Program-made: the position numbers and the translations under genes
In this document: positions 1 through 64,000 of the stretch, one piece after another
Layout: each line of letters starts with the position of its first letter
How positions within the stretch are numbered: the first letter of the stretch is position 1
IMG/VR virus record: IMGVR_UViG_3300025875_000006
Coordinates: 25,614 to 89,613 of that record
Direction: 5' to 3' (one strand)
DNA: 64,000 nucleotides
DNA from: a virus
Taxonomy: Duplodnaviria > Caudoviricetes
The notes under the pieces: generated by a model
Databases searched by the model: none
What the model saw: the letters and a program-made list of their open reading frames with translations, nothing else
What the model was told of the DNA's origin: nothing

Positions 1-311
1 TCCCGGTGCTCGAACAGCTCGCCCACCTGGCTCTCCAGCCCGGCCATCTTCCGGGCCAGGAACTCCTGGCCCTCGGTGGCCTCGCTGAGCATCTTCTGGC
101 GGCGCGCGCGGCGCTCCTCGGCCTCGCGGTTCTCCCGGGCCTCGCCGAACGACCGGACCCACCGGGCGAACTTCCCGACCGGGCCGGACAGCTTCTCGGC
201 CGTCTGCGTGCCCATGATCAGGATGAAGATGACGATGAGGACCCACTGGACGATGACGTTGTCCTTGATGGCCTCGAACATCTCGGCTGGCAGCCCTGCC
301 AGTCCGCCCAT
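1..311 (-). CDS. membrane protein with coiled-coil tail (partial, runs off left edge)
   Basis: My translation from ATG at 311 (RBS GAGGAGG; alternative ATG at 335): MGGLAGLPAEMFEAIKDNVIVQWVLIVIFILIMG then charged EARENREAEERRARRQK. Not in the ORF track because it is truncated. Confidence 0.7.
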   Translation of the reverse strand, partial: MGGLAGLPAEMFEAIKDNVIVQWVLIVIFILIMGTQTAEKLSGPVGKFARWVRSFGEARENREAEERRARRQKMLSEATEGQEFLARKMAGLESQVGELFEHR

Positions 312-334
312 CGGGTCCTCCTCGACAGCCAGCA

Positions 335-1003
335 TCAGGCGAGCCCGAGGCGGTGGAAGTCCTCCTCCTCCTCGCGCCGCAGCCGCTCCTCGCGCCGGGC
401 CAACACCTGGGTGCCGAAGCCGAAGACGAAGTGCAGGACCGCCGCGCCCAGGAAGCCGTTGCCGGTGCGGTACCCGTCGCCGAGCCCGTAGGCCGCGATC
501 CACCCGCCCAGCACCAGCGCCACGATCCCGAAGATGAAGGCCGCGATGTCGGGGATGTAGCGGGAGTCGGTGGCCAGCAGGAAGGCGGCCAGGATCAGCA
601 GGGCGCTCCCGCCTCCGGCCTTCAGCCAGCTGTCAACCGGGCTCTCGCGCAGGAACGTGATGCCCAGGACCAGGTAGGCCGCACCGACGAACAGGTGGCC
701 CATGCTCAGCGGCTTGGCCCAGCCGGTGGCCAGGCCGAAGAAGGCGACCCCGGCCGGGATCAGGAAGGCCAGGCCCAGCACCTCCAGCGGGATGTCCTGC
801 TCGATGCCCACCAGCGTCGCCGACGCGGCCTCCGTGTCGCTGCCGGAGGTGGCGTAGTCCATCCCGCGCTGGGCGGCCGTCCAGATGATGACCACCTGGG
901 CGATGAGCAGGACGGCGTTGTAGCTGCCCGGCCGCCAGGTGCCGCGCAGGTGGAGCCCGCACAGACGCGCCCAGGCGGAGCGCAGGCGGGTGGCGATGGT
1001 CAT
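335..1003 (-). CDS. multi-pass membrane protein in lysis cluster
   Basis: 222 aa with about 6 hydrophobic segments; overlaps the holin-like gene stop by 4 nt. Confidence 0.75.
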   Translation of the reverse strand: MTIATRLRSAWARLCGLHLRGTWRPGSYNAVLLIAQVVIIWTAAQRGMDYATSGSDTEAASATLVGIEQDIPLEVLGLAFLIPAGVAFFGLATGWAKPLSMGHLFVGAAYLVLGITFLRESPVDSWLKAGGGSALLILAAFLLATDSRYIPDIAAFIFGIVALVLGGWIAAYGLGDGYRTGNGFLGAAVLHFVFGFGTQVLARREERLRREEEEDFHRLGLA

Positions 1004-1473
1004 GTGCCCTCGGGGGTGAGTCGGTTCCCGGCAGCGTCCCGGGGATCGGACAGGGGAGTGACCTTGTTGCGGGCCTTGATCCAGGCCATGAAGTACGGGC
1101 CCATCAGCGCCCAGGCACCGCCGATGGCCAGGATGGCGTTGGACGCCTGGAGGGCGATGCCCTCGACGTCCAGGCCCTGGATGCTCGCGGGGAGCAACGG
1201 AGCGAACAGCCGCAGCAGTCCGCCGACGGCGAGGATCACACCGGAGACGGCTCCGGCGATCTTCGCGGCGTTCAGGACCGGCTCGGGGCGCTTGCCGTCG
1301 GCGGGAGCGGGGGGTGTCTCCTGCGCAAGGGTGGGGGTCTCTCCGCCAGGAACAGGGGGTTGCTCCGCTGGGAGCGCGGGGTCGGCCATCTCGATGTCCT
1401 CCGTGTCAACCGCTGGCTCGGGCTCCGGAGCGAAGGCCGTAGCCCCCGCGTCCGGAGCCCGGTGCCGACCCAT
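1000..1473 (-). CDS. holin-like protein
   Basis: Two TM segments followed by ARNKVTPLSDPRDAAG, a C-terminal pattern typical of actinophage holins. Confidence 0.65.
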   Translation of the reverse strand: MGRHRAPDAGATAFAPEPEPAVDTEDIEMADPALPAEQPPVPGGETPTLAQETPPAPADGKRPEPVLNAAKIAGAVSGVILAVGGLLRLFAPLLPASIQGLDVEGIALQASNAILAIGGAWALMGPYFMAWIKARNKVTPLSDPRDAAGNRLTPEGT

Positions 1474-2063
1474 CAGGCGTCGGCGGCCTGGGCGGAGCGC
1501 TCGCGGGCGGCGGCCAGCTGCTGCTGGCGGCGCTCGTCGGACAGGCCCTGGAGCACGTTCGCGTGCTCGCCGGTGCGGACCCGGTCCAGCGCGATGCCGC
1601 CGTTGGCGTAGACGTCGGGGTTGACCGTCGTGCGGGCGACGCCGTCCTCGGACTCGCTGGCCGGGGTCTCCGGACCCTCGCCGCCGGTGGACGCCTTGGC
1701 GTCGGGGCTGGTGACGCTGGAGGTCTTGGCGGCCTCGGCCGTGCGGATGCGCTCGATCAGCTCCTCGCGCTTCCCCCGGCCGTTGACGTCCAGGTCACCG
1801 GCGCGCTCCTGGAGCGCGCGGTAGGGCCACTTCTCCTCGTCGTCGTACTCGTCGGCCACCGGGGCCACGGCGGCACCGACCACCGGGTCCTGGTTGATGG
1901 TCACGTCGGCCTGCTGCTTCTCCCCCTCGGAGGCCTCGGTGACGTTGGCCGCCAGGGAGGACGCGCTGGCGGCCTCGGGGTGGTTGGCCGACGTGTCGTC
2001 GGGGGTGGCCGACAGGGTGGCCGTGGTCGGTTCGGTCTGCTGGTCCAGGGACTGGTCGGGCAC
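1473..2063 (-). CDS. acidic low-complexity protein with SAP/HeH/Rho-N-like helical motif
   Basis: GTG start after GAGG; WPYRALQERAGDLDVNGRGKREELIERI matches the HeH/SAP-like pattern. Confidence 0.55.
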   Translation of the reverse strand: MPDQSLDQQTEPTTATLSATPDDTSANHPEAASASSLAANVTEASEGEKQQADVTINQDPVVGAAVAPVADEYDDEEKWPYRALQERAGDLDVNGRGKREELIERIRTAEAAKTSSVTSPDAKASTGGEGPETPASESEDGVARTTVNPDVYANGGIALDRVRTGEHANVLQGLSDERRQQQLAAARERSAQAADA

Positions 2064-2140
2064 AGGGCACCTCGCTGGTTGCTGATGGTGGGCACGCGCG
2101 TGCTCACGGTACCGGCGGGGCATAGCACAGCGCCCCCGCG

Positions 2141-2545
2141 CTACCCCTCCAGGTAGACGGCAGCGCGGCGCAGAAGTTCAGGGTCGTCCCCGAAGTTGCC
2201 CAGGCCGTGGTTGCACCCTCGACAGAGCCAGCCACGCACCCGGCCGGTGCTGTGGCAATGGTCCACGTGCAGCGCCTTCTCGGTGGACCCGCAGATGCGG
2301 CACCCCTGTGAGCGCTCGGCCAGCAGCTTGTCGTGCTGCTCCCGTGTCAACCCGTACTTCATCATGCGCTGCCGCCGCTGGCGGGACTCCTCGGTTCCGC
2401 GCGGCTCCTTCGGGCGGCGGCAGACCCACGTCGTCACCCCGGCAGGCGTCTTGCGTGGCCGGATCGGAATGTCGGGTCCGCAGTGCTCGCAGGTGCCCCG
2501 GCGCTTCACGGTGTCGCGGCTGGTCAGAACATGCAAACGCCCCAT
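2141..2545 (-). CDS. recombination endonuclease VII-family (homing) endonuclease
   Basis: CRIC...LHVDHCHSTGRVRGWLCRGCNHGLGNFGDDPELL signature. Confidence 0.9.
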   Translation of the reverse strand: MGRLHVLTSRDTVKRRGTCEHCGPDIPIRPRKTPAGVTTWVCRRPKEPRGTEESRQRRQRMMKYGLTREQHDKLLAERSQGCRICGSTEKALHVDHCHSTGRVRGWLCRGCNHGLGNFGDDPELLRRAAVYLEG

Positions 2546-2591
2546 GCCATGACCTTACGGTCTGGCATGGGACGTTGGCGGGATCGTCCGG

Positions 2592-2909
2592 TCAGCTGGC
2601 CTTGGCGGGCTTCACGGGCACGAAGCGCAGGAAGACCTCCACCGGGTACTCGCGCTCGACGCGCTTGTCGGTGCTGACCTGCACCTCCCAGTAGCCGCCC
2701 TGGGGGTCGGCGAAGGCCTTGATCTGCCCGCGCCGGATGCGGTAGGCGGTCTGGCTGAACACGCTCAGCCGGTCCTCCTCGCCGCCGCCCACCCGGAACC
2801 ACTGACCCGGCATGGCCTGGACGGTCTCGGCGACCTTCTCGAAGTCCTCGAACAGCACCCGGGACCGGGTACGCCGGGGCCCCTGCTCGGTCACGGTTGC
2901 AATCGTCAT
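2592..2909 (-). CDS. hypothetical protein, leaderless start
   Basis: 105 aa starting MTIATVTEQ; ATG 6 nt after a CATACT -10. Confidence 0.75.
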   Translation of the reverse strand: MTIATVTEQGPRRTRSRVLFEDFEKVAETVQAMPGQWFRVGGGEEDRLSVFSQTAYRIRRGQIKAFADPQGGYWEVQVSTDKRVEREYPVEVFLRFVPVKPAKAS

Positions 2910-2915
2910 GGGGCC

Positions 2916-2945
2916 AGTATGGGGCACTTGGTCAACAGTGTCAAC
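2916..2945 (-). promoter_or_regulatory. leaderless sigma70-type promoter with tandem GTTGAC repeat
   Basis: Minus strand reads TTGACA-ctGTTGACCaagtgccc(17)-CATACT-N6-ATG. Confidence 0.85.
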
Positions 2946-5032
2946 TAGGCCGGGTCCTCGGCGGGCTCCGCCGGGGTGACCTTGGCCGCCGCCTTCTTCT
3001 TCGCCTTGGCCGGAGCCCCGGTGGCGAACAGCGCCTGGAGCTTCTTCTGGTCCTGGACCAGCTCCTCCAGCTTCATCGCGTTCTCGCCGAACCGGTCGAT
3101 CTGGCGCTCCTCCACCGTGCCGGTGGTGACGTAGTCGTAGACCTTGACCGCCTTGTGCTTCTCCGAGCCGATGCGGTGCACCCGGTCCAGCCCCTGCTTC
3201 CAGAGGATCGGGGACCAGCTGCGCTCCAGCCGCAGCAGCGAGCTGGCCGCCGTCAGCGTCACCCCGGTGCCCCCGGCCGCGTAGGTGTAGAGCATCCAGC
3301 GCTTCTTGCCCTGCTGGAAGTCGGTGATGGCCAGGTCGCACTGCTGGTCGGTCCGGTCCCCGGCGACGCTCACGATCTCGGTGGGGTCCAGCCCGAGCGT
3401 GTCAACCAGGGCCTGCTCGACCAGCCGCAAGAACCGGCGGCTGACGAAGCTCATGGCCACCTGCTCGCCCTCGAACTCCCCGGCCCGGATGTCGTCCACC
3501 AGGGAGTCGATCTTGCAGCTGGGCATCCGCAGCAGCATCTTCACCGGGACGTCGTCGGCGTCCGGGCCCGGGTTGAAGGCCTCGGGGTCGTCGGGGTAGC
3601 CCGTGGCGCTGGCCAGCATGGACAGCCGCCCGGTGGCCACCATGCTGTTGGCCGCGACGATCTTGCCCTCCTGGACCATCAGGACCATCTCGTCGCGCAT
3701 CTGGCTGTAGGCGGCGGCCTGCTCCCGGCCCATCTCGCACTCGCGGATGAACTCCCCGCCGGTCAGCAGCGGCGGCAGGTCCAGCACCTCGGCCTTCAGA
3801 CGGCGGCGCGACATCGCGCTGAAGACCTGCTGGAACTCCTCGCGCCGGGTCGGCTTGAAGCCGAACACCTGCGGGAACCCGGCCATGCTGTAGCCGCGCT
3901 CCAGGTAGTAGTCCACGTAGGTGGTCTTCACCGGCCAGGCGTCGGCGTCGGCGGTGTGCAGCACCGTCCAGCTGGCCTCGGAGTCCGAGCTGATGGGCGT
4001 GCCGGTCAGCCCCCAGCGCAGGGCGTCCGGCGCGCTCCGGATGAGCCCCCAGAGCGCCTGGGTGGTCTGGGAGAGGTTGTTCAGCACGCGGTGCAGCTCG
4101 TCGGCCACGATCAGGCTGAAGTCGATGGCGTTCAGCTCGCGCTCGTGGCGCTGGCACTTCGCCTCGGTGACGTGCTCCTCGTCGGACTGCGGCGGGCCGC
4201 CGTGGGCCTCGCACTTCTTCAGCGCGTGCCCGGGGGCGGCGGCGTACCGGGTGTGGCTGCGCAGGGCCTCCCAGCCGATGATGCCGATGTCGGCCTCGCC
4301 GGTGGCCAGCCGCTCGATGGCCGCACGCCGCTGGGTGGACGTGCCCCGGATGATCTCCACCCGCGCCCAGGGGATGAACGTGGCCAGGTCGTCGGCCCAG
4401 GCGGTCTTCAGCGTCTTCTTCGGCGCGATGACCAGGATCGGCCGGTGGGGCGGCTCGTGGCCGGTGCCCTCCGGGTCGGGGTCCGTGCTCGGGTCCGGGA
4501 CCAGGTCCAGCTTCAGGATGCCGTTGAGCACGGCGGCCGTCTTTCCGGTGCCGGTCTCGTTCAGCAGCAGCCGCCCGCGCGTGGGCACGATCCCACCGCC
4601 GTAGGACAGCCACTCGCCGTCGTCCTCCTGGTGGGGGTAGAAGACGTCGTCCTCGGCCTTGACGGCCGTGGGGTCCACGCGGGCCGCCAGCTCGCGCATC
4701 CGCTCCCAGTGCCCGGCCTGCTCGTTGACCCACGCCTTCAGCGCCGGGTGCGGCAGCAGCTTCAGGCCGGTCTCCACCGACATCGTCTTCAGGGCCAGCA
4801 CGGCGGGCCAGGCCTTCGGCAGCGTCCAGACCTGGTCGGCCTTCGAGTACAGCGCGCCGGGGATCAGCTGGAGGCGCGGCATGAACGTGGCGGGCACGTA
4901 GACGGCCATGCGCCCGGCGTACTTGCCCACGACGACGTCGTAGGGGTAGATGCCCGGCTTGGCCCCGGCCAGCTTCACCGTGTCAACCGGCGGGCTGAGC
5001 TGGGCGGGGGCGTCGGTCAGGGTGGCGGTCAT
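2945..5032 (-). CDS. SNF2-family DNA helicase
   Basis: NETGTGKT Walker A, LIVADELH Walker B, LTGTP motif III, QGLDRVHRIG motif VI. Confidence 0.93.
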   Translation of the reverse strand: MTATLTDAPAQLSPPVDTVKLAGAKPGIYPYDVVVGKYAGRMAVYVPATFMPRLQLIPGALYSKADQVWTLPKAWPAVLALKTMSVETGLKLLPHPALKAWVNEQAGHWERMRELAARVDPTAVKAEDDVFYPHQEDDGEWLSYGGGIVPTRGRLLLNETGTGKTAAVLNGILKLDLVPDPSTDPDPEGTGHEPPHRPILVIAPKKTLKTAWADDLATFIPWARVEIIRGTSTQRRAAIERLATGEADIGIIGWEALRSHTRYAAAPGHALKKCEAHGGPPQSDEEHVTEAKCQRHERELNAIDFSLIVADELHRVLNNLSQTTQALWGLIRSAPDALRWGLTGTPISSDSEASWTVLHTADADAWPVKTTYVDYYLERGYSMAGFPQVFGFKPTRREEFQQVFSAMSRRRLKAEVLDLPPLLTGGEFIRECEMGREQAAAYSQMRDEMVLMVQEGKIVAANSMVATGRLSMLASATGYPDDPEAFNPGPDADDVPVKMLLRMPSCKIDSLVDDIRAGEFEGEQVAMSFVSRRFLRLVEQALVDTLGLDPTEIVSVAGDRTDQQCDLAITDFQQGKKRWMLYTYAAGGTGVTLTAASSLLRLERSWSPILWKQGLDRVHRIGSEKHKAVKVYDYVTTGTVEERQIDRFGENAMKLEELVQDQKKLQALFATGAPAKAKKKAAAKVTPAEPAEDPA

Positions 5033-5319
5033 CGGGTCTCCTCGGCGATGCGCTGGATGCGGTGGGCGATGCCCTTCAGCAGCGGGTGGTCCCCGGGCTG
5101 CTCGGTCTCGAACTCGGTGGCCAACGCCAGGAACCCGGCCTTGACCCGGTCGCGTTCCGCGCGGCGCATCCGGGCGGCGCGGTCCACCAGCTTCAGCCGG
5201 TCGTCGGGCAGCTGGTGCACCTTCCGGCCCTCGGCCGCCAGGCCGGGGTACAGGGCCTCGTAGGCGGCGAGGTAGTCCAGGCCGGTCGGGCCGGGCAGCA
5301 GGTCGTCGTTCGTGGTCAC
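5029..5319 (-). CDS. hypothetical protein
   Basis: GTGA start/stop overlaps at both ends; GC3-rich codons. Confidence 0.65.
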   Translation of the reverse strand: MTTNDDLLPGPTGLDYLAAYEALYPGLAAEGRKVHQLPDDRLKLVDRAARMRRAERDRVKAGFLALATEFETEQPGDHPLLKGIAHRIQRIAEETR

Positions 5320-5822
5320 TCGGGGCTCCATCGGGTGTTCAGCCAGAGGATGGCGTGCTGGAGGGCCTTCACGGCGTGGCCGTTCCCGCCCTTGCCGACG
5401 TTGTTGGGTGGCTCGCGGTCGCGGCGGTAGCTGCCGATCTTCGCCGGGGTGCCGAAGCTGTTGGCGTGGCTGACCTGCTGGACGAAGAACCGGGCGGGGT
5501 CGTCGGCCATGACCCACCGGCAGAAGCCGATGATCTCCACGGCCTCGGGCTGCCAGGTCGCTGCGCCCTCGCGCGGCCACCAGCCCTCGATGACGATCCC
5601 GTCCAGGCCCCGCTTCGTGGTCGGGTGCTGCTGGGTGGCCAGCGACCAGACCCGGTTGCAGAAGGCCAGCTGCGAGCGCTCCTCGCCCCACTCGATGACG
5701 TCGATGCCGACGCCGGTCAGCTGCTCGGTGTCAACCACCGGCCGGAACAGGACCCACCCGGTCTCGCCCCCGGGGTCCACGGCCAGCCAGAGCCCGTCTC
5801 CGCGTGCCACGACCTGTCTCAC
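5316..5822 (-). CDS. RuvC-like Holliday junction resolvase
   Basis: LWLAVDPGGETGW and IVIEGW acidic motifs; position in replication operon. Confidence 0.75.
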   Translation of the reverse strand: MRQVVARGDGLWLAVDPGGETGWVLFRPVVDTEQLTGVGIDVIEWGEERSQLAFCNRVWSLATQQHPTTKRGLDGIVIEGWWPREGAATWQPEAVEIIGFCRWVMADDPARFFVQQVSHANSFGTPAKIGSYRRDREPPNNVGKGGNGHAVKALQHAILWLNTRWSPE

Positions 5823-6214
5823 GCTGCCTGCTCCGTTCGGCAGGTCGGACAGGTCATGCGATAGCGCCTCTGCGGCATCTCGTGCCCCCTCGTGCAGTGC
5901 GTCCGTCGTTGGCGGCGGGGCGGCATCTTGGCCCGCTGGCGCTCGATGGCGTCCTGGATGTTCTGGGCCTGCGTGCCCCAGCGCAGGTGCGTCGGGTTGC
6001 AGCACGGTGGGTTGTCGCAGCGGTGCAACGCCTTCCGTGGGTCAGACAGCGGAACACCAGTGGCCAGCGAGAGCGCCAGACGGTGGGTGTAGATCAGCTT
6101 GCCGCTGACCTTGATGTGCCCGTAGCCCTTGGTCAGCGTGCCTGTCCACGGCCAGCATTCGGACGGACCTCCGCGTTCGACTTTGGCCCAGAGACGGTCT
6201 TCAGCCGTGATCAT
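5819..6214 (-). CDS. HNH endonuclease
   Basis: CWPWTG...GYG...THR...HRCDNPPCCNPTHLRWGTQAQN. Confidence 0.92.
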   Translation of the reverse strand: MITAEDRLWAKVERGGPSECWPWTGTLTKGYGHIKVSGKLIYTHRLALSLATGVPLSDPRKALHRCDNPPCCNPTHLRWGTQAQNIQDAIERQRAKMPPRRQRRTHCTRGHEMPQRRYRMTCPTCRTEQAA

Positions 6215-8013
6215 TTTGCCTCTGCCCAGTTGTTGCCAGCGCCCGGTTCAGCTGTCACATCGACCTTCCAGCCCGTCTTTTCCGTGACGATCTGGTTCAT
6301 CACCTCGGCGATCTCCTGCATGGCGTCGGGGACCTCGGGCTCGGGGATGGAGAACAGCACCTCGTCGTGGACGGGCAGCATCATGTAGGGCCCGAAGCCA
6401 GCGGCGTCCAGGCCGACCATCGCCTTCTTCAGCGCGATGGCGGCCGAGCCCTGGCAGACGTAGTTGCCCAGCTTGCGGCGCTCCTGCGGGTCCCGGACCT
6501 TGAACTCCCGGCCCCACGGGCTGGTGATCACGTGCTCCAGCTCGCCGCGCTCGATCTTGCGGGTCTGGACCAGCTCCGCGCCCAGGGTCTTCAGCGACGG
6601 GTAGGTGTTCTCCAGCGCCTTCCACGTCGGGACCAGGTCGTAGACGCCGACCCCCGCCTGCGCCGCTGCGGTCTCGATCCCGCCGCCGAATAGCTTGGTG
6701 TAGGTGGTGGCCTTCAGCAGGCGACGGCGCGCGTCCTTCTTCTTGAAGTCCGGCTCGTGGTAGACGTCGCGGCCCACCTGGACGAAGAAGTCGTCGCCGG
6801 TGGCGTCGGCCAGCTTCAGCGCCTTGATCATCGCCTCGTCGCCGGTGATGGACGCCCACATGCGCAGCTCGATCTGGCCGAAGTCGGCGGTGACCACCTT
6901 CTCGCCGTCCTCGCGCGCCACGACCGCCCGGCGGACCGTGGGGTCCTCGTCGGCGCTGGGCAGCTGCTGGAGCGGTGGGTTCTCGATGCTCATCCGGCCG
7001 GTGCGGGCCTCGACCGGCTTGATGCCGGGGTGGATGATCCCGCGCCCCAGCTGGCCGCCAGAGGCGTTGAACATCGCCTCCAGGTAGCTGGTGCGGGTCT
7101 TGTAGAGCCCCCGGAAGGCCAGGACGTCCCGGGCGGCCGGGTGGTCGATCTGGGCCAGCACCTCGCCGTCCAGCTTGGTCTTGCCCTTGTCCGTCTTGCC
7201 CGGGAGCTTCACGCCGTCGTTGGTCAGCACCAGCTCCAGCTGGCCGCCCTGGTGCGGGTTCGTGATCCCGAGCGCGGTGAGCCGGGCGCGGACCTCGGCC
7301 TCCCGGCCGGTGAAGTCCTCGATGCTCTCGTAGAGGTAGGCCCCGTCCACGGGCAGCCCGCGCCAGGACATCTCGTTCGTGATCCGGACGCTGGCCATCT
7401 CCAGCGCGTGGTCGTTCGCCCAGCGCTTCCGGCGGCCCTGCGCCTCGTAGACCTCCCACAGCGCGGCGGTGCCGCACGTGTCAACCACGCCGTAGAGCGG
7501 GTAGGGCTTCCAGCCCATCGGCACGGTGGACCAGTCCCAGCCGCCGTTCTTCATGCCCTCGTGCAGCACCCGCTGGCCTGCGCCGTACCAGGGACCGAAC
7601 TCCTGCATCCCGAGGTTCTTCAGCTGGCGGTTCTGGTCGGCGTAGCCGCTCACGGCCGCCCAGGCGAACGTGTCCTCCACGATGGACCAGTCCAGCTCGA
7701 TGCCCTGGCTGCGCAGCGCGAGGCCGTCGTAGCCGACGTTGTGCCAGACGATGGGCACGCGGTGCTGCGAGCACCAGTCCAGCGCCCCGGCGACCAGGGC
7801 GGGCCACCCCTCGAAAGGGATGGCCCACCCGCCGGTCACGTCCCCGAACTGCATCATCCGGACCTTGAACCGAGGGTTCCACCAGTCCAGGCCGGTGGTC
7901 TCGGTGTCAGCTGCGACCATGCGGCGGCCGGGGGTGGTCAGCCACTCCCAGAACTGGGACACCTGGTCGATGCTGGTCAGGACCCTGATCCGGAGGTTCG
8001 GCACCTCAGACAC
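6211..8013 (-). CDS. polA: DNA polymerase I (family A; 3'-5' exonuclease plus polymerase)
   Basis: AADTETTG (ExoI), ARTGRMSIENPPLQQLP, ADFGQIELR (motif A), KATTYTKLFG (motif B), PVHDE (motif C). Start approximate. Confidence 0.95.
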   Translation of the reverse strand: MSEVPNLRIRVLTSIDQVSQFWEWLTTPGRRMVAADTETTGLDWWNPRFKVRMMQFGDVTGGWAIPFEGWPALVAGALDWCSQHRVPIVWHNVGYDGLALRSQGIELDWSIVEDTFAWAAVSGYADQNRQLKNLGMQEFGPWYGAGQRVLHEGMKNGGWDWSTVPMGWKPYPLYGVVDTCGTAALWEVYEAQGRRKRWANDHALEMASVRITNEMSWRGLPVDGAYLYESIEDFTGREAEVRARLTALGITNPHQGGQLELVLTNDGVKLPGKTDKGKTKLDGEVLAQIDHPAARDVLAFRGLYKTRTSYLEAMFNASGGQLGRGIIHPGIKPVEARTGRMSIENPPLQQLPSADEDPTVRRAVVAREDGEKVVTADFGQIELRMWASITGDEAMIKALKLADATGDDFFVQVGRDVYHEPDFKKKDARRRLLKATTYTKLFGGGIETAAAQAGVGVYDLVPTWKALENTYPSLKTLGAELVQTRKIERGELEHVITSPWGREFKVRDPQERRKLGNYVCQGSAAIALKKAMVGLDAAGFGPYMMLPVHDEVLFSIPEPEVPDAMQEIAEVMNQIVTEKTGWKVDVTAEPGAGNNWAEAK

Positions 8014-8464
8014 TGGCGCTCTCCTTCTCGGGCTGTCGGCTGTTGATGCGCTGCTCGGAGCGGGTCGCCCACCGGACGTTGTCCGGGGCGTAGGGGCCGT
8101 CGTTGTCGATGCGGTCCAGGGAGCGGCCTTCAGGGCGCTCACCCACGTCCGCGACGAAGTCCCAGAAGCTGTCGCGCCAGCGCTGGCACACGGTGATGCC
8201 CCGGCCACCGTAGTTCTTCCAGGCGGGGTTCTTCACGCGCGTGCACCGGTCCAGCATCGAGTGGTAGGTCGGGTAGAGCGGGTGAGCGGTCGTCCCGCCC
8301 TGCCAGCGCCCGTGAGCGCTACCGGTGAGAACCGGCGGTGTGCCCTGGTGCTCCCGGCCCCGAGCGGCGCACTGACGGCCGCAGAAGCGGCGTCGGTAGT
8401 CGCGGGTCAGGAAGGTCTCACCGCAGTGCTCGCAGGTGCGATCACGGGCGCTGGCGTAGGTCAC
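8006..8464 (-). CDS. HNH endonuclease
   Basis: YHSMLDRC...NYGGRGITVCQRW...SLDRIDNDGPYAPDNVRWAT. Confidence 0.92.
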   Translation of the reverse strand: MTYASARDRTCEHCGETFLTRDYRRRFCGRQCAARGREHQGTPPVLTGSAHGRWQGGTTAHPLYPTYHSMLDRCTRVKNPAWKNYGGRGITVCQRWRDSFWDFVADVGERPEGRSLDRIDNDGPYAPDNVRWATRSEQRINSRQPEKESASV

Positions 8465-8658
8465 GGGATGGTGATCTCCAGCTTCTTCATCACGGGGAAG
8501 CGGACACCGGCGGTGCCTCGGACGACCGGGAAGATCGTGGCCGGGTCCACGCCGTTCTGTGTGGCCTCCTGCATCGCCCGCTCGACCGCCTGCCCGAGGG
8601 CGGCCAGGGACACGCCCTGGTCGCCCTCGGCGCGCTCAGCGGTGACGACGAGGCTCAC
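8461..8658 (-). CDS. small hypothetical protein
   Basis: 65 aa; GTGA overlap at the start and 4-nt overlap with the downstream HNH gene. Confidence 0.6.
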   Translation of the reverse strand: MSLVVTAERAEGDQGVSLAALGQAVERAMQEATQNGVDPATIFPVVRGTAGVRFPVMKKLEITIP

Positions 8659-9287
8659 GCCCAGGGGTCCGAACCGGCGGCGGCCGGAGCAGGCTCGGAG
8701 CCGGTGCCGACACCGGCACCCACGGCCTCGGCCGGGGTGTCGGCGGGAGCGGCAGCCGTCGGCGTCGCCACGTTGTCCGGCGCAGCGGCGGCCTGCTCCT
8801 CGCTGGTCTCGTCGTCCAGGGAGACGGCAGCGGCAGCGGCGGCCGACACGTTCTTCACCCCGGTGGTCGGCTTGACGCTGACCGACTTCCGGTAGTTGAC
8901 CCGGGTGGTCGGCTGGTTGTTGAACTCGTCGGGCTTCAGCGCGGCCAGGAACACCGCGCCGGTGATCTGCTCGGCGATCTGGTCGGGGGTCGGCCGGGTC
9001 TGCATGATCCACTCCTGCGTCGCCCCGAGGCAGCGCAGGTTCTGGCTGAAGATGCGGGCCGCGACGTCGGACTCGGGCGACCAGATCAGCCGGTCGGTGA
9101 TCGTCTTGCCCTTGGCCCCGTAGACGCCGCCGGTGAAGGCCAGGGTCAGCGTGAACTGCTGCTTGCCCTTGGCCGTGGTCCCGGCGACCGCCTTGGTCAC
9201 GCGCATCTCGTGCTCGCCCTCGTAGCTGACGCCCTTCAGGTCGTCGCCGAAGGCTGCAAACTCCGCCCCGAAATCGAACTCAGACAT
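8655..9287 (-). CDS. putative single-stranded DNA-binding protein (DUF669-like)
   Basis: OB-fold-like beta pattern, acidic/Ala-rich tail ending DPWA; lies next to the AAA recombinase. Confidence 0.6.
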   Translation of the reverse strand: MSEFDFGAEFAAFGDDLKGVSYEGEHEMRVTKAVAGTTAKGKQQFTLTLAFTGGVYGAKGKTITDRLIWSPESDVAARIFSQNLRCLGATQEWIMQTRPTPDQIAEQITGAVFLAALKPDEFNNQPTTRVNYRKSVSVKPTTGVKNVSAAAAAAVSLDDETSEEQAAAAPDNVATPTAAAPADTPAEAVGAGVGTGSEPAPAAAGSDPWA

Positions 9288-9744
9288 GCTGTTCTCCTCT
9301 GATCTTGCGGTTCCGGGAAGTCGCCCGGTCGATGGCACAGCGGCGGCACTGGCGGCCACTGCCGGTCTTGCTCGGTGGGTAGGTGTTCTCCGGCGTCATC
9401 TCGTGGCCCTTGCCGCAGTGGCTCTGCGGTCCGGGGTGAGCGCGCCGGTTGTTCTCGGCCTGGGTCACGGCCTCCAGATGGTCCGGGCGCACGCAGTGCC
9501 GGTTGACGCAGCCGCGCGCTCGGACGTGATCCACATGCTGGCTGTCCGGGATGGTCCCGAAATGCAGCTCGTAGCTCACCCGGTGGGCCAGTAGGTGCCT
9601 GCCCTGCTTGCCACCGCTGGAGATAGAGCCGTAGCCAGTCTTCTTGTTGACGTAGCCGGTCCAGAGCCAGCAGCCGTCGTCCGTCTTCTGCACCTTGGCC
9701 CAGAATCGCTCGGACAGTGGCTTGGGCTTGGGACCGGTGACCAT
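9280..9744 (-). CDS. HNH endonuclease
   Basis: ERFWAKVQKTDDGCWLWTG...AHRVSY...DHVRARGCVNRHCVRPDHLEAVT. Confidence 0.92.
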   Translation of the reverse strand: MVTGPKPKPLSERFWAKVQKTDDGCWLWTGYVNKKTGYGSISSGGKQGRHLLAHRVSYELHFGTIPDSQHVDHVRARGCVNRHCVRPDHLEAVTQAENNRRAHPGPQSHCGKGHEMTPENTYPPSKTGSGRQCRRCAIDRATSRNRKIRGEQHV

Positions 9745-10601
9745 CAGCTGGCCGCTGCGCCCTCGGTTGACACGGTCTCGCCCGCCGGAGCGGCCGGGGG
9801 AGTCGTCTGGGTCTGCGCGGGGGCAGAGATGCCCTTGCCCTTGTAGACCATCTTGATCAGCTTCTCGAAGGTGGTGTTCTTCGCCCGGATGGCGTCCTCG
9901 GTGTCCCCCACGACCTGGGGGAGCGCGATGATCGCGGGGATGCGCCCGCCGACGCGCTCGCCCGCCTCCTTCTGGTTCATCCGGCGGGTCTGGAGGTACC
10001 GGGTCTCCACGCCCTCGGCGTCCGGCTCGACGTACAGCCAGGCCGTGACGTCCATCAGGTAGGGAATCTGGGTCCCCAGCTGGCCCTGGAGGTAGGGGCG
10101 CATCCACCCCTGCTGGTCCTCCTTGGTCATCGCGGTGATGACCACGGCCTCCAGGGGCTTGGTCGGGTGCATCGTGAGGTCCCGGAGGTCCCGGACGAAG
10201 CCGCCGACCTCCCGGAGCGCCGAGCCCCAGTCCTGGATCTTCATCTGGTCGCGGCCAGCGGCCTGCTCGACGTACCGGTACTGCAACTCCGAGATGGAGT
10301 CCACGGTCGCCGAGCGGAAGGGGTGGTCCCCCTGCTTCAGCCAGCCCAGGACGTGGATGGCGTCCTGCCAGGTGCGGATCGGGACGACGGCCGTGTCCCA
10401 CTCGGGCTGGCCGTTCGTGATCTTCGGGGCGGCGGGAGGCGGCTGGTCCGGCTCCCAGTGCGTGGCCTTGATCGGCAGGAAGCGGGCGGCGCTCTCGACG
10501 TCCAGGATGACGCGCGGCCACGGGGTGGACGCGCCCATCAGGGACTTGCCCGCCTTGCTGGGCCCGTGGACCAGCATCGACAGAGCGTTGACGGGTGGCA
10601 T
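9744..10601 (-). CDS. AAA ATPase, Sak4-like recombination protein
   Basis: LVHGPSKAGKS Walker A, ILDVE, TVDSISE Walker B. Confidence 0.8.
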   Translation of the reverse strand: MPPVNALSMLVHGPSKAGKSLMGASTPWPRVILDVESAARFLPIKATHWEPDQPPPAAPKITNGQPEWDTAVVPIRTWQDAIHVLGWLKQGDHPFRSATVDSISELQYRYVEQAAGRDQMKIQDWGSALREVGGFVRDLRDLTMHPTKPLEAVVITAMTKEDQQGWMRPYLQGQLGTQIPYLMDVTAWLYVEPDAEGVETRYLQTRRMNQKEAGERVGGRIPAIIALPQVVGDTEDAIRAKNTTFEKLIKMVYKGKGISAPAQTQTTPPAAPAGETVSTEGAAAS

Positions 10602-10765
10602 GGGACTCCGGTCTCCGAGCCCTCGGAGCGGTCACAAGGGCGGAGGCATCCCACAGGAATCTCGGCTCAGATGATCGTTTCGGAAGGCTCAGGTGTGAGG
10701 GGTTTGTGTTGATAGAACCTACCGCACTTGGCGGCAGAATGGGGGACCTCAGCGAGGTCCAGGTG

Positions 10766-11104
10766 TCACGGTCCCCAGACCAGGAACGGGGTGTCCGGCG
10801 GGTAGGTGGAGACGCCGCTGGCAGTGCAGACGTAGACGCCGCTGTCGGCACGCTGGGCGTTCCGGAAGTAACCCCGGTGGCCGGGCGTCTGGATGATCCG
10901 GCCGACGTACTCGGACCCGATCAGCAGCTCGGCCGCCACGATCCTGTCAACCGCCTCGCCCGCCCGGCGCGCCCGGGGGACGCCCCGCTCGCGGCCGACG
11001 ATGAGCCAGCTCGCCGCCATCCGGCAGCCCGCGCACGTGACGTGCCCGTCGCCGGGGTGGTGCTGGGCGTGCAGCTCCCGCGCCCGCTCGCTGACGGCGC
11101 TCAC
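10766..11104 (-). CDS. hypothetical protein
   Basis: GTG start overlapping upstream stop; H..H..CxxC motif. Confidence 0.55.
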   Translation of the reverse strand: MSAVSERARELHAQHHPGDGHVTCAGCRMAASWLIVGRERGVPRARRAGEAVDRIVAAELLIGSEYVGRIIQTPGHRGYFRNAQRADSGVYVCTASGVSTYPPDTPFLVWGP

Positions 11105-11256
11105 CGGAGCACCAGCACGGTCAGGGCCAGCGGCTGGCGCTTGCCGCCCATCGGCCGGTAGTCGGGCAGCCGGACAGCGAAGCCGACCCGGCCGCGCAGC
11201 CGCCACCAGCGCGGCATCGTGCTGGTGATGCTCACCGTGGCCAGCTGGAGCCGCAT
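11101..11256 (-). CDS. small hypothetical protein
   Basis: 51 aa filling the gap, with start/stop overlaps at both ends. Confidence 0.4.
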   Translation of the reverse strand: MRLQLATVSITSTMPRWWRLRGRVGFAVRLPDYRPMGGKRQPLALTVLVLR

Positions 11257-12281
11257 CAGACCGGCCCCGACGACTCGGCGTCCTCGCCCTGGTCGGAGAG
11301 GTACCGGGCCCACGGGTCGCCCTCGGTGTAGAGGTCGGCCAGCATCGCCTCGGCCCCCAGCGGGGTCGTCTGCATCAGGTCGCACGGGAGCTTGAACGGG
11401 CACGTCGCGCACTGCCAGCCGGGCTGGAAGAACGCCACGCGGTGCGGGTCCTGGCCACGGTCCAGGCGGACCCGGGCGCTGGCCAGCGTCTCCACCGCGC
11501 CGTGGAGGCGGACGCGGTAGGCCTCCTTCATCGCCGGAGAGATGTCGATGGTCAGCCGCTTGAAGAACGGCGGCTTGGACGTCGGGCCGCGCAGCACCTT
11601 CCGGAGGAGGGTGTAGACCACCCCGGCCGACCACTGCTCCTGCGGGGCCTGGGCCTCCTCCAGCATCAGGTACATCGGGCCCTGCGGGGACTTCTCCAGG
11701 CTGAGCAGCGCGGGCTCGCCGAAGTTCTGCATGGTCTTGAAGTCGTCCACGTAGACCGCGCCGTCGGTGATCCGGCGCTTCTTCCGGTCCAGCTTGCCGC
11801 GCATCAGGACGGAGACGACGTGCTCGATGCCGTCGATGTCAACCGGCAGCTCCAGCCAGTGGTGCAGCTGCTTCTCGACCTCCACGACCTCCCAGTAGGC
11901 GTCCTCGCCCTCGGCCTCCAGCCACTCCATGTAGCCCTCCAGCATCCGGTGGCCCAGCTTGGACTCCTTGTCCAGGGCCTCGGTGAAGGGGTTGCCGTTG
12001 GCGTCGGCCACGGCGAACTCGTGGGCCATCAGCTGGGACCAGGCGTCGGCCGGGGAGTCCACGGTGCCGTCGTAGTAGGCCTCCAGCGCGGAGTGGACGC
12101 GGCTGCCGAAGGGCAGTGGGCCGACCGGCGGCTCGTCCAGGCGGCGGAGCTTCCGGTAGGTCTGAAGCCACCAGCGGCGGCGGCACTGGCTGAAAACGCC
12201 CAGGTCGCTGAAGCTGGCGATGGTGTTGCCCGGGATGGCCACGGGCGGTGGGGTCGCAAGGGTCACGGACCCTCCTATCAC
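11256..12281 (-). CDS. Cas4/RecB-like PD-(D/E)XK exonuclease
   Basis: SFSDLGVFSQCRRRWW, GSRVHSALE, RGKLD, DDFKT, CATCPFKLPC. Confidence 0.88.
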   Translation of the reverse strand: MIGGSVTLATPPPVAIPGNTIASFSDLGVFSQCRRRWWLQTYRKLRRLDEPPVGPLPFGSRVHSALEAYYDGTVDSPADAWSQLMAHEFAVADANGNPFTEALDKESKLGHRMLEGYMEWLEAEGEDAYWEVVEVEKQLHHWLELPVDIDGIEHVVSVLMRGKLDRKKRRITDGAVYVDDFKTMQNFGEPALLSLEKSPQGPMYLMLEEAQAPQEQWSAGVVYTLLRKVLRGPTSKPPFFKRLTIDISPAMKEAYRVRLHGAVETLASARVRLDRGQDPHRVAFFQPGWQCATCPFKLPCDLMQTTPLGAEAMLADLYTEGDPWARYLSDQGEDAESSGPV

Positions 12282-12327
12282 GTTGAGCTAGTAGAGAAAA
12301 CGAACCATACCCGTTAGAGTGACGTCT

Positions 12328-12609
12328 ATGTCAACTCCCCGGCCTCTGCGCAGCGTGCCACCGACCACCGACAAGACCGCCGTCAACCGCTTCCCCCGGC
12401 TGCGCCGGGTGCTCCAGACGACCCGGACGGACTACCGGCGCTACGGCATCCCGCCGGTGCTGGCGCTCTACGCGCACCCGGGCGGGAAGACCGTCCTGAA
12501 GGAGGAGGCGACCACGCTGGCCGCGCGGCTGCGGCTGCTGTGCGGGGTGCAGGTGGCCACACGCTGGGGCACGGTCCAGCTCCAGTGGCGTGCTTTCCCG
12601 CGCGGCTGA
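12328..12609 (+). CDS. hypothetical protein
   Basis: ATG 7 nt after TAGAGT; the start codon overlaps TGTCAAC. The track start at 12319 is an alternative. Confidence 0.6.
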   Translation: MSTPRPLRSVPPTTDKTAVNRFPRLRRVLQTTRTDYRRYGIPPVLALYAHPGGKTVLKEEATTLAARLRLLCGVQVATRWGTVQLQWRAFPRG

Positions 12610-13253
12610 TGGGAGCCGCCAAGACCCCGCCCGGCCCGTCGCTGTACCCCAACTGCGGCGGGCTGGACGCCTACAAGCGCCACCTGACCGAGGGCACCGC
12701 GACGTGCGCGGCGTGCCGGGAGGCAGCGCGCGTCGGCGAGGCGGCCTATCGGAAGTACCGCTACCTGCACGGGCCCCGGAAGGTGTCCCCGGTCGGGACC
12801 CGTCGGCGGGTCCAGGCGCTGGTCGCCATCGGTCACACGATGAAGGACCTGGCCGCCGCCCTGGACCCGCCGATCAGCGACACCGCGCTCCAGAAGGTGA
12901 TGAAGCGCGAGTTCGTCTACCGGGAGAAGGCCGCCCAGATCGCGGCCCTCTACGACCAGCTCTGGGAGACTCCCGGGGGCTCGGTGAAGTCCCGGCGGCG
13001 GGCGCTGAAGTTCGGCTGGCTGCCGCCGATGGCGTGGGACGACGAGCGCCTGGACGACCCCGACTACGTTCCCCTGGAGCAGGTGCTGCGGGACTGGGAC
13101 GAGGCGCTGGCCATCCACCGCGAGTGGGTCAAGGCCGAGCGCAAGCGCCTGGCGCGCGCGGCCCGGACAGCTGAGCAGATCGAGCGGGACCGGGCGGCCA
13201 AGCGCGGGCGGCGTCAGCGGCCTGAACTGGCCGCCCAGACGCAGGCCGCGTGA
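12609..13253 (+). CDS. zinc-ribbon plus HTH DNA-binding protein
   Basis: AYKRHL...CAACREA followed by VQALVAIGHTMKDLAAAL HTH-like segment; TGATG coupling with the upstream gene. Confidence 0.7.
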   Translation: MGAAKTPPGPSLYPNCGGLDAYKRHLTEGTATCAACREAARVGEAAYRKYRYLHGPRKVSPVGTRRRVQALVAIGHTMKDLAAALDPPISDTALQKVMKREFVYREKAAQIAALYDQLWETPGGSVKSRRRALKFGWLPPMAWDDERLDDPDYVPLEQVLRDWDEALAIHREWVKAERKRLARAARTAEQIERDRAAKRGRRQRPELAAQTQAA

Positions 13254-13391
13254 CCGGGGTAGGCGTGGCGACACCGCCCTGACCTGGGCAAACACCATCA
13301 GCAGGAACCGGGGTGCCGACCTTCGGCACGCTGTGATCAACCACTGCCCCTGCGTGACAGCGGGGATAGTGTCGGGACCCCACGCCGTGCG

Positions 13392-14567
13392 GTGGCGGGG
13401 GTGATCAGGGGGACGATCTTGAAGGTGACAGCAGAGAAGCCGCTGGCGGCAGGCTGGCCAGGGCGCACGATGCTGGCCGAGCAGCTGGCCACCGGGACGG
13501 CCGGGCCGGTGCCGGGTGTGCACCCGCTGGACGGCGCGCGGTGGCTGCTGGTGTGGAACCGGGGACCGCTGGGGGACTGCTGCTGCTGGCGGGGCACGGT
13601 CCGGTCGGAGCACAGCGGGGTGTCGGTCGCGGCCGAGGGCAACTGCACGAACCCCGGCAAGCACCCGTGGGTCACCCGGGTGGAGGGCGAGCCCTACGGC
13701 TTCCTGCACGGGGCGGCCGACGCGCTGGAGTACGACGAGCTGGCCGACCTCTACGGCCCGCCGGGCGGCTCCCGGCAGCTGGCCGTGGTGCTGGACGACC
13801 TGCTGGTCATCGACCTGGACGGCCCGCGCGCGCTGCGGGACTTCGCCCGGATGTCGTACACGATCCCGAAAGACAAGATCATCGGCGTCAGCACGACGCC
13901 GCGCGGCTACCACGTCTGGCTGGACGTCCCGGGCTGGAACCAGAAGGCGCTCAACACCTGGATGGCCGGGTGGCTGGGGCCCTTCGGCGGCTGGGACGGC
14001 ACGGACGAGCGCAAGGCCGGGCGGCGGGGCTTCCTGGTGGACGTCCGCACCGGGTCCAACCGGTACGTCGTCTGGCCCGGGATGCACCCGGACCGGCGCT
14101 GGATCGCGCGGCCGGAGTTCGGCCGGGTCCTCCAGCAGGCGCTGGTCGGGATGCCGCCGTGGCGGATGGTCAACGGCGGCCGGGCCCCGTGGTCACCGGT
14201 TGACACGGACGAGGACAGCAGCTGGCTGGCGGGCTGGATCGCCGAGCACCAGGGCGGCACCGACATTCCGACCGAGGGGCTGACGTTCGAGGGCGGCGAC
14301 GCCGAGCTGGAGAGCACCTGGGCCGAGCTGGAGCGCTGGCTGGCCAGGCTGGAGCAGATGGCCCCGGGCACGGGCCGCAACAACCTCCTGAACGCCGTCA
14401 GCTTTCACAGCGGAGCGAAATGCGTCCTGGCCGGTCACCCGGTGAACACCGTCCGCGCCCGCATCATCGAGGTCGGAGAGTCCGTGGGAACCCATGGTGT
14501 TGGGGCCACGGTGGACTCCGGTCTGCACGCGGGCACCACGCAGCTGCGGAAGCAGCTGGGGCTGTGA
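13392..14567 (+). CDS. bifunctional DNA primase/polymerase (Prim-Pol)
   Basis: CCCW...CTNPGKHPW, LVIDLD, TPRGYHVW, RNNLLN motifs. Start uncertain (13469 possible). Confidence 0.85.
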   Translation: MAGVIRGTILKVTAEKPLAAGWPGRTMLAEQLATGTAGPVPGVHPLDGARWLLVWNRGPLGDCCCWRGTVRSEHSGVSVAAEGNCTNPGKHPWVTRVEGEPYGFLHGAADALEYDELADLYGPPGGSRQLAVVLDDLLVIDLDGPRALRDFARMSYTIPKDKIIGVSTTPRGYHVWLDVPGWNQKALNTWMAGWLGPFGGWDGTDERKAGRRGFLVDVRTGSNRYVVWPGMHPDRRWIARPEFGRVLQQALVGMPPWRMVNGGRAPWSPVDTDEDSSWLAGWIAEHQGGTDIPTEGLTFEGGDAELESTWAELERWLARLEQMAPGTGRNNLLNAVSFHSGAKCVLAGHPVNTVRARIIEVGESVGTHGVGATVDSGLHAGTTQLRKQLGL

Positions 14568-15103
14568 GGACGTGCACCATCTGCACCACGACCAAGCCGC
14601 TGGAGGAGTTCGTTCCTGACCGGCGGTACACCGCCGACCGGCGGCCGGAGTGCAAGCCGTGCTTCAGCCGGATCGGACTGCGGAACCGGCGGCGCGGTCT
14701 GGTCCTGCCAGAGAGCAAGACCTGCGGAGCGTGCGGTCTGGCCAAGCCGTCGCTGGACTTCGGGCTGGACAAACGCAACGCCGACCAGCTGCGCAACAAC
14801 TGCCTGGCGTGTGCGGGCAAGCCGACGACCGACCAGCTGCGTGCACGCAGCCTGCGCTTCCACTACGGGATGACGGTCGAGGAGTACGACGCGCTGCTGA
14901 CAGCGCAGGGCGGCGTCTGTGCCGTGTGCAAGGCAGGGCCTCCCACCGAGGGACGGCAGAAGTACCTGGCGGTGGACCACTGCCACCAGGACGGGCACGT
15001 GCGCGGGTTGCTGTGCAACAGCTGCAACACCGCGCTGGGGCTGCTGGGGGACGACGTGGACAGGATCAACGCACTGGCCGAGTACCTGAAGACGCAGGGC
15101 TGA
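14564..15103 (+). CDS. endonuclease VII-family (homing) endonuclease
   Basis: Zinc-finger repeats then LAVDHCHQDGHVRGLLCNSCNTALG. Confidence 0.9.
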   Translation: MRTCTICTTTKPLEEFVPDRRYTADRRPECKPCFSRIGLRNRRRGLVLPESKTCGACGLAKPSLDFGLDKRNADQLRNNCLACAGKPTTDQLRARSLRFHYGMTVEEYDALLTAQGGVCAVCKAGPPTEGRQKYLAVDHCHQDGHVRGLLCNSCNTALGLLGDDVDRINALAEYLKTQG

Positions 15104-15106
15104 GCC

Positions 15107-16828
15107 ATGGCGCTGGGGGAGAGCGGGGACTGGGCGTCCGCGACATCGCGGATCGTCAAGATGGTCAACGGGGAGGCCGACCCACTGGAGGGCGCGCTGC
15201 CCGAGGGCTACGGCTCGGCCAGGCTGCTGGAGCGCTTCGCCCGGCAGTTCGAGGCCGACTACGGGGTCGAGCTGGGGATGAGCATCCCGACGCTGCTGGC
15301 CGGGTTCTCCGGCGCCTTGCAGGGCGGGTTCCAAGTCCCCATCGTGCGGACGGTCAACCCGGCACCGCAGTTCATCTGGGTGTCCACCGTCGTCCAGTTC
15401 ATCGGGATCGCCGAGGCCGGGCAGCAAAAGTCCACGTTGCTGGATGAGGTGCTGCACCCGCTGAAGCGCGCGCTGGACCGCGATGCCGTGGCCAGCCGCA
15501 GGCAGACGGTGGAGAACTGGCGCAAGGAGGCGATGGACGCCTTCGGCGCGACCGGGGTGGCCGTGGACGCCGAGGCCGGGGCCTGGGACAAGGTCTACCT
15601 GGGCGGGGTCTGTCCGTCGTCCCTGACCGACCAGGGGACGCCGGAGGGCATCCGCAACAACCTGGTGCGGCACGGCGGCCACCGGGTGATCCTCACCGCC
15701 GAGCCCGACGTGCTGCGCGACGTGTCCGCCTACGCCTCCAAGGGCGCTGGCGGCTCGGTGGGCCTGTTCCTGCGGGGCTGGAACCAGGAAGACCTGATGG
15801 TGGACCGGGCGGGCACCGACGCGCTGGTGGTGCGTGAGCCGTCGCTGCCCTGCGTGATCATGCTCCAGCCGGACAGCTTCAAGAAGTACACCGGCGGGTC
15901 GGACGGGTCCGATGACTTCGTGGACCGGGGCGTGTTCTCCCGGATGCTGCTGTGGCGGGCGGAGAAGACCCCGGAGTCCGAGGAGTTCCCGGACCTGGAC
16001 GACCTGGTGGAGTGGGATCCCAGCGCACCGGTGGCCACCGTGCTGGGGTCGCTGCGGGAGAAGCTGGAGGACCGCATGACCACGGTGGCCATGCGCTCCA
16101 ACGACTACCGCATCTCCAAGGGCCTGGAGCAGGCCTGGAAGGAGAGCAAGTACCTCTGGATGCCCACGCCGAAGGAGGTCCAGCGTGAGCGGCTGAGCCT
16201 GGACGGGCTGGCCGGGATCAAGGCGGGCATCCGGGTCCAGCAGATGCGCGCGGCCGTGATCAACGCCGTGCGCGCGGCCGACGCGGTCAACCCCGGCATC
16301 GCCGCCGTGCTGGAGCCGCTGGCCCAGCGTCTGTCGGCGCACGTGATGCGGATGGCGGGCATCTTCACCCTGGCCGACGACCCGGGCGCGACGACGGTTG
16401 ACACGGGCCACGTGATCGACGTGGCCACCCGGCTGATGCCGTGGCTGTGGGCCGGGTGGTGGCAGGTCATGCGCGAGCGTCTGGAGGCCAACGCGCAGGC
16501 CAGCGTGTCCGAGGGCCTGCTGAAGAACGCCAAGGGCGCGGACCTGACCGGCGGGAACCTGCTGCTGAAGGTGCTCTCGGACCTGGACGCCAGCAACGGC
16601 CCGGCCGCGATGGGCGGGTTCACCCCGTCGGAGGTGATCAAGAAGGTCGAGAACAGGATGCCGCACGCCCAGCGCGGCGGAGCCCTGCGGGGACACCTGC
16701 GCAACGTGCTGGCCGGGATGGCCGCCGAGGGCCTGGTGAGCATCGTGGGGCAGGCGTCGGACGCCACCGGCAAGCCGAGCGCCCGGTACCGGATCACCGA
16801 GGCCGGGCGGGCGATGGTGAAGCAGTAG
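15107..16828 (+). CDS. DUF3987/YfjI-like helicase partner of the primase
   Basis: AEAGQQKST, TPEG, LRGW...VDRAG, MLQP, GVFSRML pattern; C-terminal winged-helix-like region. Confidence 0.7.
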   Translation: MALGESGDWASATSRIVKMVNGEADPLEGALPEGYGSARLLERFARQFEADYGVELGMSIPTLLAGFSGALQGGFQVPIVRTVNPAPQFIWVSTVVQFIGIAEAGQQKSTLLDEVLHPLKRALDRDAVASRRQTVENWRKEAMDAFGATGVAVDAEAGAWDKVYLGGVCPSSLTDQGTPEGIRNNLVRHGGHRVILTAEPDVLRDVSAYASKGAGGSVGLFLRGWNQEDLMVDRAGTDALVVREPSLPCVIMLQPDSFKKYTGGSDGSDDFVDRGVFSRMLLWRAEKTPESEEFPDLDDLVEWDPSAPVATVLGSLREKLEDRMTTVAMRSNDYRISKGLEQAWKESKYLWMPTPKEVQRERLSLDGLAGIKAGIRVQQMRAAVINAVRAADAVNPGIAAVLEPLAQRLSAHVMRMAGIFTLADDPGATTVDTGHVIDVATRLMPWLWAGWWQVMRERLEANAQASVSEGLLKNAKGADLTGGNLLLKVLSDLDASNGPAAMGGFTPSEVIKKVENRMPHAQRGGALRGHLRNVLAGMAAEGLVSIVGQASDATGKPSARYRITEAGRAMVKQ

Positions 16829-16838
16829 GGCGTGTTTG

Positions 16839-16867
16839 TTGACACTGTTGAGAAGACCTGTCATAGT
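16839..16867 (+). promoter_or_regulatory. leaderless promoter
   Basis: TTGACA-ctGTTGAGAagacctgt(17)-CATAGT-N6-ATG at 16874. Confidence 0.85.
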
Positions 16868-16873
16868 CATCCC

Positions 16874-17341
16874 ATGACGCAGACAACCACCACCGCCACC
16901 GCCCGGCACACCTGCCCGACCTGCGGGCAGCGCCCCACCGTGGACCACAAGGGGTGCCCGCGCTGCGGCACCTCGCTGGTGCCCGAGACCTACACCGAGA
17001 AGCGCTCCCGCATCGCGGCCGAAGCTGACACCCACCGCAAGCGCGGGTCGAAGCTGGCGCACAAGCTGCTGGCGCTGCACCTGGCCATGGAGGATGCCGT
17101 CCGCCCGGTGGACCGCAAGACCGCTGCCGCCCGGCTGGGTGGCGCGTGCGACGTCCTGGCGGCACTGCACGGCTGGACGGAGACCGCGTGGCACCTGGCG
17201 GTCCTGGACAGCTACCGCTCGCTGGCGATGGTGCGGCCGGTGCTGAACCACAACCTGGGCGGCAACCTGGCCTACCTGAGCTGGGAGGCCGAAGTGGTCG
17301 AGGCCATCGACGCGCAGCTGGCGAAGCTGGTGCAGGCGTGA
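16874..17341 (+). CDS. hypothetical protein with N-terminal CxxC..CxxC
   Basis: MTQTTT leaderless start; CPTCG...CPRCG. Confidence 0.75.
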   Translation: MTQTTTTATARHTCPTCGQRPTVDHKGCPRCGTSLVPETYTEKRSRIAAEADTHRKRGSKLAHKLLALHLAMEDAVRPVDRKTAAARLGGACDVLAALHGWTETAWHLAVLDSYRSLAMVRPVLNHNLGGNLAYLSWEAEVVEAIDAQLAKLVQA

Positions 17342-17634
17342 ACGCGGTGGAGATGCTCGGCGGCACCGCCGTGCTGACCATGACGCCCGGCAGCCTGAGC
17401 CACCTGACCGGTGGCGACATCGAGGTCGAGCTGAGCACGGCCGACGCCAACGCGCTGATGCTGGCGCTGGCCAAGCAGCTGGGCGTGACCGTGGTCGCCG
17501 GGGACCCGGTGAAGGTGCTGGACGCGCTGGTGATCGACCAGCGCGAGAAGGGCAACCACACCTACGCCGACGGCATCGAGCGGGCTGCCACCCGGCTGAG
17601 CCGGACCGTGGTGCAGGCGGCGCCGCACAGCTGA
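17338..17634 (+). CDS. hypothetical protein
   Basis: GTGA overlap with the upstream gene; typical codon usage. Confidence 0.7.
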   Translation: MNAVEMLGGTAVLTMTPGSLSHLTGGDIEVELSTADANALMLALAKQLGVTVVAGDPVKVLDALVIDQREKGNHTYADGIERAATRLSRTVVQAAPHS

Positions 17635-17647
17635 GAGGCAGAACGAG

Positions 17648-17680
17648 GAAGGGCCCCGCACCGATGGTGTGGGGCCCTTC
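17648..17680. terminator. hairpin between convergent genes
   Basis: GAAGGGCCCCGCAC-cgatg-GTGTGGGGCCCTTC. Confidence 0.8.
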
Positions 17681-17685
17681 GTGTG

Positions 17686-18102
17686 TCAACCGCCGATGGC
17701 TGAGTGTGGGAAGACTGCGCGGAACATCTGGAACTCTCTGTCCATCCGGGCGACGTGCAGGAGTGAGATGGCCTCCTGCGAGTCGAGATCGTCGTAGGGG
17801 TTCGGACCGTCCGGGGTCAGCTCCATCTCCACCCGCTGCTGCCAGGTCAGTTCGGACGACTTCTGCCAGGTGTTGGTCACCGGGTCGCGGTTGGACTCGT
17901 AGTCGCGCGCGGGCCGGGACGCCTTCCATGTCAGCAGGTCTGCACGCCGGTACCGGTTCTGCCCGCCGGGAGTAAGCAGAGCCACGGGCGGAGCGCCGCC
18001 GACCGGTGGACGCCGGTGGTAGTGGGACAGGGTGCCGGGCTTGATGCCGAGGATCTTGGCGGCTTCAGACGGAGGGAGCAGCGCTTCTGTCATGTGCTGC
18101 AT
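17686..18102 (-). CDS. MerR/excisionase-like HTH DNA-binding protein
   Basis: LLPPSEAAKILGIKPGTLSHY...GGQNRYRRADL. Confidence 0.8.
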   Translation of the reverse strand: MQHMTEALLPPSEAAKILGIKPGTLSHYHRRPPVGGAPPVALLTPGGQNRYRRADLLTWKASRPARDYESNRDPVTNTWQKSSELTWQQRVEMELTPDGPNPYDDLDSQEAISLLHVARMDREFQMFRAVFPHSAIGG

Positions 18103-18204
18103 CGTGTCATGGATTAGTCCGTAGGTACAGTCTGTCCAAAGTTCACTGACAGTGACGGATTTGCAAGATCATTTAGCTGGTGGCGCCGCTCAGAACCAAG
18201 ATCA

Positions 18205-18570
18205 AACAAGCAAAACCGCAGGTCAGACGATGTCGCCATCGTGTCTCCGCCGGGTCGCCACTAAAACCGCAGGTCAGGTCCCGAGTCGCCCGTCGCGCCG
18301 TGTCGCCACCCCTGTCAGAGAGACGGACGGACAGTCACAGAAAGTGATCACTACACGGGGGTAGGTCCTCTACGCGCAGACACTCAATACTGCGCGCGCG
18401 TGGACGTTACATTGTTGAGAGAGTGTGTAATACTTGTCAGATATCTGGGGGCGACACGGCGACGCGGGAGATCCGGCGTCTGACCTGGACTTTCTCTGGC
18501 GACACGGTTGGCGACACGGCGGCGACAGGGAGGCTGGGAGTGGCGGTGAGGACGGGAAAGCGCAGGTCAG
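18205..18570. repeat. iteron-like direct and inverted repeats; putative replication origin
   Basis: AAAACCGCAGGTCAG at 18212 and 18263; four GTCGCC facing five GGCGAC around an AT-richer core. Confidence 0.6.
18406..18434 (+). promoter_or_regulatory. promoter of the rightward early operon
   Basis: GTTACA-tt-GTTGAGA-N8-AATACT, the same geometry as the leaderless family. Confidence 0.6.
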
Positions 18571-18983
18571 CGGGCCGAGGTCCCGTGTCGCCGCTGACGC
18601 CGGGGCAGCTGGCGGTGCGCAGGGTCGGGGACTGGCCCGGTGACCGGGTGTCCCGGGTGCCGGGTGGCCTGGCCAGGCAGCACGCGGCCGGGGTCTGGGG
18701 GGACGCCCGGCTGGGGATGGTCAACCGGGCCGAGGGGCTGTGGCGCCACGTCGGCCGGGACCGGCGGGCGTTCGAGGGGCAGGTGGACCTGGCGTTCCTG
18801 GCCACGGTCGCCGGGCACCTGGAGCGCTGCGAGGTGTGCTGGCGGACGTGGGTGGACGGGGAGATGCCGGTGGAGATGCTGAGCGCCGCTGTGGCGCGCA
18901 TCCCGGCCGGTCAGGTCTTCCGGGTGCTGGTGAAGGAGATCAGGGCGCAGCGGCGCGCTGGCGGAGCTGGAGGGGGACTGTGA
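18546..18983 (+). CDS. hypothetical protein
   Basis: ORF with HLERCEVC; start uncertain. Confidence 0.55.
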   Translation: MRTGKRRSAGRGPVSPLTPGQLAVRRVGDWPGDRVSRVPGGLARQHAAGVWGDARLGMVNRAEGLWRHVGRDRRAFEGQVDLAFLATVAGHLERCEVCWRTWVDGEMPVEMLSAAVARIPAGQVFRVLVKEIRAQRRAGGAGGGL

Positions 18984-19318
18984 TGACGAGAGCGCAGGAG
19001 CGGGTGGACGCCCGGCAGGAGCTGGCTGAGCTGGCGGAGCACCGGGCGGAGGACGAGCTGCCCGAGCACCGGAGCACCTACCTGGAGCGGATGGTGCTGG
19101 CCACGACGCCGAACGCCGTGGTGGACGAGGACGGGGCGCTGAGCCTCACGACCGAGACGCCGCCGTGCGACCCGACCAAGCCCGACGCGCAGTCCCCGGT
19201 GCCGCACGACTACGAGGAGACGGGCGAGGACTACGGGTCGCTGGGTGAGGGCGGGAGCTACACCGAGCTGACGTGCCGTCGCTGCCGCCGGGTGGCCTAC
19301 ACCCCGATGGCCGACTGA
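18983..19318 (+). CDS. hypothetical protein
   Basis: TGATG-type coupling; C-terminal CRRC. Confidence 0.65.
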   Translation: MTRAQERVDARQELAELAEHRAEDELPEHRSTYLERMVLATTPNAVVDEDGALSLTTETPPCDPTKPDAQSPVPHDYEETGEDYGSLGEGGSYTELTCRRCRRVAYTPMAD

Positions 19319-19887
19319 TGGCCGTGCGCGAGCTGAAGCCGGACGAGGAGTGCCGTGCGCAGTACGGCACCGGTGGCACGGGGCTGGACAGCATCGCCAC
19401 CTGCCTGCGGCGCAAGGATCACCCTCCGGTGAGCGTGGACGGCATCGGGCACGCACCCCATGCGGTGGTGGCCGACCTGTACCCGGAGACGGTGGCCAGG
19501 GCGGTTGACACCGGGAGCGGCGGCGGGCGACTGGTCAGCAGCCGGAAGGGCCCGCTGTCCGAGGCCGAGAGCGCTGCGGTGCGGGAGCGCCAGGCCGAGG
19601 CCCGTGAGGTCGGCGAGCTGTGGGAGGGCTGGGAGGTGCAGGAGGTCGCCGTGGTGGTCTTCGTCCGGGCCCGGGGTGCGGATGCGGCCGACGCACGGGA
19701 CCGGGCCGTGCAGGCCGTCAGCCGGGCTGTGCGGGGCGAGCGGCACGACCAGACCCTCCCGGTGACCCACCGGGGCCTGGAGGTGCCTGGAGCGCGGATC
19801 GTGGCGGCCGACGTCGCCGAGCTGGGCACGGCCGGAGCCAGCGGCAAGCTGGCGGTCACGGTGACCCGGCGGGCGTTCAAGCGGTGA
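19318..19887 (+). CDS. hypothetical protein
   Basis: TGATG coupling; typical codon usage. Confidence 0.65.
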   Translation: MAVRELKPDEECRAQYGTGGTGLDSIATCLRRKDHPPVSVDGIGHAPHAVVADLYPETVARAVDTGSGGGRLVSSRKGPLSEAESAAVRERQAEAREVGELWEGWEVQEVAVVVFVRARGADAADARDRAVQAVSRAVRGERHDQTLPVTHRGLEVPGARIVAADVAELGTAGASGKLAVTVTRRAFKR

Positions 19888-20007
19888 TCGACGCTTTCCA
19901 GCACAGCGGCTAGGCTGCCCGCGAAGTCCAAGTAGCGAGCCCCCAGGACGTTGGCGCGTCTGAGGAGGCTCTGACCCTGCCCGATCCCTACATCGAGGAG
20001 AGCTGCC

Positions 20008-20889
20008 ATGCAGCCTAGTGAAGTGCTGTCCGTGACCCCGAAGATGGCGCACGAGTGGCTGGACAGTCTGAGTTCCCACCAGCGTTCGGTGAGCCCGAAC
20101 TACGTCACACAGCTGGCACGCAAGATGCGCAATGGCCAGTGGCGGTTGACAGCCGAACCGATCACTTTCGACACCGACGGCAAGCTGATCGAGGGGCAGC
20201 ACCGGCTCCGTGCAGTGATCGAGAGCGGCGTCGCCGTGGAGTTCATGGTGGTGCGCGGTGCACCGGCCGAGTCCTTCGCGGTGATCGACCAGGGCCGTCG
20301 CCGTAACGCGGCGCAGTTCTACGACGGCAAGTACGCCGGTCAGGTCATGGCCGGTGCCCGGTTCTTGCGGCACATCGAGGTTCACCTGCCCTACAACACC
20401 GCTGCCAGTGCCGGATCGTGGAACCAGCTGTCGATGGACGACCAGCTGGAGTACGTCACCACGTGGCCTGAGCTGGCTGAAGCTGCGCCTCTCGTGGAGC
20501 CGCTGTCCCGACGGTCGGCCTTGATCCAGGTCCCCAGCAGGTACGTGCTGCCGGTGGTGGCACAGGCCATGCGGACCGAGCACGCTGACCGCATCGCCGG
20601 GTTCCTGACCGGGATGCACACCGGTCAAGGACTGGACGGGGACAACGACCCCCGGATGCTGCTGCACCGCCGGTTCACATCCATGCTGCGGGCCCAGCTG
20701 ATGTCGTCGCAGGGCGCAGACCTGGCGTACTCGCTGACGGCCAAGGCCTGGAACTTCTACGTCGAGGGCGCTCAGATGAAGCTGCTGAAGATGGTGGTCA
20801 ACGAGCGCCGGACCACTGTGCTGGGCAGCAAGGCAGCCACGGAGTGGCAGTTGGAGCCGGTCATCGTCACGTCCAAGACGACGATCTGA
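20008..20889 (+). CDS. ParB-like/DGQHR-domain protein
   Basis: VTPKMAHEWL..QRSVS...MRNGQW...ITFDTDGKLIEGQHRLRAVI; RBS GAGGAG. Confidence 0.75.
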   Translation: MQPSEVLSVTPKMAHEWLDSLSSHQRSVSPNYVTQLARKMRNGQWRLTAEPITFDTDGKLIEGQHRLRAVIESGVAVEFMVVRGAPAESFAVIDQGRRRNAAQFYDGKYAGQVMAGARFLRHIEVHLPYNTAASAGSWNQLSMDDQLEYVTTWPELAEAAPLVEPLSRRSALIQVPSRYVLPVVAQAMRTEHADRIAGFLTGMHTGQGLDGDNDPRMLLHRRFTSMLRAQLMSSQGADLAYSLTAKAWNFYVEGAQMKLLKMVVNERRTTVLGSKAATEWQLEPVIVTSKTTI

Positions 20890-20894
20890 CACAG

Positions 20895-21122
20895 GTGAAC
20901 GAGCTGATCGAGGTGCTGGACACGCCGATCACCGGGCTGGACCTGGTGATCGTGCTGGGCGTGTGGCTGGCGTACCGCCTGCTGCGGATCGTGGGCGAGC
21001 TGCTGGGCGCGGTGTTGAGCGGCAGGCACAGCGACGACGGTGGAGCCGAGCGGCGGCGCATCGAGGCGCAGGACGCCGCGCTGCGGGAGCAGGCGGCACG
21101 GGACCGGCAGGCTGAGCAGTGA
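20895..21122 (+). CDS. small membrane protein
   Basis: One TM segment (LDLVIVLGVWLAYRLL). Confidence 0.6.
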   Translation: MNELIEVLDTPITGLDLVIVLGVWLAYRLLRIVGELLGAVLSGRHSDDGGAERRRIEAQDAALREQAARDRQAEQ

Positions 21123-21622
21123 GCGACCTGGACCGAGACGAGGAGATGAGCGCGATGAGCGAGCAAGCCCCTGAGCAGGCCACGGGGCCGGAGAACCGCT
21201 GCCCGGCCACCAGCAGCGGCGACGACGCGGTGCCGACGTTCCGGCTGCCGCTGAGCGACGACCCGATGGCCACGCTGGACCGCCGCGTGCTGGACGCCTG
21301 GGCCGAAGCCGAGGAGCTGGGCCGGGACGTGGGTGACCAGCACGCCGAGCAGGTGGTGCGCGCCCGGATGTACGCGATGGGCCTGAGCATCGCCGCTGCC
21401 GCCGTCGGCCGCCCTGAGAGCGTCTGGGCCAGCCCTGAACGGCGTGAGGCTGTCCGGGCCTGGGCCAAGGACCGCGCGACGCTCAGGGACAGGCTGACGG
21501 GGCTGGCGGCCGACCTGGACGCTGACGCTGCCAGCGGGATGTACGCCGGAGGTGGCTACGCCCGAGAGGTGCTGACCGACGTGGCCCGCCGGATGCGGGC
21601 GCTGCTGGAGGTGCCGCAGTGA
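21119..21622 (+). CDS. hypothetical protein
   Basis: GTGA overlaps at both ends. Confidence 0.65.
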   Translation: MSDLDRDEEMSAMSEQAPEQATGPENRCPATSSGDDAVPTFRLPLSDDPMATLDRRVLDAWAEAEELGRDVGDQHAEQVVRARMYAMGLSIAAAAVGRPESVWASPERREAVRAWAKDRATLRDRLTGLAADLDADAASGMYAGGGYAREVLTDVARRMRALLEVPQ

Positions 21623-22299
21623 CCGACCCGCAGCCCGGAGACGAGGAGGTCTGCCAGACGTTGGGGTGTGGTCACCGGCGTGACCAGCACCGCGAGTTCC
21701 CTGGCCTCGGTCTCGGATGCGCCGTCACCGCGCCGGGTGACTACTGGGCGGACACCTGCAACGAGTTCCGCCCCGCCGCGCCGTCCGAGCCCCCGGCCGT
21801 GTGCACCGACCCGTGGTGTCCGCCGATCCCGGGGGTGGCCAAGCACCTGCATCACAGCGGCCCGCCACCGGTCCCGGGGCCTCCCGAGCAGCCCGACGGC
21901 ATGAAGCGCAAGGCGGCCACCTGCCCGCACTGCGCCGAGACCGGACCCTGCCACCCCGGATGCGCGGCCGTGGGACAGGACGACGACACGGACTGGCTCT
22001 ACAACGAGGCCAGCGGGATCTTGTATGCACCTTGGCCTAGCAAGCCCGGGATGCGTATGGCTATCGCTACCCAGGTGGACCAGTCGTTTGGGCACGCTAT
22101 CGCCGCCACCATGAACGCCGCCACCCGGCCGTCCGCTGACGCGGAGAAGCTGCGACTCCTGCGTGGGCTGGCTGAGTGGCTGGTTGCGATGGACGACGAC
22201 GACCCCGAGTCCATCGGTCGCCAGGACCGCCGCACGGTCACGTTGACCGCGATCATCGACCGCGCCCTCGCCGCCCTGGACGGTGAGCGGCGTGGGTGA
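21619..22299 (+). CDS. Cys/His-rich hypothetical protein
   Basis: Several C/H clusters; the 3' part has more A/T-ending codons, suggesting a mosaic gene. Confidence 0.6.
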   Translation: MTDPQPGDEEVCQTLGCGHRRDQHREFPGLGLGCAVTAPGDYWADTCNEFRPAAPSEPPAVCTDPWCPPIPGVAKHLHHSGPPPVPGPPEQPDGMKRKAATCPHCAETGPCHPGCAAVGQDDDTDWLYNEASGILYAPWPSKPGMRMAIATQVDQSFGHAIAATMNAATRPSADAEKLRLLRGLAEWLVAMDDDDPESIGRQDRRTVTLTAIIDRALAALDGERRG

Positions 22300-22546
22300 G
22301 CTGATGCGCCTGCACTGGACCCATCCGAACATCGGCGACATCGCGGAGGTCATCTGTCCAGCGCACGAGGCCGAGGTCCGGACCGCGCTCGCAGTGCTCG
22401 GCATGGGCAGCATCAGCAGCGACGGCAGCGTGGCCTTCGACGGTATCGACGGACCCGGTGAGGTCGCCGCCTGTCTGCGCTGCCAGGCACACCCAACCAA
22501 GCTGCCGCGCGAGCTGCTGCGGCAGTGGTTCGGCGGCACCCGGTGA
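22292..22546 (+). CDS. hypothetical protein
   Basis: Coupled ORF with CPAH and CLRC motifs; start uncertain. Confidence 0.55.
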   Translation: MGELMRLHWTHPNIGDIAEVICPAHEAEVRTALAVLGMGSISSDGSVAFDGIDGPGEVAACLRCQAHPTKLPRELLRQWFGGTR

Positions 22547-22851
22547 CCGCCGTGGACCGGCCCGACAACGGGCAGCAGGTGCAGGGCGCAGCCCTCGTGA
22601 ACGTGCACGGCCCGTCGATGTGCGAGGGCCGGCCGTGCGTCATGCACCACCCGTCCGACCACCACATGTTGCAGTGGCCGACGAACTGGCGGGACGACGC
22701 CAGGCTCATGGAGCGGCTGTGCCCGCACGGCATCGGCCACCCCGACCCCGACGACGTGGCCTATCAAGCGACGGTGGGGCGCGAGTGGGTCGCTGTGCAC
22801 GGCTGCGACGGCTGTTGCGCCCTCCGCGCCGCCCTGGACGGCACCCGATGA
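22543..22851 (+). CDS. hypothetical protein (His/Cys-rich)
   Basis: CVMHHPSDHHM...MERLCPHGIGHPDPD...HGCDGCC. Confidence 0.7.
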   Translation: MTAVDRPDNGQQVQGAALVNVHGPSMCEGRPCVMHHPSDHHMLQWPTNWRDDARLMERLCPHGIGHPDPDDVAYQATVGREWVAVHGCDGCCALRAALDGTR

Positions 22852-23369
22852 GCACCCTGGGCGAGGTCGAGCGGGCGCAGCACCGCGTCGCCGTGAAGGC
22901 CGAGGGGGTGACCCACGACGGCGTGCCGGTCGCGCTGCTGGACGTCACCTTCGAGTACGGGGACTGGACGGGCTGGGCGTGGGAGACCGCCGCGCTGCGG
23001 GTGACGTTCGCGGACGGCAAGAAGTCCCGCTGGGAGAAGGGCTACGGCGACGGGAAGTGGGTCGGCGACCAGCACCCGCCGTCGGACCTGATGGCGCTGG
23101 TCAAGCCCCTGAAGCCGACCGACGAGCCAGGTGCGGCCGTGTCAACCGACCAGCCCCCGGCCGAGATCGAGGCAGCGCTGGACCAGGCAGCCGAGCAGCT
23201 GGGCGTGAGCCTGTCCCAGACGCTGACCGAGGCGCTGATCACCGCCACCCGGTCGGCGTACCAGGCCGGGCTGCTGGCGGGCCAGGCCAAGGCGCTGGAC
23301 GGCGTGGTCGCGCCCGCGTCGGGGAAGCCGATGAAGTGGAACGGGACCGTGTGGGAGACCCTGGACTGA
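22848..23369 (+). CDS. hypothetical protein
   Basis: ATGA overlap; typical codon usage. Confidence 0.7.
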   Translation: MSTLGEVERAQHRVAVKAEGVTHDGVPVALLDVTFEYGDWTGWAWETAALRVTFADGKKSRWEKGYGDGKWVGDQHPPSDLMALVKPLKPTDEPGAAVSTDQPPAEIEAALDQAAEQLGVSLSQTLTEALITATRSAYQAGLLAGQAKALDGVVAPASGKPMKWNGTVWETLD

Positions 23370-23614
23370 TGGACGCCGAGGAGCGGGGCATCCGGATGGC
23401 CAGCGCGGCACTGAAGGCCAACGTCACGCTGGCTGCCCTGGGCGTGACCCTGGGCGTGCGCGACGGGGATGTTCCGGGGTGGATGGCGCCGGGCGTGGGG
23501 ATCGCGTTCGTGCTGGCCGTGCTGGCCAGCGCGGTGGTGATCTTCTGCCAGGCAGTCGAGCTGCCGCCCTGCCGGTGCGGCACGGACTTCTGTCGGTGCA
23601 CACGGCATGGCTGA
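23369..23614 (+). CDS. small two-TM membrane protein
   Basis: Two hydrophobic segments and a Cys-rich tail. Confidence 0.6.
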   Translation: MDAEERGIRMASAALKANVTLAALGVTLGVRDGDVPGWMAPGVGIAFVLAVLASAVVIFCQAVELPPCRCGTDFCRCTRHG

Positions 23615-23888
23615 CCGCGAGAAGGGCATCGTGCTGGACGGAGACCGGACGCCGCACTTCCACGACCTCCCCGCCGTGCCCACTGAGGAGGTCCCGCTGA
23701 CCGAGGGGGCCAGGGCTGCCGGGCTCACGCGGGCACGCACCCGGGAGCTGGCCAACGCAGTGGCTGCGTGCTCTGGCTGCGGGCAGTTGTTCGTGTCCCG
23801 GGCGTGGGACGACGGCATCGGGTGGGTGCCGCTGCGCTGGTGGCACCGGAAGGCCAAGCGGAAGCTGGCCGAGCGGATGGGGAGCTGA
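23607..23888 (+). CDS. hypothetical protein
   Basis: Coupled ORF with CSGC. Confidence 0.6.
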   Translation: MADREKGIVLDGDRTPHFHDLPAVPTEEVPLTEGARAAGLTRARTRELANAVAACSGCGQLFVSRAWDDGIGWVPLRWWHRKAKRKLAERMGS

Positions 23889-24070
23889 TGGCCGACCAGC
23901 TGAGCAACAGCGGGCACGACGTCGAGGTGCTGGTGGACTCCGGCATCCCCGGTGCGCCGCCGCTGATCGCCATCGCCATGACCGTCGGGGACGCTGACCT
24001 GGCGCACCAGCAGGCGATGCGCGAGCGGTCGGTGGAGCTGGCCCGGCAGCGCGGGCACCTGCGCTCGTGA
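23888..24070 (+). CDS. small hypothetical protein
   Basis: TGATG coupling. Confidence 0.55.
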   Translation: MADQLSNSGHDVEVLVDSGIPGAPPLIAIAMTVGDADLAHQQAMRERSVELARQRGHLRS

Positions 24071-24276
24071 GCAGCTGCCAGCCGGTCGAGGTCACCTGGG
24101 CCGAGCCCAGCGCGGACGACATCGACGGCGGGTACTCCGGCTGGTGGCTGCTGGCGCTGTGCCGGGGGTGCCAGCACTACCTGCGGGTGCGGGTGCACGT
24201 GACGGTGGCGCTGGACCCCGATGGGGCCGAGGCGATGGAGCGCGAGGTGCTGGAGCACCTGCACCAGGCTGGTTGA
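24067..24276 (+). CDS. small hypothetical protein
   Basis: GTGA overlap; CRGC; stop codon lies inside GGTTGACA. Confidence 0.55.
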   Translation: MSSCQPVEVTWAEPSADDIDGGYSGWWLLALCRGCQHYLRVRVHVTVALDPDGAEAMEREVLEHLHQAG

Positions 24277-24297
24277 CACGCCTGACATAGTGGGACC

Positions 24298-24493
24298 GCT
24301 CCCCGGGCGAGCGAGCGTTCGTACCCAAGCCCGCGCGGCCCGGACGACGACGAACTGTCCCGGGGAGCCCCCAAGCACTGCGCGAGGAGGGGCCGCTCTC
24401 CACGAGCCAGGGTTGCGCAGCTGGCCAGGCCGGGTCGTCCGCCCTGAAGACCTGAGGGGCCGCCACCGCCGGACAGCGGGAGGCGGCCCCTTC
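24298..24493 (+). ncRNA. candidate structured non-coding RNA
   Basis: GTTGACA-N7-CATAGT upstream; 5' GCTCCCCGGG pairs perfectly with CCCGGGGAGC (24359-24368); inner GTTCGT/ACGAAC helix; ends in a GC hairpin; no convincing ORF. Confidence 0.45.
24454..24493 (+). terminator. terminator-like hairpin
   Basis: GAGGGGCCGCC...GGCGGCCCCTTC. Confidence 0.7.
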
Positions 24494-24517
24494 GTCTGTC
24501 CAGGGTCAGCGTGTCCC

Positions 24518-24547
24518 GTTGACATTGTTGACACGCGGGCGCATACT
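24518..24547 (+). promoter_or_regulatory. leaderless promoter with two perfect GTTGACA copies
   Basis: TTGACA-ttGTTGACAcgcgggcg(17)-CATACT-N6-ATG at 24554. Confidence 0.88.
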
Positions 24548-24553
24548 CGCCCC

Positions 24554-24835
24554 ATGACGCAGAACACCACCGACGCCGACCGCGAGATCGCAGCGCGGAT
24601 CGTCGCTGCCTACGACGACCAGAACGCGCAGGAGCAGATGATCATGCAAGCGCTGGCCGACCAGCGCGAGCAGTTGACACGGTCCGCCGTGCCCAGCGCG
24701 CTGGAGCAGCTGGCCCAGGCCGTGCTGGACGGGCGGGTCTACCTGGAGGCCAACGACACCTGGAGCAACGGCGAGCGGTCGGGCACCAGCACGGCCGTCT
24801 ACGTCCAGCCCCTGCCACCGGAGGAGAAGGTCTGA
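24554..24835 (+). CDS. hypothetical protein
   Basis: MTQNTT leaderless start. Confidence 0.75.
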   Translation: MTQNTTDADREIAARIVAAYDDQNAQEQMIMQALADQREQLTRSAVPSALEQLAQAVLDGRVYLEANDTWSNGERSGTSTAVYVQPLPPEEKV

Positions 24836-25110
24836 TGCCCGAGATCACCGAGGACGACCGACGTCGTGCGCGCGTGGCGCTGGGCTTCGGGGCCAGCATC
24901 TCCACCCGCGCGCTGAGCTTCGAGAGCAACAGCCGGATCGAGGGCGTGGCGGAGGTGCTGGCCGAGCTGCGCGCGGAGCTGTCAACCGACCGCACCGAGG
25001 ACATCCGGATGGTGCGCGAGCACGCCTGGAGCGACGGCTACGCCGCCTGCCACCGGGGCGAGCAGCCGCACAACCCCTACCGCGCGCCCCGGCCGGGGGT
25101 GGCGGGCTGA
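24835..25110 (+). CDS. hypothetical protein
   Basis: TGATG coupling; AWSDGY...NPYR pattern. Confidence 0.65.
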   Translation: MPEITEDDRRRARVALGFGASISTRALSFESNSRIEGVAEVLAELRAELSTDRTEDIRMVREHAWSDGYAACHRGEQPHNPYRAPRPGVAG

Positions 25111-25496
25111 TGGCCCACCTGACCGGCGATGACCTGAAGGCCGCTCACGCGCTGCTGGACAGTGAGCTGTTCGACGTGGACCCGCAGCTGGCCGTGGCCA
25201 AGATGCGAGCCGAGCTGCGCGAGGAGCTGCTGGCCGGGCTGGTCAGCGGCCCGGTGACCGAGCAGTACGCCATCGAGCTGCACTACCTGCCCGGCGAGGA
25301 CGGCTGGCGGCTCTGGACCGACGCGGGCTGGCCGCGTCAGCGCGAGGGGCATGAGGGCAACCCGTTCCCCTACGCCGACCGGGCGGAGGCCGAGCGGTCC
25401 TTGGAGTACATCCGGCGCGGCTACGGCAACGGCGGCCGGGACTGGGCACGGCTGGTGCGCCGCACCGTCGGCCCGTGGGAGCAGGTGGAGGGCTGA
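25110..25496 (+). CDS. hypothetical protein
   Basis: TGATG coupling. Confidence 0.65.
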   Translation: MAHLTGDDLKAAHALLDSELFDVDPQLAVAKMRAELREELLAGLVSGPVTEQYAIELHYLPGEDGWRLWTDAGWPRQREGHEGNPFPYADRAEAERSLEYIRRGYGNGGRDWARLVRRTVGPWEQVEG

Positions 25497-25918
25497 TGCG
25501 CGCACCCGAGATGCTGGACCACAAGGCCGACCTGATGGTCCGGCTGGACAACCCGGTGCTGCGCCGGGCCTGGCGCAGCCAGGTGGCCGAGGACGTCGTC
25601 CGGCCGCGCTCCGCCGTGCAGGAGGCCATCCCCGAGACGATGGCGCGCTCGGACCCGGAGATGGCTGAGACGGTCCGCGAGGCCCAGGACCGGGGCATCG
25701 ACACCCTGCTCCAGCCGGTCATGTGGACCGACGGCGGGCCGTTCGCGGTGCACAACATGCCGTGCGCGGTCTGCCGTCAGCGGCACGCCATCATCGACCT
25801 GTCCGAGGGGGCCTTCGGTCCCTGCTGGGAGTGCCGTCGGCTGGGCTGGCGGTTGACACCGCCGCCACGCACGCTGCTCCAGCGGCTGGCCAACAAGCTC
25901 TGGGGGGACCGATGGTGA
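25496..25918 (+). CDS. hypothetical protein with CxxC..CxxC
   Basis: PCAVC...PCWEC. Confidence 0.65.
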   Translation: MRAPEMLDHKADLMVRLDNPVLRRAWRSQVAEDVVRPRSAVQEAIPETMARSDPEMAETVREAQDRGIDTLLQPVMWTDGGPFAVHNMPCAVCRQRHAIIDLSEGAFGPCWECRRLGWRLTPPPRTLLQRLANKLWGDRW

Positions 25919-26508
25919 CCGCCGGACTGCCGCACCCGTCCGTGGCCGGGTGCCCGTTCTGCGAGATCATGGCCGGGCGCGCTCCGGCGACGGTGCTGCG
26001 CGAGTGGAGCTTCGACGGGATCACCGGGCTGGTGCCGCTGCGCCCGGTCGCGCTGGGGCACACGCTGTTCATCCCGAACGGCCACATCCCCAGCGCGCTG
26101 GCCGACCCGGTCATGGCCGGGCGGGTGTTCGAGCGGGCCGCGCGGTTCGCGGCCTGGCAAGGCGCGCACGGCTACAACCTGATCACCAGCGCCGGGGTGG
26201 CCGCCACGCAGACGGTGTTCCACCTGCACGTCCACGTCGTCCCCCGGCGGCCCGAGGACGGCCTGCCGCTGCCCTGGACCGGCCAGCAGCTGCGCGAGCC
26301 CGACCAGACCCTGGCCACCCTGGCCAAGGTGCCGCCGGAGCTGGTGAGCGGCCGGGACGAGGTCCGGATGGTCACCTGCCCGCGTTGCGGGCACCCGGCC
26401 GTGGTGACCCCGGAGAACACCCTGGGCGAGCACCCGCTGCCGCCGGACCTGCCCGAGGACGCCCCGCGCTGGGTCTGCTCCGGCGTCGGCCTGACGGTGC
26501 CGCGCTGA
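25912..26508 (+). CDS. HIT-family nucleotide hydrolase with C-terminal zinc ribbon
   Basis: CPFC, GHTLFIP, QTVFHLHVHVVPR histidine triad. Confidence 0.9.
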   Translation: MVTAGLPHPSVAGCPFCEIMAGRAPATVLREWSFDGITGLVPLRPVALGHTLFIPNGHIPSALADPVMAGRVFERAARFAAWQGAHGYNLITSAGVAATQTVFHLHVHVVPRRPEDGLPLPWTGQQLREPDQTLATLAKVPPELVSGRDEVRMVTCPRCGHPAVVTPENTLGEHPLPPDLPEDAPRWVCSGVGLTVPR

Positions 26509-26669
26509 TGGGCACGGCCACCGTGCCGATGGCCCGCCTGCACGCGCACTGCACGTGTGGGTCCAGCTGGACGGCCGCGCTGCCCGAGGCCCCGGAGGGC
26601 ATGGTCTGGAAGCTCCGCCACGACGACGCCCGGGGCATCTGGCTGGCCTGGCCGGGGCGGCCGTCGTGA
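26508..26669 (+). CDS. small hypothetical protein
   Basis: TGATG coupling; HCTCG. Confidence 0.5.
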   Translation: MGTATVPMARLHAHCTCGSSWTAALPEAPEGMVWKLRHDDARGIWLAWPGRPS

Positions 26670-26959
26670 AGCGGGACCGGAGCCACCTGCGCGTGGTGCC
26701 AGACCTCCCCCCTGATGAGGACGTCGCACCGGACCCGGTTGTCCGGTCCGAGCCCGCAGAAGACCCGGGCTGGTGGGAGTGCCCGACCTGCCACAACCGG
26801 ATCGACCGGGCCGGGGACCGGTGCACGCGGCGCTGGTGCCTGGGCGCGAACGCCTACAGCAGCTACCGCGAGCACTCCCCCGCCGAGATGGAGATCAAGC
26901 ACGCCAAGCCCGGCCGGTTCCCGACGCCCCCGCCGCCGTGGGGGCCCGCATCTGGTTGA
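26666..26959 (+). CDS. hypothetical zinc-ribbon protein
   Basis: WECPTCH...CTRRWC. Confidence 0.55.
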   Translation: MKRDRSHLRVVPDLPPDEDVAPDPVVRSEPAEDPGWWECPTCHNRIDRAGDRCTRRWCLGANAYSSYREHSPAEMEIKHAKPGRFPTPPPPWGPASG

Positions 26960-26980
26960 CCCGGTTGACACACTCGTGCC

Positions 26981-27478
26981 ATGCCACAGTCCCGGGGGGC
27001 CAAGCCGCGCACGGTGATCGACCTGCGGGGAGGGCCGCGAGCGGCCATCCCGACGGTGCACGCCGGGGTGCTGATGCGGTCGAGGCTGGAGGCCCGCTGG
27101 GCCGGGGTGCTGGACCGGGAGCGGATCGGCTGGGCCTACGAGCCGAAGACGCTCCGGCTGGGCAGCACCCGGTACATCCCGGACTTCTGGCTGCCGGGCC
27201 AGCGCACCTGGCTGGAGGTCAAGGGCCCGCACTGGGAGCGGTTCGAGAAGACGCAGGCGCTGGCACGCGCCGGAGGCCAGGTGCTGGTGGCCACCGCCAG
27301 CGGCGTGTGCTGGCGCGTGCCGCGCTCGGGCAAGCCCAGCCAGGTCGAGGTCCAGGTGGGCCGCTGCGGGACCTGTGGGACGACGGCACTGGGGGTGCCG
27401 AGCAGGGGGACACTGGCGTGCAGGGCGCCGGGGTGCGGAGCGCGGGGCGTGCGGCCGGAGGCGGTGCTGGGATGGTGA
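26981..27478 (+). CDS. PD-(D/E)XK nuclease-like protein
   Basis: RSRLEARWA...YEP...YIPDFWLP...WLEVKG. Confidence 0.8.
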   Translation: MPQSRGAKPRTVIDLRGGPRAAIPTVHAGVLMRSRLEARWAGVLDRERIGWAYEPKTLRLGSTRYIPDFWLPGQRTWLEVKGPHWERFEKTQALARAGGQVLVATASGVCWRVPRSGKPSQVEVQVGRCGTCGTTALGVPSRGTLACRAPGCGARGVRPEAVLGW

Positions 27479-27861
27479 GCGGGATGGGTGCGGCCGACGA
27501 CAACACGGTCTGGATGGACCTGGACGTGCTGGCGGCCAGCTACGAGCGGGTCAACGGTGTGCGGCCGAACCAGCTCACCCTGGGCCGGGTGGTGGCCGAG
27601 GAGCTGGAGCCTGAGGAGAGCCGCCGAGCACGGCCGGACTGGCCTGCCCACCCGCCGCACCAGCACTGGGAGAGTCCGGTGTCGGGCATCTGGCGCGTCC
27701 GGGTCGGACCGGTGCCGGGGGGCTGGTGGCACCGGTTCAAGGTCCACCGCGCGTGCCGGAAGTCCGGCGGCCACTACTGGCACCCGGCCGACGCCATGAT
27801 CGAGTGGTTCTGCTGCAACTGCGGGGCTGACCGAGACGGGATGCCGAGGGACGGCCGGTGA
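27472..27861 (+). CDS. hypothetical protein
   Basis: Coupled ORF; GHYW...CCNC. Confidence 0.55.
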   Translation: MVSGMGAADDNTVWMDLDVLAASYERVNGVRPNQLTLGRVVAEELEPEESRRARPDWPAHPPHQHWESPVSGIWRVRVGPVPGGWWHRFKVHRACRKSGGHYWHPADAMIEWFCCNCGADRDGMPRDGR

Positions 27862-28262
27862 ACCTGACGCAGCCCTGCAAGCCGTGGCAGGGCGCGACGA
27901 ACAAGCAGGGCTACGGCCGGGTCTACGTCCCGGGCCAAGGTACGCAGCTGGTGCACCGGGTGGCCTGGGCGGAGGAGCATGGTCCGATACCGGCGGGCGT
28001 CGTCATCCGGCACCGGTGTGACAACCCGCCCTGCACGCAGCTGGAGCACCTGACCGATGGCACGCAGGCGGACAACGTCCAGGACGCCGTGGAGCGTGCA
28101 CGGATGACTGGACCACGTACTGGCGAGCAGTGCGGTCGGGGGCACACCTACACCGCCCAGGACTGGCAGACCAGCCGTCGAGGTAGCCGGGTCCGAGACT
28201 GCAAGAAGTGCCGGGCGACGACCAGGAAGCTCCGACGAGCAGCGAAGGTGGAAGCAGCGTGA
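27858..28262 (+). CDS. HNH endonuclease
   Basis: GYG...VHRVAW...IRHRCDNPPCTQLEHLTDGTQADN. Confidence 0.9.
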   Translation: MNLTQPCKPWQGATNKQGYGRVYVPGQGTQLVHRVAWAEEHGPIPAGVVIRHRCDNPPCTQLEHLTDGTQADNVQDAVERARMTGPRTGEQCGRGHTYTAQDWQTSRRGSRVRDCKKCRATTRKLRRAAKVEAA

Positions 28263-28711
28263 CCAACGAGGCGAAGACCAGCGTGGCGAAGACCGGCGGC
28301 CCGGCCGACATCCAGTCGGCCTGGGGCATCCTGGCCAAGGGGTCACCGGCTGCTGCGACCGCGCTGGTTGACATCGCGGAGAACGGGAAGTCGGAAGTGG
28401 CGCGCGTCCAGGCTGCGACTGCCGTCTTGGACCGGGTGGGTCTGGCGACTCCCAAGGAGCGTCCGCAGGTGACGTTCAATGTGATTCCCAAGGAGGTGGC
28501 CGAGGCGGGCATCGACCAGATCGTCAGCCCGGCCGAGATCATCCGGAACCGCCTGAAGGAGCTGAAGGCCCCCACGCAGGCCGTGGCCGGGCCGCCGCTG
28601 CCCGACGAGGAGTGGGCGGCCCAGCAGAGCGACGACGGGCAGGTCTACGACGCCGAGCTGGTGATGGAGGGCGACGGCGACTGGCAGACCGGTGGCGAGG
28701 GATGGGGATGA
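28259..28711 (+). CDS. helical-hairpin protein, possibly TerS-like
   Basis: AAATALVDIAENGKSEVARVQAATAVLDRVG pattern with an acidic tail; function is inference. Confidence 0.45.
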   Translation: MTNEAKTSVAKTGGPADIQSAWGILAKGSPAAATALVDIAENGKSEVARVQAATAVLDRVGLATPKERPQVTFNVIPKEVAEAGIDQIVSPAEIIRNRLKELKAPTQAVAGPPLPDEEWAAQQSDDGQVYDAELVMEGDGDWQTGGEGWG

Positions 28712-28869
28712 TGGCCGCCTTCAGCGTCGGATGCTGGGTCGGAGGCCTGATCGGCATCGTCGTCGGCGCGACCGTAGTGTCAGGGTGGGTGCTCGCGCGC
28801 CGGTCCTACCGGCCCGAGCCCGTGTCAACCGGGTCTGCGGAGGAGGAGACGGCGTGCTCTGGTGGCTGA
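28708..28869 (+). CDS. small membrane protein
   Basis: One TM segment. Confidence 0.55.
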   Translation: MMAAFSVGCWVGGLIGIVVGATVVSGWVLARRSYRPEPVSTGSAEEETACSGG

Positions 28870-29003
28870 TCGGGGGCGGCTGGCTGCTGCTGGCCATCGT
28901 CGCGGCGCTGTGGATCGCAGCCGCGATGCGCTGGGCGGACACCGGCGGCAAGCAGGAGACGGTGGAGGCCGAGCACCGGCGGCTCCACCTCGTGCGTTCG
29001 TGA
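28854..29003 (+). CDS. small membrane protein
   Basis: One TM segment, Trp-rich; RBS GGAGGAG. Confidence 0.55.
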   Translation: MLWWLIGGGWLLLAIVAALWIAAAMRWADTGGKQETVEAEHRRLHLVRS

Positions 29004-29191
29004 CGACGCCGCGCAACCCGCCAGAGCCCGGCGAGCGGCCCTACAGCGAGCGCCCGCCCTGGGAGCTGTCCGCGATCCTCCTGGGCGGCCTGGGCGTGAT
29101 GACGTGGCTGCTGTTCGGCTGGGCCGACCACTGGACGGTCTTCATCCCGGCCCTGGTCTTCTTCGTCGGCTTCATCTGCCTGATCGGGTGA
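29000..29191 (+). CDS. small two-TM membrane protein
   Basis: Two hydrophobic segments; GTGA overlap. Confidence 0.6.
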   Translation: MTTPRNPPEPGERPYSERPPWELSAILLGGLGVMTWLLFGWADHWTVFIPALVFFVGFICLIG

Positions 29192-29544
29192 CCATCCAGC
29201 TCTCCGGCCTCTGGGGAGCGCTCACCGTCGTCCTGGCGGTCGTGCTGCTGGCCGTGACGTTCTGGTCGGGCTGGTACTGGCGCGGGACGGTGGAGATCGC
29301 CCGGCAGAGCCACCGGCAAACGAGCTTGGACCGTCAGGCCGACGTGCCAAGTCCAGAGCCCGTTCCGTTGGAGCGTCGGCCGGTTCCACACCCGCGTCCC
29401 CAGGCTGTGGAGGACCCGCCGACCGAGGTCATCGACCTGCCGATGCCCCAGCTGGACCTGCCGCCGGTGCCCAGCTCGGAGCCGGGACGGCACAGCTGGG
29501 AGGGGCGCTGGCCGGACCTGCCCCGGCCGGAGGGGTACCGGTAG
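29188..29544 (+). CDS. membrane-anchored Pro-rich protein
   Basis: N-terminal TM segment and Pro-rich tail. Confidence 0.6.
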   Translation: MTIQLSGLWGALTVVLAVVLLAVTFWSGWYWRGTVEIARQSHRQTSLDRQADVPSPEPVPLERRPVPHPRPQAVEDPPTEVIDLPMPQLDLPPVPSSEPGRHSWEGRWPDLPRPEGYR

Positions 29545-29590
29545 CCTGAGCGGGCCAAGTAGATGCGCCCGGTACGCGGCCGGACACACA

Positions 29591-29627
29591 GAAGGGCCCG
29601 CCTCCCTGTCGGGGAGACGGGCCCTTC
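29591..29627. terminator. hairpin between convergent operons
   Basis: GAAGGGCCCG...CGGGCCCTTC. Confidence 0.8.
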
Positions 29628-29659
29628 GTCATGCAGATCGGGTCGCTGTAGCGACGCTG

Positions 29660-29971
29660 TCAGTCGTCCTCGGCGTCCGGGATGGGCTGCGCCTGCGGGC
29701 CCGTGCCGGGCTCGGTCTGGGCGTCGCCGTCGTCGGTGCACAGCGGGGAGTCGTAGACGATGAACTCGTACTCGTCCTCCTCGCCGGACCGGCCGGGGGT
29801 CCAGTAGATCAGGATGTTGCCGTCGCAGAACTTCTGGAGGGCGTGGTCACCGCCGGTACCCTCCACGGCGACGGAGCCGGTGGTCTCCGGGTCGATCTGG
29901 CGCTTCGCGCAGCCGGTCGCGGTCACCGCGACGGTCAGGCCCAGCAGGACGGCGGCGGTCTTCTTCATCAT
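29660..29971 (-). CDS. lipoprotein
   Basis: MMKKTAAVLLGLTVAVTATG-C: signal peptide with lipobox-like Cys. Confidence 0.75.
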   Translation of the reverse strand: MMKKTAAVLLGLTVAVTATGCAKRQIDPETTGSVAVEGTGGDHALQKFCDGNILIYWTPGRSGEEDEYEFIVYDSPLCTDDGDAQTEPGTGPQAQPIPDAEDD

Positions 29972-30378
29972 CGGGTCTCCTCGGTGGGGGTCCAGGGCAG
30001 GGCGGTCTGCTGCATGACGTGCACGCGGTGCTCGGAGCCGTAGACCAGCCGGGCCTGAGCCTGCCCGTGCTTGCGCGCCAGGTCGGCGTCGGCGAACGGG
30101 CCGTGCGAGTGGTCCACCCGGAACCGGCGGCGCGGCGACCGGCAGTACGAGCAGAAGTCCTGCGTGCACTCCAGCTCGGCGCGGAACTGCTGCGTGCCCA
30201 GCGCGGCTGCGCGCTCCAGCACCAGCTGGTCGATCTCGTCCATCGCCTTGGCCTTGGCCGTGCGCGCGCCCCGGGACATCGGCCGGTCGCTGCCGTCGTC
30301 CTTGCCCTGCGACATCCGGACCACGTAGGTGGGCCGGAGCATCCGGGACAGGAAGCTGTCCCCGCTCATCTGCGTCAT
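29968..30378 (-). CDS. hypothetical protein
   Basis: MTQMSG leaderless start; FCSYC. Confidence 0.7.
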   Translation of the reverse strand: MTQMSGDSFLSRMLRPTYVVRMSQGKDDGSDRPMSRGARTAKAKAMDEIDQLVLERAAALGTQQFRAELECTQDFCSYCRSPRRRFRVDHSHGPFADADLARKHGQAQARLVYGSEHRVHVMQQTALPWTPTEETR

Positions 30379-30384
30379 GGGGCA

Positions 30385-30414
30385 AGTATGCCGTACTGTG
30401 TCAACAGTGTCAAC
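30385..30414 (-). promoter_or_regulatory. leaderless promoter with two perfect GTTGACA copies
   Basis: TTGACA-ctGTTGACAcagtacgg(17)-CATACT-N6-ATG. Confidence 0.88.
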
Positions 30415-30427
30415 GCAACGCGCTGGG

Positions 30428-30970
30428 TCAGCGCCAGGTGCCGAAGCCGCCGAAGAAGCGCTGGAGGAGCGCGATCAGGTTGGCGAAGGCCTGGTCGAAG
30501 GCGTCCACCGTGACGACGGGCGCGGCCGGGGCAGCGGCGGTCGGGCGGTTGACACTGGTCGGCGCGGCGGCCGTGGGCACCGGGCGCGGGGCGGGAGCGG
30601 TCGCCACCGGGGCGGGAGCCGGGGCCGGGGCCTCGGTCACGTTCTCCGGGGCCGGGGCGGGCTGGTCGTCACCGGGCACCGGCGCGTGGTCGTAGCACTC
30701 GATGTCCTGCCGGAAGCAGGTGTCGTTCTCCGGCAGCTCGGTGACCGGTGTCGGGACGTAGGGCTCCACGTCCCAGATGACCTCGCCGGTCTCCGGGTCG
30801 GTGTGGAAGCAGTCGATGGCGACGAAGCCGCCGGGGACCGACGGGTCATCGAACCCGCAGATGCCGCCGGGGCCAGCCGGGGCGGCCAGCGCACTGGGCG
30901 CGAGGGCGACCGGGCCGAGCACGGCGGTGGCGGCGAGGAGGGCGGTGGCGGCGAGCTTCTTGATGTCCAT
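30428..30970 (-). CDS. secreted protein with Pro/Ala-rich stalk
   Basis: MDIKKLAATALLAATAVLGPVALAPSALA signal peptide; GTTGACA-N8-GATACT-N6-ATG upstream. Confidence 0.75.
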   Translation of the reverse strand: MDIKKLAATALLAATAVLGPVALAPSALAAPAGPGGICGFDDPSVPGGFVAIDCFHTDPETGEVIWDVEPYVPTPVTELPENDTCFRQDIECYDHAPVPGDDQPAPAPENVTEAPAPAPAPVATAPAPRPVPTAAAPTSVNRPTAAAPAAPVVTVDAFDQAFANLIALLQRFFGGFGTWR

Positions 30971-31060
30971 GCCCTGAGTATCGGCGGTCTTGTCAACAAC
31001 CTTGACCCCGACGCGCCAGATTCTTTCTCGGGCCACCCGGAAGGGTGGCCCGGGCCCCGC

Positions 31061-31429
31061 TCAGCAGTCGGGGGAGAGCAGGGCGTGGCCGTCCTGCACG
31101 CCGGTCCAGCCCGCGTTGACCAGCACGATGTAGGCCGGGTCTGTGAGGTCCGCGATCTGGATGATCAGGCAGGTCTCGTGCTCGCCGGGCGCGGGGTCGG
31201 AGTCCATCGCCGGGGCCTCGGGGGTCTGGGTCATGCCGTAGCCGTGGCTGACCTCGGGGGTCTGGCCGACGGGGGCGTCCATGTCCACCGAGGTGCCGGT
31301 GTGCGAGAGCTGGCCGACGGTGTTGCTCACGCCCTGGGTCCCGCCCGGGGCCATGAAGCCCACCAGGAAGGCCAGTGCGAGGAGGGCGCGGAGGGCGGCG
31401 GTGGCTGCGATCTTGCGTGTCTGCGTCAT
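31061..31429 (-). CDS. secreted or membrane-anchored protein
   Basis: MTQTRKIAATAALRALLALAFLVGFMA; TTCACA-ctGTTGAGA-N8-GATACT-N6-ATG upstream. Confidence 0.7.
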   Translation of the reverse strand: MTQTRKIAATAALRALLALAFLVGFMAPGGTQGVSNTVGQLSHTGTSVDMDAPVGQTPEVSHGYGMTQTPEAPAMDSDPAPGEHETCLIIQIADLTDPAYIVLVNAGWTGVQDGHALLSPDC

Positions 31430-31548
31430 GCCTGAAGTATCGGCTGCCGTCTCAACAGTGTGAACTAGAAACGCCGATGTTCTTGAAACTCGCTGCCGAC
31501 CTGCGTCATCGCGTGAGCTGGCAGACACCCTGTGCGACCCTGGGGGCC

Positions 31549-32124
31549 ATGACGGTGCTGCGCCATCAGGTGCCCACGCCCGGGACGACGGTCACGGCCC
31601 GTCCCTACTCCGGCAACAAGTACGCGCCCTCCAGCGGAGGCCAGCCAGTCACGGCCGTGTCCGATGCCCAGGGCGTCGCCACGCTCACGCTCCCGGATCC
31701 GAGCTCGGCCAAGGCGTACTGGGCGCTGAGCCGCCCGGGTGCCGCACCGGTGGTCGTGGCCATCAAGCGCGGCGCGAGCTCGGTGAGCAGCGCCGCCGCC
31801 CAGCTGGGCATGCTGGACGCCGGGTCCGATCTCGTGTCAACCAGGCCGGTCTACGACTCCACGCCGGACACCGACGACGAGCGCGAGCTGATGGTGCCGT
31901 CCCGGCTCAGCTCGGCGGCACTGAAGGCGGCCTTGGGGTCAGCTGACCCGGTGCTCTCGGCGTTCGTCTACGACGGCTTGGGCAACCTCACCTCCTACAA
32001 GGAGGATGGGGTCACGATCACCCTGACCTACAACGCTGATGGCACGGTGGCGACCTCTCAGCGCGGCACTGGTCCGGTCCGTGCGTTCAGCTACAGCGGC
32101 GGCAACCTCGCGGGCGTGGCCTGA
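31549..32124 (+). CDS. putative virion fibre/spike adaptor with YD-repeat-like C-terminus
   Basis: Beta-rich N-terminus; FVYDGLGNLTSY...TYNADGTV...FSYSGGNL; coupled to the spike gene. Confidence 0.55.
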   Translation: MTVLRHQVPTPGTTVTARPYSGNKYAPSSGGQPVTAVSDAQGVATLTLPDPSSAKAYWALSRPGAAPVVVAIKRGASSVSSAAAQLGMLDAGSDLVSTRPVYDSTPDTDDERELMVPSRLSSAALKAALGSADPVLSAFVYDGLGNLTSYKEDGVTITLTYNADGTVATSQRGTGPVRAFSYSGGNLAGVA

Positions 32125-34028
32125 TGGACGTCGTCAGCTTGGGCCTGGCCAAGTCCGACGCGCGCAAGAGGTACGCCCCGGGCGTCTCCCCCGACGCCTA
32201 CGGAGCCAAGGGCGACGGCACCACCAACGACACCGCCGCGATCCAGGCAGCCCTGGACTCCGGCGCCAAGCGCATCGTCTTTCGGCACGGCGGCACCTAC
32301 ATCATCTCCGCCGACCTGGCCGTCCACTCCGGGCAGACCATCGAGGCCTACGGCGCGACCATCCGACGCGCCCCGGGGACGAACACCGAACTGAACCTGC
32401 TGTCCATCGCGGGCTCGGTCAACACCTTCATCACCGACGTCACTGTCCGCGGCGGCACCTGGGACGGCAACCGTCCCAACGTCACCATCCCGCAGCTGGA
32501 GAACTACCCGACCAACAACGGCATCCGCGTGTTCTGGGCCCGCAACGTCCTCATCGAGGACGCGACCATACAGAACTGCTGGGGCGGCGGCATCCTCGCC
32601 GGGGACGGCATCGTTCTCGGCATCCGGATCGACAACTGCACCGCCCGGTACAACTACGACAACGGGCTGTGGTTCCGGCCCGGGGTCTGGGACGGGATGA
32701 TCAGCAACTCCCGCGCCCACGGCCAGACCTACCACGGCATCGACGCGATCCGCTGCGACTACATCACCTTCTCCAACTGCCACGCCTGGGACAACGGGCC
32801 CGCCAAGACCGGCGAGGGCGCCGGTTTCCGCATGGAAGGCTGCCGCTGGTCGCAGATGACCGACTGCACCGCCTGGTCCAACGGCGTCCTGGCCGGGTTC
32901 GCCCTCACCTACACCAACGAGGGCAAGTTCGGCTGGACCTGGACCGGCGCCTACTCCGACGCCACCAGCTACACCGCAGGCCAGACCGTGCAGTGGCCGC
33001 CACAGGCGAACCCCAACCACGCCAGCGAGCTCGGCGCCTACTACTGCATCGCCGCCCCACCCGGCCCCGGGTACGCGCCCAGCCGCAACTCTCCGTACTG
33101 GGTCCCCTGCTCCTACGACAACGCGCAGGGCGGCAACCGCAACAACTACGCGATCAAGCTGGTTGGCTGCCGCGCGAAGAACAACTACGGCTTGGGCACC
33201 TCCGGTAGTTGGCAGTCTGGCGCGAGCTACCAGCCCCAGGAGTCGGTCTGGTACCTCAACGGCACGAACTGGCAGTTCTACGTCTGCACCACCGCCGTCA
33301 CCAGCACGACCGCGCCCCCCTCGGACGCCGCGCACTGGCTCGGCCCGGCCACCCCATCCGGCTTCCTGATCAACGACAGCACCCACGTCGAACTGCTCGG
33401 CTGCCAGGCGGAGCACGGCTACAACGGGGTCTCCGTCGGTGGCACCAATGGCGGCTCGGCCGACATCAGGATCCGTAACAGCGACTTGCGGAACAACGCC
33501 TGGGACGGCGTCGCCTTCGGTGCGATGGTGTCGGGCACCAGCGCCGAGGTCTCCGGCTGCCACTTCGACGGCAACCGGAACAACGGCATAGAGACCCCGG
33601 GCGGCTACACCTTCGCCCTGGACGTGCACGACAACGTGTTCACCGGTGCGGTCCAGCAGGCCAGGGCGCTGTACGAGAACGGCACGACGACCACAGTGGC
33701 CTTCCGTCGCAACAGAGTGAACGGGCAGGCGACCGAGACGCTGCGGCTGCTGTCGGCCACGTCCTACATGGACGGCACGAACGACATGACGGGCACCGTA
33801 GACCACGCCTCCGGCGCGGGAAGCTTCGCCGGGGCGACCACGGCGACGGTCACCTTCGCAACAGCGTTCCGCGTCGCCCCCGTCGCGGCCGGCATCAGCA
33901 TCACGCCGACCGGTGCCCCGGCAGGTGACTACTACGTGTCGGCGGTCTCAGCGACCGGCTTCACCGTCACCTGCGCTGTGTCGGGCACCTGGGGCTTCTC
34001 CTGGACTGCCCGCAACGTCATGCCCTGA
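32124..34028 (+). CDS. pectate-lyase-like beta-helix tailspike/depolymerase
   Basis: YGAKGDGTTNDTAAIQAALD start, parallel beta-helix repeats, two CBM5/12-like inserts, small C-terminal beta domain. Confidence 0.85.
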   Translation: MDVVSLGLAKSDARKRYAPGVSPDAYGAKGDGTTNDTAAIQAALDSGAKRIVFRHGGTYIISADLAVHSGQTIEAYGATIRRAPGTNTELNLLSIAGSVNTFITDVTVRGGTWDGNRPNVTIPQLENYPTNNGIRVFWARNVLIEDATIQNCWGGGILAGDGIVLGIRIDNCTARYNYDNGLWFRPGVWDGMISNSRAHGQTYHGIDAIRCDYITFSNCHAWDNGPAKTGEGAGFRMEGCRWSQMTDCTAWSNGVLAGFALTYTNEGKFGWTWTGAYSDATSYTAGQTVQWPPQANPNHASELGAYYCIAAPPGPGYAPSRNSPYWVPCSYDNAQGGNRNNYAIKLVGCRAKNNYGLGTSGSWQSGASYQPQESVWYLNGTNWQFYVCTTAVTSTTAPPSDAAHWLGPATPSGFLINDSTHVELLGCQAEHGYNGVSVGGTNGGSADIRIRNSDLRNNAWDGVAFGAMVSGTSAEVSGCHFDGNRNNGIETPGGYTFALDVHDNVFTGAVQQARALYENGTTTTVAFRRNRVNGQATETLRLLSATSYMDGTNDMTGTVDHASGAGSFAGATTATVTFATAFRVAPVAAGISITPTGAPAGDYYVSAVSATGFTVTCAVSGTWGFSWTARNVMP

Positions 34029-34032
34029 CGCT

Positions 34033-34130
34033 GGCACAGAGGGGGCGCTGCGCCACTTCCAGTCCAACGCCGATCGCTTGACGCTTCACCCCGCCCGGTC
34101 AAGTGATCTTGACGGCACAGAGGGGGCGCT
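34033..34130 (+). repeat. 17-bp direct repeat pair
   Basis: GGCACAGAGGGGGCGCT at 34033-34049 and 34114-34130. Confidence 0.85.
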
Positions 34131-34145
34131 TCGTCCCGGCACGCA

Positions 34146-34187
34146 GAAGGGCCCCAGACAGCGGGGGAGTGCTGCCTGGGGCCCTTC
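34146..34187. terminator. hairpin between convergent genes
   Basis: GAAGGGCCCCAG...CTGGGGCCCTTC. Confidence 0.75.
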
Positions 34188-34206
34188 CAGCGTGGGACCG
34201 TTCTGC

Positions 34207-34566
34207 TCAGCCGTCCAGGGCAGCGCGCCGTCGCTCCACGTAGTCCAGCGGGTCGCCGCCGACACGCTCGGCGATCTCCAGCCCGTAGGACAGGTGCCGG
34301 GTCACCGGCTGCCCGCAGCCGGGCACCACGCAGTCCGACGTCGTCCGGTAGGCGGCGGCCAGGATCCCCTTGCTGCGGTCCACCTCCTCGCGCTGGAGCG
34401 CGTGGTCACAGATGAGCTCGGCCATCGCGTCCGCGCAGCGCTGCTCGCGCGCCCGGTGGACCCTGTCAACCGTCACGCCGGTTGTGACGTCCCGGCAGCG
34501 CACCAGCGGGGCGGCGTGGCAGACCGGGCAGCGGGTCTGCGGGGCGACGATCTTGACCTCAGCCAT
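34207..34566 (-). CDS. zinc-finger hypothetical protein
   Basis: CPVCHA...C...HRAR; RBS GAGAGGA. Confidence 0.7.
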   Translation of the reverse strand: MAEVKIVAPQTRCPVCHAAPLVRCRDVTTGVTVDRVHRAREQRCADAMAELICDHALQREEVDRSKGILAAAYRTTSDCVVPGCGQPVTRHLSYGLEIAERVGGDPLDYVERRRAALDG

Positions 34567-34590
34567 TGGTGGTTCCTCTCGGGAAGGGGT

Positions 34591-34626
34591 GAAGGCCCTC
34601 CCCCGGGGAAGCGGGAGAGGGCCTTC
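34591..34626. terminator. hairpin
   Basis: GAAGGCCCTC...GAGGGCCTTC followed by GTGTCAACC. Confidence 0.7.
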
Positions 34627-34763
34627 GTGTCAACCGTGCCAGGGAGTCGGTCAGGAGTGCCCGGCGGTGACGGCCGGGCAGCCGGGCCGCAGGCACCGGT
34701 AGGTGTGCGGGACGTCGGTCCCCCACCACTGGTGGAGGCCCATCTGGCAGAGCAGGCGGCCGA

Positions 34764-35399
34764 TCACCGCTGCGAGCTGGTGATCAGCTGTGCGCCCATC
34801 TTGCGCAGGTCGTCCAGCGACCTGCCGACCGTGGTAGGGCTGACCCCGGCGCAGAGGTCGGTGATCACCCGCACCTCGCGCAGCGCCGGGAGCCGCAGAG
34901 CGTCCAGCGTGGACTGGTAGACGCAGTAGTCCGTCGCCAGGCCCACGACGTCCAGGGCGTCGATGTTCCGGCGCTCCAGCTCACCGGCCAGACCGTGGTC
35001 CAGGCCCGCGTCCAGGGAGCCGTAGGACGGACGGCCCTGGAAGGCGGAGTAGTCCGGCTGGCCGTTGCCCTTCAGCACCTCGGTGAACCGGCCCAGGCGC
35101 TCCCGGAGCTTCGGCAGCAACTCGGGGTGGAACTCCGCGCCCCGGGTGCCCTGGACGCAGTGCACGGGCCAGGTGGCCAGGAAGTCCGGGTCGAAGCCCG
35201 GCGCGGCGAAGTGGCCGCCGTTGAGGTCGGGCATCGGCCGGTGCCAGTCCCGGCTGGCGAAGACCATCGGGTAGAAGCCGGTGGTCATCTCCAGCAGCTC
35301 GGCCGTGCGGGCGGCGACCTCGTTGCCACCCTCCACGGCGAGCGCGCCGCCCTCGGTGAAGTCCTGCTGCACGTCCACGATCAAGAGACCACGTGTCAT
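34764..35399 (-). CDS. pncA: nicotinamidase (isochorismatase/cysteine hydrolase family)
   Basis: LLIVDVQQDF, SRDWH, WPVHCVQGTRGA, LKG..YSAF, GLATDYCV catalytic Cys motif. Confidence 0.9.
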   Translation of the reverse strand: MTRGLLIVDVQQDFTEGGALAVEGGNEVAARTAELLEMTTGFYPMVFASRDWHRPMPDLNGGHFAAPGFDPDFLATWPVHCVQGTRGAEFHPELLPKLRERLGRFTEVLKGNGQPDYSAFQGRPSYGSLDAGLDHGLAGELERRNIDALDVVGLATDYCVYQSTLDALRLPALREVRVITDLCAGVSPTTVGRSLDDLRKMGAQLITSSQR

Positions 35400-35401
35400 G
35401 G

Positions 35402-35863
35402 TCACCATCCCCTCTCGGTTCGGGCAGTTGCTGCTGCCTCGGCTGCTGCGTCCGGGGTGTCGAACACCCCGAGGTGCTGGGAGCCCATGAAGGCCCGCCA
35501 GCGTTTGCCGCTGGGCATCACGCCCGGCGGCAGGTCGTGCTTGCGGGGCCTGCGCCCCACGTTGCGGTTGTTCTGCTGCTGCGTGCCGCCGCGCAGGTTC
35601 GCGCGGCGGTTGTCCAGCCGGTCTCGGTTGACGTGGTCGGTGTGGACCTTGTCGCCGTGCTGGAGGCCCAAGATCAGGCGGTGCATCAGCACGGCACGAC
35701 CGCCGACGTAGCTGTGCGCGTAGCCAGCGGAGTGCAGGCGCCAGGTCTGAGTGCTCACCAGTGCGGCGTCTTCGTCGTCCACCAGGGCGTGCTGACCGGT
35801 GGGCTCGTCCTGCCCCCACCGGCCGTTGCCGACGTGCCGGTACAGCGGAATCTGCGTCGTCAC
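35402..35863 (-). CDS. HNH-AP2 endonuclease
   Basis: MHRLIL...DHVNRDRLDNRRANLR plus AP2-like KRWRAF...HLGVFDT. Confidence 0.88.
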   Translation of the reverse strand: MTTQIPLYRHVGNGRWGQDEPTGQHALVDDEDAALVSTQTWRLHSAGYAHSYVGGRAVLMHRLILGLQHGDKVHTDHVNRDRLDNRRANLRGGTQQQNNRNVGRRPRKHDLPPGVMPSGKRWRAFMGSQHLGVFDTPDAAAEAAATARTERGW

Positions 35864-35879
35864 AGAAACTACTGTAGGG

Positions 35880-36059
35880 CTACTTCGTCACCTCGGACAG
35901 GACGGGCCAGCCGTGCTGGTCGCGGACCACGAACGCGCGCCGGTCTGCCCAGTCCAGGCAGGCGTCGGCCGAGCCCGTGAACGTCGTCCACTCGTCGGAC
36001 ATCCGGTCCTTGCCCCGGACCGTGAAGGTCTGCTCGATGGTGCTGGTGCTCTGCGTCAT
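35880..36059 (-). CDS. small hypothetical protein, leaderless
   Basis: My translation: MTQSTSTIEQ..., 59 aa; TTGCGT-17-TATGCT-N6-ATG upstream. Confidence 0.65.
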   Translation of the reverse strand: MTQSTSTIEQTFTVRGKDRMSDEWTTFTGSADACLDWADRRAFVVRDQHGWPVLSEVTK

Positions 36060-36065
36060 GGGACG

Positions 36066-36115
36066 AGCATAGTTGAGACTGTTGAGATACGCAAGACATA
36101 CTTCGGTGTGTCAAC
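36066..36115. promoter_or_regulatory. divergent overlapping promoters with GTTGAGA tandem and TGTCAAC
   Basis: Forward TTGAGA-ctGTTGAGA...-CATACT followed by TGTCAAC; reverse TTGCGT-17-TATGCT. Confidence 0.7.
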
Positions 36116-36394
36116 ATGGATGGCATGAGCATGAAGCAGGGGGACGCCGCCATCGCCGCCGACTGGGCCGCGAAGGGCTGGCTGAACTACGTCCTGAACG
36201 TCACCCGCGAGCTGCCCGCCACCCACCCGGTGGACGACCGGATGCAGCAGGCCCTGGCCGGGGAGGAGCTGCCGCAGTGGCTGGAGGACGCCGTCCGCGT
36301 CCGGCTGGTCGCGCTGCGCGGCGAAGCGCTGGTCGCCCAGGTGCACGCCCGAGCGGGCTGGCAGCCGGGTACCGATCTGGTTGACACGCACTGA
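36116..36394 (+). CDS. hypothetical protein
   Basis: Compact ORF after the promoter. Confidence 0.65.
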   Translation: MDGMSMKQGDAAIAADWAAKGWLNYVLNVTRELPATHPVDDRMQQALAGEELPQWLEDAVRVRLVALRGEALVAQVHARAGWQPGTDLVDTH

Positions 36395-36407
36395 CAGACT
36401 CGCGCCC

Positions 36408-36854
36408 ATGACCAGCATCCCCGAGCCGAGCGCACCACCGCCCGCGTTCCAGCCGCCTGCGCCGGAGCTGCCACCCTTCGAGGACGTCCCGCCGCACCTG
36501 GCCAACCAGCCGATGCAGGCCGCCATCCCGCGCCCCATCGAGGCCGCCGCCGTGCACTTCCGGTCCCACGACCGGTGCCTGGCCGCGATGGTGGTGGGCG
36601 TCAACGCCGAGGACCCGATGTCCCCGGTGTTCACGCTGGACCTGGTGGTCTTCGTCCCTGCGAAGGCCACTCGCAAGGCCGACCGGTTCACCGACCTCAA
36701 CCGGCTGCCGGGCATCGTCCGCTGGGCGAACAACGTCAGCCACGCGCTGCCGGACCCGCACGACCCCGAGCGCGTCTGGCCGTCCACGACCTGGCACTAC
36801 GCCGGGCGCGACTGCCTGCCGGAGGTGGTCCTGCGTGGAGCAGAGCAGGGCTGA
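36408..36854 (+). CDS. hypothetical protein, leaderless
   Basis: GTTGACA-N8-CAGACT-N6-ATG upstream. Confidence 0.7.
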   Translation: MTSIPEPSAPPPAFQPPAPELPPFEDVPPHLANQPMQAAIPRPIEAAAVHFRSHDRCLAAMVVGVNAEDPMSPVFTLDLVVFVPAKATRKADRFTDLNRLPGIVRWANNVSHALPDPHDPERVWPSTTWHYAGRDCLPEVVLRGAEQG

Positions 36855-37146
36855 GCTGCCCAACCTGTCCGAGCTGAGTCACGAGCCCGTGGACGGGCCG
36901 ACGCCGCTGAAGAAGGCGCACGCCAACGGTCTGCGCAAGACGGTCGCTCGGGTGAAGTCCTGGCTGAAGCCCGGCCAGGACCCGGAGACGGCCGTGAAGG
37001 TCGCGCTGCTGACCTACCTGGGGGAGTGGAAGGTCACGTTCAACGAGGGCTCCCGTATCTCCCAGCTGACCAGCACCGAGCGGACGATCTTCATGATCCG
37101 CGAGGACACCGTGGACAAGATCATCACGGAGATCAGCCGAGCCTGA
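36835..37146 (+). CDS. hypothetical protein
   Basis: Typical codon usage. Confidence 0.65.
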   Translation: MEQSRAELPNLSELSHEPVDGPTPLKKAHANGLRKTVARVKSWLKPGQDPETAVKVALLTYLGEWKVTFNEGSRISQLTSTERTIFMIREDTVDKIITEISRA

Positions 37147-37156
37147 GACACTGGCT

Positions 37157-37202
37157 GGCCACACCCCGGCGGGTCCTGAGCCTGCACCGCCGGGGTGTGG
37201 CC
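37157..37202 (+). terminator. 16-bp perfect inverted repeat
   Basis: GGCCACACCCCGGCGG / CCGCCGGGGTGTGGCC. Confidence 0.8.
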
Positions 37203-37217
37203 TGTCACGATGGTGGC

Positions 37218-37502
37218 ATGGCCATCGGCAAGCAGGAGATCGACAACCGCTTCGGATTCCACCCGGCCACACCGGAGACGATCCCGCTGCACGAGCAGGT
37301 GCGGACGCGCTTCGCCGAGCTGGCGTACTGGCTGGACGAGACGCTGCCTGACAGCCGGGAGAAGTCGCTGACCTTCACCGAACTTCAGGTGACGGCGATG
37401 CACGCCAACGCCACCATCGCCTGCAACCTGGCGCCCCTGGAGAAGCGGGCGGCTCCGCTGACGGGTTCCGAGGACGAGCCGCCGGGTTCGCACCTCGGGT
37501 GA
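37218..37502 (+). CDS. Acb2/Tad1-like helical-hairpin protein (putative cyclic-nucleotide sponge)
   Basis: IDNRFGFHP...HEQVRTRFAELAYWLDETLPDSREKSLTFTELQVTAMHANATIA matches the SREKSLAxTxLE..MWAN.AIA family pattern. Confidence 0.65.
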   Translation: MAIGKQEIDNRFGFHPATPETIPLHEQVRTRFAELAYWLDETLPDSREKSLTFTELQVTAMHANATIACNLAPLEKRAAPLTGSEDEPPGSHLG

Positions 37503-37557
37503 GGCCCGGTAGCGTGGTGGTGCCGTCTGGTAACCCCGCGCAATCCTGGAGGCCCGT

Positions 37558-38463
37558 GTGGGCGCAACCGATGCCCTGAAGCTGCCGATCCCCGAACTCA
37601 CCGAGACAGCGGACGGGCCCGACGCCTTCAGCGACCTGGCCAACGCGGTCGAGGATTATGTCTACGACCGGGTCCTGCCCATCGGCGTCTCTCGTGCACC
37701 TTCGCACCACTGGGGTTCGGGCACTGCGCTCCCGACGGCCGCTGGTGGTCTGAAGGTCGGGGACACCTACACGCACACGGGTCTGGGAACCGACGGTTGC
37801 CTGATGCGCTACAGCGTTGCTGGCTGGCGGCAGGCCGAGGTGCCGCGCTTCGCCTCGATAGCAGCATTGACGGCGGCGGTGACCAACTACGCTGCGCTGT
37901 TCTACCGGGGGTTCGATGCTTTCCAGGAGGACCGTCTCTACCGTCGGAAGTACGACGGTCAAGCCTGGATCTACGCCGGAACCTACGCCGACCCCGATAC
38001 GGCAGATGCGGCACCGGGTGACTACCCGACGGCTTCTTGGCGGAGCACCGCTTTCCCTGCTCCGCACAACACAGTCACGCCCATCAAAAACTGGGACGCA
38101 GGTCGGGTCGATTCGTCAGTCGCCACCTATGACAACGTCACAGGTCTGTTCACGTTCGCAGAACGGGGACTGTACCGAGTACATCTGGAAGTTTTTTCTG
38201 ATGCCGGGTACAAGCGCAACTCGATCATCTTCTCGCCCATGCCTGGCAACGCTCAGAGCGGCAACGGTGGGGTTCTGGAGGACTGCCGGTACGTGGATGG
38301 CACAGCGGCGTTCCCGAACTGCGGTCAACTTCGACAGACACTGACCGATTCCTACTACGCCGAGCAGGGCTGGACGATGAACTGGAGTGTTCTTCAAGCC
38401 AACAGTTCTAGCGCGTCCGTCGGTCACGATTTCTATTTCACGATCTCCAAGTTGCCCGGTTAA
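37558..38463 (+). CDS. minor tail/fibre-like protein
   Basis: N-terminal LPIPELTETADGPDAFSDLANAV anchor pattern; beta-rich C-terminus; markedly lower GC3. Confidence 0.6.
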   Translation: MGATDALKLPIPELTETADGPDAFSDLANAVEDYVYDRVLPIGVSRAPSHHWGSGTALPTAAGGLKVGDTYTHTGLGTDGCLMRYSVAGWRQAEVPRFASIAALTAAVTNYAALFYRGFDAFQEDRLYRRKYDGQAWIYAGTYADPDTADAAPGDYPTASWRSTAFPAPHNTVTPIKNWDAGRVDSSVATYDNVTGLFTFAERGLYRVHLEVFSDAGYKRNSIIFSPMPGNAQSGNGGVLEDCRYVDGTAAFPNCGQLRQTLTDSYYAEQGWTMNWSVLQANSSSASVGHDFYFTISKLPG

Positions 38464-38476
38464 AAGGAGGATCACT

Positions 38477-39682
38477 GTGAACGAGTCCACTGCGCCCGTA
38501 TCAACCGATCCGCACGCCAAGACGGCGGGTGAGGAGAACCACGCGAACCCCGACAACTTCCGGGGCGAGGACGCCGACGCTCCGACCAACCCCGACGAGG
38601 ACGGTGACGGCGAGCCCGCCGACCACGAACACCCGCCGCTGACCAACGCGGACATCGCGGCGCGGATGGTCATGGCGGCCTGGCGCAACTGCCAGGCCAG
38701 CATGACGCTGGTCGCTGCGATCAACGCTCGCTGGCCGGGCCGCGACAAGGCCTCGGACGGCACCATCGGTGACGCCGCGCACGCCACCCGTACCTCGGAC
38801 CACAACCCGTGGGTCGTCGTGGATGGCATGGGCGTCGTCCGCGCGCGCGACATCGACAAGGACGGCATCGACGCCGCCTGGCTGGCCGAGGAGCTGCGCA
38901 AGCTCGGCGCGGCCGGTGACCCGCGCCTGGCCGGTGGCGGATACGTGATCTTCAACCGCCGCATCACGACCAACGACTGGTCGGGCTGGAAGGTCTACAC
39001 CGGCTCCAACCCGCACACCGCGCACCTCCACGTCAGCTTCAGCCTCAACCGGGCGGGCTATGACTCGGCGGCTGGTTGGGTCTTCCTGGGTGGTGGTGCT
39101 GTCGTCCAGCCCAGCCCCGAGGTCAACAACGGCATCAAGTACGAGGAGCGGGTCGACGCACCGAACGGTGCGCGCATCCTGTCCATCGGCAAGGTCGGCT
39201 CGGACGTCGCCTACGTCCAGCGCTGGCACGGGCTCACCGACGACGGCTTCTTCGGCACCGCGACCGACGACGCGGTCCGCAAGACCCAGGGCCGCAACGG
39301 CCTGTTGGTGGACGGCGTCGTCGGCCCGCAGACCTGGGCCCTCATGGGCGTGGGCAACGCACCGATCAAGCCCTCCATCCCCCCGCTCCCGGCCAAGCCG
39401 GGCTGGGACATCCCGCGCGGGGAGTACCTGGGTGACATCACGGGGCCGAAGGCCAGCCACGGCGGCGGTGCGGGGGTGGACGGGGACAACGTCCTCTACG
39501 CCCAGCGGGTGTTCATCGCCCGGGGCTGTGTGCCGGGCCAGGCCGACTGGCGTTCGGGCTGGGCGGACGCCAAGTGGGAGGGGGCGACGACGGGTGCGTG
39601 CCGGACGTGGTTCAGCCGGTACCGGCCGGGACAGCCGCACATCGACCGGATCTACTCCGACGACTGGGCCGTCCTCGGGTGA
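38477..39682 (+). CDS. endolysin (actinophage peptidase-like domain plus peptidoglycan-binding domains)
   Basis: WPGRDKASDGTIGDAAH...SDHNP...ARDID...YTGSNPHTAHLHVSF; DGFFGTATDDAVRKTQGRNGLLVDGVVGPQTW. Confidence 0.85.
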   Translation: MNESTAPVSTDPHAKTAGEENHANPDNFRGEDADAPTNPDEDGDGEPADHEHPPLTNADIAARMVMAAWRNCQASMTLVAAINARWPGRDKASDGTIGDAAHATRTSDHNPWVVVDGMGVVRARDIDKDGIDAAWLAEELRKLGAAGDPRLAGGGYVIFNRRITTNDWSGWKVYTGSNPHTAHLHVSFSLNRAGYDSAAGWVFLGGGAVVQPSPEVNNGIKYEERVDAPNGARILSIGKVGSDVAYVQRWHGLTDDGFFGTATDDAVRKTQGRNGLLVDGVVGPQTWALMGVGNAPIKPSIPPLPAKPGWDIPRGEYLGDITGPKASHGGGAGVDGDNVLYAQRVFIARGCVPGQADWRSGWADAKWEGATTGACRTWFSRYRPGQPHIDRIYSDDWAVLG

Positions 39683-39785
39683 CCTGGAACAGGTAGCCGA
39701 CAGCGAGTAGCCTGTCACCGTCGGCCAACCTGCTGCGTCGATGGGCCCCCGTCAACTGCGTCTGTAGGCGGGGGCCCTGCCGCGT

Positions 39786-40004
39786 CTAGGCCGCGTGCTG
39801 GCGGCCCCAGTGCTCCACCCGGAGCCGGGCGGCGGGCAGCTCCACGCGGACCTGGCCCCGCCGCCGGGCGAACCGGACGTGGTGCGGACGGTGGCCGCAC
39901 ATCATGCAGTAGAGCCGCCACCGGATGAAGGCGAAGCGGTTGAGCGTGAGGTAGGCGCACTGCGGGCACGGCACCGCTGAGACTGCTGCGTCGGTCGGCG
40001 TCAT
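39786..40004 (-). CDS. small zinc-finger protein
   Basis: CPQC...CMMC; start uncertain (40004 or 40016). Confidence 0.5.
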   Translation of the reverse strand: MTPTDAAVSAVPCPQCAYLTLNRFAFIRWRLYCMMCGHRPHHVRFARRRGQVRVELPAARLRVEHWGRQHAA

Positions 40005-40052
40005 GGTGTCCCCCAATCGGGTGATGTTGACAAGAACGACTATTCTTAGCCC

Positions 40053-40334
40053 ATGACGCAGCCCGACTCAACAACCCCCGCCGTGGAGCCTGTCGCCGAG
40101 CGCCCGGACCGGCCCACGCGCACCACGCGCATCAGGGAGGGCGTCCAGGTCAAGGTGCGCGACGACCCCCAGGAGCGGGTCGGCCTGGTGGTCCCGTCCG
40201 ACGACTGGTGGGACACCCTCCGGCTGCGCGGCGTCGCGCCGATGCACCAGGTGCTGATCGAGTGGTTCCCCGAGGGGAACACCATGCGGCTCTGGTACCG
40301 CACCTCGGACCTGGAGGCCGTCCGCGCTCCCTGA
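40053..40334 (+). CDS. SH3/KOW-like small protein, leaderless
   Basis: GTTGACA-N8-TATTCT-N6-ATG; GVQVKVRDD...WYRTSDLEAV. Confidence 0.7.
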   Translation: MTQPDSTTPAVEPVAERPDRPTRTTRIREGVQVKVRDDPQERVGLVVPSDDWWDTLRLRGVAPMHQVLIEWFPEGNTMRLWYRTSDLEAVRAP

Positions 40335-40356
40335 GCGCCCGGTACCTTCCGAGGTC

Positions 40357-40590
40357 GTGACGCCTCTCCAGCGACTGGACCTGTTCCAGCACATGGACGT
40401 CGCGGCGGTGACCCGGCTGACGGCTCCGCCCTACCTGCGCGTGCTGGCCGTGAACGTCGGCTCGCGCGGGGTTCTGCCCGGCCGCGACGGCCTGATGCTG
40501 ATCGGCCCGCTGGGGGTCAACTACTTCGAGGTCCAGCGCGACGTCGCCTGGGTCTACCTCCGCCGCCACGACGTCGAGCTGCCCGAGTAG
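40357..40590 (+). CDS. hypothetical protein
   Basis: RBS GAGG; typical codon usage. Confidence 0.6.
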   Translation: MTPLQRLDLFQHMDVAAVTRLTAPPYLRVLAVNVGSRGVLPGRDGLMLIGPLGVNYFEVQRDVAWVYLRRHDVELPE

Positions 40591-40611
40591 CGCTGGCCGT
40601 AGGCTGGCAGC

Positions 40612-42219
40612 GTGTCAACCGCCTTCGCCGAGGCACTGCCGTCCGGCGACCTCTCGCTGGAGCAGCAGGTCGCCCTGCTCAGCGAGGACGAGCAGGAAGC
40701 GCTGCTGGCGGACCTGGACCTGGACCTGCTCCCCTGGGACTGGGACTGGACGGCGCGGCCGTCGCAGAAGCTGCCCATCGAGCCCGTCGGCCAGGACGCC
40801 GACTGGGTGATGGCCCTGCTGAACGCCGGTCGTGGCTTCGGCAAGACCCGCTCGGGCACCGAGACGATCCGCGAGCTGGACGAGCGCTGGCACAGCCTGG
40901 GCCGCGACCCCGGCCAGCCGCTGCGCCTGGCCCTGCTGGGCCGCACGGCGGCCGACGTCCGGGACACGATGCTCCAGGGCCCGTCGGGCCTGCTGAACAT
41001 CTACCCGCCGTCCCTCCAGGACCAGGTGGAGTGGATCAGCAGCCACCGCCGTGTCAACCTGCCGGGCGGCGGCTTCTGCATCTGCTTCAGCGCCGAGGAG
41101 CCCGACCAGCTGCGTGGCCCGGCGTTCCACTTCGGCTGGGCCGACGAGATCGCGGCCTACAAGCAGGTCCGGGGCGAGGGTGAGCTGGACGCCTTCAGCA
41201 ACCTCCGGATGGCCGTCCGCCTCGGGCTGCTGCCGCAGATCATCGCTACGACCACCCCGAAGCGGGTGAAGCTGCTCCGCCAGCTGATCGAGGAGATCAA
41301 GGCCAACCCGGAGAAGATGATCCTCCGGACCGGCCGCACGACGGACAACGTCCACCTATCGGCCAGCTACCTGGCCACGCTGGAGTCGCTGTACGCCGGG
41401 ACGACGCTGGGCGCGCAGGAGCTGAACGGCGAGATGCTGGACGCCGTCCAGGGCGCGACGGTGGACGCCGACACCCTGGACGACCACCGGGTGCAGAAGC
41501 TGCCGCACGTGGACACCCGCTGGGCCCGCGTCGTCGCGGTGGACCCGTCGGTGGCCGAGCGCCCGAACGACGAGTGCGGCATCACCGTGATCTACGCGCC
41601 GCTGACCTTCCCCATCCTCAACCGGCACGCCTACGTCGTGGACGACCGGAGCCTGAAGGCGAGCCCGACCGTCTGGGGCGACGAGGTGATCAAGGCGGCC
41701 GTGAAGCACAAGGCCGTCGTCGTGGTCGAGAACAACCAGGGCGGCGCGCTGGTGCGCCGGATGCTGAAGGAGCGCGCGGCGGCGGCCAACGTGCCCGTGC
41801 CGACCATCCGCGAGGTCTGGTCGAGCAAGGCCAAGGCCGTCCGCGCGGAGCCCATCGGCGCGGCCTACCAGCGCGGCCGGGTGCACCACGTGACCAGCTT
41901 CCCCGACCTGGAGGACCAGCTGACCAGCTGGACGCCGGAGGACAAGGGCTACTCCCCCGACCGCCTGGACGCCCTGGTGCACGGGCTCTCCGCGCTGCTG
42001 TTCCCCGACGCGCTGGTCAAGGGCGGCGTCCCGGGGTCCGCGACGTCGCACTCCCCCGTCGGGACGCCGATGCCGCGCACCAGCCAGACCGTCGCCCGCC
42101 GGATGTCGGGCATCAAGGTGGACACCACGCGCGGCCGTGCGCGGCCCAGCGGCCTGGTCGTGCCCGGCTACCGTCCCGGCATCAGCGTCCCGCGCCGCAC
42201 CGTCGGAGGATCGCAGTGA
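40612..42219 (+). CDS. terL: terminase large subunit
   Basis: AGRGFGKTR Walker A, LRGP, WADE Walker B, VVAVDP nuclease motif, SPDRLDA. Confidence 0.95.
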   Translation: MSTAFAEALPSGDLSLEQQVALLSEDEQEALLADLDLDLLPWDWDWTARPSQKLPIEPVGQDADWVMALLNAGRGFGKTRSGTETIRELDERWHSLGRDPGQPLRLALLGRTAADVRDTMLQGPSGLLNIYPPSLQDQVEWISSHRRVNLPGGGFCICFSAEEPDQLRGPAFHFGWADEIAAYKQVRGEGELDAFSNLRMAVRLGLLPQIIATTTPKRVKLLRQLIEEIKANPEKMILRTGRTTDNVHLSASYLATLESLYAGTTLGAQELNGEMLDAVQGATVDADTLDDHRVQKLPHVDTRWARVVAVDPSVAERPNDECGITVIYAPLTFPILNRHAYVVDDRSLKASPTVWGDEVIKAAVKHKAVVVVENNQGGALVRRMLKERAAAANVPVPTIREVWSSKAKAVRAEPIGAAYQRGRVHHVTSFPDLEDQLTSWTPEDKGYSPDRLDALVHGLSALLFPDALVKGGVPGSATSHSPVGTPMPRTSQTVARRMSGIKVDTTRGRARPSGLVVPGYRPGISVPRRTVGGSQ

Positions 42220-42995
42220 CCGCCCCGCAGCAGCCCGCGCAGGAGCCGGTGCCGCCGCCACCGCCCCGCCAGTTCGCCGCGCAGGCCCAGGCCGTCGCCG
42301 CTGCGCAGGACGCCGAGATCAGCGCGGTCACCCCGGCCCTGGCGGCTTTCGTCACAGCGGTCCTGGCCTACGCCCGGACCGGCGGCCGGGTGGCCGGACT
42401 GCCCCTGACGGTGGCCAAGAAGATCGGCTACTACGGCGCGGTGGTCGCCGTGCTGTCGGCCATCGCCGACCGCGCGATGGACGAGCAGCGCACCTGGAGC
42501 GGGAAGCGCGCGGCCGAGGAGCTGTGGCTGGGCACGGACGTCGGACGCGAGGCCGGGGTGCAGGCGGGCCTGGCCGTGCTGGCGCACGCGGCCAAAGCCA
42601 TCGCCCGCGAGGCGCGCGTGGACGAGGCCACCGGGGGCTCCCCGGGTGTCTCCCTGCCGGGCGAGCCCTACGACCCGCAGGCGGCCGAGCACGCCAAGTC
42701 CTACTCCGACCCCGAGAAGATCGCGCTGCCGGTCGTGCAGAGCACCCGGCACGCCGCCCAGCTGGCCGCTGCCGCCGAGGCGGGCTGGACCCGGAAGACC
42801 TGGGTGGACAAGGGCGACGCCCGGGTGCGCGTCAACCACGCCTTCCTGGGCTCCAAGAACTACGAGTACCACGTCGTCGCGCTGGACGAGCCCTTCGTGA
42901 CGCTGGACGGCAACAAGCTCTGGTACCCGGGCGACACGAGCGCGCCGGTGCACGAGTGGATGCGCTGCCGCTGCTGGCTCCGCCTGTCCCGCTGA
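42216..42995 (+). CDS. MuF-like head morphogenesis protein
   Basis: KTWVDKGDARVRVNH...YPGD...CRC. Confidence 0.85.
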   Translation: MTAPQQPAQEPVPPPPPRQFAAQAQAVAAAQDAEISAVTPALAAFVTAVLAYARTGGRVAGLPLTVAKKIGYYGAVVAVLSAIADRAMDEQRTWSGKRAAEELWLGTDVGREAGVQAGLAVLAHAAKAIAREARVDEATGGSPGVSLPGEPYDPQAAEHAKSYSDPEKIALPVVQSTRHAAQLAAAAEAGWTRKTWVDKGDARVRVNHAFLGSKNYEYHVVALDEPFVTLDGNKLWYPGDTSAPVHEWMRCRCWLRLSR

Positions 42996-43028
42996 CATCT
43001 GGTTGACACGGCCTGCCAGACTGACGCG

Positions 43029-43232
43029 GTGCCGCCCACCCGACGCTCCAAGGCCCTGATGCACTTCCGCCGGTTCCGACACTGGCTCGGTGGCTTCAGC
43101 TGGTGGGCGATCTTCGCCCTGGTCTTCGCGCTGGGTGCCGTGGTCCTCGCAGCAGCCGACACGAGCATCGAGCTGGTCCTGGCGGTGGCCATCGCCTCCG
43201 TCACGCTGGCCGTGCTCTCCCAGAAGGAGTGA
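43029..43232 (+). CDS. small two-TM membrane protein, leaderless
   Basis: GTTGACA-N8-CAGACT-N6-GTG; two hydrophobic segments. Confidence 0.7.
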   Translation: MPPTRRSKALMHFRRFRHWLGGFSWWAIFALVFALGAVVLAAADTSIELVLAVAIASVTLAVLSQKE

Positions 43233-43234
43233 CC

Positions 43235-43558
43235 GTGACCGAGCCCCAGCGCATGACCAGCAGCAGCAACATCATCCCGGAGGGGTTGGACGTCCGGGAC
43301 GTGATCAAGAAGCCCGCCGTCGTCCAGACGGTGCTGGCCACGACCGACAACCTCCAGGACATCTTCGACTGGATCACCGTCAACGGCCACGACGCCACGA
43401 TGGGCAACGGCCAGCTGACCATCCAGACGCTGGAGGGCCCGTTCACCGTGCGCCCCGGCGACCAGGTCATGCGCGGGCTCCAGGGCGAGTTCTACCAGCA
43501 CCAGGGCGGGGACTTCTTCCAGAAGGTCTACGCCGACCAGGGTCCGGCGGCCCGCTGA
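43235..43558 (+). CDS. conserved phage hypothetical protein
   Basis: KKP...IQTLEG...GD.VMRGLQGEFY...FQKVY, a widespread phage family pattern. Confidence 0.7.
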   Translation: MTEPQRMTSSSNIIPEGLDVRDVIKKPAVVQTVLATTDNLQDIFDWITVNGHDATMGNGQLTIQTLEGPFTVRPGDQVMRGLQGEFYQHQGGDFFQKVYADQGPAAR

Positions 43559-44178
43559 TGGGCCTCATGGACGACCTCACGCAGGCGGTGGCCGACCGGA
43601 CCGCCGGGATGCTGCCCGACGCGGCCAAGGCGCGCGTGGCCGCGCTGATCACCGTGCGCGGGGTCATGCCCGACGCTGACGTCTACGACCGCGTCCGGCT
43701 GGCCAGGTACATCCTCACGGGCAACGACGAGCTGGTGCTGGATGGCCTGGTCGAGCCGGTGCCGGAGGACGTCGAGCCGGAGTACGCCGTCGAGCTGGGC
43801 GACCAGAAGTTCACGCAGGCCCAGTGGGAGGCCGTCCAGCGCTACTGCGACGGCCGGGACCGGGGCGAGGAGACGGACAAGGCCGCCGCACCCGCCCCGG
43901 GCTGGGTGCCCGAGCACCACGTCATGGTCGGCCACCGCCTCTCGGTCCAGGACGAAGACGGCAAGGGTGTCAGCGGCTGGGTGGCGAGCTGGCACGCAGC
44001 ACCGGGTGGGCACCCGTTCACCGTCTTCGTCAGCGGCGAGAAGCCGGAGCCGGAGATCACCGCGACGCAGCCGACGCCGCCGGAGGTCGTGGGCACCGAC
44101 CCCGAGCTGCTGGCCAGCATCCAGCACGCCGAGCCCGCGCCGGACTCCGGCGAGGGCTGGTCGGGCCGTCGAGGCTGA
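43558..44178 (+). CDS. hypothetical protein
   Basis: TGATG coupling. Confidence 0.65.
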   Translation: MGLMDDLTQAVADRTAGMLPDAAKARVAALITVRGVMPDADVYDRVRLARYILTGNDELVLDGLVEPVPEDVEPEYAVELGDQKFTQAQWEAVQRYCDGRDRGEETDKAAAPAPGWVPEHHVMVGHRLSVQDEDGKGVSGWVASWHAAPGGHPFTVFVSGEKPEPEITATQPTPPEVVGTDPELLASIQHAEPAPDSGEGWSGRRG

Positions 44179-44369
44179 TGGCCAAGACGTTCCCCTTCCG
44201 GTGCGGGGCGTGCGGGACGGTTCACCACCTCCCGCGCGCCCTGGCCGTGGACTGCCCGGCCGAGGGCTGCAAGGCCCCGGCCGGGCAGCGCTGCCGCGAC
44301 CTGCGGGCGGCCGACCCGAAGGCCACCCGGTTGACACCCCATCCCGAGCGAGAGGCCCTGATCCCATGA
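44178..44369 (+). CDS. small zinc-finger protein
   Basis: CGACG, CPAEGC...C...H. Confidence 0.6.
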   Translation: MAKTFPFRCGACGTVHHLPRALAVDCPAEGCKAPAGQRCRDLRAADPKATRLTPHPEREALIP

Positions 44370-44662
44370 ACGCCCTGGTCCGCACCCTGGCCGCTGCCCG
44401 GCTCACCACGCTGGTGGTGGACGACGAGATCACGAAGCCGGTCCGCGCGGCCATCCAGCAGCGCGCGCAGGACTCGGCCGCCTGGGACACCGTGGACACC
44501 GGTGTCAACTGCCACGCCTGCGCCAGCGTCTGGGCTGCCGGTGGCATCCTCGTGGCGGAACAGGGCGGGCCCGTCGGGCGGTTCCTGGTCAAGGTGCTGG
44601 CGCTGAGCCAGACCGTCCTGGTCGCCCAGGACGTCATCGAGAGGATCGGACGACGACTGTGA
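44366..44662 (+). CDS. DUF1360-like membrane protein
   Basis: AARLTTLVVDDEITKPVR...CHACASVW. Confidence 0.7.
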   Translation: MNALVRTLAAARLTTLVVDDEITKPVRAAIQQRAQDSAAWDTVDTGVNCHACASVWAAGGILVAEQGGPVGRFLVKVLALSQTVLVAQDVIERIGRRL

Positions 44663-45063
44663 CCGCTGCCCCGACTGAAGGCCCCGTCGTCCTGATCGCG
44701 GACCTGTTCCCCGGCGCGGTGACGCTGACCGCGACCGGCCAGCGCCCCGAGGGCATCCCGCCCCGGGCCAAGCTGCACGTCATCGTCAGCACGCGGCAGA
44801 TCGCGGTGGCCTGGGAGGCCGGGAACGTCAACGGCGTGGCCCAGATCGGCACGTGGTTCGCCGACGTCACCGAGGAGGAGACGGCGCAGGCCGACCACCA
44901 CGGCGGCGTGATCGGCCAGTTCACCGTGGCGCGCGCGGGCGGGTGCTCGTGCGGCAAGGCGCTGAAGCGCTGGAACCCCTACGCCGGACAGCCCACGACG
45001 CAGGTCGTGCGCCAGACCACGAGCGCGACCTACGGCCTGCCCCAGAAGTACAGCCGGAGCTGA
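44659..45063 (+). CDS. hypothetical protein upstream of portal
   Basis: GTGA overlap; GGCSCGKAL. Confidence 0.65.
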   Translation: MTAAPTEGPVVLIADLFPGAVTLTATGQRPEGIPPRAKLHVIVSTRQIAVAWEAGNVNGVAQIGTWFADVTEEETAQADHHGGVIGQFTVARAGGCSCGKALKRWNPYAGQPTTQVVRQTTSATYGLPQKYSRS

Positions 45064-45114
45064 CTCCCGTCTCTGTCAACCACTCGGGGTGACCTGGCCG
45101 CTACGCTGCTGAGC

Positions 45115-46767
45115 ATGGCGGGTGGGGTGCTTCGACGCAGCGGCCGGGCGACATCGACTCCGGAAGCGGTCACCGCATCCGCCAAGGTGGTCCAGATGCC
45201 CGAGCGCCGGGCCGCCACGGCCCGGTACAGCCAGCCGCGCGCGATCACCGCGTCGGCCGAGCAGGTGGACCTGGACCACGCCTGGCAGGAGCGGGCCAAG
45301 GGCGGGAGCTACCGGACCCGCCAGGAGGAGGCCTGGACCGGCTACGAGCGGGTCGGCGAGGTGCACTACGCCTTCAACCTGACCGCGAACATCCTCTCCC
45401 GCCTCCGGGTCTTCCCCGCCGCCATCCCGGAGAGCGACGAGGCCCCGCAGGGGGCCAAGGACGCCGCCGACAAGGGCCGCATCTCCTCCGACCTCGCGCG
45501 TGACGCCGAGGAGACCATGCGGGAGATCAGCGGCCCGACCTTCGCCGGGCTGGTGCGCAGCTTCGCGCTGAACGTCAACGTCCCCGGCGAGTGCTACATG
45601 GTCCGGCTGCCGGGCGAGGACCGGCAGGGCAACAAGACGGTCCAGTGGAAGGTGGTCTCCACCGACGAGCTGGTCTTCGACCAGCAGGGCGCGTGGCTCC
45701 GCCCGATCAAGGGCGAGACGACGCAGCAGAAGCGCCTGGCCAAGGGCACGTTCGTTGGCCGCATCTGGCGCGCGCACCCGCGCTACTCCGGCGAGCCCGA
45801 CAGCTCCATGATGGGCGTGGCCGACGCCGTCGAGGAGCTGCTGATCCTCCAGCGCCTGGTGCGCTCCGCGACCCGCACGCGGCTCAACAACGGCCTGCTG
45901 TTCCTGCCCGACGGCCTGCTGACCAACCGCATGTACATGGCCCTCCAGGGCCTGGCCGAGGACGGCCAGCCGCTCCCGCCCGAGGAGCTGGAGGCGATGG
46001 CCTCCGACCCGGGCAACCAGCTGGTCGCCGACATCATGCAGGCCATCGTCACGGCCATCTCCGACGAGGGCGACGCCGCTGCGGTGGCCCCGATCATGGT
46101 CACCGGTGACGGTGGCCTGGCCGAGCAGATCAAGCACATCACCTTCGAGCGCGGGTCCGACGACTGGCTGGTCAACCGGACCGAGCGCGCGCTGGAGCGC
46201 ATCCTCCAGGGGATCGACGTCCCCAAGGAGGTCGTGACCGGGCTGGCCAACGTCAAGTACAGCAACGCCCTGGTCATTGACGAGAACCTCTACAAGGCGA
46301 CCATCGAGCCGCTGGCGCTGGTCCTGGTGGACGCGCTGACCGAGGTCTTCCTGCGGCCTCTGTTGAGGGCCAAGGGCTATAGTGAGTCCGACATCAACCG
46401 GATCGTGGTCTGGTACGACCCGTCCGAGATCGTCACCCGTCCGAACCAGTCGGCCGACGCCAGCGACGGCTTCGACAAGTTCCTGGTCGGCCCGGGGGCC
46501 TGGCGGCGCGAGCACGGCTTCGGTGACGACGACGCGCCGTCCGAGGCCGAGCTGGGGATGATGCTGCTGACCAGCGGCACGCCGCTCCCCCAGGACGTCC
46601 AGATGGCCCTGCTCCAGTCGCTGCTGCCCACCGTGCTGGGCAAGCAGCGGGAGGAGAACCAGGAGGGCCAGCCGGTGCCGTTCCCGCAGAGCGCCACCGA
46701 CGTCCTGACGCCCCCGACCGCAGCCACGGCCATCAACGACGCAGGAACCGGAGCGACCGCCGCGTGA
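45115..46767 (+). CDS. portal protein
   Basis: 550 aa; AWTGYERVGEVHY, VPGECY, WRAHPRYSGEPDS, NNGLLFLP; located between TerL and the head genes. Confidence 0.88.
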   Translation: MAGGVLRRSGRATSTPEAVTASAKVVQMPERRAATARYSQPRAITASAEQVDLDHAWQERAKGGSYRTRQEEAWTGYERVGEVHYAFNLTANILSRLRVFPAAIPESDEAPQGAKDAADKGRISSDLARDAEETMREISGPTFAGLVRSFALNVNVPGECYMVRLPGEDRQGNKTVQWKVVSTDELVFDQQGAWLRPIKGETTQQKRLAKGTFVGRIWRAHPRYSGEPDSSMMGVADAVEELLILQRLVRSATRTRLNNGLLFLPDGLLTNRMYMALQGLAEDGQPLPPEELEAMASDPGNQLVADIMQAIVTAISDEGDAAAVAPIMVTGDGGLAEQIKHITFERGSDDWLVNRTERALERILQGIDVPKEVVTGLANVKYSNALVIDENLYKATIEPLALVLVDALTEVFLRPLLRAKGYSESDINRIVVWYDPSEIVTRPNQSADASDGFDKFLVGPGAWRREHGFGDDDAPSEAELGMMLLTSGTPLPQDVQMALLQSLLPTVLGKQREENQEGQPVPFPQSATDVLTPPTAATAINDAGTGATAA

Positions 46768-49700
46768 GCGACCAGCCGCAGTACACCACCGCGATCATCG
46801 CGGCCGTCCCCACCGCCGAGGACCCGGTCCACGAGATCGTCGCCGAGGACGCGCACGTCACGCTCCAGTTCCTGGGCGAGGCGGCCGACCTCTCGGACGA
46901 GCAGATCGAGGGCATCAAGACGACGCTGGGCCTGATCGCGGCCAACGTCTACGCCTTTCCGGTGGACGTCTCCGGCACCGCCGAGCTGGGCCAGGACAAG
47001 GCCCAGGTGCTGCTCATCCAGAGCACCATGCTGACCAAGATCAGGGAGACGCTGGGTCTGGACGAGTCGGTGTCAACCGCCGTCGCCAGCGTGGAGCAGT
47101 TCCCGAACTGGATTCCGCACCTGACCATGCAGTACGAGGGCGAGCAGCCCGACGTGGCCGCCTTCAAGGAGGTCACCATCGGCTCCCTGGAGCTGTGGCT
47201 GGCCGACGAGCACCTGGTCTTCCCGCTGGGCGAGTCCGCGCCGGTCACCGCCGCCGGGTACAAGACCTTCACCGAGCACCTGCACCCGCGCGGTGCCGAC
47301 GGCCGGTTCATCGAGAAGTTCGGCGTGGTCAAGTACCTGACCGCCAAGGGCTGGGCCTACGGCAAGGTCGAGGGCATCTACGAGGAGAACGACCAGGTCA
47401 AGCTGACGGTCACCCCGTCGGACCTGGCCGGGAAGACCCACGGCGAGTCCCTGGTCCTGAGCCCGAAGCAGGTCTACCGGGCCCCGAAGACCAAGGCCCA
47501 CCTGAAGACCTCCGACGTCGGCGTGACCAAGATCGGCGGCCAGGGCGGGTCCAACCCCGGCGGCATGTACCAGATGCCGTCGATCACGCCGCAGAGCCTG
47601 GACGACGCGGCGGCCAACGGCGTGGCCACCGAGAAGTTCTACGTCAAGAAGCCGAAGACCAAGAGCCACGGCGCGAACGAGGCGCTGGCCAACGCGCTGT
47701 ACGAGGAGGCCGGGGTCCCGGTCCCCGAGGTGGACTTCCACGCCGACGGCCAGCTCTACAGCAAGGTCATCGACGGCGAGCAGAACATGGCCGCCAAGCT
47801 GAAGGACCCGGAGTGGACCGACCAAGTCCGCCGGAACTTCGCCGTGGACGCCTGGCTGGGCAACCGCGACGTCTTCGGGATGACCTACGACAACATCCTG
47901 ACCGACGCCAACGGCGTGCCCTGGCGCATCGACAACGGCGGGGCGCTGCTCTACCGGGCGATGGGCGAGAAGAAGACCGACTTCGGCTCCAAGGTCAGCG
48001 AGCTGGACGCCTTCCGGCAGGGCAAGAAGGCCGCGATCTACGGGCCGGGCATGACCAAGGCCCAGGAGATCGACGGGGCCGAGCGCGTCGTGGCCATCAC
48101 GCCGCAGCGCATCGAGGAGATGGTCAGCGACGCCGGGCTCCCGGCCTCCCTGGCCGACACCCTGAAGGCCCGGCGGCTCTACCTGGCCAACTACTACGGC
48201 CTCCAGCTCCCGGAGTCCCAGAAGGCTGCCGAGGCCCAGGAGGGCTCCACCGCGCCCGTGGTGGACACCGCCGACCTGGCGGCCAACAAGGGCAAGCCCC
48301 GGGGCTGGTTCAAGACCACGCTGGCGCAGGCCGCGATGCTGCTCCAGGGCGGCGACAAGATCGAGCTGCCCGACGGCACGACCCGGGTCTTCGGCATCGA
48401 CGGCACCGGCAACGCGCTGTCCATCGTCGGCGAGCAGGCCAGCCTGCTGGGCTGGCAGCAGGAGTTCGGCCCGGCGGCCGAGGTCTACTTCCGCAAGACC
48501 GCCAAGGAGGCCGACGCCGTCCGGCCCGACCACGGCCAGAAGCTGAAGGGCAGCGACCTCGCGGCCCAGCGCTGGCACCGGGGCGACAAGATCAGCGCGC
48601 TCGGCATGGGTGCGCCGCTGAAGATCAAGGGCTGGAACGACAGCACCGGCGCGGTGCTGGTCGAGCACCCCGACGGCAGCCAGCAGCTGCTGGACACCTT
48701 CGGGGCCGACGGCAACACCACCTGGACCGTCGAGCGCTGGGACCCGCCAGCGGTTGACACGCTGGTCGAGGACATCCCGGCCACGCCGGTGCCGACCGTC
48801 TCCCAGCTGGAGGACGTCGTCACCAAGGCCAGCGAGCCCGAGGTCGAGGACGACCTGGTCAGCTACAAGGCCACCTCCGACGGTGCCTACGAGCAGGCCC
48901 CCGCCGTCGCGCCGGGCAAGACCGGCCAGGCCGCCGAGACCGAGGCCGCGCTGAAGGCCGACCTGGTGACCCCGCTGCCCACCGGCAGCGGCGCTCCCGC
49001 GCCGGGCAAGACCACCGCGCCCGGCGGCGCGAAGACGATGGTCGTGGGCGACGGCACCGAGGCCAGCACCGGCGACGCCGTGACCAGCAAGAAGGACGGC
49101 AAGACCTACACCTTCGTCAAGCCGAAGGGCCAGTACGCCGTCGTCACCGACCCCAACGGCGACGACCCCACGAAGCAGCTGCTGAAGCTGGCCAGCACCA
49201 TGACGCAGCCGGGCAAGCTCCCGGCCGGTGACCTGGACGTCGAGCTGCCGAAGACCGCCACCGGCGAGGTCCCGGCGCTGGGCATGATGGCGCAGGCCAA
49301 GGACGGCTGGGCGGGTGAGATCACGCTCATCAGCCCCGACGGCAAGTTCGTCTTCATCACCGACGCCAACGGCAAGCGGAAGCGGAAGTCCACCGGCACC
49401 GTCTCGATCACCGGCGGCGTCGTCCCGGCGGCCGAGCAGCCGCAGGTGGCCGTCGGGCCGGTCAAGGACTACGGCCCCGAGGTGTTGCAGCCCTGGAAGG
49501 GCGAGGAGAAGGCCACCGGCTGGCTGGCCGTGGACGACCTCACCGCTGCCCAGATGGTGCACGTCAGCTACGCGGACGGCACGCACGGCCTGGAGCCCTA
49601 CACCGGGCAGCCGCTGGGCTCGCTCCAGGTCAACAGCCAGGAGAAGGTCGCCGTCTTCGGCAGCCTGAAGGACTACCTCGGCCCCATCGCGCCGAGCCAG

Positions 49701-52700
49701 CTGGCGGCGGCCGGGAAGGCCGACAACGGGGCCACGACCTACCAGGTCATCTTCATGGGCAACGTCTTCTTCACCGACGGGACGACGGGCCCCAGCGGCG
49801 GCCTGGTGCTCTGGTACGCCGACGACAACGACGGCGACCTGCCCGGCACCGACGCCTTCGAGATGCCGCTGGGCGGCAAGCCGCTGATGACCATCATCGG
49901 CAGCGAGAAGGCCACCAGCGTGCCGCTGGTCATGCCCGAGATCGGCAGTGTGGCGTTCCAGGCCGCCGACGAGGTGACCTACGACGGCTTCGTCACGCCG
50001 ATCCTGTACGGCGACGAGGCCAAGACGCTGTCGGGCTGGAAGGGCCAGCTGTCCCCCGGCCAGGAGATCAGCCTGGACGGCCAGAACTGGCTGTCGATCA
50101 AGGCCGTCAGCCCCAGCGGCTCGGTCACGATCACCACCGGCAACGGCCAGGACGTCTTCATCAACCCCTGGTCCTCGGCCACCTACGTGGTCAAGGCCCC
50201 GGCGCTGGTGGACGGCGACGCTGCTCCGAGCCAGGCGGTTGACACCGACGACGACCTCGGCCCGGTCCTGCCGAAGAAGAAGGGCACGGACCTGGTCGCC
50301 GGGGACGTGATCAAGGACTTCGAGGGCAACATCTCGGTGATCAAGTTCATCGAGCCCGACGAGTCCTACGGCGACGGCACCAGCGCGCTGAGCGTGCACG
50401 CCTACGGCGGGCCGGTCGAGGGCGAGTACATGCCCGGCAGCGCTGAGCTGCCCTTCCTGGGCAACGCGGCCGAGGGCTTCGTCAGCCTGAAGCTGGCCGA
50501 CCAGGTGGAGCACTTCTACCCCGGCCTGAAGATCGAGGTCAGCTCCACCGAGCAGCTGACCGTGGCCAGCTACCCGAGCCTCCAGTTGGACACCGGCGGC
50601 TTCAAGTTCGCCGCGATGGTCAACGGCGACCCCGACGACCTGATCCTGGTGGACACGCACGAGGCCTTCGGTCCCGAGGCCGTGCTGCCCATGCAGTTCG
50701 CGCCCGGGTCGAGCGCGAGCGAGCTGGGCCTGGACATCGCCAAGCTGAACGAGCTGTTCAACCCGGCCCCGACGGTCGAGACCCCGCCGGACCACTACTG
50801 GCTGATGACCGAGCAGGGCCTGACTTTCGGCACTGCTCAGTACCCGATCTTCTTCAACGCCGCCGACTCGTCCTACTACCGCAGCGGTCCGAACGGCGTG
50901 GAGGGCTGGATCGACGGGAAGTGGGAGGCCGACGCCAGCCTCTCCGTCGTCGGCATGGACAAGGTCTGGGACGGCGCTCCCTTCCAGGGTGCGCTGGTCA
51001 TCCCGGAGAACACCGACCTGACGCTGTACGGCGCGGGCGCGGCGAACTACAAGCCGAAGCCGGGCGAGGCCGTCGCCATCGTCACGCTGGCGTCGGGCAA
51101 CGCCAGTGCGCTGGTGGTGTCCCCGTCGGGCAGCTTCGCGGGCGACCAGCACGTGATGACCATCGACGGCAGCGGCAACCTGCTGACGCCGGGCTACACC
51201 GCCGACTCCCTGCTGGGCGGCGGCAGCACGCTGAACGTCATCCACGACCCGTTCGCCTCCGAGGCGGCCGACAGCAAGCCGCGCGTGACCCACCAGGACG
51301 GCCCCCAGCCGCCCGCTGCCATCGGCCAGAAGCTCCAGAGCGTCGGGTACACCCCGAAGCCGGGCGAGACGCTGTGGGCCGTCCAGACCGAGGACGGCAA
51401 GACCGTCGTGCTGGTCAAGCAGCCCGACGGCAACTACCTGAAGCTGATGACCAGCGGCCAGCTGGGCTCCAAGGTCTGGACGACCGAGGAGCTGCTGGGC
51501 TGGGACGCGCAGCCCAACCTGTCGCACTTCACCTGGACCTACCTGCCCGAGGGTGCGGACGCGCCGACCGCCGTGCCAGGTCTGCCCGAGGGCTACGCGC
51601 CGTTCGTGCCGGGCGAGGGCCAGTCCCTGCTGAAGGTCACGCTGGCCAACGGCAAGACCAACGTCTACGTCCAGAAGCAGACGGGCGCGGGCTGGTACGA
51701 GCTGGGCCCCGACGGCTCGGTCAACGAGTCCTCCGACGCGGTGAAGTCCAACCACGTCGTCCAGCAGAAGCTGTCCACGGCCAGCAGCGGCAGCGCGGCG
51801 AAGTACGAGCTGCTGCACCCGCTCCCCGAGGGCCTGAAGCCCGCCGGGGAGAGCGCGGCCGTCCCGACGCTGAGCAACAAGAGCGGCGGCGAGTGGACGC
51901 CCGAGCCCGACCAGAAGGTCATGGCGCTCACGAGCTTCGACGGCGACACCGACCCCTGGTTCTTCTTCCAGGAGGCCGACACCGGCTGGTGGGTGCCCGC
52001 GCCGAACACCGAGGGCGCGTCCGGCAGCGGCGGCTTCAGCAACGAGCAGGCCCAGGAGTTCATGGCCGCCACCACGGCGGGCAAGTCCGGGTCGCAGTAC
52101 AAGCTGGTCTACGACGGGTCTGCCGCCGCCGCTGCGGGCCCGGCTCCGGCGTTCTCCGGCTACACCCCGAAGGCTGGGGAGGAGGTCTTCCAAGAGCCCA
52201 ACGGGTCGCACTGGGTGGTCAGCGGCAGCACCGTCTACCCGGTCAACGACGACGGCACCCTGTCCGAGGCCGGTTCGATGTCCAAGGCGGCCTGGGACGC
52301 CGACCCGGCCATCAGCTCCGGGGACGTCATCGCCAAGGTCTGGCCTGCTGCTGCCTCGGCGGTTGACACGCCGCCGAGCTTCGGCGGGTACACCCCGGTC
52401 ACCGGCGACCAGGTGCTCCAGGAGCCCGACGGCACATACTGGGTGAAGTCGGCGGCCGACAAGAAGTGGCACGCCGTCACCGTCCAGGGCACCCTCTCCC
52501 AGGCCTCGCTGGACGACGTCGAGTGGGGCCAGTCCCAGGTCGCCGGGACCACGCAGGCCTGGCCGGTGCCCGGCGGCTCGGTCAGCGACCCGGCCACGGG
52601 CGGGGTCTTCGAGGGCTACCAGAGCGCGCCGACCGACAACGTCCTCCAGGCGGTGGGCCCGGCCGGGTCGTTCCACCTGGTCAAGCTCGCTGGCAAGGGC

Positions 52701-55700
52701 ATCTGGCAGAAGGTGCTGCCCGGCGGCCAGCTGGAGGACGCCGAGGACGGCTTCAGCCAGGACTCCATCGAGTACGCCACCACCTCCCCGAACAACCCGG
52801 TCACGTTCACCGTGCTCCAGGGCAGCGTGAAGGCGGGCGCGGTCACCGAACCCGCCGAGCCGCTGGTGGCGCAGCCCTACGCCGGGGTCGCCTCGCTGAC
52901 CCTGCTGACCCTGCTGACCCCGGGGACGTACAACTTCGGCGGCTACACGCCGACCCCGGAGCAGACCAAGAAGATCGAGCAGTACGCCAGCGTGCTGCAC
53001 GTCGGTCAGTCGATCTACGCGCTGGAGGACAGCACCGGCGGCCTGCCGACCACCGGCGTTGTCCTGCGCAAGGCCGACGGCAGCTGGGAGACGATCTACG
53101 CCAACGGCGACAAGGTGCTGATCGCCGGGTCCGACCAGGGCATGGAGGAGTACGCCCAGTCGGCTGGCTGGACGATCCACAAGGCGCAGTTCACCGCCCC
53201 GATGGCGGCTCCGGCCGCGCCGAAGACCTACTCCGGCCCGACCATCTCCGGCTGGGCGGACCTGGGCATCCCGGACCCGGCCACCTTCGGCTACCTCGCC
53301 AGCCCCGGCGACGAGCTGCCGTCGGCCTCGGTGGGCGACTGGGTCTACATGCAGGGCAACGACCCGAGCGCGGGCATGTTCGGCAAGATCGCCGCCGTCC
53401 CCGGGGTCAACGACAACACCGTGGCGCTGTCGGACTACGTCATGGTCAAGGACGGCAAGACCGGGGCCCCGAAGTCCCCGGCCGTGCCGGTGCACATGCC
53501 CATCACCGCGATGGAGGGCTTCTACCTCTCCAGCTCGCAGGGCACCGGTGCCGCCCCGAACACGAACCCGGGCGTCACCTCTACCCCGGCGGCCCCGAGC
53601 ACGCCTGCGGCCAGCGCCCCCAGCGCCCCGCAGGCGGCCTCTCCGGCCGCTCCGGTGGGTCCGCAGTACCCCGGGGCCCAGAAGCCGAGCCAGGAGGACA
53701 TCAACGCCTGGGGCGGTGCGCTGACCAAGGACGGCTACATCCCCTCGCCGGGGATGTTCGTCTCGGGCAAGGGCCCGATGACCGGCAAGATCGTCTCCGT
53801 CTCCAAGGACAAGACCAAGGCCGTCGTGCTGAAGGCCGACGGGACGAAGACGACGCGCCTGATCGAGGCCATCAAGACCGACAAGTCGGCCAACTACAGC
53901 GCCTACGCGGCCCCGGCCACGCTGAAGGACATCCCGCAGGGGATGCCGCTGGCGGTTGACAGCGTCGCCGAGGTGCTGGCCAAGACCCCGCAGGACGGCA
54001 AGTTCCGCGCCATCCTCTCGGCGCACCCCGGCGTGAGCCACGGCCAGATGACCGTGACCAAGGCGACCGGCCCGTCCGGCAAGGTCTACAGCCGGGTGCA
54101 CATGACCCTGACCCCGGCGCAGCGCGAGCAGCTGATGAGCCTGCTGGCGGGCGTGGGGGAGAAGGGCGACTGGGCGACCAGCTCCAAGTCCTCCGAGCAG
54201 GTCGCCATCGGCGACCAGCTGCCCATGCGGAAGTCCTCCACGGACAACCCGGACGGCACGCCGCGCTGGAAGGTGGACCCGTCCCAGGTGCCGCCGACCC
54301 ACAAGGTCACCGGCGTGGCCGACGACCCGTCGGGCTCCGGCGTCAAGATCGTCACGATGGCCAACATCCAGACCGGCGAGGTCATCACCAGCCGCTTCCA
54401 CCCCGGCAAGCCGCTGACGACCTATGCCTGGGACCCGAACAAGCCGAAGAAGGTGGCCCCCGGGGCCTTCAGCATCGGCGAGACGGCCAAGGCGATGGGC
54501 TGGGCGCTGGCCAACGACGGTGGCATCTCGGCGGCCAAGAACGGCGCGGGCGACGCCCAGCTCTACAACGAGCCCGGCAGCTCGGTCACGAAGTCGGCGT
54601 TCCAGCACTCCAGCACCAGCTGGCAGACGCTGCGCAACGTCAGCGAGGACGGCGTGGTCATCGAGCTGGTGGACCCGAAGGGGTCGGACAACAAGTCCAC
54701 CACCGGCACGACGGTCATCTCCGTCCCCGAGGGCCTGGACGAGAAGGCCCTGGGCGCGGCGCTGAGCAAGCTGGGCGTGGACTACTCGCCGATGACGCAG
54801 GACAGCGCGAAGGACAACGTGCGCGGGATGCTGCGCACCCTGCTGAGCCTGGACATGAGCGACGTGGACACGGCCAAGGGCTGGAGCGACGACAAGCTGT
54901 TCACGCAGGCCGGGAAGACGATGGGCATCACCGACCTGGGCTGGCACGACGTGCTGGTCGGGGTGGACGAGTCCACCGGCACCCCGGCGTACTTCTGGTC
55001 CGACCGGGCGCGCAACGCGCTGGCCGCGAAGTCCAAGGTCAACGTGATCTACCGGTCGGCCAACAGCGCCGACGCGGCTCAGATCGTGTCAACCGTGAAG
55101 TACGGGTCGGCCAGCTCCATCCTGAAGCGCACCGCCGGGATGCTGGACGGCACCGGCTCCACCGGTTCCGGTGCTTCCTGGAGCACGGACAACGGCAACC
55201 ACGCCGGGCACGGGTCCTACGCCTCCGCCGGGGTGCACTCCAAGCTGCCCAGCGGCAACAACCAGGCCAGCTACAAGCACAGCGGGATGATGGTCTACCA
55301 CCGCCCCGAGGCCGTCCTGGGCCGGATCATGGACTACCGGACCGGCACCGGGGACGTCTACGGCAAGGGCAAGGGCTCCGGCTCGGACCACCTGGCCTAC
55401 GCCACGTCGCTGTCCTCGGTGACGGACTTCTTCCTGGGCGGCGGGCTCCCGACCGAGGCCGTCGGCTTCATCGCGGTCAGCGACCAGAGCGAGCGGGCCA
55501 AGGCCATCGAGAAGCTGAAGGCCGACGGCTACAGCCACATCAACGGCCGCCCGGTCGAGGAGATCGTCATCCTGAAGTCGCAGGCCCAGAACATGAGCCC
55601 GAACGACCTGCCGCCGGTCACGCTGCCCAGCAACGCCCGGCCGATCCTGGACCTGCCGACCTCCTACGGCGCGGCTCCGTCCGCCGCCGATGCCACCGTC

Positions 55701-55730
55701 GTTGCCGCCGCCGAGGAGACCGCCGCGTGA
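46764..55730 (+). CDS. giant multidomain (polyvalent) virion-associated protein: 2H phosphoesterase, HipA/PI3K-like kinase, SH3/KOW-like repeats, possible ART-like C-terminus
   Basis: HVT and HLT (2H pair); YVK..NE.LA...DAWLGNRD..DN..RIDNGG kinase motifs; repeated Y.P..G(E/D) modules; GTGA coupling to the portal gene. Confidence 0.85.
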   Translation: MSDQPQYTTAIIAAVPTAEDPVHEIVAEDAHVTLQFLGEAADLSDEQIEGIKTTLGLIAANVYAFPVDVSGTAELGQDKAQVLLIQSTMLTKIRETLGLDESVSTAVASVEQFPNWIPHLTMQYEGEQPDVAAFKEVTIGSLELWLADEHLVFPLGESAPVTAAGYKTFTEHLHPRGADGRFIEKFGVVKYLTAKGWAYGKVEGIYEENDQVKLTVTPSDLAGKTHGESLVLSPKQVYRAPKTKAHLKTSDVGVTKIGGQGGSNPGGMYQMPSITPQSLDDAAANGVATEKFYVKKPKTKSHGANEALANALYEEAGVPVPEVDFHADGQLYSKVIDGEQNMAAKLKDPEWTDQVRRNFAVDAWLGNRDVFGMTYDNILTDANGVPWRIDNGGALLYRAMGEKKTDFGSKVSELDAFRQGKKAAIYGPGMTKAQEIDGAERVVAITPQRIEEMVSDAGLPASLADTLKARRLYLANYYGLQLPESQKAAEAQEGSTAPVVDTADLAANKGKPRGWFKTTLAQAAMLLQGGDKIELPDGTTRVFGIDGTGNALSIVGEQASLLGWQQEFGPAAEVYFRKTAKEADAVRPDHGQKLKGSDLAAQRWHRGDKISALGMGAPLKIKGWNDSTGAVLVEHPDGSQQLLDTFGADGNTTWTVERWDPPAVDTLVEDIPATPVPTVSQLEDVVTKASEPEVEDDLVSYKATSDGAYEQAPAVAPGKTGQAAETEAALKADLVTPLPTGSGAPAPGKTTAPGGAKTMVVGDGTEASTGDAVTSKKDGKTYTFVKPKGQYAVVTDPNGDDPTKQLLKLASTMTQPGKLPAGDLDVELPKTATGEVPALGMMAQAKDGWAGEITLISPDGKFVFITDANGKRKRKSTGTVSITGGVVPAAEQPQVAVGPVKDYGPEVLQPWKGEEKATGWLAVDDLTAAQMVHVSYADGTHGLEPYTGQPLGSLQVNSQEKVAVFGSLKDYLGPIAPSQLAAAGKADNGATTYQVIFMGNVFFTDGTTGPSGGLVLWYADDNDGDLPGTDAFEMPLGGKPLMTIIGSEKATSVPLVMPEIGSVAFQAADEVTYDGFVTPILYGDEAKTLSGWKGQLSPGQEISLDGQNWLSIKAVSPSGSVTITTGNGQDVFINPWSSATYVVKAPALVDGDAAPSQAVDTDDDLGPVLPKKKGTDLVAGDVIKDFEGNISVIKFIEPDESYGDGTSALSVHAYGGPVEGEYMPGSAELPFLGNAAEGFVSLKLADQVEHFYPGLKIEVSSTEQLTVASYPSLQLDTGGFKFAAMVNGDPDDLILVDTHEAFGPEAVLPMQFAPGSSASELGLDIAKLNELFNPAPTVETPPDHYWLMTEQGLTFGTAQYPIFFNAADSSYYRSGPNGVEGWIDGKWEADASLSVVGMDKVWDGAPFQGALVIPENTDLTLYGAGAANYKPKPGEAVAIVTLASGNASALVVSPSGSFAGDQHVMTIDGSGNLLTPGYTADSLLGGGSTLNVIHDPFASEAADSKPRVTHQDGPQPPAAIGQKLQSVGYTPKPGETLWAVQTEDGKTVVLVKQPDGNYLKLMTSGQLGSKVWTTEELLGWDAQPNLSHFTWTYLPEGADAPTAVPGLPEGYAPFVPGEGQSLLKVTLANGKTNVYVQKQTGAGWYELGPDGSVNESSDAVKSNHVVQQKLSTASSGSAAKYELLHPLPEGLKPAGESAAVPTLSNKSGGEWTPEPDQKVMALTSFDGDTDPWFFFQEADTGWWVPAPNTEGASGSGGFSNEQAQEFMAATTAGKSGSQYKLVYDGSAAAAAGPAPAFSGYTPKAGEEVFQEPNGSHWVVSGSTVYPVNDDGTLSEAGSMSKAAWDADPAISSGDVIAKVWPAAASAVDTPPSFGGYTPVTGDQVLQEPDGTYWVKSAADKKWHAVTVQGTLSQASLDDVEWGQSQVAGTTQAWPVPGGSVSDPATGGVFEGYQSAPTDNVLQAVGPAGSFHLVKLAGKGIWQKVLPGGQLEDAEDGFSQDSIEYATTSPNNPVTFTVLQGSVKAGAVTEPAEPLVAQPYAGVASLTLLTLLTPGTYNFGGYTPTPEQTKKIEQYASVLHVGQSIYALEDSTGGLPTTGVVLRKADGSWETIYANGDKVLIAGSDQGMEEYAQSAGWTIHKAQFTAPMAAPAAPKTYSGPTISGWADLGIPDPATFGYLASPGDELPSASVGDWVYMQGNDPSAGMFGKIAAVPGVNDNTVALSDYVMVKDGKTGAPKSPAVPVHMPITAMEGFYLSSSQGTGAAPNTNPGVTSTPAAPSTPAASAPSAPQAASPAAPVGPQYPGAQKPSQEDINAWGGALTKDGYIPSPGMFVSGKGPMTGKIVSVSKDKTKAVVLKADGTKTTRLIEAIKTDKSANYSAYAAPATLKDIPQGMPLAVDSVAEVLAKTPQDGKFRAILSAHPGVSHGQMTVTKATGPSGKVYSRVHMTLTPAQREQLMSLLAGVGEKGDWATSSKSSEQVAIGDQLPMRKSSTDNPDGTPRWKVDPSQVPPTHKVTGVADDPSGSGVKIVTMANIQTGEVITSRFHPGKPLTTYAWDPNKPKKVAPGAFSIGETAKAMGWALANDGGISAAKNGAGDAQLYNEPGSSVTKSAFQHSSTSWQTLRNVSEDGVVIELVDPKGSDNKSTTGTTVISVPEGLDEKALGAALSKLGVDYSPMTQDSAKDNVRGMLRTLLSLDMSDVDTAKGWSDDKLFTQAGKTMGITDLGWHDVLVGVDESTGTPAYFWSDRARNALAAKSKVNVIYRSANSADAAQIVSTVKYGSASSILKRTAGMLDGTGSTGSGASWSTDNGNHAGHGSYASAGVHSKLPSGNNQASYKHSGMMVYHRPEAVLGRIMDYRTGTGDVYGKGKGSGSDHLAYATSLSSVTDFFLGGGLPTEAVGFIAVSDQSERAKAIEKLKADGYSHINGRPVEEIVILKSQAQNMSPNDLPPVTLPSNARPILDLPTSYGAAPSAADATVVAAAEETAA

Positions 55731-56593
55731 CCGCTCCAGTGCAGTTCCCCAACCCGGCCATGCTGGAGACCACGTTCCGGCAGGTCACTGACCCGGTGAC
55801 CGAGACCGAGGAGGACGTCACCTACCTCCTCCCGGTCGGCGGGCTGGCCTACGGGGCGGCCGGTGGAGGCATCTCTGTCGGCTGGGACTCCGAGGACCAC
55901 ATCCGGGGTGTCATCCTGTCCTCCGTCGAGGACCAGGGCGACTGGATCGTGGGCACGGGGCCCGAGGGCCAGGTCTACCGGTTCCGCGACCTGGACCCGC
56001 ACGACGCAGTGACGATGTCCCCGGCTGGGGTCCCCCAGCCGCTGATGGTGGTGCAGGCCGAAGTGATCCGAGGGGGAGTCTTGGCGCAGTCTCTGGACGC
56101 CGTGGTGGCGGCCGACAACACGGTGGCCACGCTCATGCTGGAGACCGGCATGGGGACCTTCGTCCGCTACGCCGGGGACTGGCAGCTGCTGGCCGACGAC
56201 AGCGGCGCGCTGGAGGACTGCTCGCTGGTCGCCGTCGGGGCCGGAGCCCTGAGCGTCTGGGACGCGGCCGACTCCGCCAGCCAGACCATCTCGGTCTTCG
56301 ACCTGCCGCTGAAGACCGGCAACGGCGACGAGGTCATCGACCCCGAGGCCGAGCCGGACGTCGAGACGGCGGCGGCCATCGCGGCCAGCGGCGTCTCCAT
56401 CCCGCAGGTCAGCCGGGTGGAAGACCTGGACCTGGCCATCCGCTACGCCAACACCCACCCGACCGCCCGCTGGTACGTGACCAAGCGCGCGAGCGCGCTG
56501 GCCGCGTCGGCCCGCATCCCGGCGCACTGGAACGTCGTCCCGGCGGTGAACCCGGCCCCTTTCTCCCTGACGCACCAGGAGCAGGAGATGTAG
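55727..56593 (+). CDS. head-associated hypothetical protein
   Basis: FVRYAGDW module also seen in the protease; C-terminal DLDLAIRYA...YVTKRASAL...IPAHW. Confidence 0.7.
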   Translation: MTAPVQFPNPAMLETTFRQVTDPVTETEEDVTYLLPVGGLAYGAAGGGISVGWDSEDHIRGVILSSVEDQGDWIVGTGPEGQVYRFRDLDPHDAVTMSPAGVPQPLMVVQAEVIRGGVLAQSLDAVVAADNTVATLMLETGMGTFVRYAGDWQLLADDSGALEDCSLVAVGAGALSVWDAADSASQTISVFDLPLKTGNGDEVIDPEAEPDVETAAAIAASGVSIPQVSRVEDLDLAIRYANTHPTARWYVTKRASALAASARIPAHWNVVPAVNPAPFSLTHQEQEM

Positions 56594-56646
56594 TCCGGCT
56601 GGACAGCCCGGATGCTGTCCGGGCCGCCGCCGGGCTGTTCTCCGGC

Positions 56647-58134
56647 ATGGTCGCCGCTGGGCAGCAGCCGCCGTCGGGCTTCTTCCCGGCGCTGATCGCG
56701 GCTGCTCGTGTCAGCGGGATGCTGGATGATCCGGCTGTGCTGACGGCCTCCAAGTGGCAGGACTGGCTGCACCCGCGCGGCAAGGACGGGCGCTTCATCG
56801 AGAAGCAGAGCTTCGTCAACGTCTTCGCCAACCCGAACGCCCTGCTGAGCGACCGCACGGCCGTCCGCCGCCGGGCGCGGATCAACGAGCTGCGGCCCGA
56901 GGGGGCCTACGTCAGCTACCAGGACATCGAGGGCAACCCGATCCCGGCCGACCCCGAGGCGGGCTTCCCCGACCTGATCCCGGTGGACGACTTGTCCACG
57001 AAGGTCAGCACCGCGCCCACGGCCATCGCGCACCTCCAGCCGGGCGAGAGCGCGGCCAAGGAGGTCGCCGACGCGCTGGTCCCGGCCATGACCCGGGAGA
57101 GCTGGGAGGCCGAGATCGCGGCGCTGTCCGCGTCGCTGGCCGCCGACCGGCCGGAGCAGCTGGTCACCGTGTCAACCGGCCAGGGCGAGGTCACGCCCGA
57201 GGAGTTCCAGGAGCACCAGGCCTACATCAGCTGGGTCAACACCATCGGCATGAAGGGCCCCGGCCGCTCGCTGGCGATGGACGGCGCGTTCAAGGACAGC
57301 TTCGGGCTCTGGTCGGAGGAGATGCAGCAGGTCTTCGACGCCCTGGTGGACGACGCCTACAACGACCTGACCCGGAACCAGACGAAGCCGCGCAACCGCC
57401 GGGCCATCATGCTCGGTGGCCTGCCCGGTGCCGGGAAGTCCTCCACGCTGGAGGCGATGACGAAGGCCGGGGTCTTCCGCGAGGACGAGTGGATCATCGC
57501 CAACCCGGACTACTTCAAGGACGTCATCATCGCCAAGGGGCTGGCCCCGCAGCTGTCCGGGCTCACCCCGGCGGAGACGGCCAGCTTCATCCACGAGGCC
57601 AGCTCCGAGATGAACCACATGCTGGAGCAGCTGCTGACCGTCGAGGGCTTCAACGTCATCTTCGACATCACGATGGGCGGCCGGATGCGGCCGGGCGAGA
57701 AGTCCTGGACCGAGCGCATCGTGGACCGGCTGGAGGCGCTGGACTACAGCACCGACGGCCTGTTCGTGGACGTGCCGCCGACCACCAGCCGCCAGCGCGC
57801 GCAGTCCCGGCACATGGCCGGGCTGAACACGCTGCGGACCGGCCAGTCGGCGCGGCCCAACGACCCCGAGCTGAAGAACGGCGGCCGGACGGTGCCTGAC
57901 GCCGTGATCAACGCGGCCGAGTTCGGCGAGAACGACCCCGACGCCGAGTCCTACTCCAGCCACAACGCCCGGAACTTCGCAGCGCTGAAGGAGCAGTTCG
58001 CCCGCTGGGCGGTCTACGACAACTCCGGCGACGCGCCCTACCTGGCCGACAGCAGTGGCGGGACCGACCCGGACCCGACCATGCTGCCGGGCTTCTACGA
58101 GGCCGTGCAGGCAGAGGAGGCGCAGGCCGCGTGA
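56647..58134 (+). CDS. zeta-toxin-like P-loop kinase with N-terminal HPRG tag
   Basis: AIMLGGLPGAGKSS, IANPDYFK, FIHEASS, VIFDITM, GRTVP. Confidence 0.85.
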   Translation: MVAAGQQPPSGFFPALIAAARVSGMLDDPAVLTASKWQDWLHPRGKDGRFIEKQSFVNVFANPNALLSDRTAVRRRARINELRPEGAYVSYQDIEGNPIPADPEAGFPDLIPVDDLSTKVSTAPTAIAHLQPGESAAKEVADALVPAMTRESWEAEIAALSASLAADRPEQLVTVSTGQGEVTPEEFQEHQAYISWVNTIGMKGPGRSLAMDGAFKDSFGLWSEEMQQVFDALVDDAYNDLTRNQTKPRNRRAIMLGGLPGAGKSSTLEAMTKAGVFREDEWIIANPDYFKDVIIAKGLAPQLSGLTPAETASFIHEASSEMNHMLEQLLTVEGFNVIFDITMGGRMRPGEKSWTERIVDRLEALDYSTDGLFVDVPPTTSRQRAQSRHMAGLNTLRTGQSARPNDPELKNGGRTVPDAVINAAEFGENDPDAESYSSHNARNFAALKEQFARWAVYDNSGDAPYLADSSGGTDPDPTMLPGFYEAVQAEEAQAA

Positions 58135-58460
58135 CCGCGCCCGTGCAGGAGCCCCAGGCGGGCCAGAACGTGCAGGAGGTCCGCGACGCCATCGAGGCGA
58201 TGCGGACCGGCGCGGGGACCTTCGAGGAGCTGCGAGCGGCTGTCGGCCGGGCGAAGTTCGCCGTCCGGCCGACGGCCCGTTCCGAGGAGGACATCGCGGC
58301 GAACTGGGACTACGTCCCGCTGGAGGACAGCTTCACCGATACCGTGGTAGCCGCACGGTGGCAGAGAGTGCTCACCGCAGAGCAGGTGGGGGAGCTTCAG
58401 CGCATGGCCCAGTTCGTCGGACCCGAGCCCAGTCGCGTCCCTGCTGACCAGGAGAGCTGA
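58131..58460 (+). CDS. small acidic protein coupled to the zeta gene
   Basis: GTGA overlap; 109 aa helical. Confidence 0.7.
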   Translation: MTAPVQEPQAGQNVQEVRDAIEAMRTGAGTFEELRAAVGRAKFAVRPTARSEEDIAANWDYVPLEDSFTDTVVAARWQRVLTAEQVGELQRMAQFVGPEPSRVPADQES

Positions 58461-58461
58461 G

Positions 58462-60738
58462 ATGCCACCGCTGCTGATGGCCGGATTCGACCGGCAGCAC
58501 CTGCCCACCCGGAGCATCCGGGACAAGGCCCGAGGGGTGGACGAGCCCCTGGCCCTGAAGCTCCAGACCGGCCAGGTCAGGGCCTGGGACTTGCTCTCCC
58601 TCCAGGCAAGTGCTGTTCCTGGCGCGGCCGAGTGGGCGTCCAAGACCCTGGACGCCATTGTGGCCAGCGCGGCCGAGCGCATCCGGCAGCCGCTGGACTG
58701 CGAGGAGTGCACCGACCTGGGCTTCTACGGCCTGGTGTCGGCCGCCGACGCCGACGTGCTCACCGGCCTGCTCCGGCGTGAGAGCGACGGCGGCTACGAG
58801 CAGCTGACCGCGTCGGGCACCTGGACCCCCTACGAGACGCGCTACGACCAGCACGTCGAGGTGCTGAACCGCGAGCTGGCCGCCGACCTGGCCGAGGCCG
58901 TCACGGCCGGTGCCTCCGGCCTGGCCCGCCGGTACTTCTGGCCGCAGGCCTTCCTGCCGCCGGAGACGATGATCGCCGCCGCCCCGGCCCCCGAGCTGGC
59001 AGCCGACCAGGGCACGGCCCGGCCGACCGCCGGGCCCGACGACGGCTGGCGCGAGTACGCCGTCGTGGACGACCTGGACCCCGGCGCGGTGCTGGAGCTG
59101 ATCCGGCTGCGGCCCGGCCCCGAGCTGGTCGCCTACCGCAACGGCGTCTGGTCCGAGGCCCCCGAGCTGCTGAGCGACCTCCAGGGCGTCCAGCCGCCGC
59201 CGCTGGTCGAGCTGGACCAGCCGCAGCTGGAGACGGTCCTGGCCCAGATCGACCAGGCCGGTGCACCTGAAGCTGGGGTCGAGGCTCCGGCGGCCGACCC
59301 TGGAGCCGAGGTCGAGACCGTGGCCGCCGCCGGTGCGGCGCTGGTGGCCGACGCTCCGCTGACCGTGAGCCCGGACCCGCGCGCCGAGAAGCTGCGCCGG
59401 TACTGGACCACTGGCAAGGGCGCGCTGAAGATCAGGTGGGGGACGCCCGGGGACTGGACCCGGTGCTACCGCCAGCTGCGCAAGCACATGGGCGTGCGGG
59501 CCAAGGGCTACTGCCAGAACCTGCACAAGCGGTCCACCGGCCAGTGGGCCGGTGCCCGTGGGAACCGGGGCGGGGCGGTGGCTGCCTCCGGCGGCCGGAC
59601 CGTCCGCGAGGCCCTGTCGATGGAGGCCGCGCTCGTGGCCGCCGTGTCAACCGGGTCGTGGTTCGGCCCGTCAGGAGGAGATGGCGTGACCAGCGCACTG
59701 AAGGACGGCATCTACAGCGAGGGCGGCAGCGACATCGCGCTGCTGAAGACCCTCACGGCCGGTGGCTTCCCGGTGGCACCCCCGGAGGACTGGTTCGGCG
59801 ACCCGGGCCTGGACCAGCCGACCCCGCTCACGGTGGACGACGACGGCCGGGTCTACGGCCACATCGCCACCTTCGACGTCGCGCACATCGGCCTGCCCGG
59901 CCAGGTGCGCGCGCCGAAGTCCAAGTCCGACTACGCCTACTTCAAGACCGGCGAGCTGGTGACCGCCAGCGGCTCCCGGGTCAACGTCGGCCAGCTGACC
60001 CTGGCCGGTGGCCACGCCAGCCTCCAGGCCGACGCAGCGGCGGCCGTGGCCCACTACGACAACACCGGCAGCGCGGTGGCCGACGTCAACGTGGGCGAGG
60101 ACCGCTTCGGCATCTGGGTGGCCGGTGGCCTCCGGCCCGAGGTCACCCCGAGCCAGCTCCGCACGCTGCGCGCCAGCGCGCCGTCGGGCGACTGGCGGCC
60201 GATCAACGGCAACCTGGAGCTGGTGGCCTGCTGCCAGGTCAACGTCCCCGGCTTCCCGACCGTCCGGGCGCGCGTGGCTGGTGGCGCGATCACCGCGATG
60301 GTGGCGGCCGGTGCTCCCCCGCTGTTCTCCCGCCGCCTGGCGCTGATGGCCGACGCGGCCAACGCCGAGCGGATCGCGGCGCTGGAGTCCGTGGTCTTCA
60401 ACGCCGAGCCGGGGCTGCTGGCCGACGGCGGCGAGGGTGGTGCCGAGGGCGGTGCACCGGCGGCCGAGGGCGGTTCCGTCACGGACGGTGCCCCGGCCGA
60501 GCAGGCGGCCGAGGGCGGCGAGGAGCAGGTGTCCGAGGCCGTCCAGCGCGCCCGTGCGCTGGCCGACGAGCGCCGGGCGGCCAAGGAGGCCGAGGCGGCG
60601 GCGACCGAGGGCGAGCCCCAGGTGACCGGCACCGAGGAGCCCGCCGAGGAGTCGCCGGAGGCCGTGTTGGCCAAGCTCCGCGCCCGGGTGCACGGTGCCC
60701 AGGCCAAGGAGCCCGTGGCGGCTGGCGCGACCGTCTGA
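58462..60738 (+). CDS. capsid maturation protease (multidomain)
   Basis: KLRRYW..GKGALKIRWGTPGDWTRC domain; RVYGHIA...AGGHA...HYDNT...GEDRFGIWVAG...SGDWR protease core; scaffold-like acidic tail. Confidence 0.82.
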   Translation: MPPLLMAGFDRQHLPTRSIRDKARGVDEPLALKLQTGQVRAWDLLSLQASAVPGAAEWASKTLDAIVASAAERIRQPLDCEECTDLGFYGLVSAADADVLTGLLRRESDGGYEQLTASGTWTPYETRYDQHVEVLNRELAADLAEAVTAGASGLARRYFWPQAFLPPETMIAAAPAPELAADQGTARPTAGPDDGWREYAVVDDLDPGAVLELIRLRPGPELVAYRNGVWSEAPELLSDLQGVQPPPLVELDQPQLETVLAQIDQAGAPEAGVEAPAADPGAEVETVAAAGAALVADAPLTVSPDPRAEKLRRYWTTGKGALKIRWGTPGDWTRCYRQLRKHMGVRAKGYCQNLHKRSTGQWAGARGNRGGAVAASGGRTVREALSMEAALVAAVSTGSWFGPSGGDGVTSALKDGIYSEGGSDIALLKTLTAGGFPVAPPEDWFGDPGLDQPTPLTVDDDGRVYGHIATFDVAHIGLPGQVRAPKSKSDYAYFKTGELVTASGSRVNVGQLTLAGGHASLQADAAAAVAHYDNTGSAVADVNVGEDRFGIWVAGGLRPEVTPSQLRTLRASAPSGDWRPINGNLELVACCQVNVPGFPTVRARVAGGAITAMVAAGAPPLFSRRLALMADAANAERIAALESVVFNAEPGLLADGGEGGAEGGAPAAEGGSVTDGAPAEQAAEGGEEQVSEAVQRARALADERRAAKEAEAAATEGEPQVTGTEEPAEESPEAVLAKLRARVHGAQAKEPVAAGATV

Positions 60739-61538
60739 TGCAGACCGGCCTGCTCCAGCGGCTGGAGGTGCTGACGGCGGCTCTGGCCGCCGCAGCGCCG
60801 GAGCCGACGCACCGGATCAAGGCCGACTACGGCCCCGCCGGACCCCCCAAGAAGAAGGGGTCCGGCGGCGGCCGGAAGGTCGCCAGCAAGGCCGGGGAGA
60901 AGCGCTACGGCCTGCCCATCGGCACGCCGCTGGGCGGGACGAAGTCCAAGGCGAAGGGCGACGCTGCCACGCAGCAGAGCTACGACACCTTCATGGGCGC
61001 GAACACCCCGGCCGACCAGCGCAAGGCGGCGGCCTGGATGTCCACCGCCGACCTGGGCCGGGCGGCCGAGGCGCTGTTCAGCTTCAGCTCGGACAACGAG
61101 CGGGACGAGTCGGCGCGGCGGGCGCTGGTGCGCGAGCTGGCCGACCGTGGCATCGACCCGAGGTCGATGGGCTACCGGGGCCCGGCCGTCGTGCTCAACC
61201 CGAGCCCGAAGCAGGACCCGACCGTGAAGGCCGCCGAGACGGCCCAGCGGAAGGTGGAGCAGGCGACGAAGCAGCAGGAGACGGCGGCGCGCAAGGTCCA
61301 GCGCGAGCAGGAGACCGCCGTGCGCAAGGCCGAGAGCGCGCAGAAGACGGCGCAGCGCGACGCCGAGCGCGCCCAGCGGGAGTCCGAGGCGGCCCAGCGC
61401 CGTGAACTGGACCGCCAGATCGCCGAGACCGAGAAGGTCGTGCGCGAGCGCGAGGGCCAGGCGCTGGCGCAGGGGCTGCTGGAGGAGCAGGAGATCAGGG
61501 CGGCGCGCGCCCGGAGGCAGCTGGTCCGCGCCGGTTGA
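60738..61538 (+). CDS. head-module protein with long charged coiled coil
   Basis: RKVASKAGEKRYGLPIGTPL motif and E/K/R/Q-rich heptads; TGATG coupling. Confidence 0.7.
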   Translation: MQTGLLQRLEVLTAALAAAAPEPTHRIKADYGPAGPPKKKGSGGGRKVASKAGEKRYGLPIGTPLGGTKSKAKGDAATQQSYDTFMGANTPADQRKAAAWMSTADLGRAAEALFSFSSDNERDESARRALVRELADRGIDPRSMGYRGPAVVLNPSPKQDPTVKAAETAQRKVEQATKQQETAARKVQREQETAVRKAESAQKTAQRDAERAQRESEAAQRRELDRQIAETEKVVREREGQALAQGLLEEQEIRAARARRQLVRAG

Positions 61539-61549
61539 CACGGACAGCA

Positions 61550-61582
61550 GAAGGGCCCCCCGCCAGTGGCGAGGGGCCCTTC
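61550..61582. terminator. hairpin between convergent genes
   Basis: GAAGGGCCCC...GGGGCCCTTC. Confidence 0.8.
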
Positions 61583-61597
61583 GTTCGTGCGGGAGGA

Positions 61598-62032
61598 TCA
61601 GGCCTGCTCGGCGTCCTCGTCGGCCTGCTCGGCCTCGGCCAGCTTGGCCATCGCGGCCTCGTCGTCCGGGTCCACCTCGTGCTCGCTGAAGGTGTACTCG
61701 TCACCGGCGGTCAGACCGGCCAGGATGGCGTTGAACGCCTCCTGCTCGGCGGCCGACAGCTTGCCCTCGGCGACGTCCTTCTTGGCCTGGAGGTAGGCCT
61801 CGTAGTCCCGGGTCTGCGCCAGCTCCAGCGCCTTGACGGCACCGGTCTGCATCTTGCGCAGCTCGTTGACGACGGCCTGGAGGACGGCGACCTGCTTCTC
61901 CTGGGTCATGTTCGGCTTGCCGGAGACCGCCTTGTTGATCGCCCGCGCCGACTCCGCCAGCTTGTGGCGGTAGGGGGTGAGGGTCTTCGGGGTGACGGGA
62001 GCCGGGGTGTTCTCGGGGGTCTGGTCGCTCAT
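61598..62032 (-). CDS. helical hypothetical protein
   Basis: MSDQTPENT; RBS GAGAGG; acidic tail. Confidence 0.7.
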   Translation of the reverse strand: MSDQTPENTPAPVTPKTLTPYRHKLAESARAINKAVSGKPNMTQEKQVAVLQAVVNELRKMQTGAVKALELAQTRDYEAYLQAKKDVAEGKLSAAEQEAFNAILAGLTAGDEYTFSEHEVDPDDEAAMAKLAEAEQADEDAEQA

Positions 62033-62220
62033 CGTGGGGTCCTCTCGTCGGACGGGTCTGCTGCGGGTGCAGTCTTGCTGGCCACGTAGAGCGCCGTGAA
62101 GATCACCAGGAAGACGCCGAGGATCGGCATCGCCTGGGCCATGAAGAAGACGGTGACGCACCAGGCGATGAAGCCCTCGGTGATCACCTTCGCCTTCGGC
62201 TGGCTCTCCGTCGTGGTCAT
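62029..62220 (-). CDS. small two-TM membrane protein, leaderless
   Basis: TTGACA-gtGTTGAG...(18)-TATTCT-N6-ATG; two hydrophobic segments. Confidence 0.7.
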   Translation of the reverse strand: MTTTESQPKAKVITEGFIAWCVTVFFMAQAMPILGVFLVIFTALYVASKTAPAADPSDERTPR

Positions 62221-62411
62221 GCAAGAAGAATAGACCCTGCCTCTCAACACTGTCAACTAGATTATTTCTGCGTGTCGTGGCGGCCCGTTCGGCCTCGTCT
62301 CAACCAAGTCGGTCCTGTACCGTCCCGCAGTGAAGCGACGACAGACGGTGACCGCTCCCGTCTGATCGGACCTCCGGTGATGTCTGACCCTTCCACCGGA
62401 GGCATCCCTTC

Positions 62412-64000
62412 ATGGACCCCCTCGCCGACTTCCAGGGTGACCTGGACCGTCTGGCCGACCTCACCGAGGACGAGATCACGGCGCTGGAGACGCGCCTGGT
62501 CGAGGCCTTCGACGCTGCCGACCAGGGTGGTGACGCTGCCGCTGCCGGTCAGCTCGCCGACGCCCTGGACGCCGTCCGGTCCGAGATCGCCCAGCGGTCC
62601 GAGGCACCCCCGGCCGAGCCCGTCGCGGCTGCGGCCGAGACGGCCACCACCCCCACCACCGAGCTGCCGGGCCCCGAGAGCCCCGCACCCGGTCAGACCT
62701 CGCCCGATGGCCCGGCCGAGAGCACCGCCCCCACCACCCCGGAGGGCGGCCAGCCCTCCACCGACCCCGCCACCGCCCCGAGCGAGGAGAAGACCCCCGT
62801 GACCGCCACCACCGTCGAGGTCCACGACCGCGAGCCCGAGGTCCCGGCGGACCGGGCCCCTGTCGTCGCCGCTGCCCAGACCGCCATCGTGGCCGGTGCC
62901 AACCTCCAGGGGATGGACCCGGGCCAGAAGTTCAACGACCTGACCCACGTCTCCAAGCTCATGGCCAAGCGCATCGAGCAGGTCGGCCGGGGCTCGGGCG
63001 GGGACGGCGAGCAGGTGCTGGTCGCCAGCATCCGCTCCGACATCCCGGACGAGCGCTTCCTGAAGTACGGCGACCCGATGGGGAACCGCGCCAAGATCGA
63101 GGCGATGACCAACCTGGACGCGCTCCGGGCGAACGTCGAGAAGATGTCGCCGGACCTCCAGGCGGTCACGGCGGCCGGTGGCTGCTGCGCCCCGCTGGAG
63201 ACCCGCTACGACCTGTTCGGCATCGGCGGCACCGACCGGCCGGTCAAGGCCAGCCTGGCGGGCTTCGGCGCGGACCGGGGCGGCATCCGCTTCTTCGAGG
63301 GTCCGACCCTGGACGCCATCGGCGCGGCCGTGGGCTTCTGGACCTGCGCGGACGACGCCGCCGTGGACGCGGCCGACCCCGACACCTGGAAGGTCTGCGC
63401 CCGGGTCGAGTGCCCGGACGAAGCCGAGGCGCTGGTCCAGGCCGTCACCCTCTGCCTGACCTTCGGGGTCATGCAGAGCCGGGTCTTCCCGGAGATGGTC
63501 ACCGCCAACAACGCGCTGGCCCTGGTCGCCCAGGCCCGCCTCTCCGAGTCGGCGCTGCTGGCCCAGATCAAGGCGCAGTCCAAGAACGTCAACGGCGGCC
63601 AGATCGAGGGCGGCTTCGGCTTCCTGCGCACGCTACTGGACACCGTGGACCGGGCCAACGCCTACTTCCGCGACCGGCACCGCGTCGGCCCGGAGGTCCC
63701 CCTGCGGGCGACCTTCCCCGTCTGGATGCTCGGTGCCATCGACGCCGACCTCATCCGGCAGCCTCCGTCCACCGCCCAGATGGCCGACAACTTCGGCATG
63801 AGCCAGGACGAGGTGCTGTCCTTCTTCCGGGACCGCAACATCAACGTCGCCTGGACGCTGGACACGCCCTACCCGGCGGTCAACGGCGGTGGCCAGTACG
63901 CCAACCTCGCGGCTGGCGGCACCATCCCGGGCTTCCCGGCCAACATGGAGTGGTCCCTGAACATCGAGGGGACCTTCCTGTTCCTGGACGGCGGCCAGCT
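62412..64000 (+). CDS. major capsid (hexamer) protein, partial
   Basis: My translation: MDPLADFQ..., acidic/Pro-rich propeptide, then AVTAAGGCCAPLETRYDLF...RGGIRF...ARLSE, typical of cluster-B-like major capsid proteins. Absent from the ORF track because it has no stop in the window. Confidence 0.88.
   Translation, partial: MDPLADFQGDLDRLADLTEDEITALETRLVEAFDAADQGGDAAAAGQLADALDAVRSEIAQRSEAPPAEPVAAAAETATTPTTELPGPESPAPGQTSPDGPAESTAPTTPEGGQPSTDPATAPSEEKTPVTATTVEVHDREPEVPADRAPVVAAAQTAIVAGANLQGMDPGQKFNDLTHVSKLMAKRIEQVGRGSGGDGEQVLVASIRSDIPDERFLKYGDPMGNRAKIEAMTNLDALRANVEKMSPDLQAVTAAGGCCAPLETRYDLFGIGGTDRPVKASLAGFGADRGGIRFFEGPTLDAIGAAVGFWTCADDAAVDAADPDTWKVCARVECPDEAEALVQAVTLCLTFGVMQSRVFPEMVTANNALALVAQARLSESALLAQIKAQSKNVNGGQIEGGFGFLRTLLDTVDRANAYFRDRHRVGPEVPLRATFPVWMLGAIDADLIRQPPSTAQMADNFGMSQDEVLSFFRDRNINVAWTLDTPYPAVNGGGQYANLAAGGTIPGFPANMEWSLNIEGTFLFLDGGQ

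What the first reader, a model, noticed from the sequence alone, without database searches (positions are those of the whole stretch)
631..62257. Genome-wide array of a GTTGACA/TGTCAAC site written into coding sequence
Seen: exact TGTCAAC or GTTGACA begins at 631, 1404, 2345, 2939, 3400, 4981, 5729, 7479, 9766, 10945, 11837, 12329, 14199, 16397, 16838, 17684, 19504, 20145, 23140, 24272, 24518, 24527, 24673, 24980, 25852, 26964, 28367, 28823, 30399, 30408, 30548, 30991, 31835, 34464, 34628, 36109, 36381, 40026, 40613, 41052, 43002, 44330, 44503, 45074, 47071, 48753, 50238, 52362, 53955, 55087, 57170, 59645, 61534 and 62251. That is about 54 copies, against roughly 3 expected from a simple 70% GC model. 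Many lie inside ORFs and force rare codons (GTT Val in A/P-V-D-T, TCA Ser in V-S-T), usually in linker regions. The 9-kb giant gene carries one about every 1.5-2 kb. Known: mycobacteriophage L5 stoperators (GGTGGMTGTCAAG) share the TGTCAA core, but they follow transcription direction, whereas these sites occur in both orientations within single genes. Inference: one phage protein binds this site genome-wide, controlling promoters and possibly organising, protecting or silencing the genome. Candidate binders are the MerR/Xis-like HTH (17686), the Zn-HTH (12609) and the DGQHR/ParB-like protein (20008).
Basis: partly seen in the sequence, partly recalled or inferred. Interest (0 to 1): 0.9.

Follow-up and report, generated by a model that had tools for sequence, protein, structure and literature searches.

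The report
Phage-wide grid of GTTGACA words
An uncultured actinobacterial phage and its three known sister phages write one short DNA word, identical to the bacterial promoter "-35" signal, about once per kilobase across their genomes, even inside genes. The copies are most likely evenly spaced docking points for a DNA-binding factor that has not been identified.

Summary
GTTGACA/TGTCAAC occurs 54 times in the window (3.8 expected) and 84 times in the 89.6-kb phage genome. Every TTGACA carries the 5' G. Forty-nine copies lie in genes, against 1.8-4.4 in codon-preserving shuffles.

Three sister phages from metagenomes carry 95 and 108 copies of the 7-mer, and 58 of the 9-mer GGTTGACAC. In the nearest sister, 17 of 23 alignable sites are unchanged (26% expected). 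Distant kin and 41 actinomycete genomes show no excess.

There are two classes:
- **Promoter copies.** About 20 sigma-A-type, mostly leaderless promoters use the word at -35 and/or -26, as a 9-bp tandem. The tandem copies never have G before the word.
- **Isolated copies.** These read YG-GTTGACA-CS and have no -10 partner. They are spaced more evenly than chance. In late genes they point either way at random.

This argues against Chi, KOPS, primase or promoter signals. It favours an orientation-blind docking lattice with an unknown reader.

The third, and a C2H2 protein I added, lack conserved reading residues.

The closest known system is the stoperators of Cluster A mycobacteriophages. The scan has noted similar, mostly palindromic, lattices in other phages.

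The parts
631..637 (-). isolated copy in gene 335-1003(-), sense, P-V-D-S
1404..1410 (-). isolated copy, probably in the 5' part of ORF 1000-1473(-), sense A-V-D-T
2345..2351 (-). isolated copy in gene 2141-2509(-), sense, G-L-T
2939..2945 (-). -35 copy of a tandem promoter (GTTGACActGTTGACC-N8-CATACT)
2930..2936 (-). degenerate -26 copy GTTGACC of the same promoter
3400..3406 (-). isolated copy in SNF2 helicase gene 2945-5032(-), sense L-V-D-T
4981..4987 (-). isolated copy in SNF2 helicase gene, sense P-V-D-T
5729..5735 (-). isolated copy in gene 5316-5780(-), sense V-V-D-T
7479..7485 (-). isolated copy in DNA polymerase A gene 6211-8004(-), sense V-V-D-T
9766..9772 (+). isolated copy in gene 9744-10577(-), antisense, T-V-S-T
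10945..10951 (-). isolated copy in gene 10766-11104(-), sense A-V-D-R
11837..11843 (-). isolated copy in PD-(D/E)XK nuclease gene 11256-12242(-), sense P-V-D-I
12329..12335 (-). copy in the divergent control region; TTGACA-N19-TATGGT, promoter-like for the leftward operon
14199..14205 (+). isolated copy in Prim-Pol gene 13392-14567(+), sense P-V-D-T
16397..16403 (+). isolated copy in DUF3987 gene 15107-16828(+), sense T-V-D-T
16838..16844 (+). -35 copy of a tandem promoter (17-nt spacer to CATAGT)
16847..16853 (+). degenerate -26 copy GTTGAGA of the same promoter
17684..17690 (-). isolated copy at the stop codon of the Xis/BldC-like gene 17686-18102(-), followed by a hairpin
19504..19510 (+). 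isolated copy in gene 19318-19887(+), sense A-V-D-T
20145..20151 (+). isolated copy in ParB-like gene 20023-20889(+), sense R-L-T
23140..23146 (-). isolated copy in gene 22848-23369(+), antisense A-V-S-T
24272..24278 (+). single -26 copy (GTTGACA-N7-CATAGT) ahead of an ORF-free stretch
24518..24524 (+). -35 copy of a tandem promoter (17-nt spacer to CATACT)
24527..24533 (+). -26 copy of the same promoter; N8-CATACT-N6-ATG at 24554 (leaderless)
24673..24679 (+). isolated copy in gene 24554-24835(+), sense Q-L-T
24980..24986 (-). isolated copy in gene 24874-25110(+), antisense L-S-T
25852..25858 (+). isolated copy in gene 25511-25918(+), sense R-L-T
26964..26970 (+). intergenic copy (26959-26981) preceded by GGTTGACC, no clear -10
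28367..28373 (+). isolated copy in gene 28259-28711(+), sense L-V-D-I
28823..28829 (-). isolated intergenic copy, opposite to the flanking + genes
30399..30405 (-). -26 copy of a tandem promoter; N8-CATACT-N6-ATG at 30378
30408..30414 (-). -35 copy of the same promoter (17-nt spacer)
30548..30554 (+). isolated copy in gene 30428-30970(-), antisense S-V-N-R
30991..30997 (-). single -26 copy; N8-GATACT-N6-ATG at 30970
31450..31456 (-). degenerate -26 copy GTTGAGA of a promoter whose -35 copy is GTTCACA
31835..31841 (-). isolated copy in gene 31513-32124(+), antisense L-V-S-T
34464..34470 (-). isolated copy in gene 34207-34566(-), sense T-V-D-R
34628..34634 (-). isolated intergenic copy followed by a hairpin
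36109..36115 (-). copy in a divergent region; GTTGACA-N8-TATGTC, promoter-like for the leftward gene
36081..36087 (+). degenerate -26 copy GTTGAGA (N9-CATACT) of the rightward promoter
36380..36386 (+). single -26 copy (N8-CAGACT-N7-ATG at 36408) written into the end of gene 36125-36394 as L-V-D-T
40026..40032 (+). single -26 copy; N8-TATTCT-N6-ATGACGCAG, at the head of the late module
40613..40619 (-). isolated copy over the terminase start (GTG TCA ACC), antisense; same base in sister G001
41052..41058 (-). isolated copy in the terminase gene, antisense R-V-N; conserved in G001
43002..43008 (+). intergenic copy, N8-CAGACT (single -26 type); conserved in G001
44330..44336 (+). isolated copy in gene 44178-44369(+), sense R-L-T; conserved in G001
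44503..44509 (-). isolated copy in gene 44366-44662(+), antisense G-V-N; absent in G001
45074..45080 (-). isolated intergenic copy; G001 has its copy 14 bp away instead
47071..47077 (-). isolated copy in the 2988-aa gene, antisense S-V-S-T; conserved in G001
48753..48759 (+). isolated copy in the 2988-aa gene, sense A-V-D-T; conserved in G001
50238..50244 (+). isolated copy in the 2988-aa gene, sense A-V-D-T
52362..52368 (+). isolated copy in the 2988-aa gene, sense A-V-D-T
53955..53961 (+). isolated copy in the 2988-aa gene, sense A-V-D-S; conserved in G001
55087..55093 (-). isolated copy in the 2988-aa gene, antisense I-V-S-T; conserved in G001
57170..57176 (-). isolated copy in the zeta-domain gene 56737-58134(+), antisense T-V-S-T; conserved in G001
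59645..59651 (-). isolated copy in gene 58462-60738(+), antisense A-V-S-T; conserved in G001
61534..61540 (+). isolated copy over the stop of gene 60738-61538(+); conserved in G001
62251..62257 (-). -35 copy of a tandem promoter (GTTGACAgtGTTGAGA-N9-TATTCT)
62242..62248 (-). degenerate -26 copy GTTGAGA of the same promoter

Best explanation
The isolated copies (consensus Y-G-GTTGACA-C-S, about one per 2 kb) form an evenly spaced lattice of docking sites on double-stranded phage DNA. Their orientation does not matter. It is most likely a phage protein that has not been identified.

A likely host chromosome holds only 9 copies of the 9-mer, against 46 on one phage genome. The word therefore works as an address that marks phage DNA. 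The even spacing means that no stretch of the genome is more than about 2-4 kb from a bound factor.

The same 7-bp core is built into about 20 sigma-A-type, mostly leaderless promoters, at the true -35 position and/or 9 bp downstream at -26. The lattice is therefore probably tied to genome-wide control of transcription, by silencing, timing or insulation, in the manner of Cluster A stoperators.

**Shown:** DNA-level selection; conservation of sites and of the lattice in four phages; even spacing; random orientation in late genes; absence from host-type genomes; promoter geometry.

**Inferred:** that a protein binds; that it is phage-encoded; and what binding does.
For: **Excess and recoding**
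- 54 copies against 3.8 in the window, and 84 in the genome.
- 49 copies in genes against 4.4 or 1.8 in codon shuffles.
- 21 of the 48 GTT codons lie in the word.
- All 84 TTGACA hexamers are preceded by G. There are 0 of A/C/T-TTGACA against 6.6 expected.

**Clade trait**
- G001 has 95 copies (control 3), G002 has 108 (control 1), and G044 has 58 copies of the 9-mer (control 0).
- 17 of 23 alignable sites are unchanged in G001, against 26% for random 7-mers (P=2.5e-6).
- One lost site is replaced 14 bp away.

**Longer word.** The flanks C-2, G-1, C+1 and S+2 hold across four reading frames. The 10-mer CGGTTGACAC occurs 33 times against 0.16 expected.

**Even spacing.** The CV is 0.69, 0.55, 0.60 and 0.51, against 0.97-0.98 for random placement (P<=0.0004).

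**Orientation.** In late genes it behaves as a random label on a regular lattice.

**Not a host word**
- 100 copies against 82 control in a 4.8-Mb Pseudonocardia genome.
- 9 against 7 control for the 9-mer.
- 28-251 copies per genome in 41 actinomycete genomes.

**Not promoters.** None of the 49 copies in genes has a TANNNT at promoter spacing.

**Promoter use of the core:**

**Precedent.** The L5 repressor binds 20-30 dispersed asymmetric sites as a monomer (PMC6550527). In L5, 21 of 26 TTGACA hexamers lie in the stoperator context.
Against: - No reader has been identified.
- The Xis/BldC-like and ParB-like proteins are not found in G001 and G002.
- The C2H2 fingers differ in G002 and are missing from the G044 orthologue.
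- The Zn-HTH has a variable recognition helix. A phage that carries a homologue (GAL1) has no array.
- There is no homologue of L5 gp71.
- Early proteins are only 35-65% identical between the sister phages, yet the word is invariant. That would fit a conserved host reader better.
- Tandem promoter copies never have the G-1 that isolated copies nearly always have. The lattice reader may therefore not act at promoters at all.
- No integrase was found, and no prophage relative among 401 genomes. A lysogeny-type silencing role therefore has no support.
Confidence: 0.5

Rival explanations
1. The reader is the host RNA polymerase holoenzyme. Region 4 of sigma-A, alone or through a phage adaptor in the manner of PafBC or MotA/AsiA, docks on perfect -35 words all over the phage DNA. 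This concentrates polymerase on the phage and drains it from the host.
For: - The core is exactly the sigma-70 -35 consensus. It serves as a real -35, with a 17-nt spacer to CATACT, in the tandem promoters.
- The word is invariant across phages whose early proteins are only 35-65% identical. That fits a conserved host reader.
- Host-type genomes hold only about 100 copies.
- A -26 element next to a canonical -10, read through an adaptor, has a precedent in PafBC (PMC8635444).
Against: - Isolated copies require G-1 and prefer C-2, C+1 and S+2. Genuine -35 copies never have G-1 (0 of 11, 11, 12 and 2 in the four genomes).
- To my knowledge, region 4 is not known to read those flanks.
- None of the 49 copies in genes has a -10 partner.
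- No sigma, anti-sigma or adaptor family was found.
- The PafBC word tGTCgg does not match on the right strand.
Confidence: 0.15
2. This is a true stoperator system. A lysogeny (immunity) repressor binds the promoters and the isolated copies, and blocks transcription through the prophage, as in Cluster A mycobacteriophages.
For: - Asymmetric word with a TTGACA core, dozens of dispersed copies, and use in promoters.
- In early genes the copies are mostly co-oriented with transcription, 23 sense and 8 antisense. I counted these by hand from the table.
- Several copies sit at gene ends, just before hairpins.
Against: - No gp71 homologue.
- No integrase or partition pair.
- The portal has no relative above 34% identity in 401 actinomycete genomes.
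- 58% of copies lie inside genes.
- In late genes orientation is random: 11+/14- in G000 and 14+/14- in G001. Stoperators, by contrast, follow transcription.
- The word does not vary between diverged sisters, whereas stoperator motifs co-vary with their repressors.
- The flanks differ between promoter and isolated copies.
Confidence: 0.15
3. The copies are substrates of covalent DNA processing, not docking sites. They could be site-specific single-strand nicks, as in T5 or phiKMV-like phages, or a sequence-specific base modification made by a phage enzyme.
For: - The genome encodes several HNH and endonuclease VII proteins.
- Nicking and modification enzymes read short asymmetric words.
Against: - No methyltransferase, transglycosylase or other modification family was found.
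- From my own knowledge: the known nick systems have about 4-15 sites, not 84-108.
- Selection for even spacing and for exact positions is not expected for a modification target.
- No read-level data could be examined.
Confidence: 0.07
4. The word is a polar signal for a translocating or priming enzyme: a Chi-like stop for RecBCD/AdnAB-type nucleases, a KOPS-like guide, or a primase recognition site.
For: - The spacing of 1-2 kb resembles Okazaki fragment length.
- The strand of the word switches near the divergent replication-gene region at about window 12.3 kb.
Against: - It is not over-represented in any of 41 actinomycete genomes or in the likely host. A host Chi or KOPS word should be.
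- In 36 kb of co-oriented late genes the two orientations are equal, and each alone is no more regular than randomly labelled sites.
- The early-region strand switch coincides with gene direction and with promoter copies.
Confidence: 0.03

Closest known systems
Stoperators and immunity repressor of Cluster A mycobacteriophages (L5 gp71; PMC6550527)
   Same: - An asymmetric word with the -35 hexamer TTGACA at its core.
- Dozens of copies dispersed over the genome.
- Some copies sit in promoters.
- Nearly every TTGACA in the genome belongs to the word: 21 of 26 in L5 and 84 of 84 here.
- Monomer-type site without dyad symmetry.
   Different: - The flanks differ: C-TTGACA-KCCACC in L5, against YGG-TTGACA-CS here.
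- The 13 exact L5 sites that I checked lie in or beside short intergenic gaps, and their strand follows the arm's direction of transcription. Here 58% lie inside genes with recoding, and orientation is random in late genes.
- The density is about twice as high, and the spacing is even.
- There is no gp71 homologue, no integrase, and no variation of the word among diverged sisters.
- Promoter and isolated copies have different flanks.
C1 repressor of phage P1, with its dispersed asymmetric operators
   Same: One monomer-type repressor reads an asymmetric word at many sites scattered over a roughly 90-kb phage genome.
   Different: - P1 has under 20 operators, all at promoters of controlled operons.
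- They are not written into coding sequence or evenly spaced.
- P1 is a temperate plasmid prophage.
KorB/ParB-type lattices
   Same: Evenly spread, conserved docking words, some far from any promoter, often inside genes, about one per 1-5 kb.
   Different: - Those words are palindromes read by dimers with a ParB/KorB fold.
- This word is asymmetric.
- The only ParB-like gene here (20023-20889) is not found in G001 and G002, which share the array.
BldC family (MerR/Xis-like wHTH binding head-to-tail to 9-bp direct repeats; PMC5859096)
   Same: - The promoter tandems repeat the word with a 9-bp period, which is the footprint of one BldC protomer.
- The window encodes a weakly BldC-like protein (17686-18102). 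It scores HTH_17 at 24.3 bits, and matches PDB 6ama and 6amk at E=0.23 and 0.42.
   Different: - BldC reads AT-rich AATTNNNN(C) units by shape.
- The BldC-like gene is present only in G000 and G044, not in G001 or G002.
PafBC '-26 element' promoters (sigma adaptation; PMC8635444)
   Same: Seven or eight promoters here have no -35 hexamer. They have the word at -27..-21 and a canonical -10 7-8 nt downstream. This is the same geometry as tGTCgg-N10-tANNNT.
   Different: - The sequence differs and lies on the other strand.
- No WYL or PafBC-like protein was seen in the phage.
- PafBC sites are promoter elements only, not a lattice.

Membership tests
Cluster A stoperator / immunity repressor system | Asymmetric repressor site of 13-14 bp containing the -35 hexamer, in 20-30 or more dispersed copies | tested here: met
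   Asymmetric word of about 10-11 bp with a TTGACA core. There are 84-108 copies of the 7-mer per genome in G000, G001 and G002, and 58 of the 9-mer in G044.
Cluster A stoperator / immunity repressor system | Sites lie in short intergenic gaps and are oriented with transcription | tested here: not met
   49 of 84 copies lie in coding sequence. In late genes the orientation is 11+/14- (G000) and 14+/14- (G001), and is random with respect to position.
Cluster A stoperator / immunity repressor system | A gp71-type repressor gene | tested here: not met
   blastp, phmmer and tblastn with L5 gp71 against the proteome and the genome gave nothing below E=0.5.
Cluster A stoperator / immunity repressor system | Temperate life style (integrase or parABS) | tested here: inconclusive
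   No integrase or ParA family appeared in the Pfam scans of the proteins I called. The portal has no relative above 34% identity in 401 genomes. Absence is not proven.
Cluster A stoperator / immunity repressor system | Repressor binding blocks transcription | not testable with these tools
   Needs EMSA and reporter assays.
Sigma-70/sigma-A promoter -35 element | TTGACA lies 16-18 bp upstream of a -10 hexamer | tested here: met
   Holds only for the upstream copy of the tandem promoters. The scan found 5 promoter-like sites, of which 3 are exact TTGACA tandem copies, against 0.4 expected in 16 kb. There are 11 such copies in the genome.
Sigma-70/sigma-A promoter -35 element | The same feature, tested on the isolated copies | tested here: not met
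   None of the 49 copies in genes has a TANNNT at 16-19 or at 7-9 nt.
Chi / KOPS-type host words | Over-represented on the host chromosome | tested here: not met
   100 copies against 82 control in the likely host, 9 against 7 for the 9-mer, and 41 actinomycete genomes near control. The host assignment is only a lead.
Chi / KOPS-type host words | Strand polarity along the replichore or towards the DNA ends | tested here: not met
   Equal numbers on both strands, with random labels, in late genes of G000 and G001.
ParB/KorB docking lattice | Palindromic site read by a ParB-fold dimer that the phage encodes | tested here: not met
   The word has no dyad symmetry. The ParB-like gene is not found in G001 and G002.
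BldC-type head-to-tail repeat binding | Direct repeats with a 9-bp period | tested here: met
   GTTGACA-NN-GTTGA(C/G)A occurs in 11 promoters of G000, and likewise in the sisters. The period is as in PMC5859096.
BldC-type head-to-tail repeat binding | A BldC/Xis-like protein present wherever the array is | tested here: not met
   HTH_17 matches occur in G000 and G044 only. P0001 has no homologue in G001 or G002.
PafBC-type -26 element | Element at about -28..-23 with a canonical -10 and no -35 | tested here: met
   This is a match of geometry only. There are 8 single-copy promoters of the form GTTGACA-N7-8-(C/T/G)A(T/G)(A/T)(C/G/T)T.
PafBC-type -26 element | Word tGTCgg on the top strand, read by PafB | tested here: not met
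   The top strand reads GTTGACA. GTC is on the bottom strand.

The most novel reading that the evidence does not exclude
The lattice is a polymerase trap. A phage adaptor, or sigma-A region 4 itself, docks host RNA polymerase holoenzyme on an evenly spaced grid of perfect -35 words whose orientation does not matter. One phage genome offers about as many such words as the whole host chromosome. Replicating phage DNA would therefore strip polymerase from the host and feed the phage's roughly 20 strong leaderless promoters. That would be host shut-off by DNA sequence alone.
Probability: 0.1. Interest if true: 0.85.

Novelty: new variant of a known kind. Interest (0 to 1): 0.62.

Why it matters
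If the isolated copies are docking sites, this clade shows that a phage can pay a real coding cost to keep a regular grid of one word over its whole genome. That cost includes rare codons, and imposed V-D-T, V-S-T, L-T and V-N peptides in polymerase, helicase, terminase and virion genes.

The grid is conserved base for base between sister phages that have diverged to 78% DNA identity. The word is almost absent from host-type chromosomes, so it is a ready-made address for phage DNA.

Together with the palindromic lattices that this scan has noted in other phages, this points to a general and largely undescribed layer of phage genome organisation or control. Here it is in an asymmetric form whose core is the host's own -35 signal.

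- a new sequence-specific DNA-binding module;
- a test of whether stoperator-like control exists outside temperate Cluster A phages;
- a tool for marking or silencing DNA in high-GC actinobacteria.

Tried and rejected
1. **Near-identity DNA search of the window against cultured phages:** no match. The terminase's best cultured relatives are only 38-45% identical. Two of them (DSL-LC01, Phendrix) have no array.
2. **Pattern GTTGACANNGTTGACA in viral contigs:** mostly unrelated promoters and local iteron clusters. ORFs beside those clusters share no protein with this phage apart from an SNF2 helicase.
3. **BLAST of a promoter 61-mer against cultured phages:** only chance hits.
4. **Xis/BldC-like protein as reader:** attractive because of the 9-bp period. 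Rejected because it has no homologue or HTH_17 match in G001 or G002.
5. **ParB-like DGQHR protein:** not found in G001 or G002.
6. **C2H2 two-finger protein** (genome 24535-25341). It is clearly similar to DNA-binding fingers (PDB 2i13, E=6e-11). However, its putative contact residues differ in G002, and the G044 orthologue is an 83-aa protein without fingers.
7. **Zn-HTH:** present in all four phages, but its helix is variable. Its family is common in actinophages (349 records), and one of them (GAL1) has no array.
8. **PafBC, DnaA-box, PhoP and MtrA words,** compared by eye: none matches on the right strand or at the right spacing. This rests on my own knowledge, except for PafBC.
9. **Replichore or primase polarity:** a fit with an origin near window 12.3 kb explains 34 of 49 sites, against 29 of 49 for gene direction. 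Both are my hand counts from the table. The fit fails in the late genes of G001 and in the label-shuffle test.
10. **Sequencing runs** could not be searched for this window.
11. **Structure prediction and the large protein searches** were not used. No candidate justified them.
12. **Gene calls.** They are my own GC3-based calls. Some starts are too short, for example 17686-18102 and the genes that begin at leaderless ATGs.

Full report
**What the sequence is.** The window is bases 25614-89613 of a single 89,613-bp contig with 70.7% G+C. The contig is a tailed-phage genome. It encodes:
- a T4-type large terminase, a family A DNA polymerase, an SNF2 helicase, Prim-Pol and a DUF3987 helicase;
- a PD-(D/E)XK nuclease and endonuclease VII/HNH proteins;
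- a lysin with a PG_binding_1 domain, and a 2988-aa protein after the portal.

The nearest cultured relatives are distant: Actinomycetia phage DSL-LC01 and the Gordonia phages Phendrix, GodonK and GMA2, with terminase 38-45% identical. The N-terminal half of the lysin is 78% identical to a chromosomal gene of Pseudonocardia hispaniensis. This is only a lead to the host.

**The observation.** All 54 listed positions are exact copies; 36381 should read 36380. Dinucleotide shuffles give 3.8 +/- 2.0. The whole genome has 84 copies, and GTTGACA is its most over-represented 7-mer.

With my own GC3-based gene calls, 49 copies lie in coding sequence and 35 lie between genes or at gene ends. Shuffling synonymous codons within each gene keeps every protein unchanged and gives 4.4 copies (maximum 13 in 500 trials). 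Shuffling codon order gives 1.8.

The word is written in four of the six frames:
- GTT-GAC-A.. (V-D-T/S/R/I), 21 copies;
- ..G-TTG-ACA (L-T), 8 copies;
- on the other strand, .TG-TCA-AC. (V/L-S-T), 12 copies;
- on the other strand, ..T-GTC-AAC (V-N), 8 copies.

The frame with an in-frame TGA and the frame needing TGT-CAA are unused. GTT makes up 2% of valine codons, yet 21 of the 48 GTT codons sit in the word. Of 34 V-D-(Axx) tripeptides, 21 are spelled this way. The surroundings are only slightly enriched in P/G/S/D/E, so 'linker regions' is a weak tendency.

**The true word.** Every one of the 84 TTGACA hexamers is preceded by G. A-, C- and T-TTGACA do not occur, against 6.6 expected.

Isolated copies carry further conserved flanks, whatever the frame: C (or T) at -2, G at -1, C at +1 and G/C at +2. 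GGTTGACAC occurs 46 times against 0.45 expected. CGGTTGACAC occurs 33 times against 0.16 expected.

**Relatives.** Three metagenomic viral contigs of 82.7-86.5 kb are collinear sister phages.
- G001 (terminase 73% identical) has 95 copies, against 3 of the reversed control word.
- G002 has 108 copies against 1.
- G044 has 58 copies of the 9-mer against 0.

Where G000 and G001 align at the DNA level (78% identity), 17 of 23 sites are unchanged: 10 of 15 in genes and 7 of 8 between genes. Only 26% of all 7-nt windows in the same blocks are unchanged (P=2.5e-6). One site lost in G001 is replaced by a new one 14 bp away. The distant relatives DSL-LC01 and Phendrix have no array. The array is therefore a conserved trait of this clade.

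**Two classes of copy.** About 20 promoters share one design: [GTTGACA]-ct-[GTTGA(C/G)A]-N8-CATACT-N6-ATGACGCAGA.
- The upstream copy lies 17 nt from CATACT, so it is a normal -35. The independent consensus scan agrees, finding 5 promoter-like sites against 0.4 expected in 16 kb.
- The downstream copy lies in the spacer, at -27..-21.
- The ATG falls where transcription should start, so the mRNAs are leaderless. In the case I checked by coordinate (genome 14520), it coincides with the called gene start.
- Eight promoters have only the -26 copy and no -35 hexamer. This geometry is known from PafBC-dependent promoters (tGTCgg at -28..-23; PMC8635444), although the word and its strand differ.
- The 9-bp period of the tandems equals the footprint of one BldC protomer (PMC5859096).

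Isolated copies have no -10 partner. None of the 49 copies in genes has a TANNNT at either spacing.

The classes also differ in their flanks in all four genomes. G at -1 occurs in 55/60, 46/47, 25/31 and 10/11 isolated copies, but in 0/16, 0/20, 0/23 and 0/4 tandem promoter copies. I cannot explain this. It weakens the idea that one reader serves both classes.

**Geometry of the lattice.** The copies are spaced more evenly than chance:

| Genome and word | CV of gaps | Largest gap |
|---|---|---|
| G000, 7-mer | 0.69 | 3.6 kb |
| G001, 7-mer | 0.55 | 2.7 kb |
| G044, 9-mer | 0.60 | 3.6 kb |
| G000, 9-mer | 0.51 | 4.5 kb |

Random placement gives a CV of 0.97-0.98, and P<=0.0004 in each case.

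In early genes the word mostly runs with transcription: 23 sense and 8 antisense, by my hand count from the table. In the roughly 36 kb of co-oriented late genes the strands are balanced (11+/14- in G000, 14+/14- in G001). There the pooled lattice is very regular (CV 0.51 and 0.40). Each orientation alone is no more regular than randomly labelled sites. In the late genes, orientation is therefore a random label on a regular grid.

**What this excludes.**
- *Host Chi, KOPS or a similar word.* The likely host has 100 copies in 4.8 Mb (control 82), and 9 copies of the 9-mer (control 7). Forty-one actinomycete genomes have 28-251 copies each, mostly within about four-fold of control, and none approaches one copy per kb. 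Six of those genomes are unpublished (G009, G017, G026, G032, G034, G038). The conclusion holds without them.
- *Polar signals* (Chi, primase sites, ops, directional roadblocks). These fail the late-gene test.
- *Promoters.* These fail for lack of a -10.
- *Codon or peptide artefacts.* These fail the shuffles and the use of four frames.

The 9-mer is about 270 times denser on the phage than on the likely host. It therefore addresses phage DNA almost exclusively.

**Who reads it.** I tested candidates by asking whether they occur wherever the array does.

| Candidate | Result |
|---|---|
| Xis/BldC-like HTH (17686-18102; HTH_17 24.3 bits, below the cut-off; best PDB matches are the BldC entries 6ama/6amk at E=0.23-0.42) | Has its own, different promoter and a neighbouring cluster of GGCGACACGG repeats. 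No homologue or HTH_17 match in G001 or G002. |
| ParB-like DGQHR protein (20023-20889) | Not found in G001 or G002. |
| C2H2 two-finger protein with coiled coil, just left of the window (PDB 2i13, E=6e-11) | Present in G001 and G002, but the canonical contact positions differ in G002. The G044 orthologue has no fingers. |
| Zn-HTH (12585-13253) | Present in all four phages at 35-41% identity, but only one residue of its putative recognition helix is invariant. Its HTH family occurs in 349 actinophage records, and one of them (GAL1) has no array. |
| L5 gp71 | No homologue. |

No integrase, partition ATPase, sigma factor or DNA-modification family was found. No prophage relative of the portal was found in 401 actinomycete genomes. 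The word is invariant among sisters whose early proteins are 35-65% identical, which keeps a conserved host reader in play.

**Best reading and rivals.** The most likely reading (about 0.5) is an orientation-blind lattice of docking sites for one factor that binds an asymmetric site of about 10 bp. The factor is probably phage-encoded. The lattice is probably tied to genome-wide control of transcription, because the same core is built into the phage's promoters.

The rivals are:
- host RNA polymerase, through sigma-A region 4 or an adaptor (0.15);
- a true lysogeny-type stoperator system (0.15);
- sites of nicking or base modification (0.07);
- polar enzyme signals (0.03).

**Comparison with known systems.** The closest system is the Cluster A stoperator network. 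There the repressor binds as a monomer to 20-30 asymmetric 13-14-bp sites oriented with transcription (PMC6550527).

In L5 itself, 21 of 26 TTGACA hexamers lie in the stoperator context. The 13 exact sites lie in or beside short intergenic gaps, and their strand follows the arm.

The present array shares the TTGACA core, the asymmetry, the dispersal and the use in promoters. It differs in these respects:
- different flanks;
- twice the density;
- even spacing;
- recoding of genes;
- random orientation in late genes;
- an invariant word across diverged sisters;
- no homologous repressor;
- no sign of lysogeny.

It is therefore not a member of that system, but it may work like one.

Earlier notes of this scan describe phage-wide lattices in other genomes, mostly palindromes and sometimes linked to ParB/KorB-type proteins.

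Noticed in passing
window 18100-18600: A 500-bp, relatively AT-rich gap without genes lies next to the Xis/BldC-like gene. It holds five GCGACAC words (three of them as GGCGACACGG or its complement), on both strands, plus one promoter of the family (GTTGAGA-N8-AATACT). It may be an origin or the control region of that gene.
   Followed up: partly
window 24548-24563, 30369-30384, 40047-40062 and about 15 further places in the genome: The promoters end in a conserved CCATGACGCAGA. The ATG is the predicted first transcribed base, so many early proteins start M-T-Q. One promoter (genome 24489) keeps ACGCAG without the ATG, so the element may act at the DNA or RNA level.
   Followed up: partly
genome 24535-25341 (-), just left of the window (L125:4538-5341): A phage protein with two classical tandem C2H2 zinc fingers (PDB 2i13, E=6e-11) followed by a GCN4-like coiled coil. 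The G044 orthologue is an 83-aa protein without fingers.
   Followed up: partly
window 38477-39682: The N-terminal half of the lysin is 78% identical to a chromosomal gene of Pseudonocardia hispaniensis CCM 8391. This is the only lead to the host.
   Followed up: partly
window 37218-37502; 56737-58134; one protein of alignment A2 (not located): Pfam finds an Acb2/Tad1 hairpin domain (E=6e-15) and an isochorismatase domain (E=7e-19) among the A2 proteins. By an earlier scan note, the Acb2/Tad1 match is the 94-aa protein at 37218-37502. I did not determine which protein carries the isochorismatase match. A Zeta_toxin/AAA_33 domain lies in a 465-aa protein of the virion module.
   Followed up: no
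L060:354-637, L083:61-386, L040:1149-1311 and 12209-12549, L034:5058-5345: Unrelated viral contigs (49-65% G+C) carry tight clusters of 5-11 GTTGACA copies at spacings of about 9-12 bp in one short intergenic region. These look like iterons or operators, not genome-wide arrays. No shared neighbouring protein was found.
   Followed up: partly
genome ends (window 63800-64000 and genome 14-130): The same stretch of about 120 bp of sister G001 aligns to both ends of the contig. The contig is probably circularly closed or terminally redundant, and the last gene (62412-63998) runs off the end.
   Followed up: no
window 17684, 34628, 61534: Several isolated copies sit at or just after a stop codon, a few bases ahead of a GC-rich hairpin. 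They may be paired with terminators.
   Followed up: no

Follow-up and report, generated by a model that had tools for sequence, protein, structure and literature searches.

A cysteine-free giant protein encoded beside the portal gene of an uncultured phage carries three predicted enzyme folds

What is the role of a 2988-residue protein to which an uncultured phage devotes about one-tenth of its 89.6-kb genome? We analysed a 64,000-nucleotide window (positions 25,614 to 89,613) of the CheckV-complete virus IMGVR_UViG_3300025875_000006 (89,613 bp), in which an earlier note had read this protein, here P0001, as a capsid-loaded polyprotein that attacks host targets. All coordinates below are those of the window. 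The gene lies in the following head module:

40612..42219, + strand: large terminase subunit, where the head module begins (Pfam Terminase_6N, E 3e-11; Terminase_6C, E 6e-8; PHROG terminase)
42744..42977, + strand: weak MuF-like match (PF04233) inside a separate ORF, 42137-43006, directly 3' of the terminase gene
45115..46767, + strand: portal protein (phrog_776, E 1.6e-96)
46764..55730, + strand: polyvalent protein P0001, 2988 aa, cysteine-free, a single ORF
55727..56593, + strand: conserved acidic 288-aa ORF, GTGA-coupled to the P0001 gene, a candidate chaperone or immunity protein
56647..58134, + strand: zeta-toxin-domain protein, 495 aa, cysteine-free (PF06414, E 4e-14)
58462..60738, + strand: 758-aa protein with a head-maturation-protease domain (residues ~431-633; phrog_18402, E 1.6e-55) and an acidic Ala/Glu-rich tail

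The P0001 gene is genuine, as had been assumed: it is one 2988-aa ORF with a GC3 of 0.98, and its N-terminus is kept in ~25 full-length relatives. The TGA stop of the portal gene overlaps its GTG start (GTGA at 46764-46767), and a second GTGA overlap joins it to the 288-aa ORF downstream, for which family libraries and the ESM Atlas returned no match. Its placement between portal and protease stood as to position, with three ORFs (288 aa, the 495-aa zeta-toxin-domain protein and 109 aa) intervening before the protease. The MuF-like match, the only one in the genome, scored 13.6 bits (E 0.0055), under the cut-off, and neither MuF (PF04233) nor another known capsid-targeting domain was detectable in P0001 itself.

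The full-length relatives share 36-56% identity with P0001 and lie on contigs that reach 94 kb, with several in the 75-94 kb range. In every relative looked up, the order portal, giant gene, ~270-aa ORF was kept (24-50% identity), and the terminase, the zeta protein and the large downstream head ORF were present where the locus extended far enough. In each of the seven relatives consulted (one without DNA), a counterpart of the 288-aa ORF came next after the giant gene, and in five it overlapped the giant-gene end; the family alignment showed 23-47% identity. The zeta-toxin protein was a conserved neighbour in L002, L003 and the P0022 contig, and the 235-aa gene of L002 equivalent to ORF 42137-43006 had a faint MuF match. 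The gene order was also echoed in Gordonia and Arthrobacter phages. Arthrobacter phage Beagle gp25, directly after the portal and annotated as 'capsid maturation protease and MuF-like fusion', contains a homologous 2H domain, and Gordonia phage Forza gp78, again directly after the portal, begins with the tag and kinase described below; Forza encodes a separate MuF protein, gp75, upstream of its portal. Elsewhere, the homologous kinase domain accompanies MuF, ART and Nudix domains in other polyvalent proteins. DSL-LC01 is a metagenome-assembled genome rather than an isolate.

To resolve the protein into domains, we used fold models of its N-terminal part, before residue 491, and of its C-terminal part, after residue 2300, together with profile comparisons:

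46785..47234, + strand: 2H phosphoesterase domain, residues 8-157 (HVT 31-33, HLT 118-120)
47280..47318, + strand: tag LHPRGADGRFIEK, residues 173-185, following a low-confidence linker (159-167)
47319..47483, + strand: small SH3-like beta-barrel, residues ~186-240 (strands 188-239 in the model)
47493..48206, + strand: predicted atypical protein-kinase-like domain, residues 244-481 (AlphaFold model, conserved motifs)
48234..53663, + strand: family-specific middle part, residues 491-2300 (~60% of P0001), with Pro/Ala-rich linkers and lower conservation
51045-53243, + strand: repeat array, residues ~1428-2160 (profile self-matches)
53664..55001, + strand: first part of the conserved C-terminal block, residues 2301-2746 (KOW/Tudor-like and EF-P-domain-I-like barrels)
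55002..55598, + strand: predicted ART-fold domain closest to DarT, residues 2747-2945 (AlphaFold model, structure search)

The models thus give P0001 three predicted enzyme folds, namely 2H, atypical kinase and DarT-like ART, and their limits agree with those drawn earlier from the letters for the 2H, kinase-like and ART-like domains.

Both 2H motifs lay where they had been reported, and the AlphaFold model upheld the fold; residues 8-157 combine the two H-x-T/S motifs and the fold that mark the 2H superfamily. The family consensus retains HxTL and PHxTL. Sequence models pointed the same way: PF13563 scored P0001 at 23.1 bits, under its cut-off of 27, and the relatives P0017, P0018 and P0024 at 41.6, 29.8 and 30.4 bits, while TIGR02258 matched the domain with E 9e-6, under the family cut-off. 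Searched against the sequences of solved structures, the single P0001 sequence gave 2H matches only, which were weak, and the family profile likewise gave 2H matches among PDB sequences. In its fold and two HxT motifs, the domain is like LigT/2',3'-cyclic phosphodiesterases and viral 2H enzymes. The classical role of LigT-type 2H enzymes is to process RNA ends; 2'-5' oligoadenylate or cyclic oligonucleotides are what the viral members of the superfamily, rotavirus VP3, MHV ns2 and Acb1, degrade. The Acb1-like anti-CBASS role proposed earlier gained no specific support, as the Acb1 family model PF23474 did not match the domain. Phage 2H domains have also been connected with tRNA repair (PMC9503650).

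The kinase call was also correct, as was its comparison with HipA and PI3/4-kinases: the AlphaFold model showed a bilobal kinase fold, and the motifs GSNPGG (262-267), YVK (293-295), NEALA (305-309), DAWLGNRD (362-369), DN (376-377) and RIDNGG (388-393) were all as located. Among 23 sequences, G262, S263, N264, G266, K295, E306, D369, D376, N377 and D390 were invariant or at least 90% conserved. From the order of the predicted secondary structure, we infer that these residues would provide the Gly-rich loop, the Lys, the Glu, the catalytic Asp/Asn and the metal-binding Asp of a kinase. Judging by the alignments, residues of catalytic type are conserved in the 2H and kinase domains alike. The modelled kinase is akin to CtkA (3akj), CotH (5jda), PI4KIIalpha (4pla), MavQ (7m7a), actin-fragmin kinase (1cja) and HipA (4pu3); unlike them, it is part of a phage protein, where a tag and an SH3-like barrel precede it. 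Src-family Foldseek matches may reflect this barrel plus the kinase. No kinase family of Pfam, including HipA_C, PI3_PI4_kinase and CotH, matched P0001 at E up to 1, nor did any of NCBIfam at E up to 0.1.

At the C-terminus, a tentative ART reading was upheld by the fold in the AlphaFold model, with VIYRS at 2761-2765 and NGRPVEEIV at 2927-2935 as given before. Foldseek comparison of the C-terminal model with PDB and BFVD returned nothing usable, small KOW-like barrels only, and the ART similarity surfaced only in an exhaustive VIA search. The structurally closest protein was DarT (7omu, 7omv, 8baq, 7yk3; PMC11543638), with sequence similarity absent: neither DarT (PF14487) nor ART-PolyVal (PF18760) matched anywhere in the genome at E up to 10, and the family profile did not find DarT among PDB sequences. 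Pfam did not match any of ten short members of the C-terminal-domain family, NCBIfam matched nothing in P0001 except the 2H domain, and the ESM Atlas gave weak leads only (DUF3841, DUF3626 and OspC, at 0.89-0.90). No sequence model identified the domain as an Alt-type R-S-E enzyme. DarT is the toxin of a toxin-antitoxin pair, whereas the P0001 domain is part of a 2988-aa protein in a virion-gene context, and we recognised no DarG/NADAR-type partner.

Enzymes of the ART superfamily carry H/R in strand 1, S/Y in strand 2 and a catalytic E/D/Q in strand 5. Candidate active-site residues of the ART-fold domain are R2764, S2805, D2809, D2864, D2888, E2898 and E2932. Position 2764 is R in P0001 and H or R in distant members; S2805, D2809 and D2864 are conserved at 89-96% (D2809 95%, D2864 96%); position 2888 is acidic in 94% (E 82%, D 13%); E2932 is kept in 82%, and position 2898 is E or D within the close family. 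The domain family comprises ~700 clusters, mostly giant proteins in which it sits nearly always at the extreme C-terminus, as it does in 59 of 61 long relatives. Such a fixed place in hundreds of giant proteins could point to an anchoring rather than an effector role. The kinase apart, conservation in P0001 is highest over the C-terminal 688 residues and lowest in the middle part.

Within the middle part, residues 1760-1839 matched 1859-1916 (E 1e-17) and 1840-1919 matched 1524-1570 (E 1.7e-9), and five array units start with a GY-x-P/S motif, which is GYTP in four of them. The long array of small beta modules announced earlier is thus borne out in part, as repeats at ~1428-2160 and as SH3/KOW/Tudor-like barrels modelled at 186-240, 2311-2378 and 2475-2555. 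A beta-trefoil reading of the repeats was rejected, the matches to designed trefoils being non-significant (E 0.07-0.4, profile positions ~1452-1568).

Two further properties connect P0001 with other proteins of the phage. The tag recurs in the neighbouring zeta-toxin protein:

56767-56805, + strand: tag LHPRGKDGRFIEK, residues 41-53 of the zeta-toxin protein (local alignment to P0001)

The two tags align with E 1e-5, and LHPRG.DGRFIEK, which is conserved within the P0001 family, occurs in the six-frame translation of the whole genome only in these two proteins. Furthermore, P0001 has no cysteine in 2988 residues, against 0.74% in the phage's other proteins (P ~2e-10); its relatives have 0-4 each, and the tail proteins of the same phage share the absence.

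P0001 belongs to the polyvalent proteins of Iyer et al. 2017, as a new variant. Like the published members (PMC5512222, PMC9503650), it is a giant polypeptide that unites several effector-type enzyme domains of unrelated kinds, and its gene lies among the late/virion genes of a portal-terminase phage, and we found both the three enzyme folds and a conserved terminase/portal/protease neighbourhood. The class includes 2H domains beside portal or MuF, ARTs, kinases and zeta-toxin kinases (PMC5512222, PMC9503650). The published polyvalent kinase is of Ser/Thr/Tyr type without a C-lobe and comes from Verrucomicrobia and Bacteroidetes phages (PMC5512222, PMC9503650), whereas that of P0001 is modelled as a full PI4KII/CotH/CtkA/HipA-like domain with a helical C-lobe; a literature search for such a kinase type in polyvalent proteins returned nothing relevant. 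Unlike the published polyvalent ARTs, the ART-like domain is unmatched by the ART-PolyVal, DarT and Alt/VIP2 models, and P0001 has no MuF domain and instead carries a tag and a fixed C-terminal domain that are absent from the descriptions of the class (PMC5512222, PMC9503650). Large or enzymatic head-carried proteins are also known in T4 Alt, N4 virion RNA polymerase, P1 DarB and Bxa, whose packaging is demonstrated, whereas that of P0001 is deduced; P0001 showed homology to none of these, either in sequence or in domains. P1 DarA/DarB, cited earlier as a precedent, showed no similarity and serve as an analogy only. In MuF-toxin loci such as that of Bxa (PMC11699363), the toxin gene has an immunity gene behind it, a position like that of the 288-aa ORF relative to the P0001 gene.

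On balance, we think it reasonably probable that P0001 is a phage-type polyvalent protein that is loaded into the head, ejected with the DNA and active in the host through its three enzymes. Packaging and injection are probable from context, being supported by the portal coupling, the head-module order, the tag shared with the zeta protein, the absence of cysteine, and the homologous domains that adjoin portal or MuF in isolated actinophages. Earlier publications propose head packaging and injection for the class as well (PMC5512222, PMC9503650).

We weighed this reading against one in which P0001 is mainly structural or morphogenetic, as an internal core protein, scaffold-like protein or MuF-type replacement whose tag and ART fold serve assembly and whose enzyme folds are accessory or degenerate. 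The translationally coupled slot beside the portal gene would suit such a role, as would the well-conserved C-terminal block and, within it, the ART-like domain, which is unmatched by ART sequence models and fixed in place whatever precedes it. However, distant relatives keep the 2H motifs and every catalytic position of the kinase, the ART-like domain retains a dense group of conserved polar residues such as active sites typically have, and a separate weak MuF-like ORF is present; we regard a structural role as unlikely.

A somewhat slimmer chance attaches to enzymes that act late in the producing cell and are never packaged, in RNA repair, in blocking late defence or in nucleic-acid modification, the head operon merely setting their timing. 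The RNA-end processing and tRNA repair associated with 2H enzymes fit this proposal, whereas the cysteine absence common to the tail proteins, the tag common to the adjoining zeta-toxin protein, and the finding that other phages have the same domains fused to, or beside, portal, MuF or protease argue against it; nor is a 2988-residue beads-on-a-string layout easily explained in a cytoplasmic enzyme. We consider it very unlikely that P0001 is an ejected envelope-spanning conduit with a role like that of the T7 internal core proteins, its array forming a DNA channel and its enzymes being secondary. Searches of P0001 revealed neither a transmembrane nor a lytic domain, and a least-conserved middle part is unexpected for a channel, even though the long small-module array, the lack of cysteine, the head-module location and the peptidoglycan-binding domain found at the N-terminus of one relative are consistent with it.

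If P0001 is capsid cargo, it would be produced late, coupled to the portal and alongside its conserved 288-aa partner and the tagged zeta-toxin protein, and probably loaded into the procapsid in few copies, with the LHPRG.DGRFIEK tag, the invariably C-terminal ART-fold domain or both as likely loading elements. The head protease may cleave it at flexible linkers, and a cysteine-free string of small, fast-refolding modules would then leave through the tail with the DNA. In the host, ahead of phage gene expression, the LigT-like 2H head may act on 2',3'-cyclic or 2'-5' phosphodiesters (RNA ends or nucleotide signals), the CtkA/CotH/PI4KII/HipA-like kinase may phosphorylate a host target, and the DarT-like fold may ADP-ribosylate nucleic acid or protein.

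The polyvalent class is predicted to enter the host ahead of all other phage proteins. P0001 has three predicted enzyme heads that can each be tested on their own, together with a short candidate loading tag and a downstream partner that is conserved. To our knowledge, almost no polyvalent protein has been studied at the bench. Should packaging and activity hold, a kinase and possibly a nucleic-acid ART would join the known injected counter-defence proteins. A bolder proposal, which we hold only tentatively and rather doubt, is that tag, kinase and C-terminal DarT-like fold mark out a class of giant, cysteine-free capsid cargo proteins that is widespread (hundreds of clusters) yet undescribed, with the tag as a head-loading label and an injected nucleic-acid ART and kinase; DarT-type chemistry, known from host defence, would then have been turned offensive by a virus. 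The atypical kinase and DarT-like fold families have no Pfam or NCBIfam model, yet are common in uncultured and isolated actinophages, and virion proteomics and genetics are within reach through the isolated relatives, such as Forza gp78 and gp80 and Beagle gp25.

The 46764-55730 frame proved real, as the earlier note had observed: it is uninterrupted over 2988 codons, has a GC3 of 0.98 and occupies 10% of the genome. The genes considered here lie in the window as follows.

32124-34028: 634-aa right-handed beta-helix, pectate-lyase-like protein
42137-43006: ORF directly after the large terminase
46764-55730 (+): giant gene, encoding the 2988-aa candidate polyvalent protein
55727-56593: acidic 288-aa ORF in translational coupling with the 3' end of the giant gene
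56647-58134: 495-aa zeta-toxin-domain protein, two genes downstream of the giant gene
58462-60738: composite 758-aa 'protease'

The portal stop overlaps the GTG start of the giant gene (GTGA), with GGAG 10 nt upstream of the start, and the TGA stop of the giant gene overlaps the GTG of the 288-aa ORF in the same manner. We found about 25 full-length relatives in metagenomes (2600-3400 aa, 36-56% identity), several of them on 75-94-kb contigs. The core order of portal, giant gene and about-270-aa ORF was present in all relatives looked up, at identities down to 24-50%, and loci reaching far enough also showed the terminase, the zeta-toxin protein and a large downstream head ORF. Cysteine is absent from the giant protein (P about 2e-10 against a frequency of 0.74% in the remaining phage proteins), and the relatives contain 0-4. 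Among those remaining proteins, the zeta protein and one of 525 aa lack it as well, and one of 1104 aa has a single cysteine. One relative carries a peptidoglycan-binding domain at its N-terminus.

The N-terminal 500 residues were folded from a 23-sequence alignment (pLDDT 85). Residues 8-157 adopt a predicted 2H phosphoesterase fold with both HxT motifs, and the 2H domains of relatives passed the Pfam threshold for PF13563. Structural scores were 9.5 for MHV ns2, 9.5 for the poxvirus cGAMP phosphodiesterase and 9.2 for Acb1; the predicted domain is closer to LigT-type enzymes than to Acb1, and such fold scores do not specify a substrate. A low-confidence linker (159-167) is followed by the tag LHPRGADGRFIEK at 173-185 and a small SH3-like barrel. 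A six-frame translation of the genome contains this tag (pattern LHPRG.DGRFIEK) exactly two times: here and at residues 41-53 of the zeta-toxin-domain protein (local alignment of the two proteins, E 1e-5). Both its presence and its uniqueness were verified in this genome and in the relatives.

The predicted structure further contains a protein-kinase-like domain at residues 244-481, in which the Gly-rich loop, K295, E306, D369, D376-N377 and D390 are invariant or nearly so in the alignment. D390 sits in an IDNG motif, which is known from type II PI4-kinases too. The domain had no matching model in Pfam or NCBIfam. It recurs in many other giant proteins bearing ART (PF03496), Nudix or MuF domains, and also in phages of Gordonia, Pseudomonas, Escherichia and others. 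The kinase described for polyvalent proteins is of the Ser/Thr/Tyr type and lacks a C-lobe (PMC5512222); identity with that kinase was rejected. In relatives P0021, P0022, P0023, P0025, P0026, P0028 and P0049, an insert of ~70-200 residues interrupts the domain in the loop that joins the Gly-rich hairpin to the conserved-lysine strand (query residues ~277-288, low pLDDT). We also observed the same domain, mid-protein, in a 3289-aa 'hypothetical protein' encoded between portal and capsid maturation protease in the metagenome-assembled Actinomycetia phage DSL-LC01 (OQ999401.1, 52800-62669).

The middle part (491-2300) is family-specific and less conserved than the rest. The long array of small beta modules proposed earlier was recovered in part, as repeats at ~1428-2160; similarities among small barrel-like modules were weaker.

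Together with the kinase, the C-terminal 688 residues are the best-conserved part of the protein. Their model is a compact multi-domain block (pLDDT 84, pTM 0.79), for which Foldseek returned no matches. For the ART-like domain (2747-2945), the lower-ranked structural matches were exclusively other members of the ART superfamily (Tpt1, OspC3/CopC and the Rhs toxin TreX), so the tentative ART reading is supported at the level of fold; DarT and ART-PolyVal sequence models did not match the domain. A profile of the domain matched 704 cluster representatives among 1.84 billion. It lies within 60 residues of the C-terminus in 59 of 61 long new members, and the kinase domain co-occurs in 52 of 135 new members. 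Distant members keep S2805, D2809, D2864, an acidic residue at 2888 and E2932, with H or R at position 2764 in the first strand, a polar set that looks like a putative active site. With DarT1 E152 as reference (PMC11543638), a simple offset would place the candidate catalytic acid at D2888 or E2898.

Isolated actinophages encode homologous domains beside the portal gene. Gp25 of Arthrobacter phage Beagle, directly 3' of the portal, contains a homologous 2H domain and bears the annotation 'capsid maturation protease and MuF-like fusion'. Gp78 of Gordonia phage Forza, the next gene after the portal, starts with the tag and kinase; Forza gp80 carries an ADP-ribosyltransferase annotation, and MuF is a separate small gene in that phage. 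In the window, the ORF after the terminase has a weak MuF (PF04233) match at 42744-42977, and its counterpart in a relative a faint one. On this weak match, a separate MuF gene appears to be present here as in Forza; taken together, the three cases suggest that phages of this group encode MuF separately from their cargo proteins.

The giant protein fits the class of phage polyvalent proteins that PMC5512222 describes. For this class, head-associated 2H domains have been proposed to process RNA or degrade nucleotide signals, and ARTs and kinases to modify host targets after injection (PMC5512222, PMC9503650). The capsid-loaded, injected polyprotein put forward in the earlier note is therefore the standard class hypothesis, correctly applied. 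Overall, that interpretation is partly supported, with no specific support for an Acb1-like anti-CBASS role. We somewhat favor the prediction that the giant protein is packaged and injected as multi-enzyme cargo, and counted as signs of a virion role the conserved gene order, the tag, the absence of cysteine, the actinophage domain contexts and the peptidoglycan-binding domain of one relative. The main alternatives are that the protein is chiefly structural or anchoring, that it serves as a conduit, or that it acts solely in the producing cell. Relative to PMC5512222, PMC9503650 and Pfam, four features appear to be new: the type of kinase, the tag, the DarT-like family of C-terminal domains, whose position is fixed, and the conserved 288-aa partner encoded downstream.

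That partner is kept in all relatives examined (23-47% identity), and family, fold-lead and atlas searches gave no match for it; by analogy with MuF-toxin loci (PMC11699363), it could be an immunity protein or chaperone. The zeta-toxin-domain protein, which has a Walker A motif and the tag near its N-terminus (56767-56805), is a conserved neighbor in relatives and reaches 1205 aa in one. The 758-aa protein opens with ~430 residues of no recognized function, which include a basic motif containing Cys (around 335-355). Next come a head-maturation-protease domain (~431-633) and an acidic tail rich in Ala and Glu, a possible scaffold.

CheckV rates the 89,613-bp virus record, of which the window is the final 64 kb, as complete. 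The window (G+C ~70%) encodes a replication module (family A DNA polymerase, SNF2 helicase, PD-(D/E)XK nuclease, Prim-Pol and a DUF3987 protein); further genes specify a beta-helix protein and a lysin bearing a peptidoglycan-binding domain. Since the 874 portal relatives in the phage collection are nearly all from actinobacteriophages (Mycobacterium 494, Gordonia 197, Microbacterium 131), the host is most likely an actinomycete. The 634-aa beta-helix protein is probably a tailspike or depolymerase, and its 13 cysteines contrast with the cysteine-poor head and tail proteins of the phage.

What the first reader, a model, noticed from the sequence alone, without database searches (positions are those of the whole stretch)
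47244..56805. Shared xTA(A/S)...HPRGxDGRFIEK tag on two unrelated effector proteins
Seen: the giant protein has PVTAAGYKTFTEHLHPRGADGRFIEK (HPRG..EK at 47283-47318) and the zeta protein has VLTASKWQDWLHPRGKDGRFIEK (56770-56805). Eleven of these 12 residues are identical, and each tag begins 6-8 residues after a TA(A/S) motif, in otherwise dissimilar proteins. Inference: cleavage after TA(A/S) would expose a common new N-terminus acting as a capsid-loading or ejection address label, i.e. a modular cargo system that could accept other effectors. The RKVASKAGEKRYGLPIG motif of gene 60738 may be a second tag.
Basis: partly seen in the sequence, partly recalled or inferred. Interest (0 to 1): 0.78.

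Follow-up and report, generated by a model that had tools for sequence, protein, structure and literature searches.

The report
Shared cargo header on phage head proteins
Two different enzymes encoded next to the portal gene of an uncultured 90-kb actinophage-like virus begin with the same ~90-residue header (an HPRGxDGRF motif plus a small beta-barrel). The short motif recurs, often many times per protein, in over a thousand clusters of phage head-associated giant proteins, so it probably marks enzymes that are loaded into the capsid, cut apart and injected with the DNA.

Summary
These are the only two copies in the 89.6-kb virus genome.

It runs: (V/L)TA(A/S), 5-9 residues, an aromatic residue, four residues, HPRGxDGRFIEK, an SH3/Tudor-like barrel, then AP..(K/I)AHL. 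It spans about 87-99 residues from the TA(A/S) motif. AlphaFold confidence (pLDDT) over the tag and barrel is 92-97 in both proteins.

The short tag is widespread. A profile search finds 1013 protein clusters, with up to 16 tags per protein at a median spacing of 276 aa. Tags sit at N-termini, between domains, or right after portal or MuF domains (prohead-protease domains also occur in tagged proteins). They precede zeta kinases, ADP-ribosyltransferases, RelA/SpoT, NUDIX, ParB-like and nuclease domains. Free-standing tagged genes follow the portal gene in 7 of 10 cases tested.

Two sister phages share 74% identity through the header, then carry different cargo: a zeta kinase in one, an alarmone-synthetase-like domain in the other.

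The (L/I/V)TA(A/S) motif is enriched 4.2-fold in head-module proteins only, which fits a prohead-protease site. Cleavage itself is untested.

The proposed second tag (RKVASK...) occurs once in the genome and is not supported.

No Pfam, NCBIfam, PHROG or PDB entry and no paper searched describes the motif. This scan has found the same tag before on other DNA (e1-5984721, e1-5928422, e1-5966457).

The parts
45115..46767 (+). Portal protein gene. The first tagged gene overlaps its stop codon.
   Evidence: phrog_776 portal, E = 1.6e-96. The N-terminus carries AVTASA (aa 19) and AITASA (aa 44); the second is conserved in all five relatives, the first only in the three closest.
46764..55730 (+). Giant 2988-aa polyvalent protein, the first tagged gene.
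   Evidence: ORF. Its only tag/header lies at aa 161-247.
46785..47198 (+). 2H (LigT-like) phosphoesterase domain, lying upstream of the tag.
   Evidence: PF13563 E = 8.7e-5, below the gathering score. phrog_2659 RNA ligase E = 1.4e-10. The orthologues in G001 and G003 score above Pfam's cut-off.
47244..47255 (+). VTAA (aa 161-164), a candidate prohead-protease site or N-flank of the tag.
   Evidence: Resembles APVVAA/EPVTAA at the major capsid protein delta boundary. The motif is enriched in the head module only.
47268..47318 (+). Tag core in the giant protein: FTEHLHPRGADGRFIEK (aromatic at -5 through K).
   Evidence: pLDDT 92-95 in the model. Matches the family consensus [WF]x4HPR[GD]xxG[RK]F.
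47319..47504 (+). SH3/Tudor-like small beta-barrel ending APKTKAHL.
   Evidence: AF2 strands at pLDDT 94-96. Foldseek and VIA give Tudor/chromo/KOW-type barrels at Z 6-8. Alignment A2.
55727..56593 (+). 288-aa gene of unknown function lying between the two tagged genes.
   Evidence: No Pfam or PHROG hit. In G003 and G004 its homologue is fused in frame to the N-terminus of the header-plus-cargo protein.
56647..58134 (+). 495-aa zeta-toxin-like kinase, the second tagged gene.
   Evidence: PF06414 E = 4.2e-14, 52.9 bits against a cut-off of 22.3, over aa 242-418. Walker A GLPGAGKS at aa 258. AF2 mean pLDDT 90.7.
56740..56751 (+). LTAS (aa 32-35), a candidate protease site or N-flank of the tag.
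   Evidence: Lies in predicted helix 29-36 at pLDDT about 75. Orthologues read LTAA/LAAG/VAAT/IAAI.
56755..56805 (+). Tag core in the zeta protein: WQDWLHPRGKDGRFIEK.
   Evidence: pLDDT about 92.
56806..57036 (+). Beta-barrel of the zeta-protein header, ending APTAIAHL.
   Evidence: AF2 strands 56-60, 74-83, 86-92, 110-112 and 120-122 at pLDDT 92-97. Aligned with the giant's barrel in A2. Sequence support without the tag is weak.
57370..57900 (+). Zeta-toxin kinase domain, the cargo of the second header.
   Evidence: In sister phage G003 this position holds a small-alarmone-synthetase-like domain instead.
58131..58460 (+). 109-aa gene overlapping the zeta gene's stop codon.
   Evidence: No family hit. 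Its homologue forms the C-terminus of the fused zeta protein in G004. Starts MTAPVQ, as the 288-aa gene does.
58462..60738 (+). 758-aa protein with a prohead (head maturation) protease domain at aa 431-633. It is the candidate enzyme for (L/I/V)TA(A/S) cleavage.
   Evidence: phrog_18402 E = 1.6e-55. Carries six motif copies of its own.
60738..61538 (+). 266-aa scaffold-like protein with a coiled-coil C-terminus. It holds VLTAAL at aa 11-16 and the single RKVASKAGEKRYGLPIG.
   Evidence: No PHROG hit.
62412..63998 (+). Major capsid protein, running off the end of the window, with an N-terminal delta-like region of about 150 aa.
   Evidence: phrog_777 E = 1.3e-60. RAPVVAAA at aa 148-155, conserved as PV(V/T)(A/S/V)(A/S/P) in relatives.

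Best explanation
The shared sequence is the header of a virion-cargo module. In this phage lineage the header has four parts:
- a (L/V)TA(A/S) element;
- the tag proper, aromatic-x4-HPRGxDGRFI, predicted as a tight turn;
- an SH3/Tudor-like beta-barrel;
- an AP..KAxL end.
Whatever follows the header is the cargo. Here that is the rest of the giant polyvalent protein in one gene and a zeta-type kinase in the other.

Proposed mechanism, all inferred:
1. The header docks the protein to the assembling prohead near the portal. The barrel would supply the anchoring that other phages obtain by fusing cargo directly to portal, MuF or protease domains.
2. The short tag is the element common to all versions. 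It would be the handle recognised during loading and/or release.
3. The prohead protease then cuts at the head-specific (L/I/V)TA(A/S) sites. In the giant protein this would separate the 2H domain from the rest. In the zeta protein it would remove the 33-35 residue leader.
4. The pieces leave the capsid with the DNA.

Shown here: the header and its predicted fold; its wide distribution and repetition; its position next to or fused with head-assembly proteins; its diverse cargo; and a natural cargo swap.

Not shown: packaging, binding partner, cleavage and ejection.
For: - Two copies only in the genome, both in the block between portal and protease.
- Confident tag-plus-barrel models for both proteins.
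- Gordonia phages Sixama gp73 and Phendrix gp66, the genes directly after the portal gene, carry ALTAA..HPRGADGR(F/W)I at aa 28-32. They are the only clear BFVD structural matches.
- The upstream neighbour is a portal protein in 7 of 10 free-standing tagged genes.
- In fusion proteins the tag lies between the anchor and the cargo: portal|tag|ParB-like, portal|tag|NUDIX, portal|tag|zeta, portal|tag|PBECR1 and MuF|tag|C-terminus. None of these 7 fusion tags has a barrel, whereas 26 of 73 N-terminal tags do.
- 1013 clusters match at E <= 1e-3. There are up to 16 tags per protein with a median spacing of 276 aa.
- Cargo among 56 tagged proteins: Zeta_toxin 10, ADPrib_exo_Tox 7, ART-PolyVal 2, plus RelA_SpoT, Gln_amidase, GNAT and Topoisom_I. 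Peptidase_S78_2 (prohead protease) domains also occur in 2.
- G003 and G004 are 74% identical over aa 1-460, through the end of the barrel. After that they are unrelated: zeta kinase in one, and a domain matching PDB 8vx3 (a small alarmone synthetase, E = 7e-16) in the other.
- The tag works at any position: extreme N-terminus (MGWNSELHPR..), internal, or extreme C-terminus (L023). That is typical of a docking motif.
- (L/I/V)TA(A/S) is enriched in the head module only and is tied to barrel-class tags.
- Polyvalent proteins are found in virions by proteomics, e.g. phi24B gp47.
- T4 provides the precedent of a short capsid-targeting sequence that loads diverse proteins and is then removed by the prohead protease (PMC9026906).
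Against: - No experiment or structure shows the tag binding anything or being cut.
- A motif this strictly conserved across phages with three different portal families and hosts from at least five phyla is hard to reconcile with a fast-evolving phage partner.
- Tags persist in proteins already covalently fused to the portal, where a loading signal should be unnecessary.
- The giant protein is 2988 aa long yet has a single header.
- The barrel's homology between the two window proteins rests mainly on predicted structure and on the end motif.
- All context evidence is gene order and domain order, and related sequences are not independent samples.
Confidence: 0.5

Rival explanations
1. The tag is only polyprotein punctuation. 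It would be the recognition or cleavage site of a protease (phage prohead protease, a peptidase inside the polyvalent protein, or a host enzyme) that cuts giant precursors into separate effectors. It would have no role in capsid loading.
For: - Up to 16 tags per protein at domain-sized spacing.
- Tags are often flanked by Gly/Ser-rich linkers, e.g. HPRGAGGRFGSGG.
- Tags lie at anchor|cargo junctions in portal and MuF fusions, where release would be needed.
- Prohead-protease domains are fused to tagged proteins.
- Homologous modules are separate genes here but one ORF in G004.
Against: - Tags occur at the extreme N-terminus (MGW.., MRKF..) and the extreme C-terminus, where there is nothing to separate.
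- In this lineage the tag is confidently predicted as part of a folded unit with the barrel (pLDDT above 90), which makes a poor protease substrate.
- Prohead-protease specificities differ between phage groups, yet the tag is near-invariant.
- The head-specific enriched motif in this genome is (L/I/V)TA(A/S), not HPRG.
Confidence: 0.2
2. The tag acts after injection, inside the host. It would bind a universally conserved bacterial component (nucleic acid, ribosome, chaperone or protease) to position, refold, activate or time the effectors. Its link to head genes would only reflect that effectors are encoded there.
For: - Near-invariance across hosts from Actinobacteria, Planctomycetes, Firmicutes, Proteobacteria and Bacteroidota suits a conserved cellular partner.
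- There is a weak local match of DGRFIEKxxF to the rRNA-contacting hairpin of ribosomal protein bS16 (E = 0.07).
- Tudor/KOW/SH3-like barrels often bind nucleic acids or peptides.
Against: - The bS16 match is not significant.
- The tag's flanks are acidic (W-D-E), not basic.
- The strict position at anchor|cargo junctions and next to portal genes is not explained.
- Only 8 strict matches occur in 185,579 cellular genomes, so it is not a general bacterial motif.
Confidence: 0.15
3. The tag is a self-contained structural or evolutionary junction. It would be a small folding nucleus or rigid spacer that also serves as a conserved recombination point for shuffling domain cassettes, with no specific binding partner.
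For: - The cargo breakpoint between G003 and G004 lies exactly at the end of the header.
- The tag marks the boundaries of shuffled domains in hundreds of architectures.
- The conserved aromatic/Pro/Arg pattern could form an autonomous turn.
Against: - The two window copies differ at synonymous sites, and tags differ widely at DNA level, so DNA homology is not what is conserved.
- A mere spacer would not keep 8-9 near-invariant residues across phyla.
- The observed swap point is after the barrel, not at the tag.
Confidence: 0.1

Closest known systems
Polyvalent proteins and MuF/portal-fused effectors of phages and conjugative elements (Iyer, Burroughs, Anand, de Souza, Aravind 2017, PMC5512222)
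   Same: - Giant multi-domain proteins encoded among head-packaging genes.
- Effector domains (2H, zeta kinase, ART, RelA/SpoT, PBECR, ParB-like) fused to MuF or portal domains.
- Predicted to be packaged and injected. That paper names zeta kinase-MuF and 2H-MuF/portal fusions explicitly.
   Different: The paper's text contains no 'HPR' string and no linker motif. The tag, its repetition between domains and the tag-plus-barrel header are not described there. The window proteins have neither a MuF domain nor a portal domain.
T4 capsid targeting sequence (CTS) of internal proteins IPI-III and Alt (Mullaney and Black 1996; reviewed in PMC9026906)
   Same: A short shared sequence on otherwise unrelated proteins directs them into the prohead. 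It is coupled to prohead-protease processing, and the proteins are injected with the DNA. It is portable to foreign proteins.
   Different: The CTS is about 10 N-terminal residues, specific to T4-like phages, unrelated in sequence, binds the scaffolding core and is removed at LxE. The HPRG tag spans many phage lineages, is internal and repeated as well as terminal, and in this lineage is followed by a folded barrel. Its function is untested.
MuF polymorphic toxins (Jamet et al. 2017, PMC5576092) and the pre-toxin junction motifs of polymorphic toxin systems (Zhang et al. 2012, PMC3482391)
   Same: A constant N-terminal trafficking part, a variable C-terminal toxin domain exchanged by recombination, and a conserved motif at the junction. 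The G003/G004 swap has exactly this pattern.
   Different: No MuF domain is present here. Jamet et al. mention no junction motif. The known pre-toxin motifs, as I recall them (VENN, PT-TG, PT-HINT, DPxGL), differ in sequence. No immunity gene was identified.
Encapsulin cargo-loading peptides (from my own knowledge; not checked here)
   Same: A short conserved peptide on diverse enzymes that docks them to the interior of an HK97-fold shell, working at either terminus.
   Different: Different sequence and no phage context. Encapsulin peptides bind the shell protein directly. The partner of the HPRG tag is unknown.
Gordonia phages Sixama gp73 and GodonK/Phendrix gp66 (uncharacterised proteins)
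   Same: Closest cultured relatives of the header: ALTAA-x-HPRGADGR(F/W)I plus barrel at the N-terminus of the large gene directly after the portal gene. They are the best BFVD fold matches, E = 2.4e-6 and 7.7e-5.
   Different: They are annotated only as hypothetical proteins. The tag is N-terminal there, with no upstream 2H domain. No functional data exist.

Membership tests
Polyvalent proteins (Iyer et al. 2017) | Several unrelated effector or enzymatic domains in one polypeptide of a phage or conjugative element | tested here: met
   The giant protein has a 2H domain, the header barrel, and more than 2700 further residues with a conserved GGQGGSNPGG domain and repeats. Relatives add a PG_binding_1 domain.
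Polyvalent proteins (Iyer et al. 2017) | Encoded in the virion packaging/head gene neighbourhood | tested here: met
   Gene order: portal 45115-46767, giant, 288-aa gene, zeta, 109-aa gene, protease 58462-60738, capsid protein 62412 onwards.
Polyvalent proteins (Iyer et al. 2017) | Physically packaged in the virion and delivered to the host | not testable with these tools
   Only precedent is available, e.g. phi24B gp47 found in virions by proteomics.
MuF polymorphic toxins (Jamet et al. 2017) | N-terminal MuF domain (PF04233) | tested here: not met
   No Phage_Mu_F hit in the giant or the zeta protein. Other tag-bearing proteins do have one (L016, L081).
MuF polymorphic toxins (Jamet et al. 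2017) | Variable C-terminal toxin domain behind a constant part | tested here: met
   G003 and G004 are 74% identical to aa 460, then carry an alarmone-synthetase-like domain and a zeta kinase respectively.
Zeta toxin kinases (PF06414) | Match to the family profile above the curated cut-off, and a Walker A P-loop | tested here: met
   52.9 bits against a cut-off of 22.3, over aa 242-418. GLPGAGKS at aa 258. The substrate and any toxicity were not tested.
T4-type capsid targeting sequence | Short N-terminal propeptide sufficient for prohead incorporation and removed by the prohead protease | not testable with these tools
   There is no sequence similarity, so this is a functional analogy only. 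The position of the candidate site (L/V)TA(A/S) upstream of the tag is an inference.
Tudor/chromo/KOW (SH3-like small beta-barrel) fold | Five-stranded small barrel superposable on solved members | tested here: inconclusive
   Foldseek E = 0.03-0.1. VIA Z = 6-8.3 with 54-64 residues aligned at 1.8-2.4 A. That range is common for small barrels and says nothing about function.
Any curated domain family covering the tag | Profile match over the HPRG segment | tested here: not met
   Pfam, PHROGs and NCBIfam give no match over the tag or barrel. The only overlap is a sub-threshold DUF7261 hit at 17.7 bits against a cut-off of 27. The PDB profile search gave nothing significant.

The most novel reading that the evidence does not exclude
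The [WF]x4HPR[GD]xxG[RK]F tag is a near-universal, portable loading or ejection signal of tailed phages. It would be recognised by a conserved feature of the portal vertex or prohead, and would let any protein that carries it, alone or strung together in polyproteins, be packed into the capsid, released by the prohead protease and injected. It would be the cross-lineage counterpart of the T4 capsid targeting sequence, and a natural plug-and-play system for phage-delivered protein cargo.
Probability: 0.3. Interest if true: 0.85.

Novelty: new variant of a known kind. Interest (0 to 1): 0.66.

Why it matters
How tailed phages choose which proteins go into the capsid and are injected is known in detail only for a few models such as T4 and P1. 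For the giant polyvalent proteins predicted in 2017 it is unknown.

A short motif shared by over a thousand protein clusters, always at the boundary between a head-anchoring part and an effector, gives a concrete handle that can be mutated. That makes the question directly testable in culturable Gordonia phages.

If the tag is a loading or release signal, it would allow three things:
- predicting injected effectors from sequence alone, including anti-defence enzymes, kinases, ADP-ribosyltransferases and alarmone synthetases;
- explaining how cargo is swapped between phages;
- providing a tool to load chosen reporter proteins into phage heads.

If it is only a structural junction, the finding is still a useful annotation landmark for domain boundaries in otherwise unannotatable giant phage proteins.

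Tried and rejected
- Chance similarity: rejected.
- Recent DNA duplication or gene conversion between the two copies: rejected, since 3 of 13 codons differ synonymously.
- Further degenerate tags in the giant protein or elsewhere in the genome: none found with the tag and module HMMs.
- Second tag RKVASKAGEKRYGLPIG: a single occurrence in the genome. Its gene has no PHROG hit.
- Known domain over the tag: none in Pfam, PHROGs, NCBIfam or PDB sequences.
- Literature: 'LHPRG' and 'HPRG + portal + bacteriophage' gave nothing relevant. The polyvalent-protein, MuF-toxin and Apk2 papers do not mention the motif.
- Asp-Gly self-cleavage chemistry: unlikely, because the residue before the Gly is D in only 173 of 370 tags, and is otherwise H, G, R or A.
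- DNA hook (AT-hook-like): unlikely, because the flanks are acidic.
- bS16 similarity: not significant, E = 0.07.
- Looking for tags in cultured phages and plasmids with multi-tag proteins: tblastn found only cargo-domain homologues. Rhodococcus phage E3 gp205 and mycobacteriophage Rizal gp102 have no tag.
- The domain directly after the giant's header (GGQGGSNPGG): no PDB sequence match.
The genomic context of the 1013 clusters therefore could not be examined beyond the IMG/VR loci.

Full report
**What the window is.**
The window is bases 25614-89613 of an 89.6-kb IMG/VR virus record with 70.7% G+C, rated complete by CheckV. Its head module runs in this order:
- portal, 45115-46767 (phrog_776, E = 1.6e-96);
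- a 2988-aa giant protein, 46764-55730;
- a 288-aa gene, 55727-56593;
- a 495-aa zeta-toxin-like protein, 56647-58134 (PF06414, E = 4.2e-14);
- a 109-aa gene, 58131-58460;
- a 758-aa protein with a head-maturation protease domain, 58462-60738 (phrog_18402, E = 1.6e-55);
- a scaffold-like gene, 60738-61538;
- the major capsid protein, from 62412.

The nearest cultured DNA matches are short stretches of Microbacterium phages.

**Checking the observation.**
BLASTP between the two proteins finds only this 38-residue stretch (E = 1e-4). A back-translated pattern and a tag HMM find exactly two sites in the whole genome. The two DNA copies differ at three synonymous codons, so selection acts on the peptide. 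In IMG/VR the pattern occurs in 92 stretches, against 4 for the reversed control.

**The shared unit is a ~90-residue header.**
Aligning tag-bearing segments from related viral contigs (A2) shows that in both window proteins the tag is followed by a beta-rich segment. It ends in AP..(K/I)AHL, at giant aa 247 and zeta aa 130.

AlphaFold2 gives confident models for both:
- Giant aa 152-275: mean pLDDT 83.9, with the tag at 92-95 and the barrel at 94-96.
- Whole zeta protein: mean pLDDT 90.7, with helix 29-36 covering PAVLTASK, the tag at about 92, five strands to aa 122, then a helical linker and the kinase domain.

The barrel resembles Tudor/chromo/KOW-type small barrels only at the level of a common fold (Foldseek E = 0.03-0.1; VIA Z = 6-8.3). 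In BFVD the only clear matches are uncharacterised proteins of Gordonia phages Sixama and GodonK. With the tag removed, sequence evidence that the zeta barrel belongs to the family is weak: it ranks 2nd of 1001 against shuffles.

**The tag elsewhere.**
In Gordonia phages Sixama (gp73) and Phendrix (gp66), the gene directly after the portal gene begins with ALTAA..HPRGADGR(F/W)I. Among the IMG/VR hits the tag has the consensus [WF][DN]xxxHPRGxDGRF. It occupies every kind of position.
- Near the N-terminus of large genes: the upstream neighbour is a portal protein in 7 of 10 tested.
- Between a portal domain and a C-terminal effector: L025 portal|tag|ddrB-ParB, L039 portal|tag|NUDIX, L078 Mu-type portal|tag|zeta, L031 portal|tag|PBECR1.
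- Directly after the MuF domain: L016, L018, L081.
- At the extreme C-terminus: L023.

A profile of 62 tags searched against 1.84 billion representative proteins finds 1013 clusters at E <= 1e-3. The best 149 proteins hold 370 tags, with a median of two per protein and a maximum of sixteen by the regular expression (HMMER counts up to 17 matched stretches). The median spacing is 276 aa. The consensus is A-A-[DE]-W-[DN]-[EP]-x-[KL]-H-P-R-[GD]-x-x-G-[RK]-F. Some proteins start right at the tag, for example MGWNSELHPR and MRKFDASLHPRG.

Domains found in 56 of these proteins include Zeta_toxin (10), ADPrib_exo_Tox (7), ART-PolyVal (2), Peptidase_S78_2 (2), RelA_SpoT, Gln_amidase, GNAT, Topoisom_I and LPD1.

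A strict pattern finds only 8 sites in 185,579 cellular genomes. They are spread over Actinobacteria, Planctomycetes, Oscillospiraceae, Sphingomonas and Flavobacteriaceae.

The barrel follows 17% of tags in the independent set. That is 36% of N-terminal tags and 12% of internal ones, and none of the seven portal or MuF fusion tags.

**A natural cargo swap.**
Five related virus records were fetched. In G003 and G004 the homologue of the 288-aa gene, the leader, the tag, the barrel and the cargo form one open reading frame. The two proteins are 74% identical over aa 1-460, up to the AP..A.L end of the barrel, and unrelated afterwards.
- G004 continues with a zeta kinase (PF06414, aa 569-736) and a homologue of the 109-aa gene.
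- G003 continues with 215 residues that match the small alarmone synthetase of PDB 8vx3 (E = 7e-16).

This is the pattern of polymorphic toxins: a constant trafficking part and an exchangeable effector. It also shows that gene boundaries in the window (288-aa gene | zeta | 109-aa gene) correspond to module boundaries in a single polypeptide elsewhere.

**The TA(A/S) element.**
[LIV]TA[AS] occurs 7 times in head-module ORFs against 1.66 expected from shuffles. In 51 other ORFs of the same genome it occurs 3 times against 4.6 expected.

Copies lie at:
- portal aa 19 and 44; the second is conserved in all five relatives;
- scaffold-like protein aa 11-14;
- the protease protein itself;
- as RAPVVAAA / REPVTAAP, at the expected boundary between the delta-like region and the body of the capsid protein. 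This closely resembles the giant's SAPVTAAG.

Among IMG/VR tags, a hydrophobic-[TVIL]-A-[AS] element precedes 16 of 21 barrel-class tags and 3 of 52 others. From my own knowledge, herpesvirus assemblin, the structural relative of phage prohead proteases, cuts at (V/L)-x-A|S. This was not checked here.

These facts fit a prohead-protease site specific to this lineage. Two points weaken the case. Ala-Ala at -8/-7 is also part of the general tag consensus, and the segment is predicted helical. Cleavage therefore remains an inference.

**Mechanism.**
I favour, at about even odds, a header that docks cargo to the assembling prohead near the portal. Processing at neighbouring head-specific sites and ejection with the DNA would follow. 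The reasons are:
- the constant association with portal, MuF and protease;
- the independence of position, typical of a docking motif;
- the complementary distribution of the barrel (present in free-standing genes, absent where cargo is covalently fused to an anchor);
- the T4 precedent of a capsid targeting sequence coupled to protease processing (PMC9026906).

The main difficulty is that a motif this invariant across phage groups needs an equally conserved partner, and none is identified.

The rival readings are pure polyprotein punctuation, a function inside the host after injection, and a partner-less structural or recombination junction. They are set out with their evidence in the Rival explanations section.

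**Comparison with what is known.**
The proteins fit the class of polyvalent and portal/MuF-fused effectors defined by Iyer et al. 2017. The cargo-swap pattern fits polymorphic toxins (Jamet et al. 2017; Zhang et al. 2012). The window proteins lack a MuF domain, so they are not MuF toxins.

Neither those papers, nor the Pfam, PHROG, NCBIfam or PDB searches, nor full-text searches, describe the tag or the header. I therefore rate it a new variant of a known kind.

This scan has met the same tag on three other genomes (e1-5984721, e1-5928422, e1-5966457). Those reports reached similar readings. I found the repetition, the barrel and the head context independently, before or without using them.

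**Limits.**
All functional statements are inferences from sequence, predicted structure and gene order, and related sequences are not independent samples. The look-up of encoding contigs and the protein atlas were unavailable, so the genomic context of most of the 1013 clusters is unknown.

Noticed in passing
55727-56593 and 58131-58460: The genes that follow each tagged gene (288 aa and 109 aa) both start MTAPVQ. In relative G004 their homologues are fused in frame to the two ends of the header-plus-zeta protein. The 109-aa product is therefore not obviously a free antitoxin of the zeta kinase.
   Followed up: partly
G003:C1:39443-40930 and G004:C1:70344-71825 (loci L109, L108): The portal matches in these two related 86-kb phages each contain two in-frame TGA codons. 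This could reflect stop-codon recoding, a frameshift or a split gene.
   Followed up: no
46785-47198; L114:16951-18510: The giant's N-terminal 2H phosphoesterase domain has orthologues that give a weak Acb1 (anti-CBASS, PF23474) hit, and in G003 and G004 they are preceded by a PG_binding_1 domain. This may be a packaged enzyme that degrades cyclic nucleotides.
   Followed up: partly
47505-48233: Directly after the header barrel, the giant protein and many relatives (L015, L040, L056, L065, L070, L088) share a conserved domain with the motif KIGGQGGSNPGGxY. It has no Pfam or PDB sequence match.
   Followed up: partly
about 51200-53100 (giant aa ~1500-2100): There are several repeats of a small unit beginning GYTP(K/V/T)(P/A/T)GE, which looks like a string of small beta domains without tags.
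   Followed up: no
45115-64000: [LIV]TA[AS] is enriched 4.2-fold in head-module ORFs and depleted elsewhere in the genome. Copies lie at the portal N-terminus, the scaffold-like N-terminus and the capsid-protein delta boundary, making it a candidate cleavage motif of the prohead protease.
   Followed up: partly
L023:2776-6528 (also L038): A 1251-aa viral protein with a cysteine-dioxygenase-like (CDO_I) domain carries the tag 23 residues from its C-terminus, with nothing after it. This shows that the tag also occurs as a C-terminal element.
   Followed up: no
58462-60738: The protease gene is a 758-aa fusion. It has about 430 N-terminal residues of unknown function, including a phrog_6439 segment at aa 305-369, then the protease domain at aa 431-633 and an acidic C-terminal tail.
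   Followed up: no
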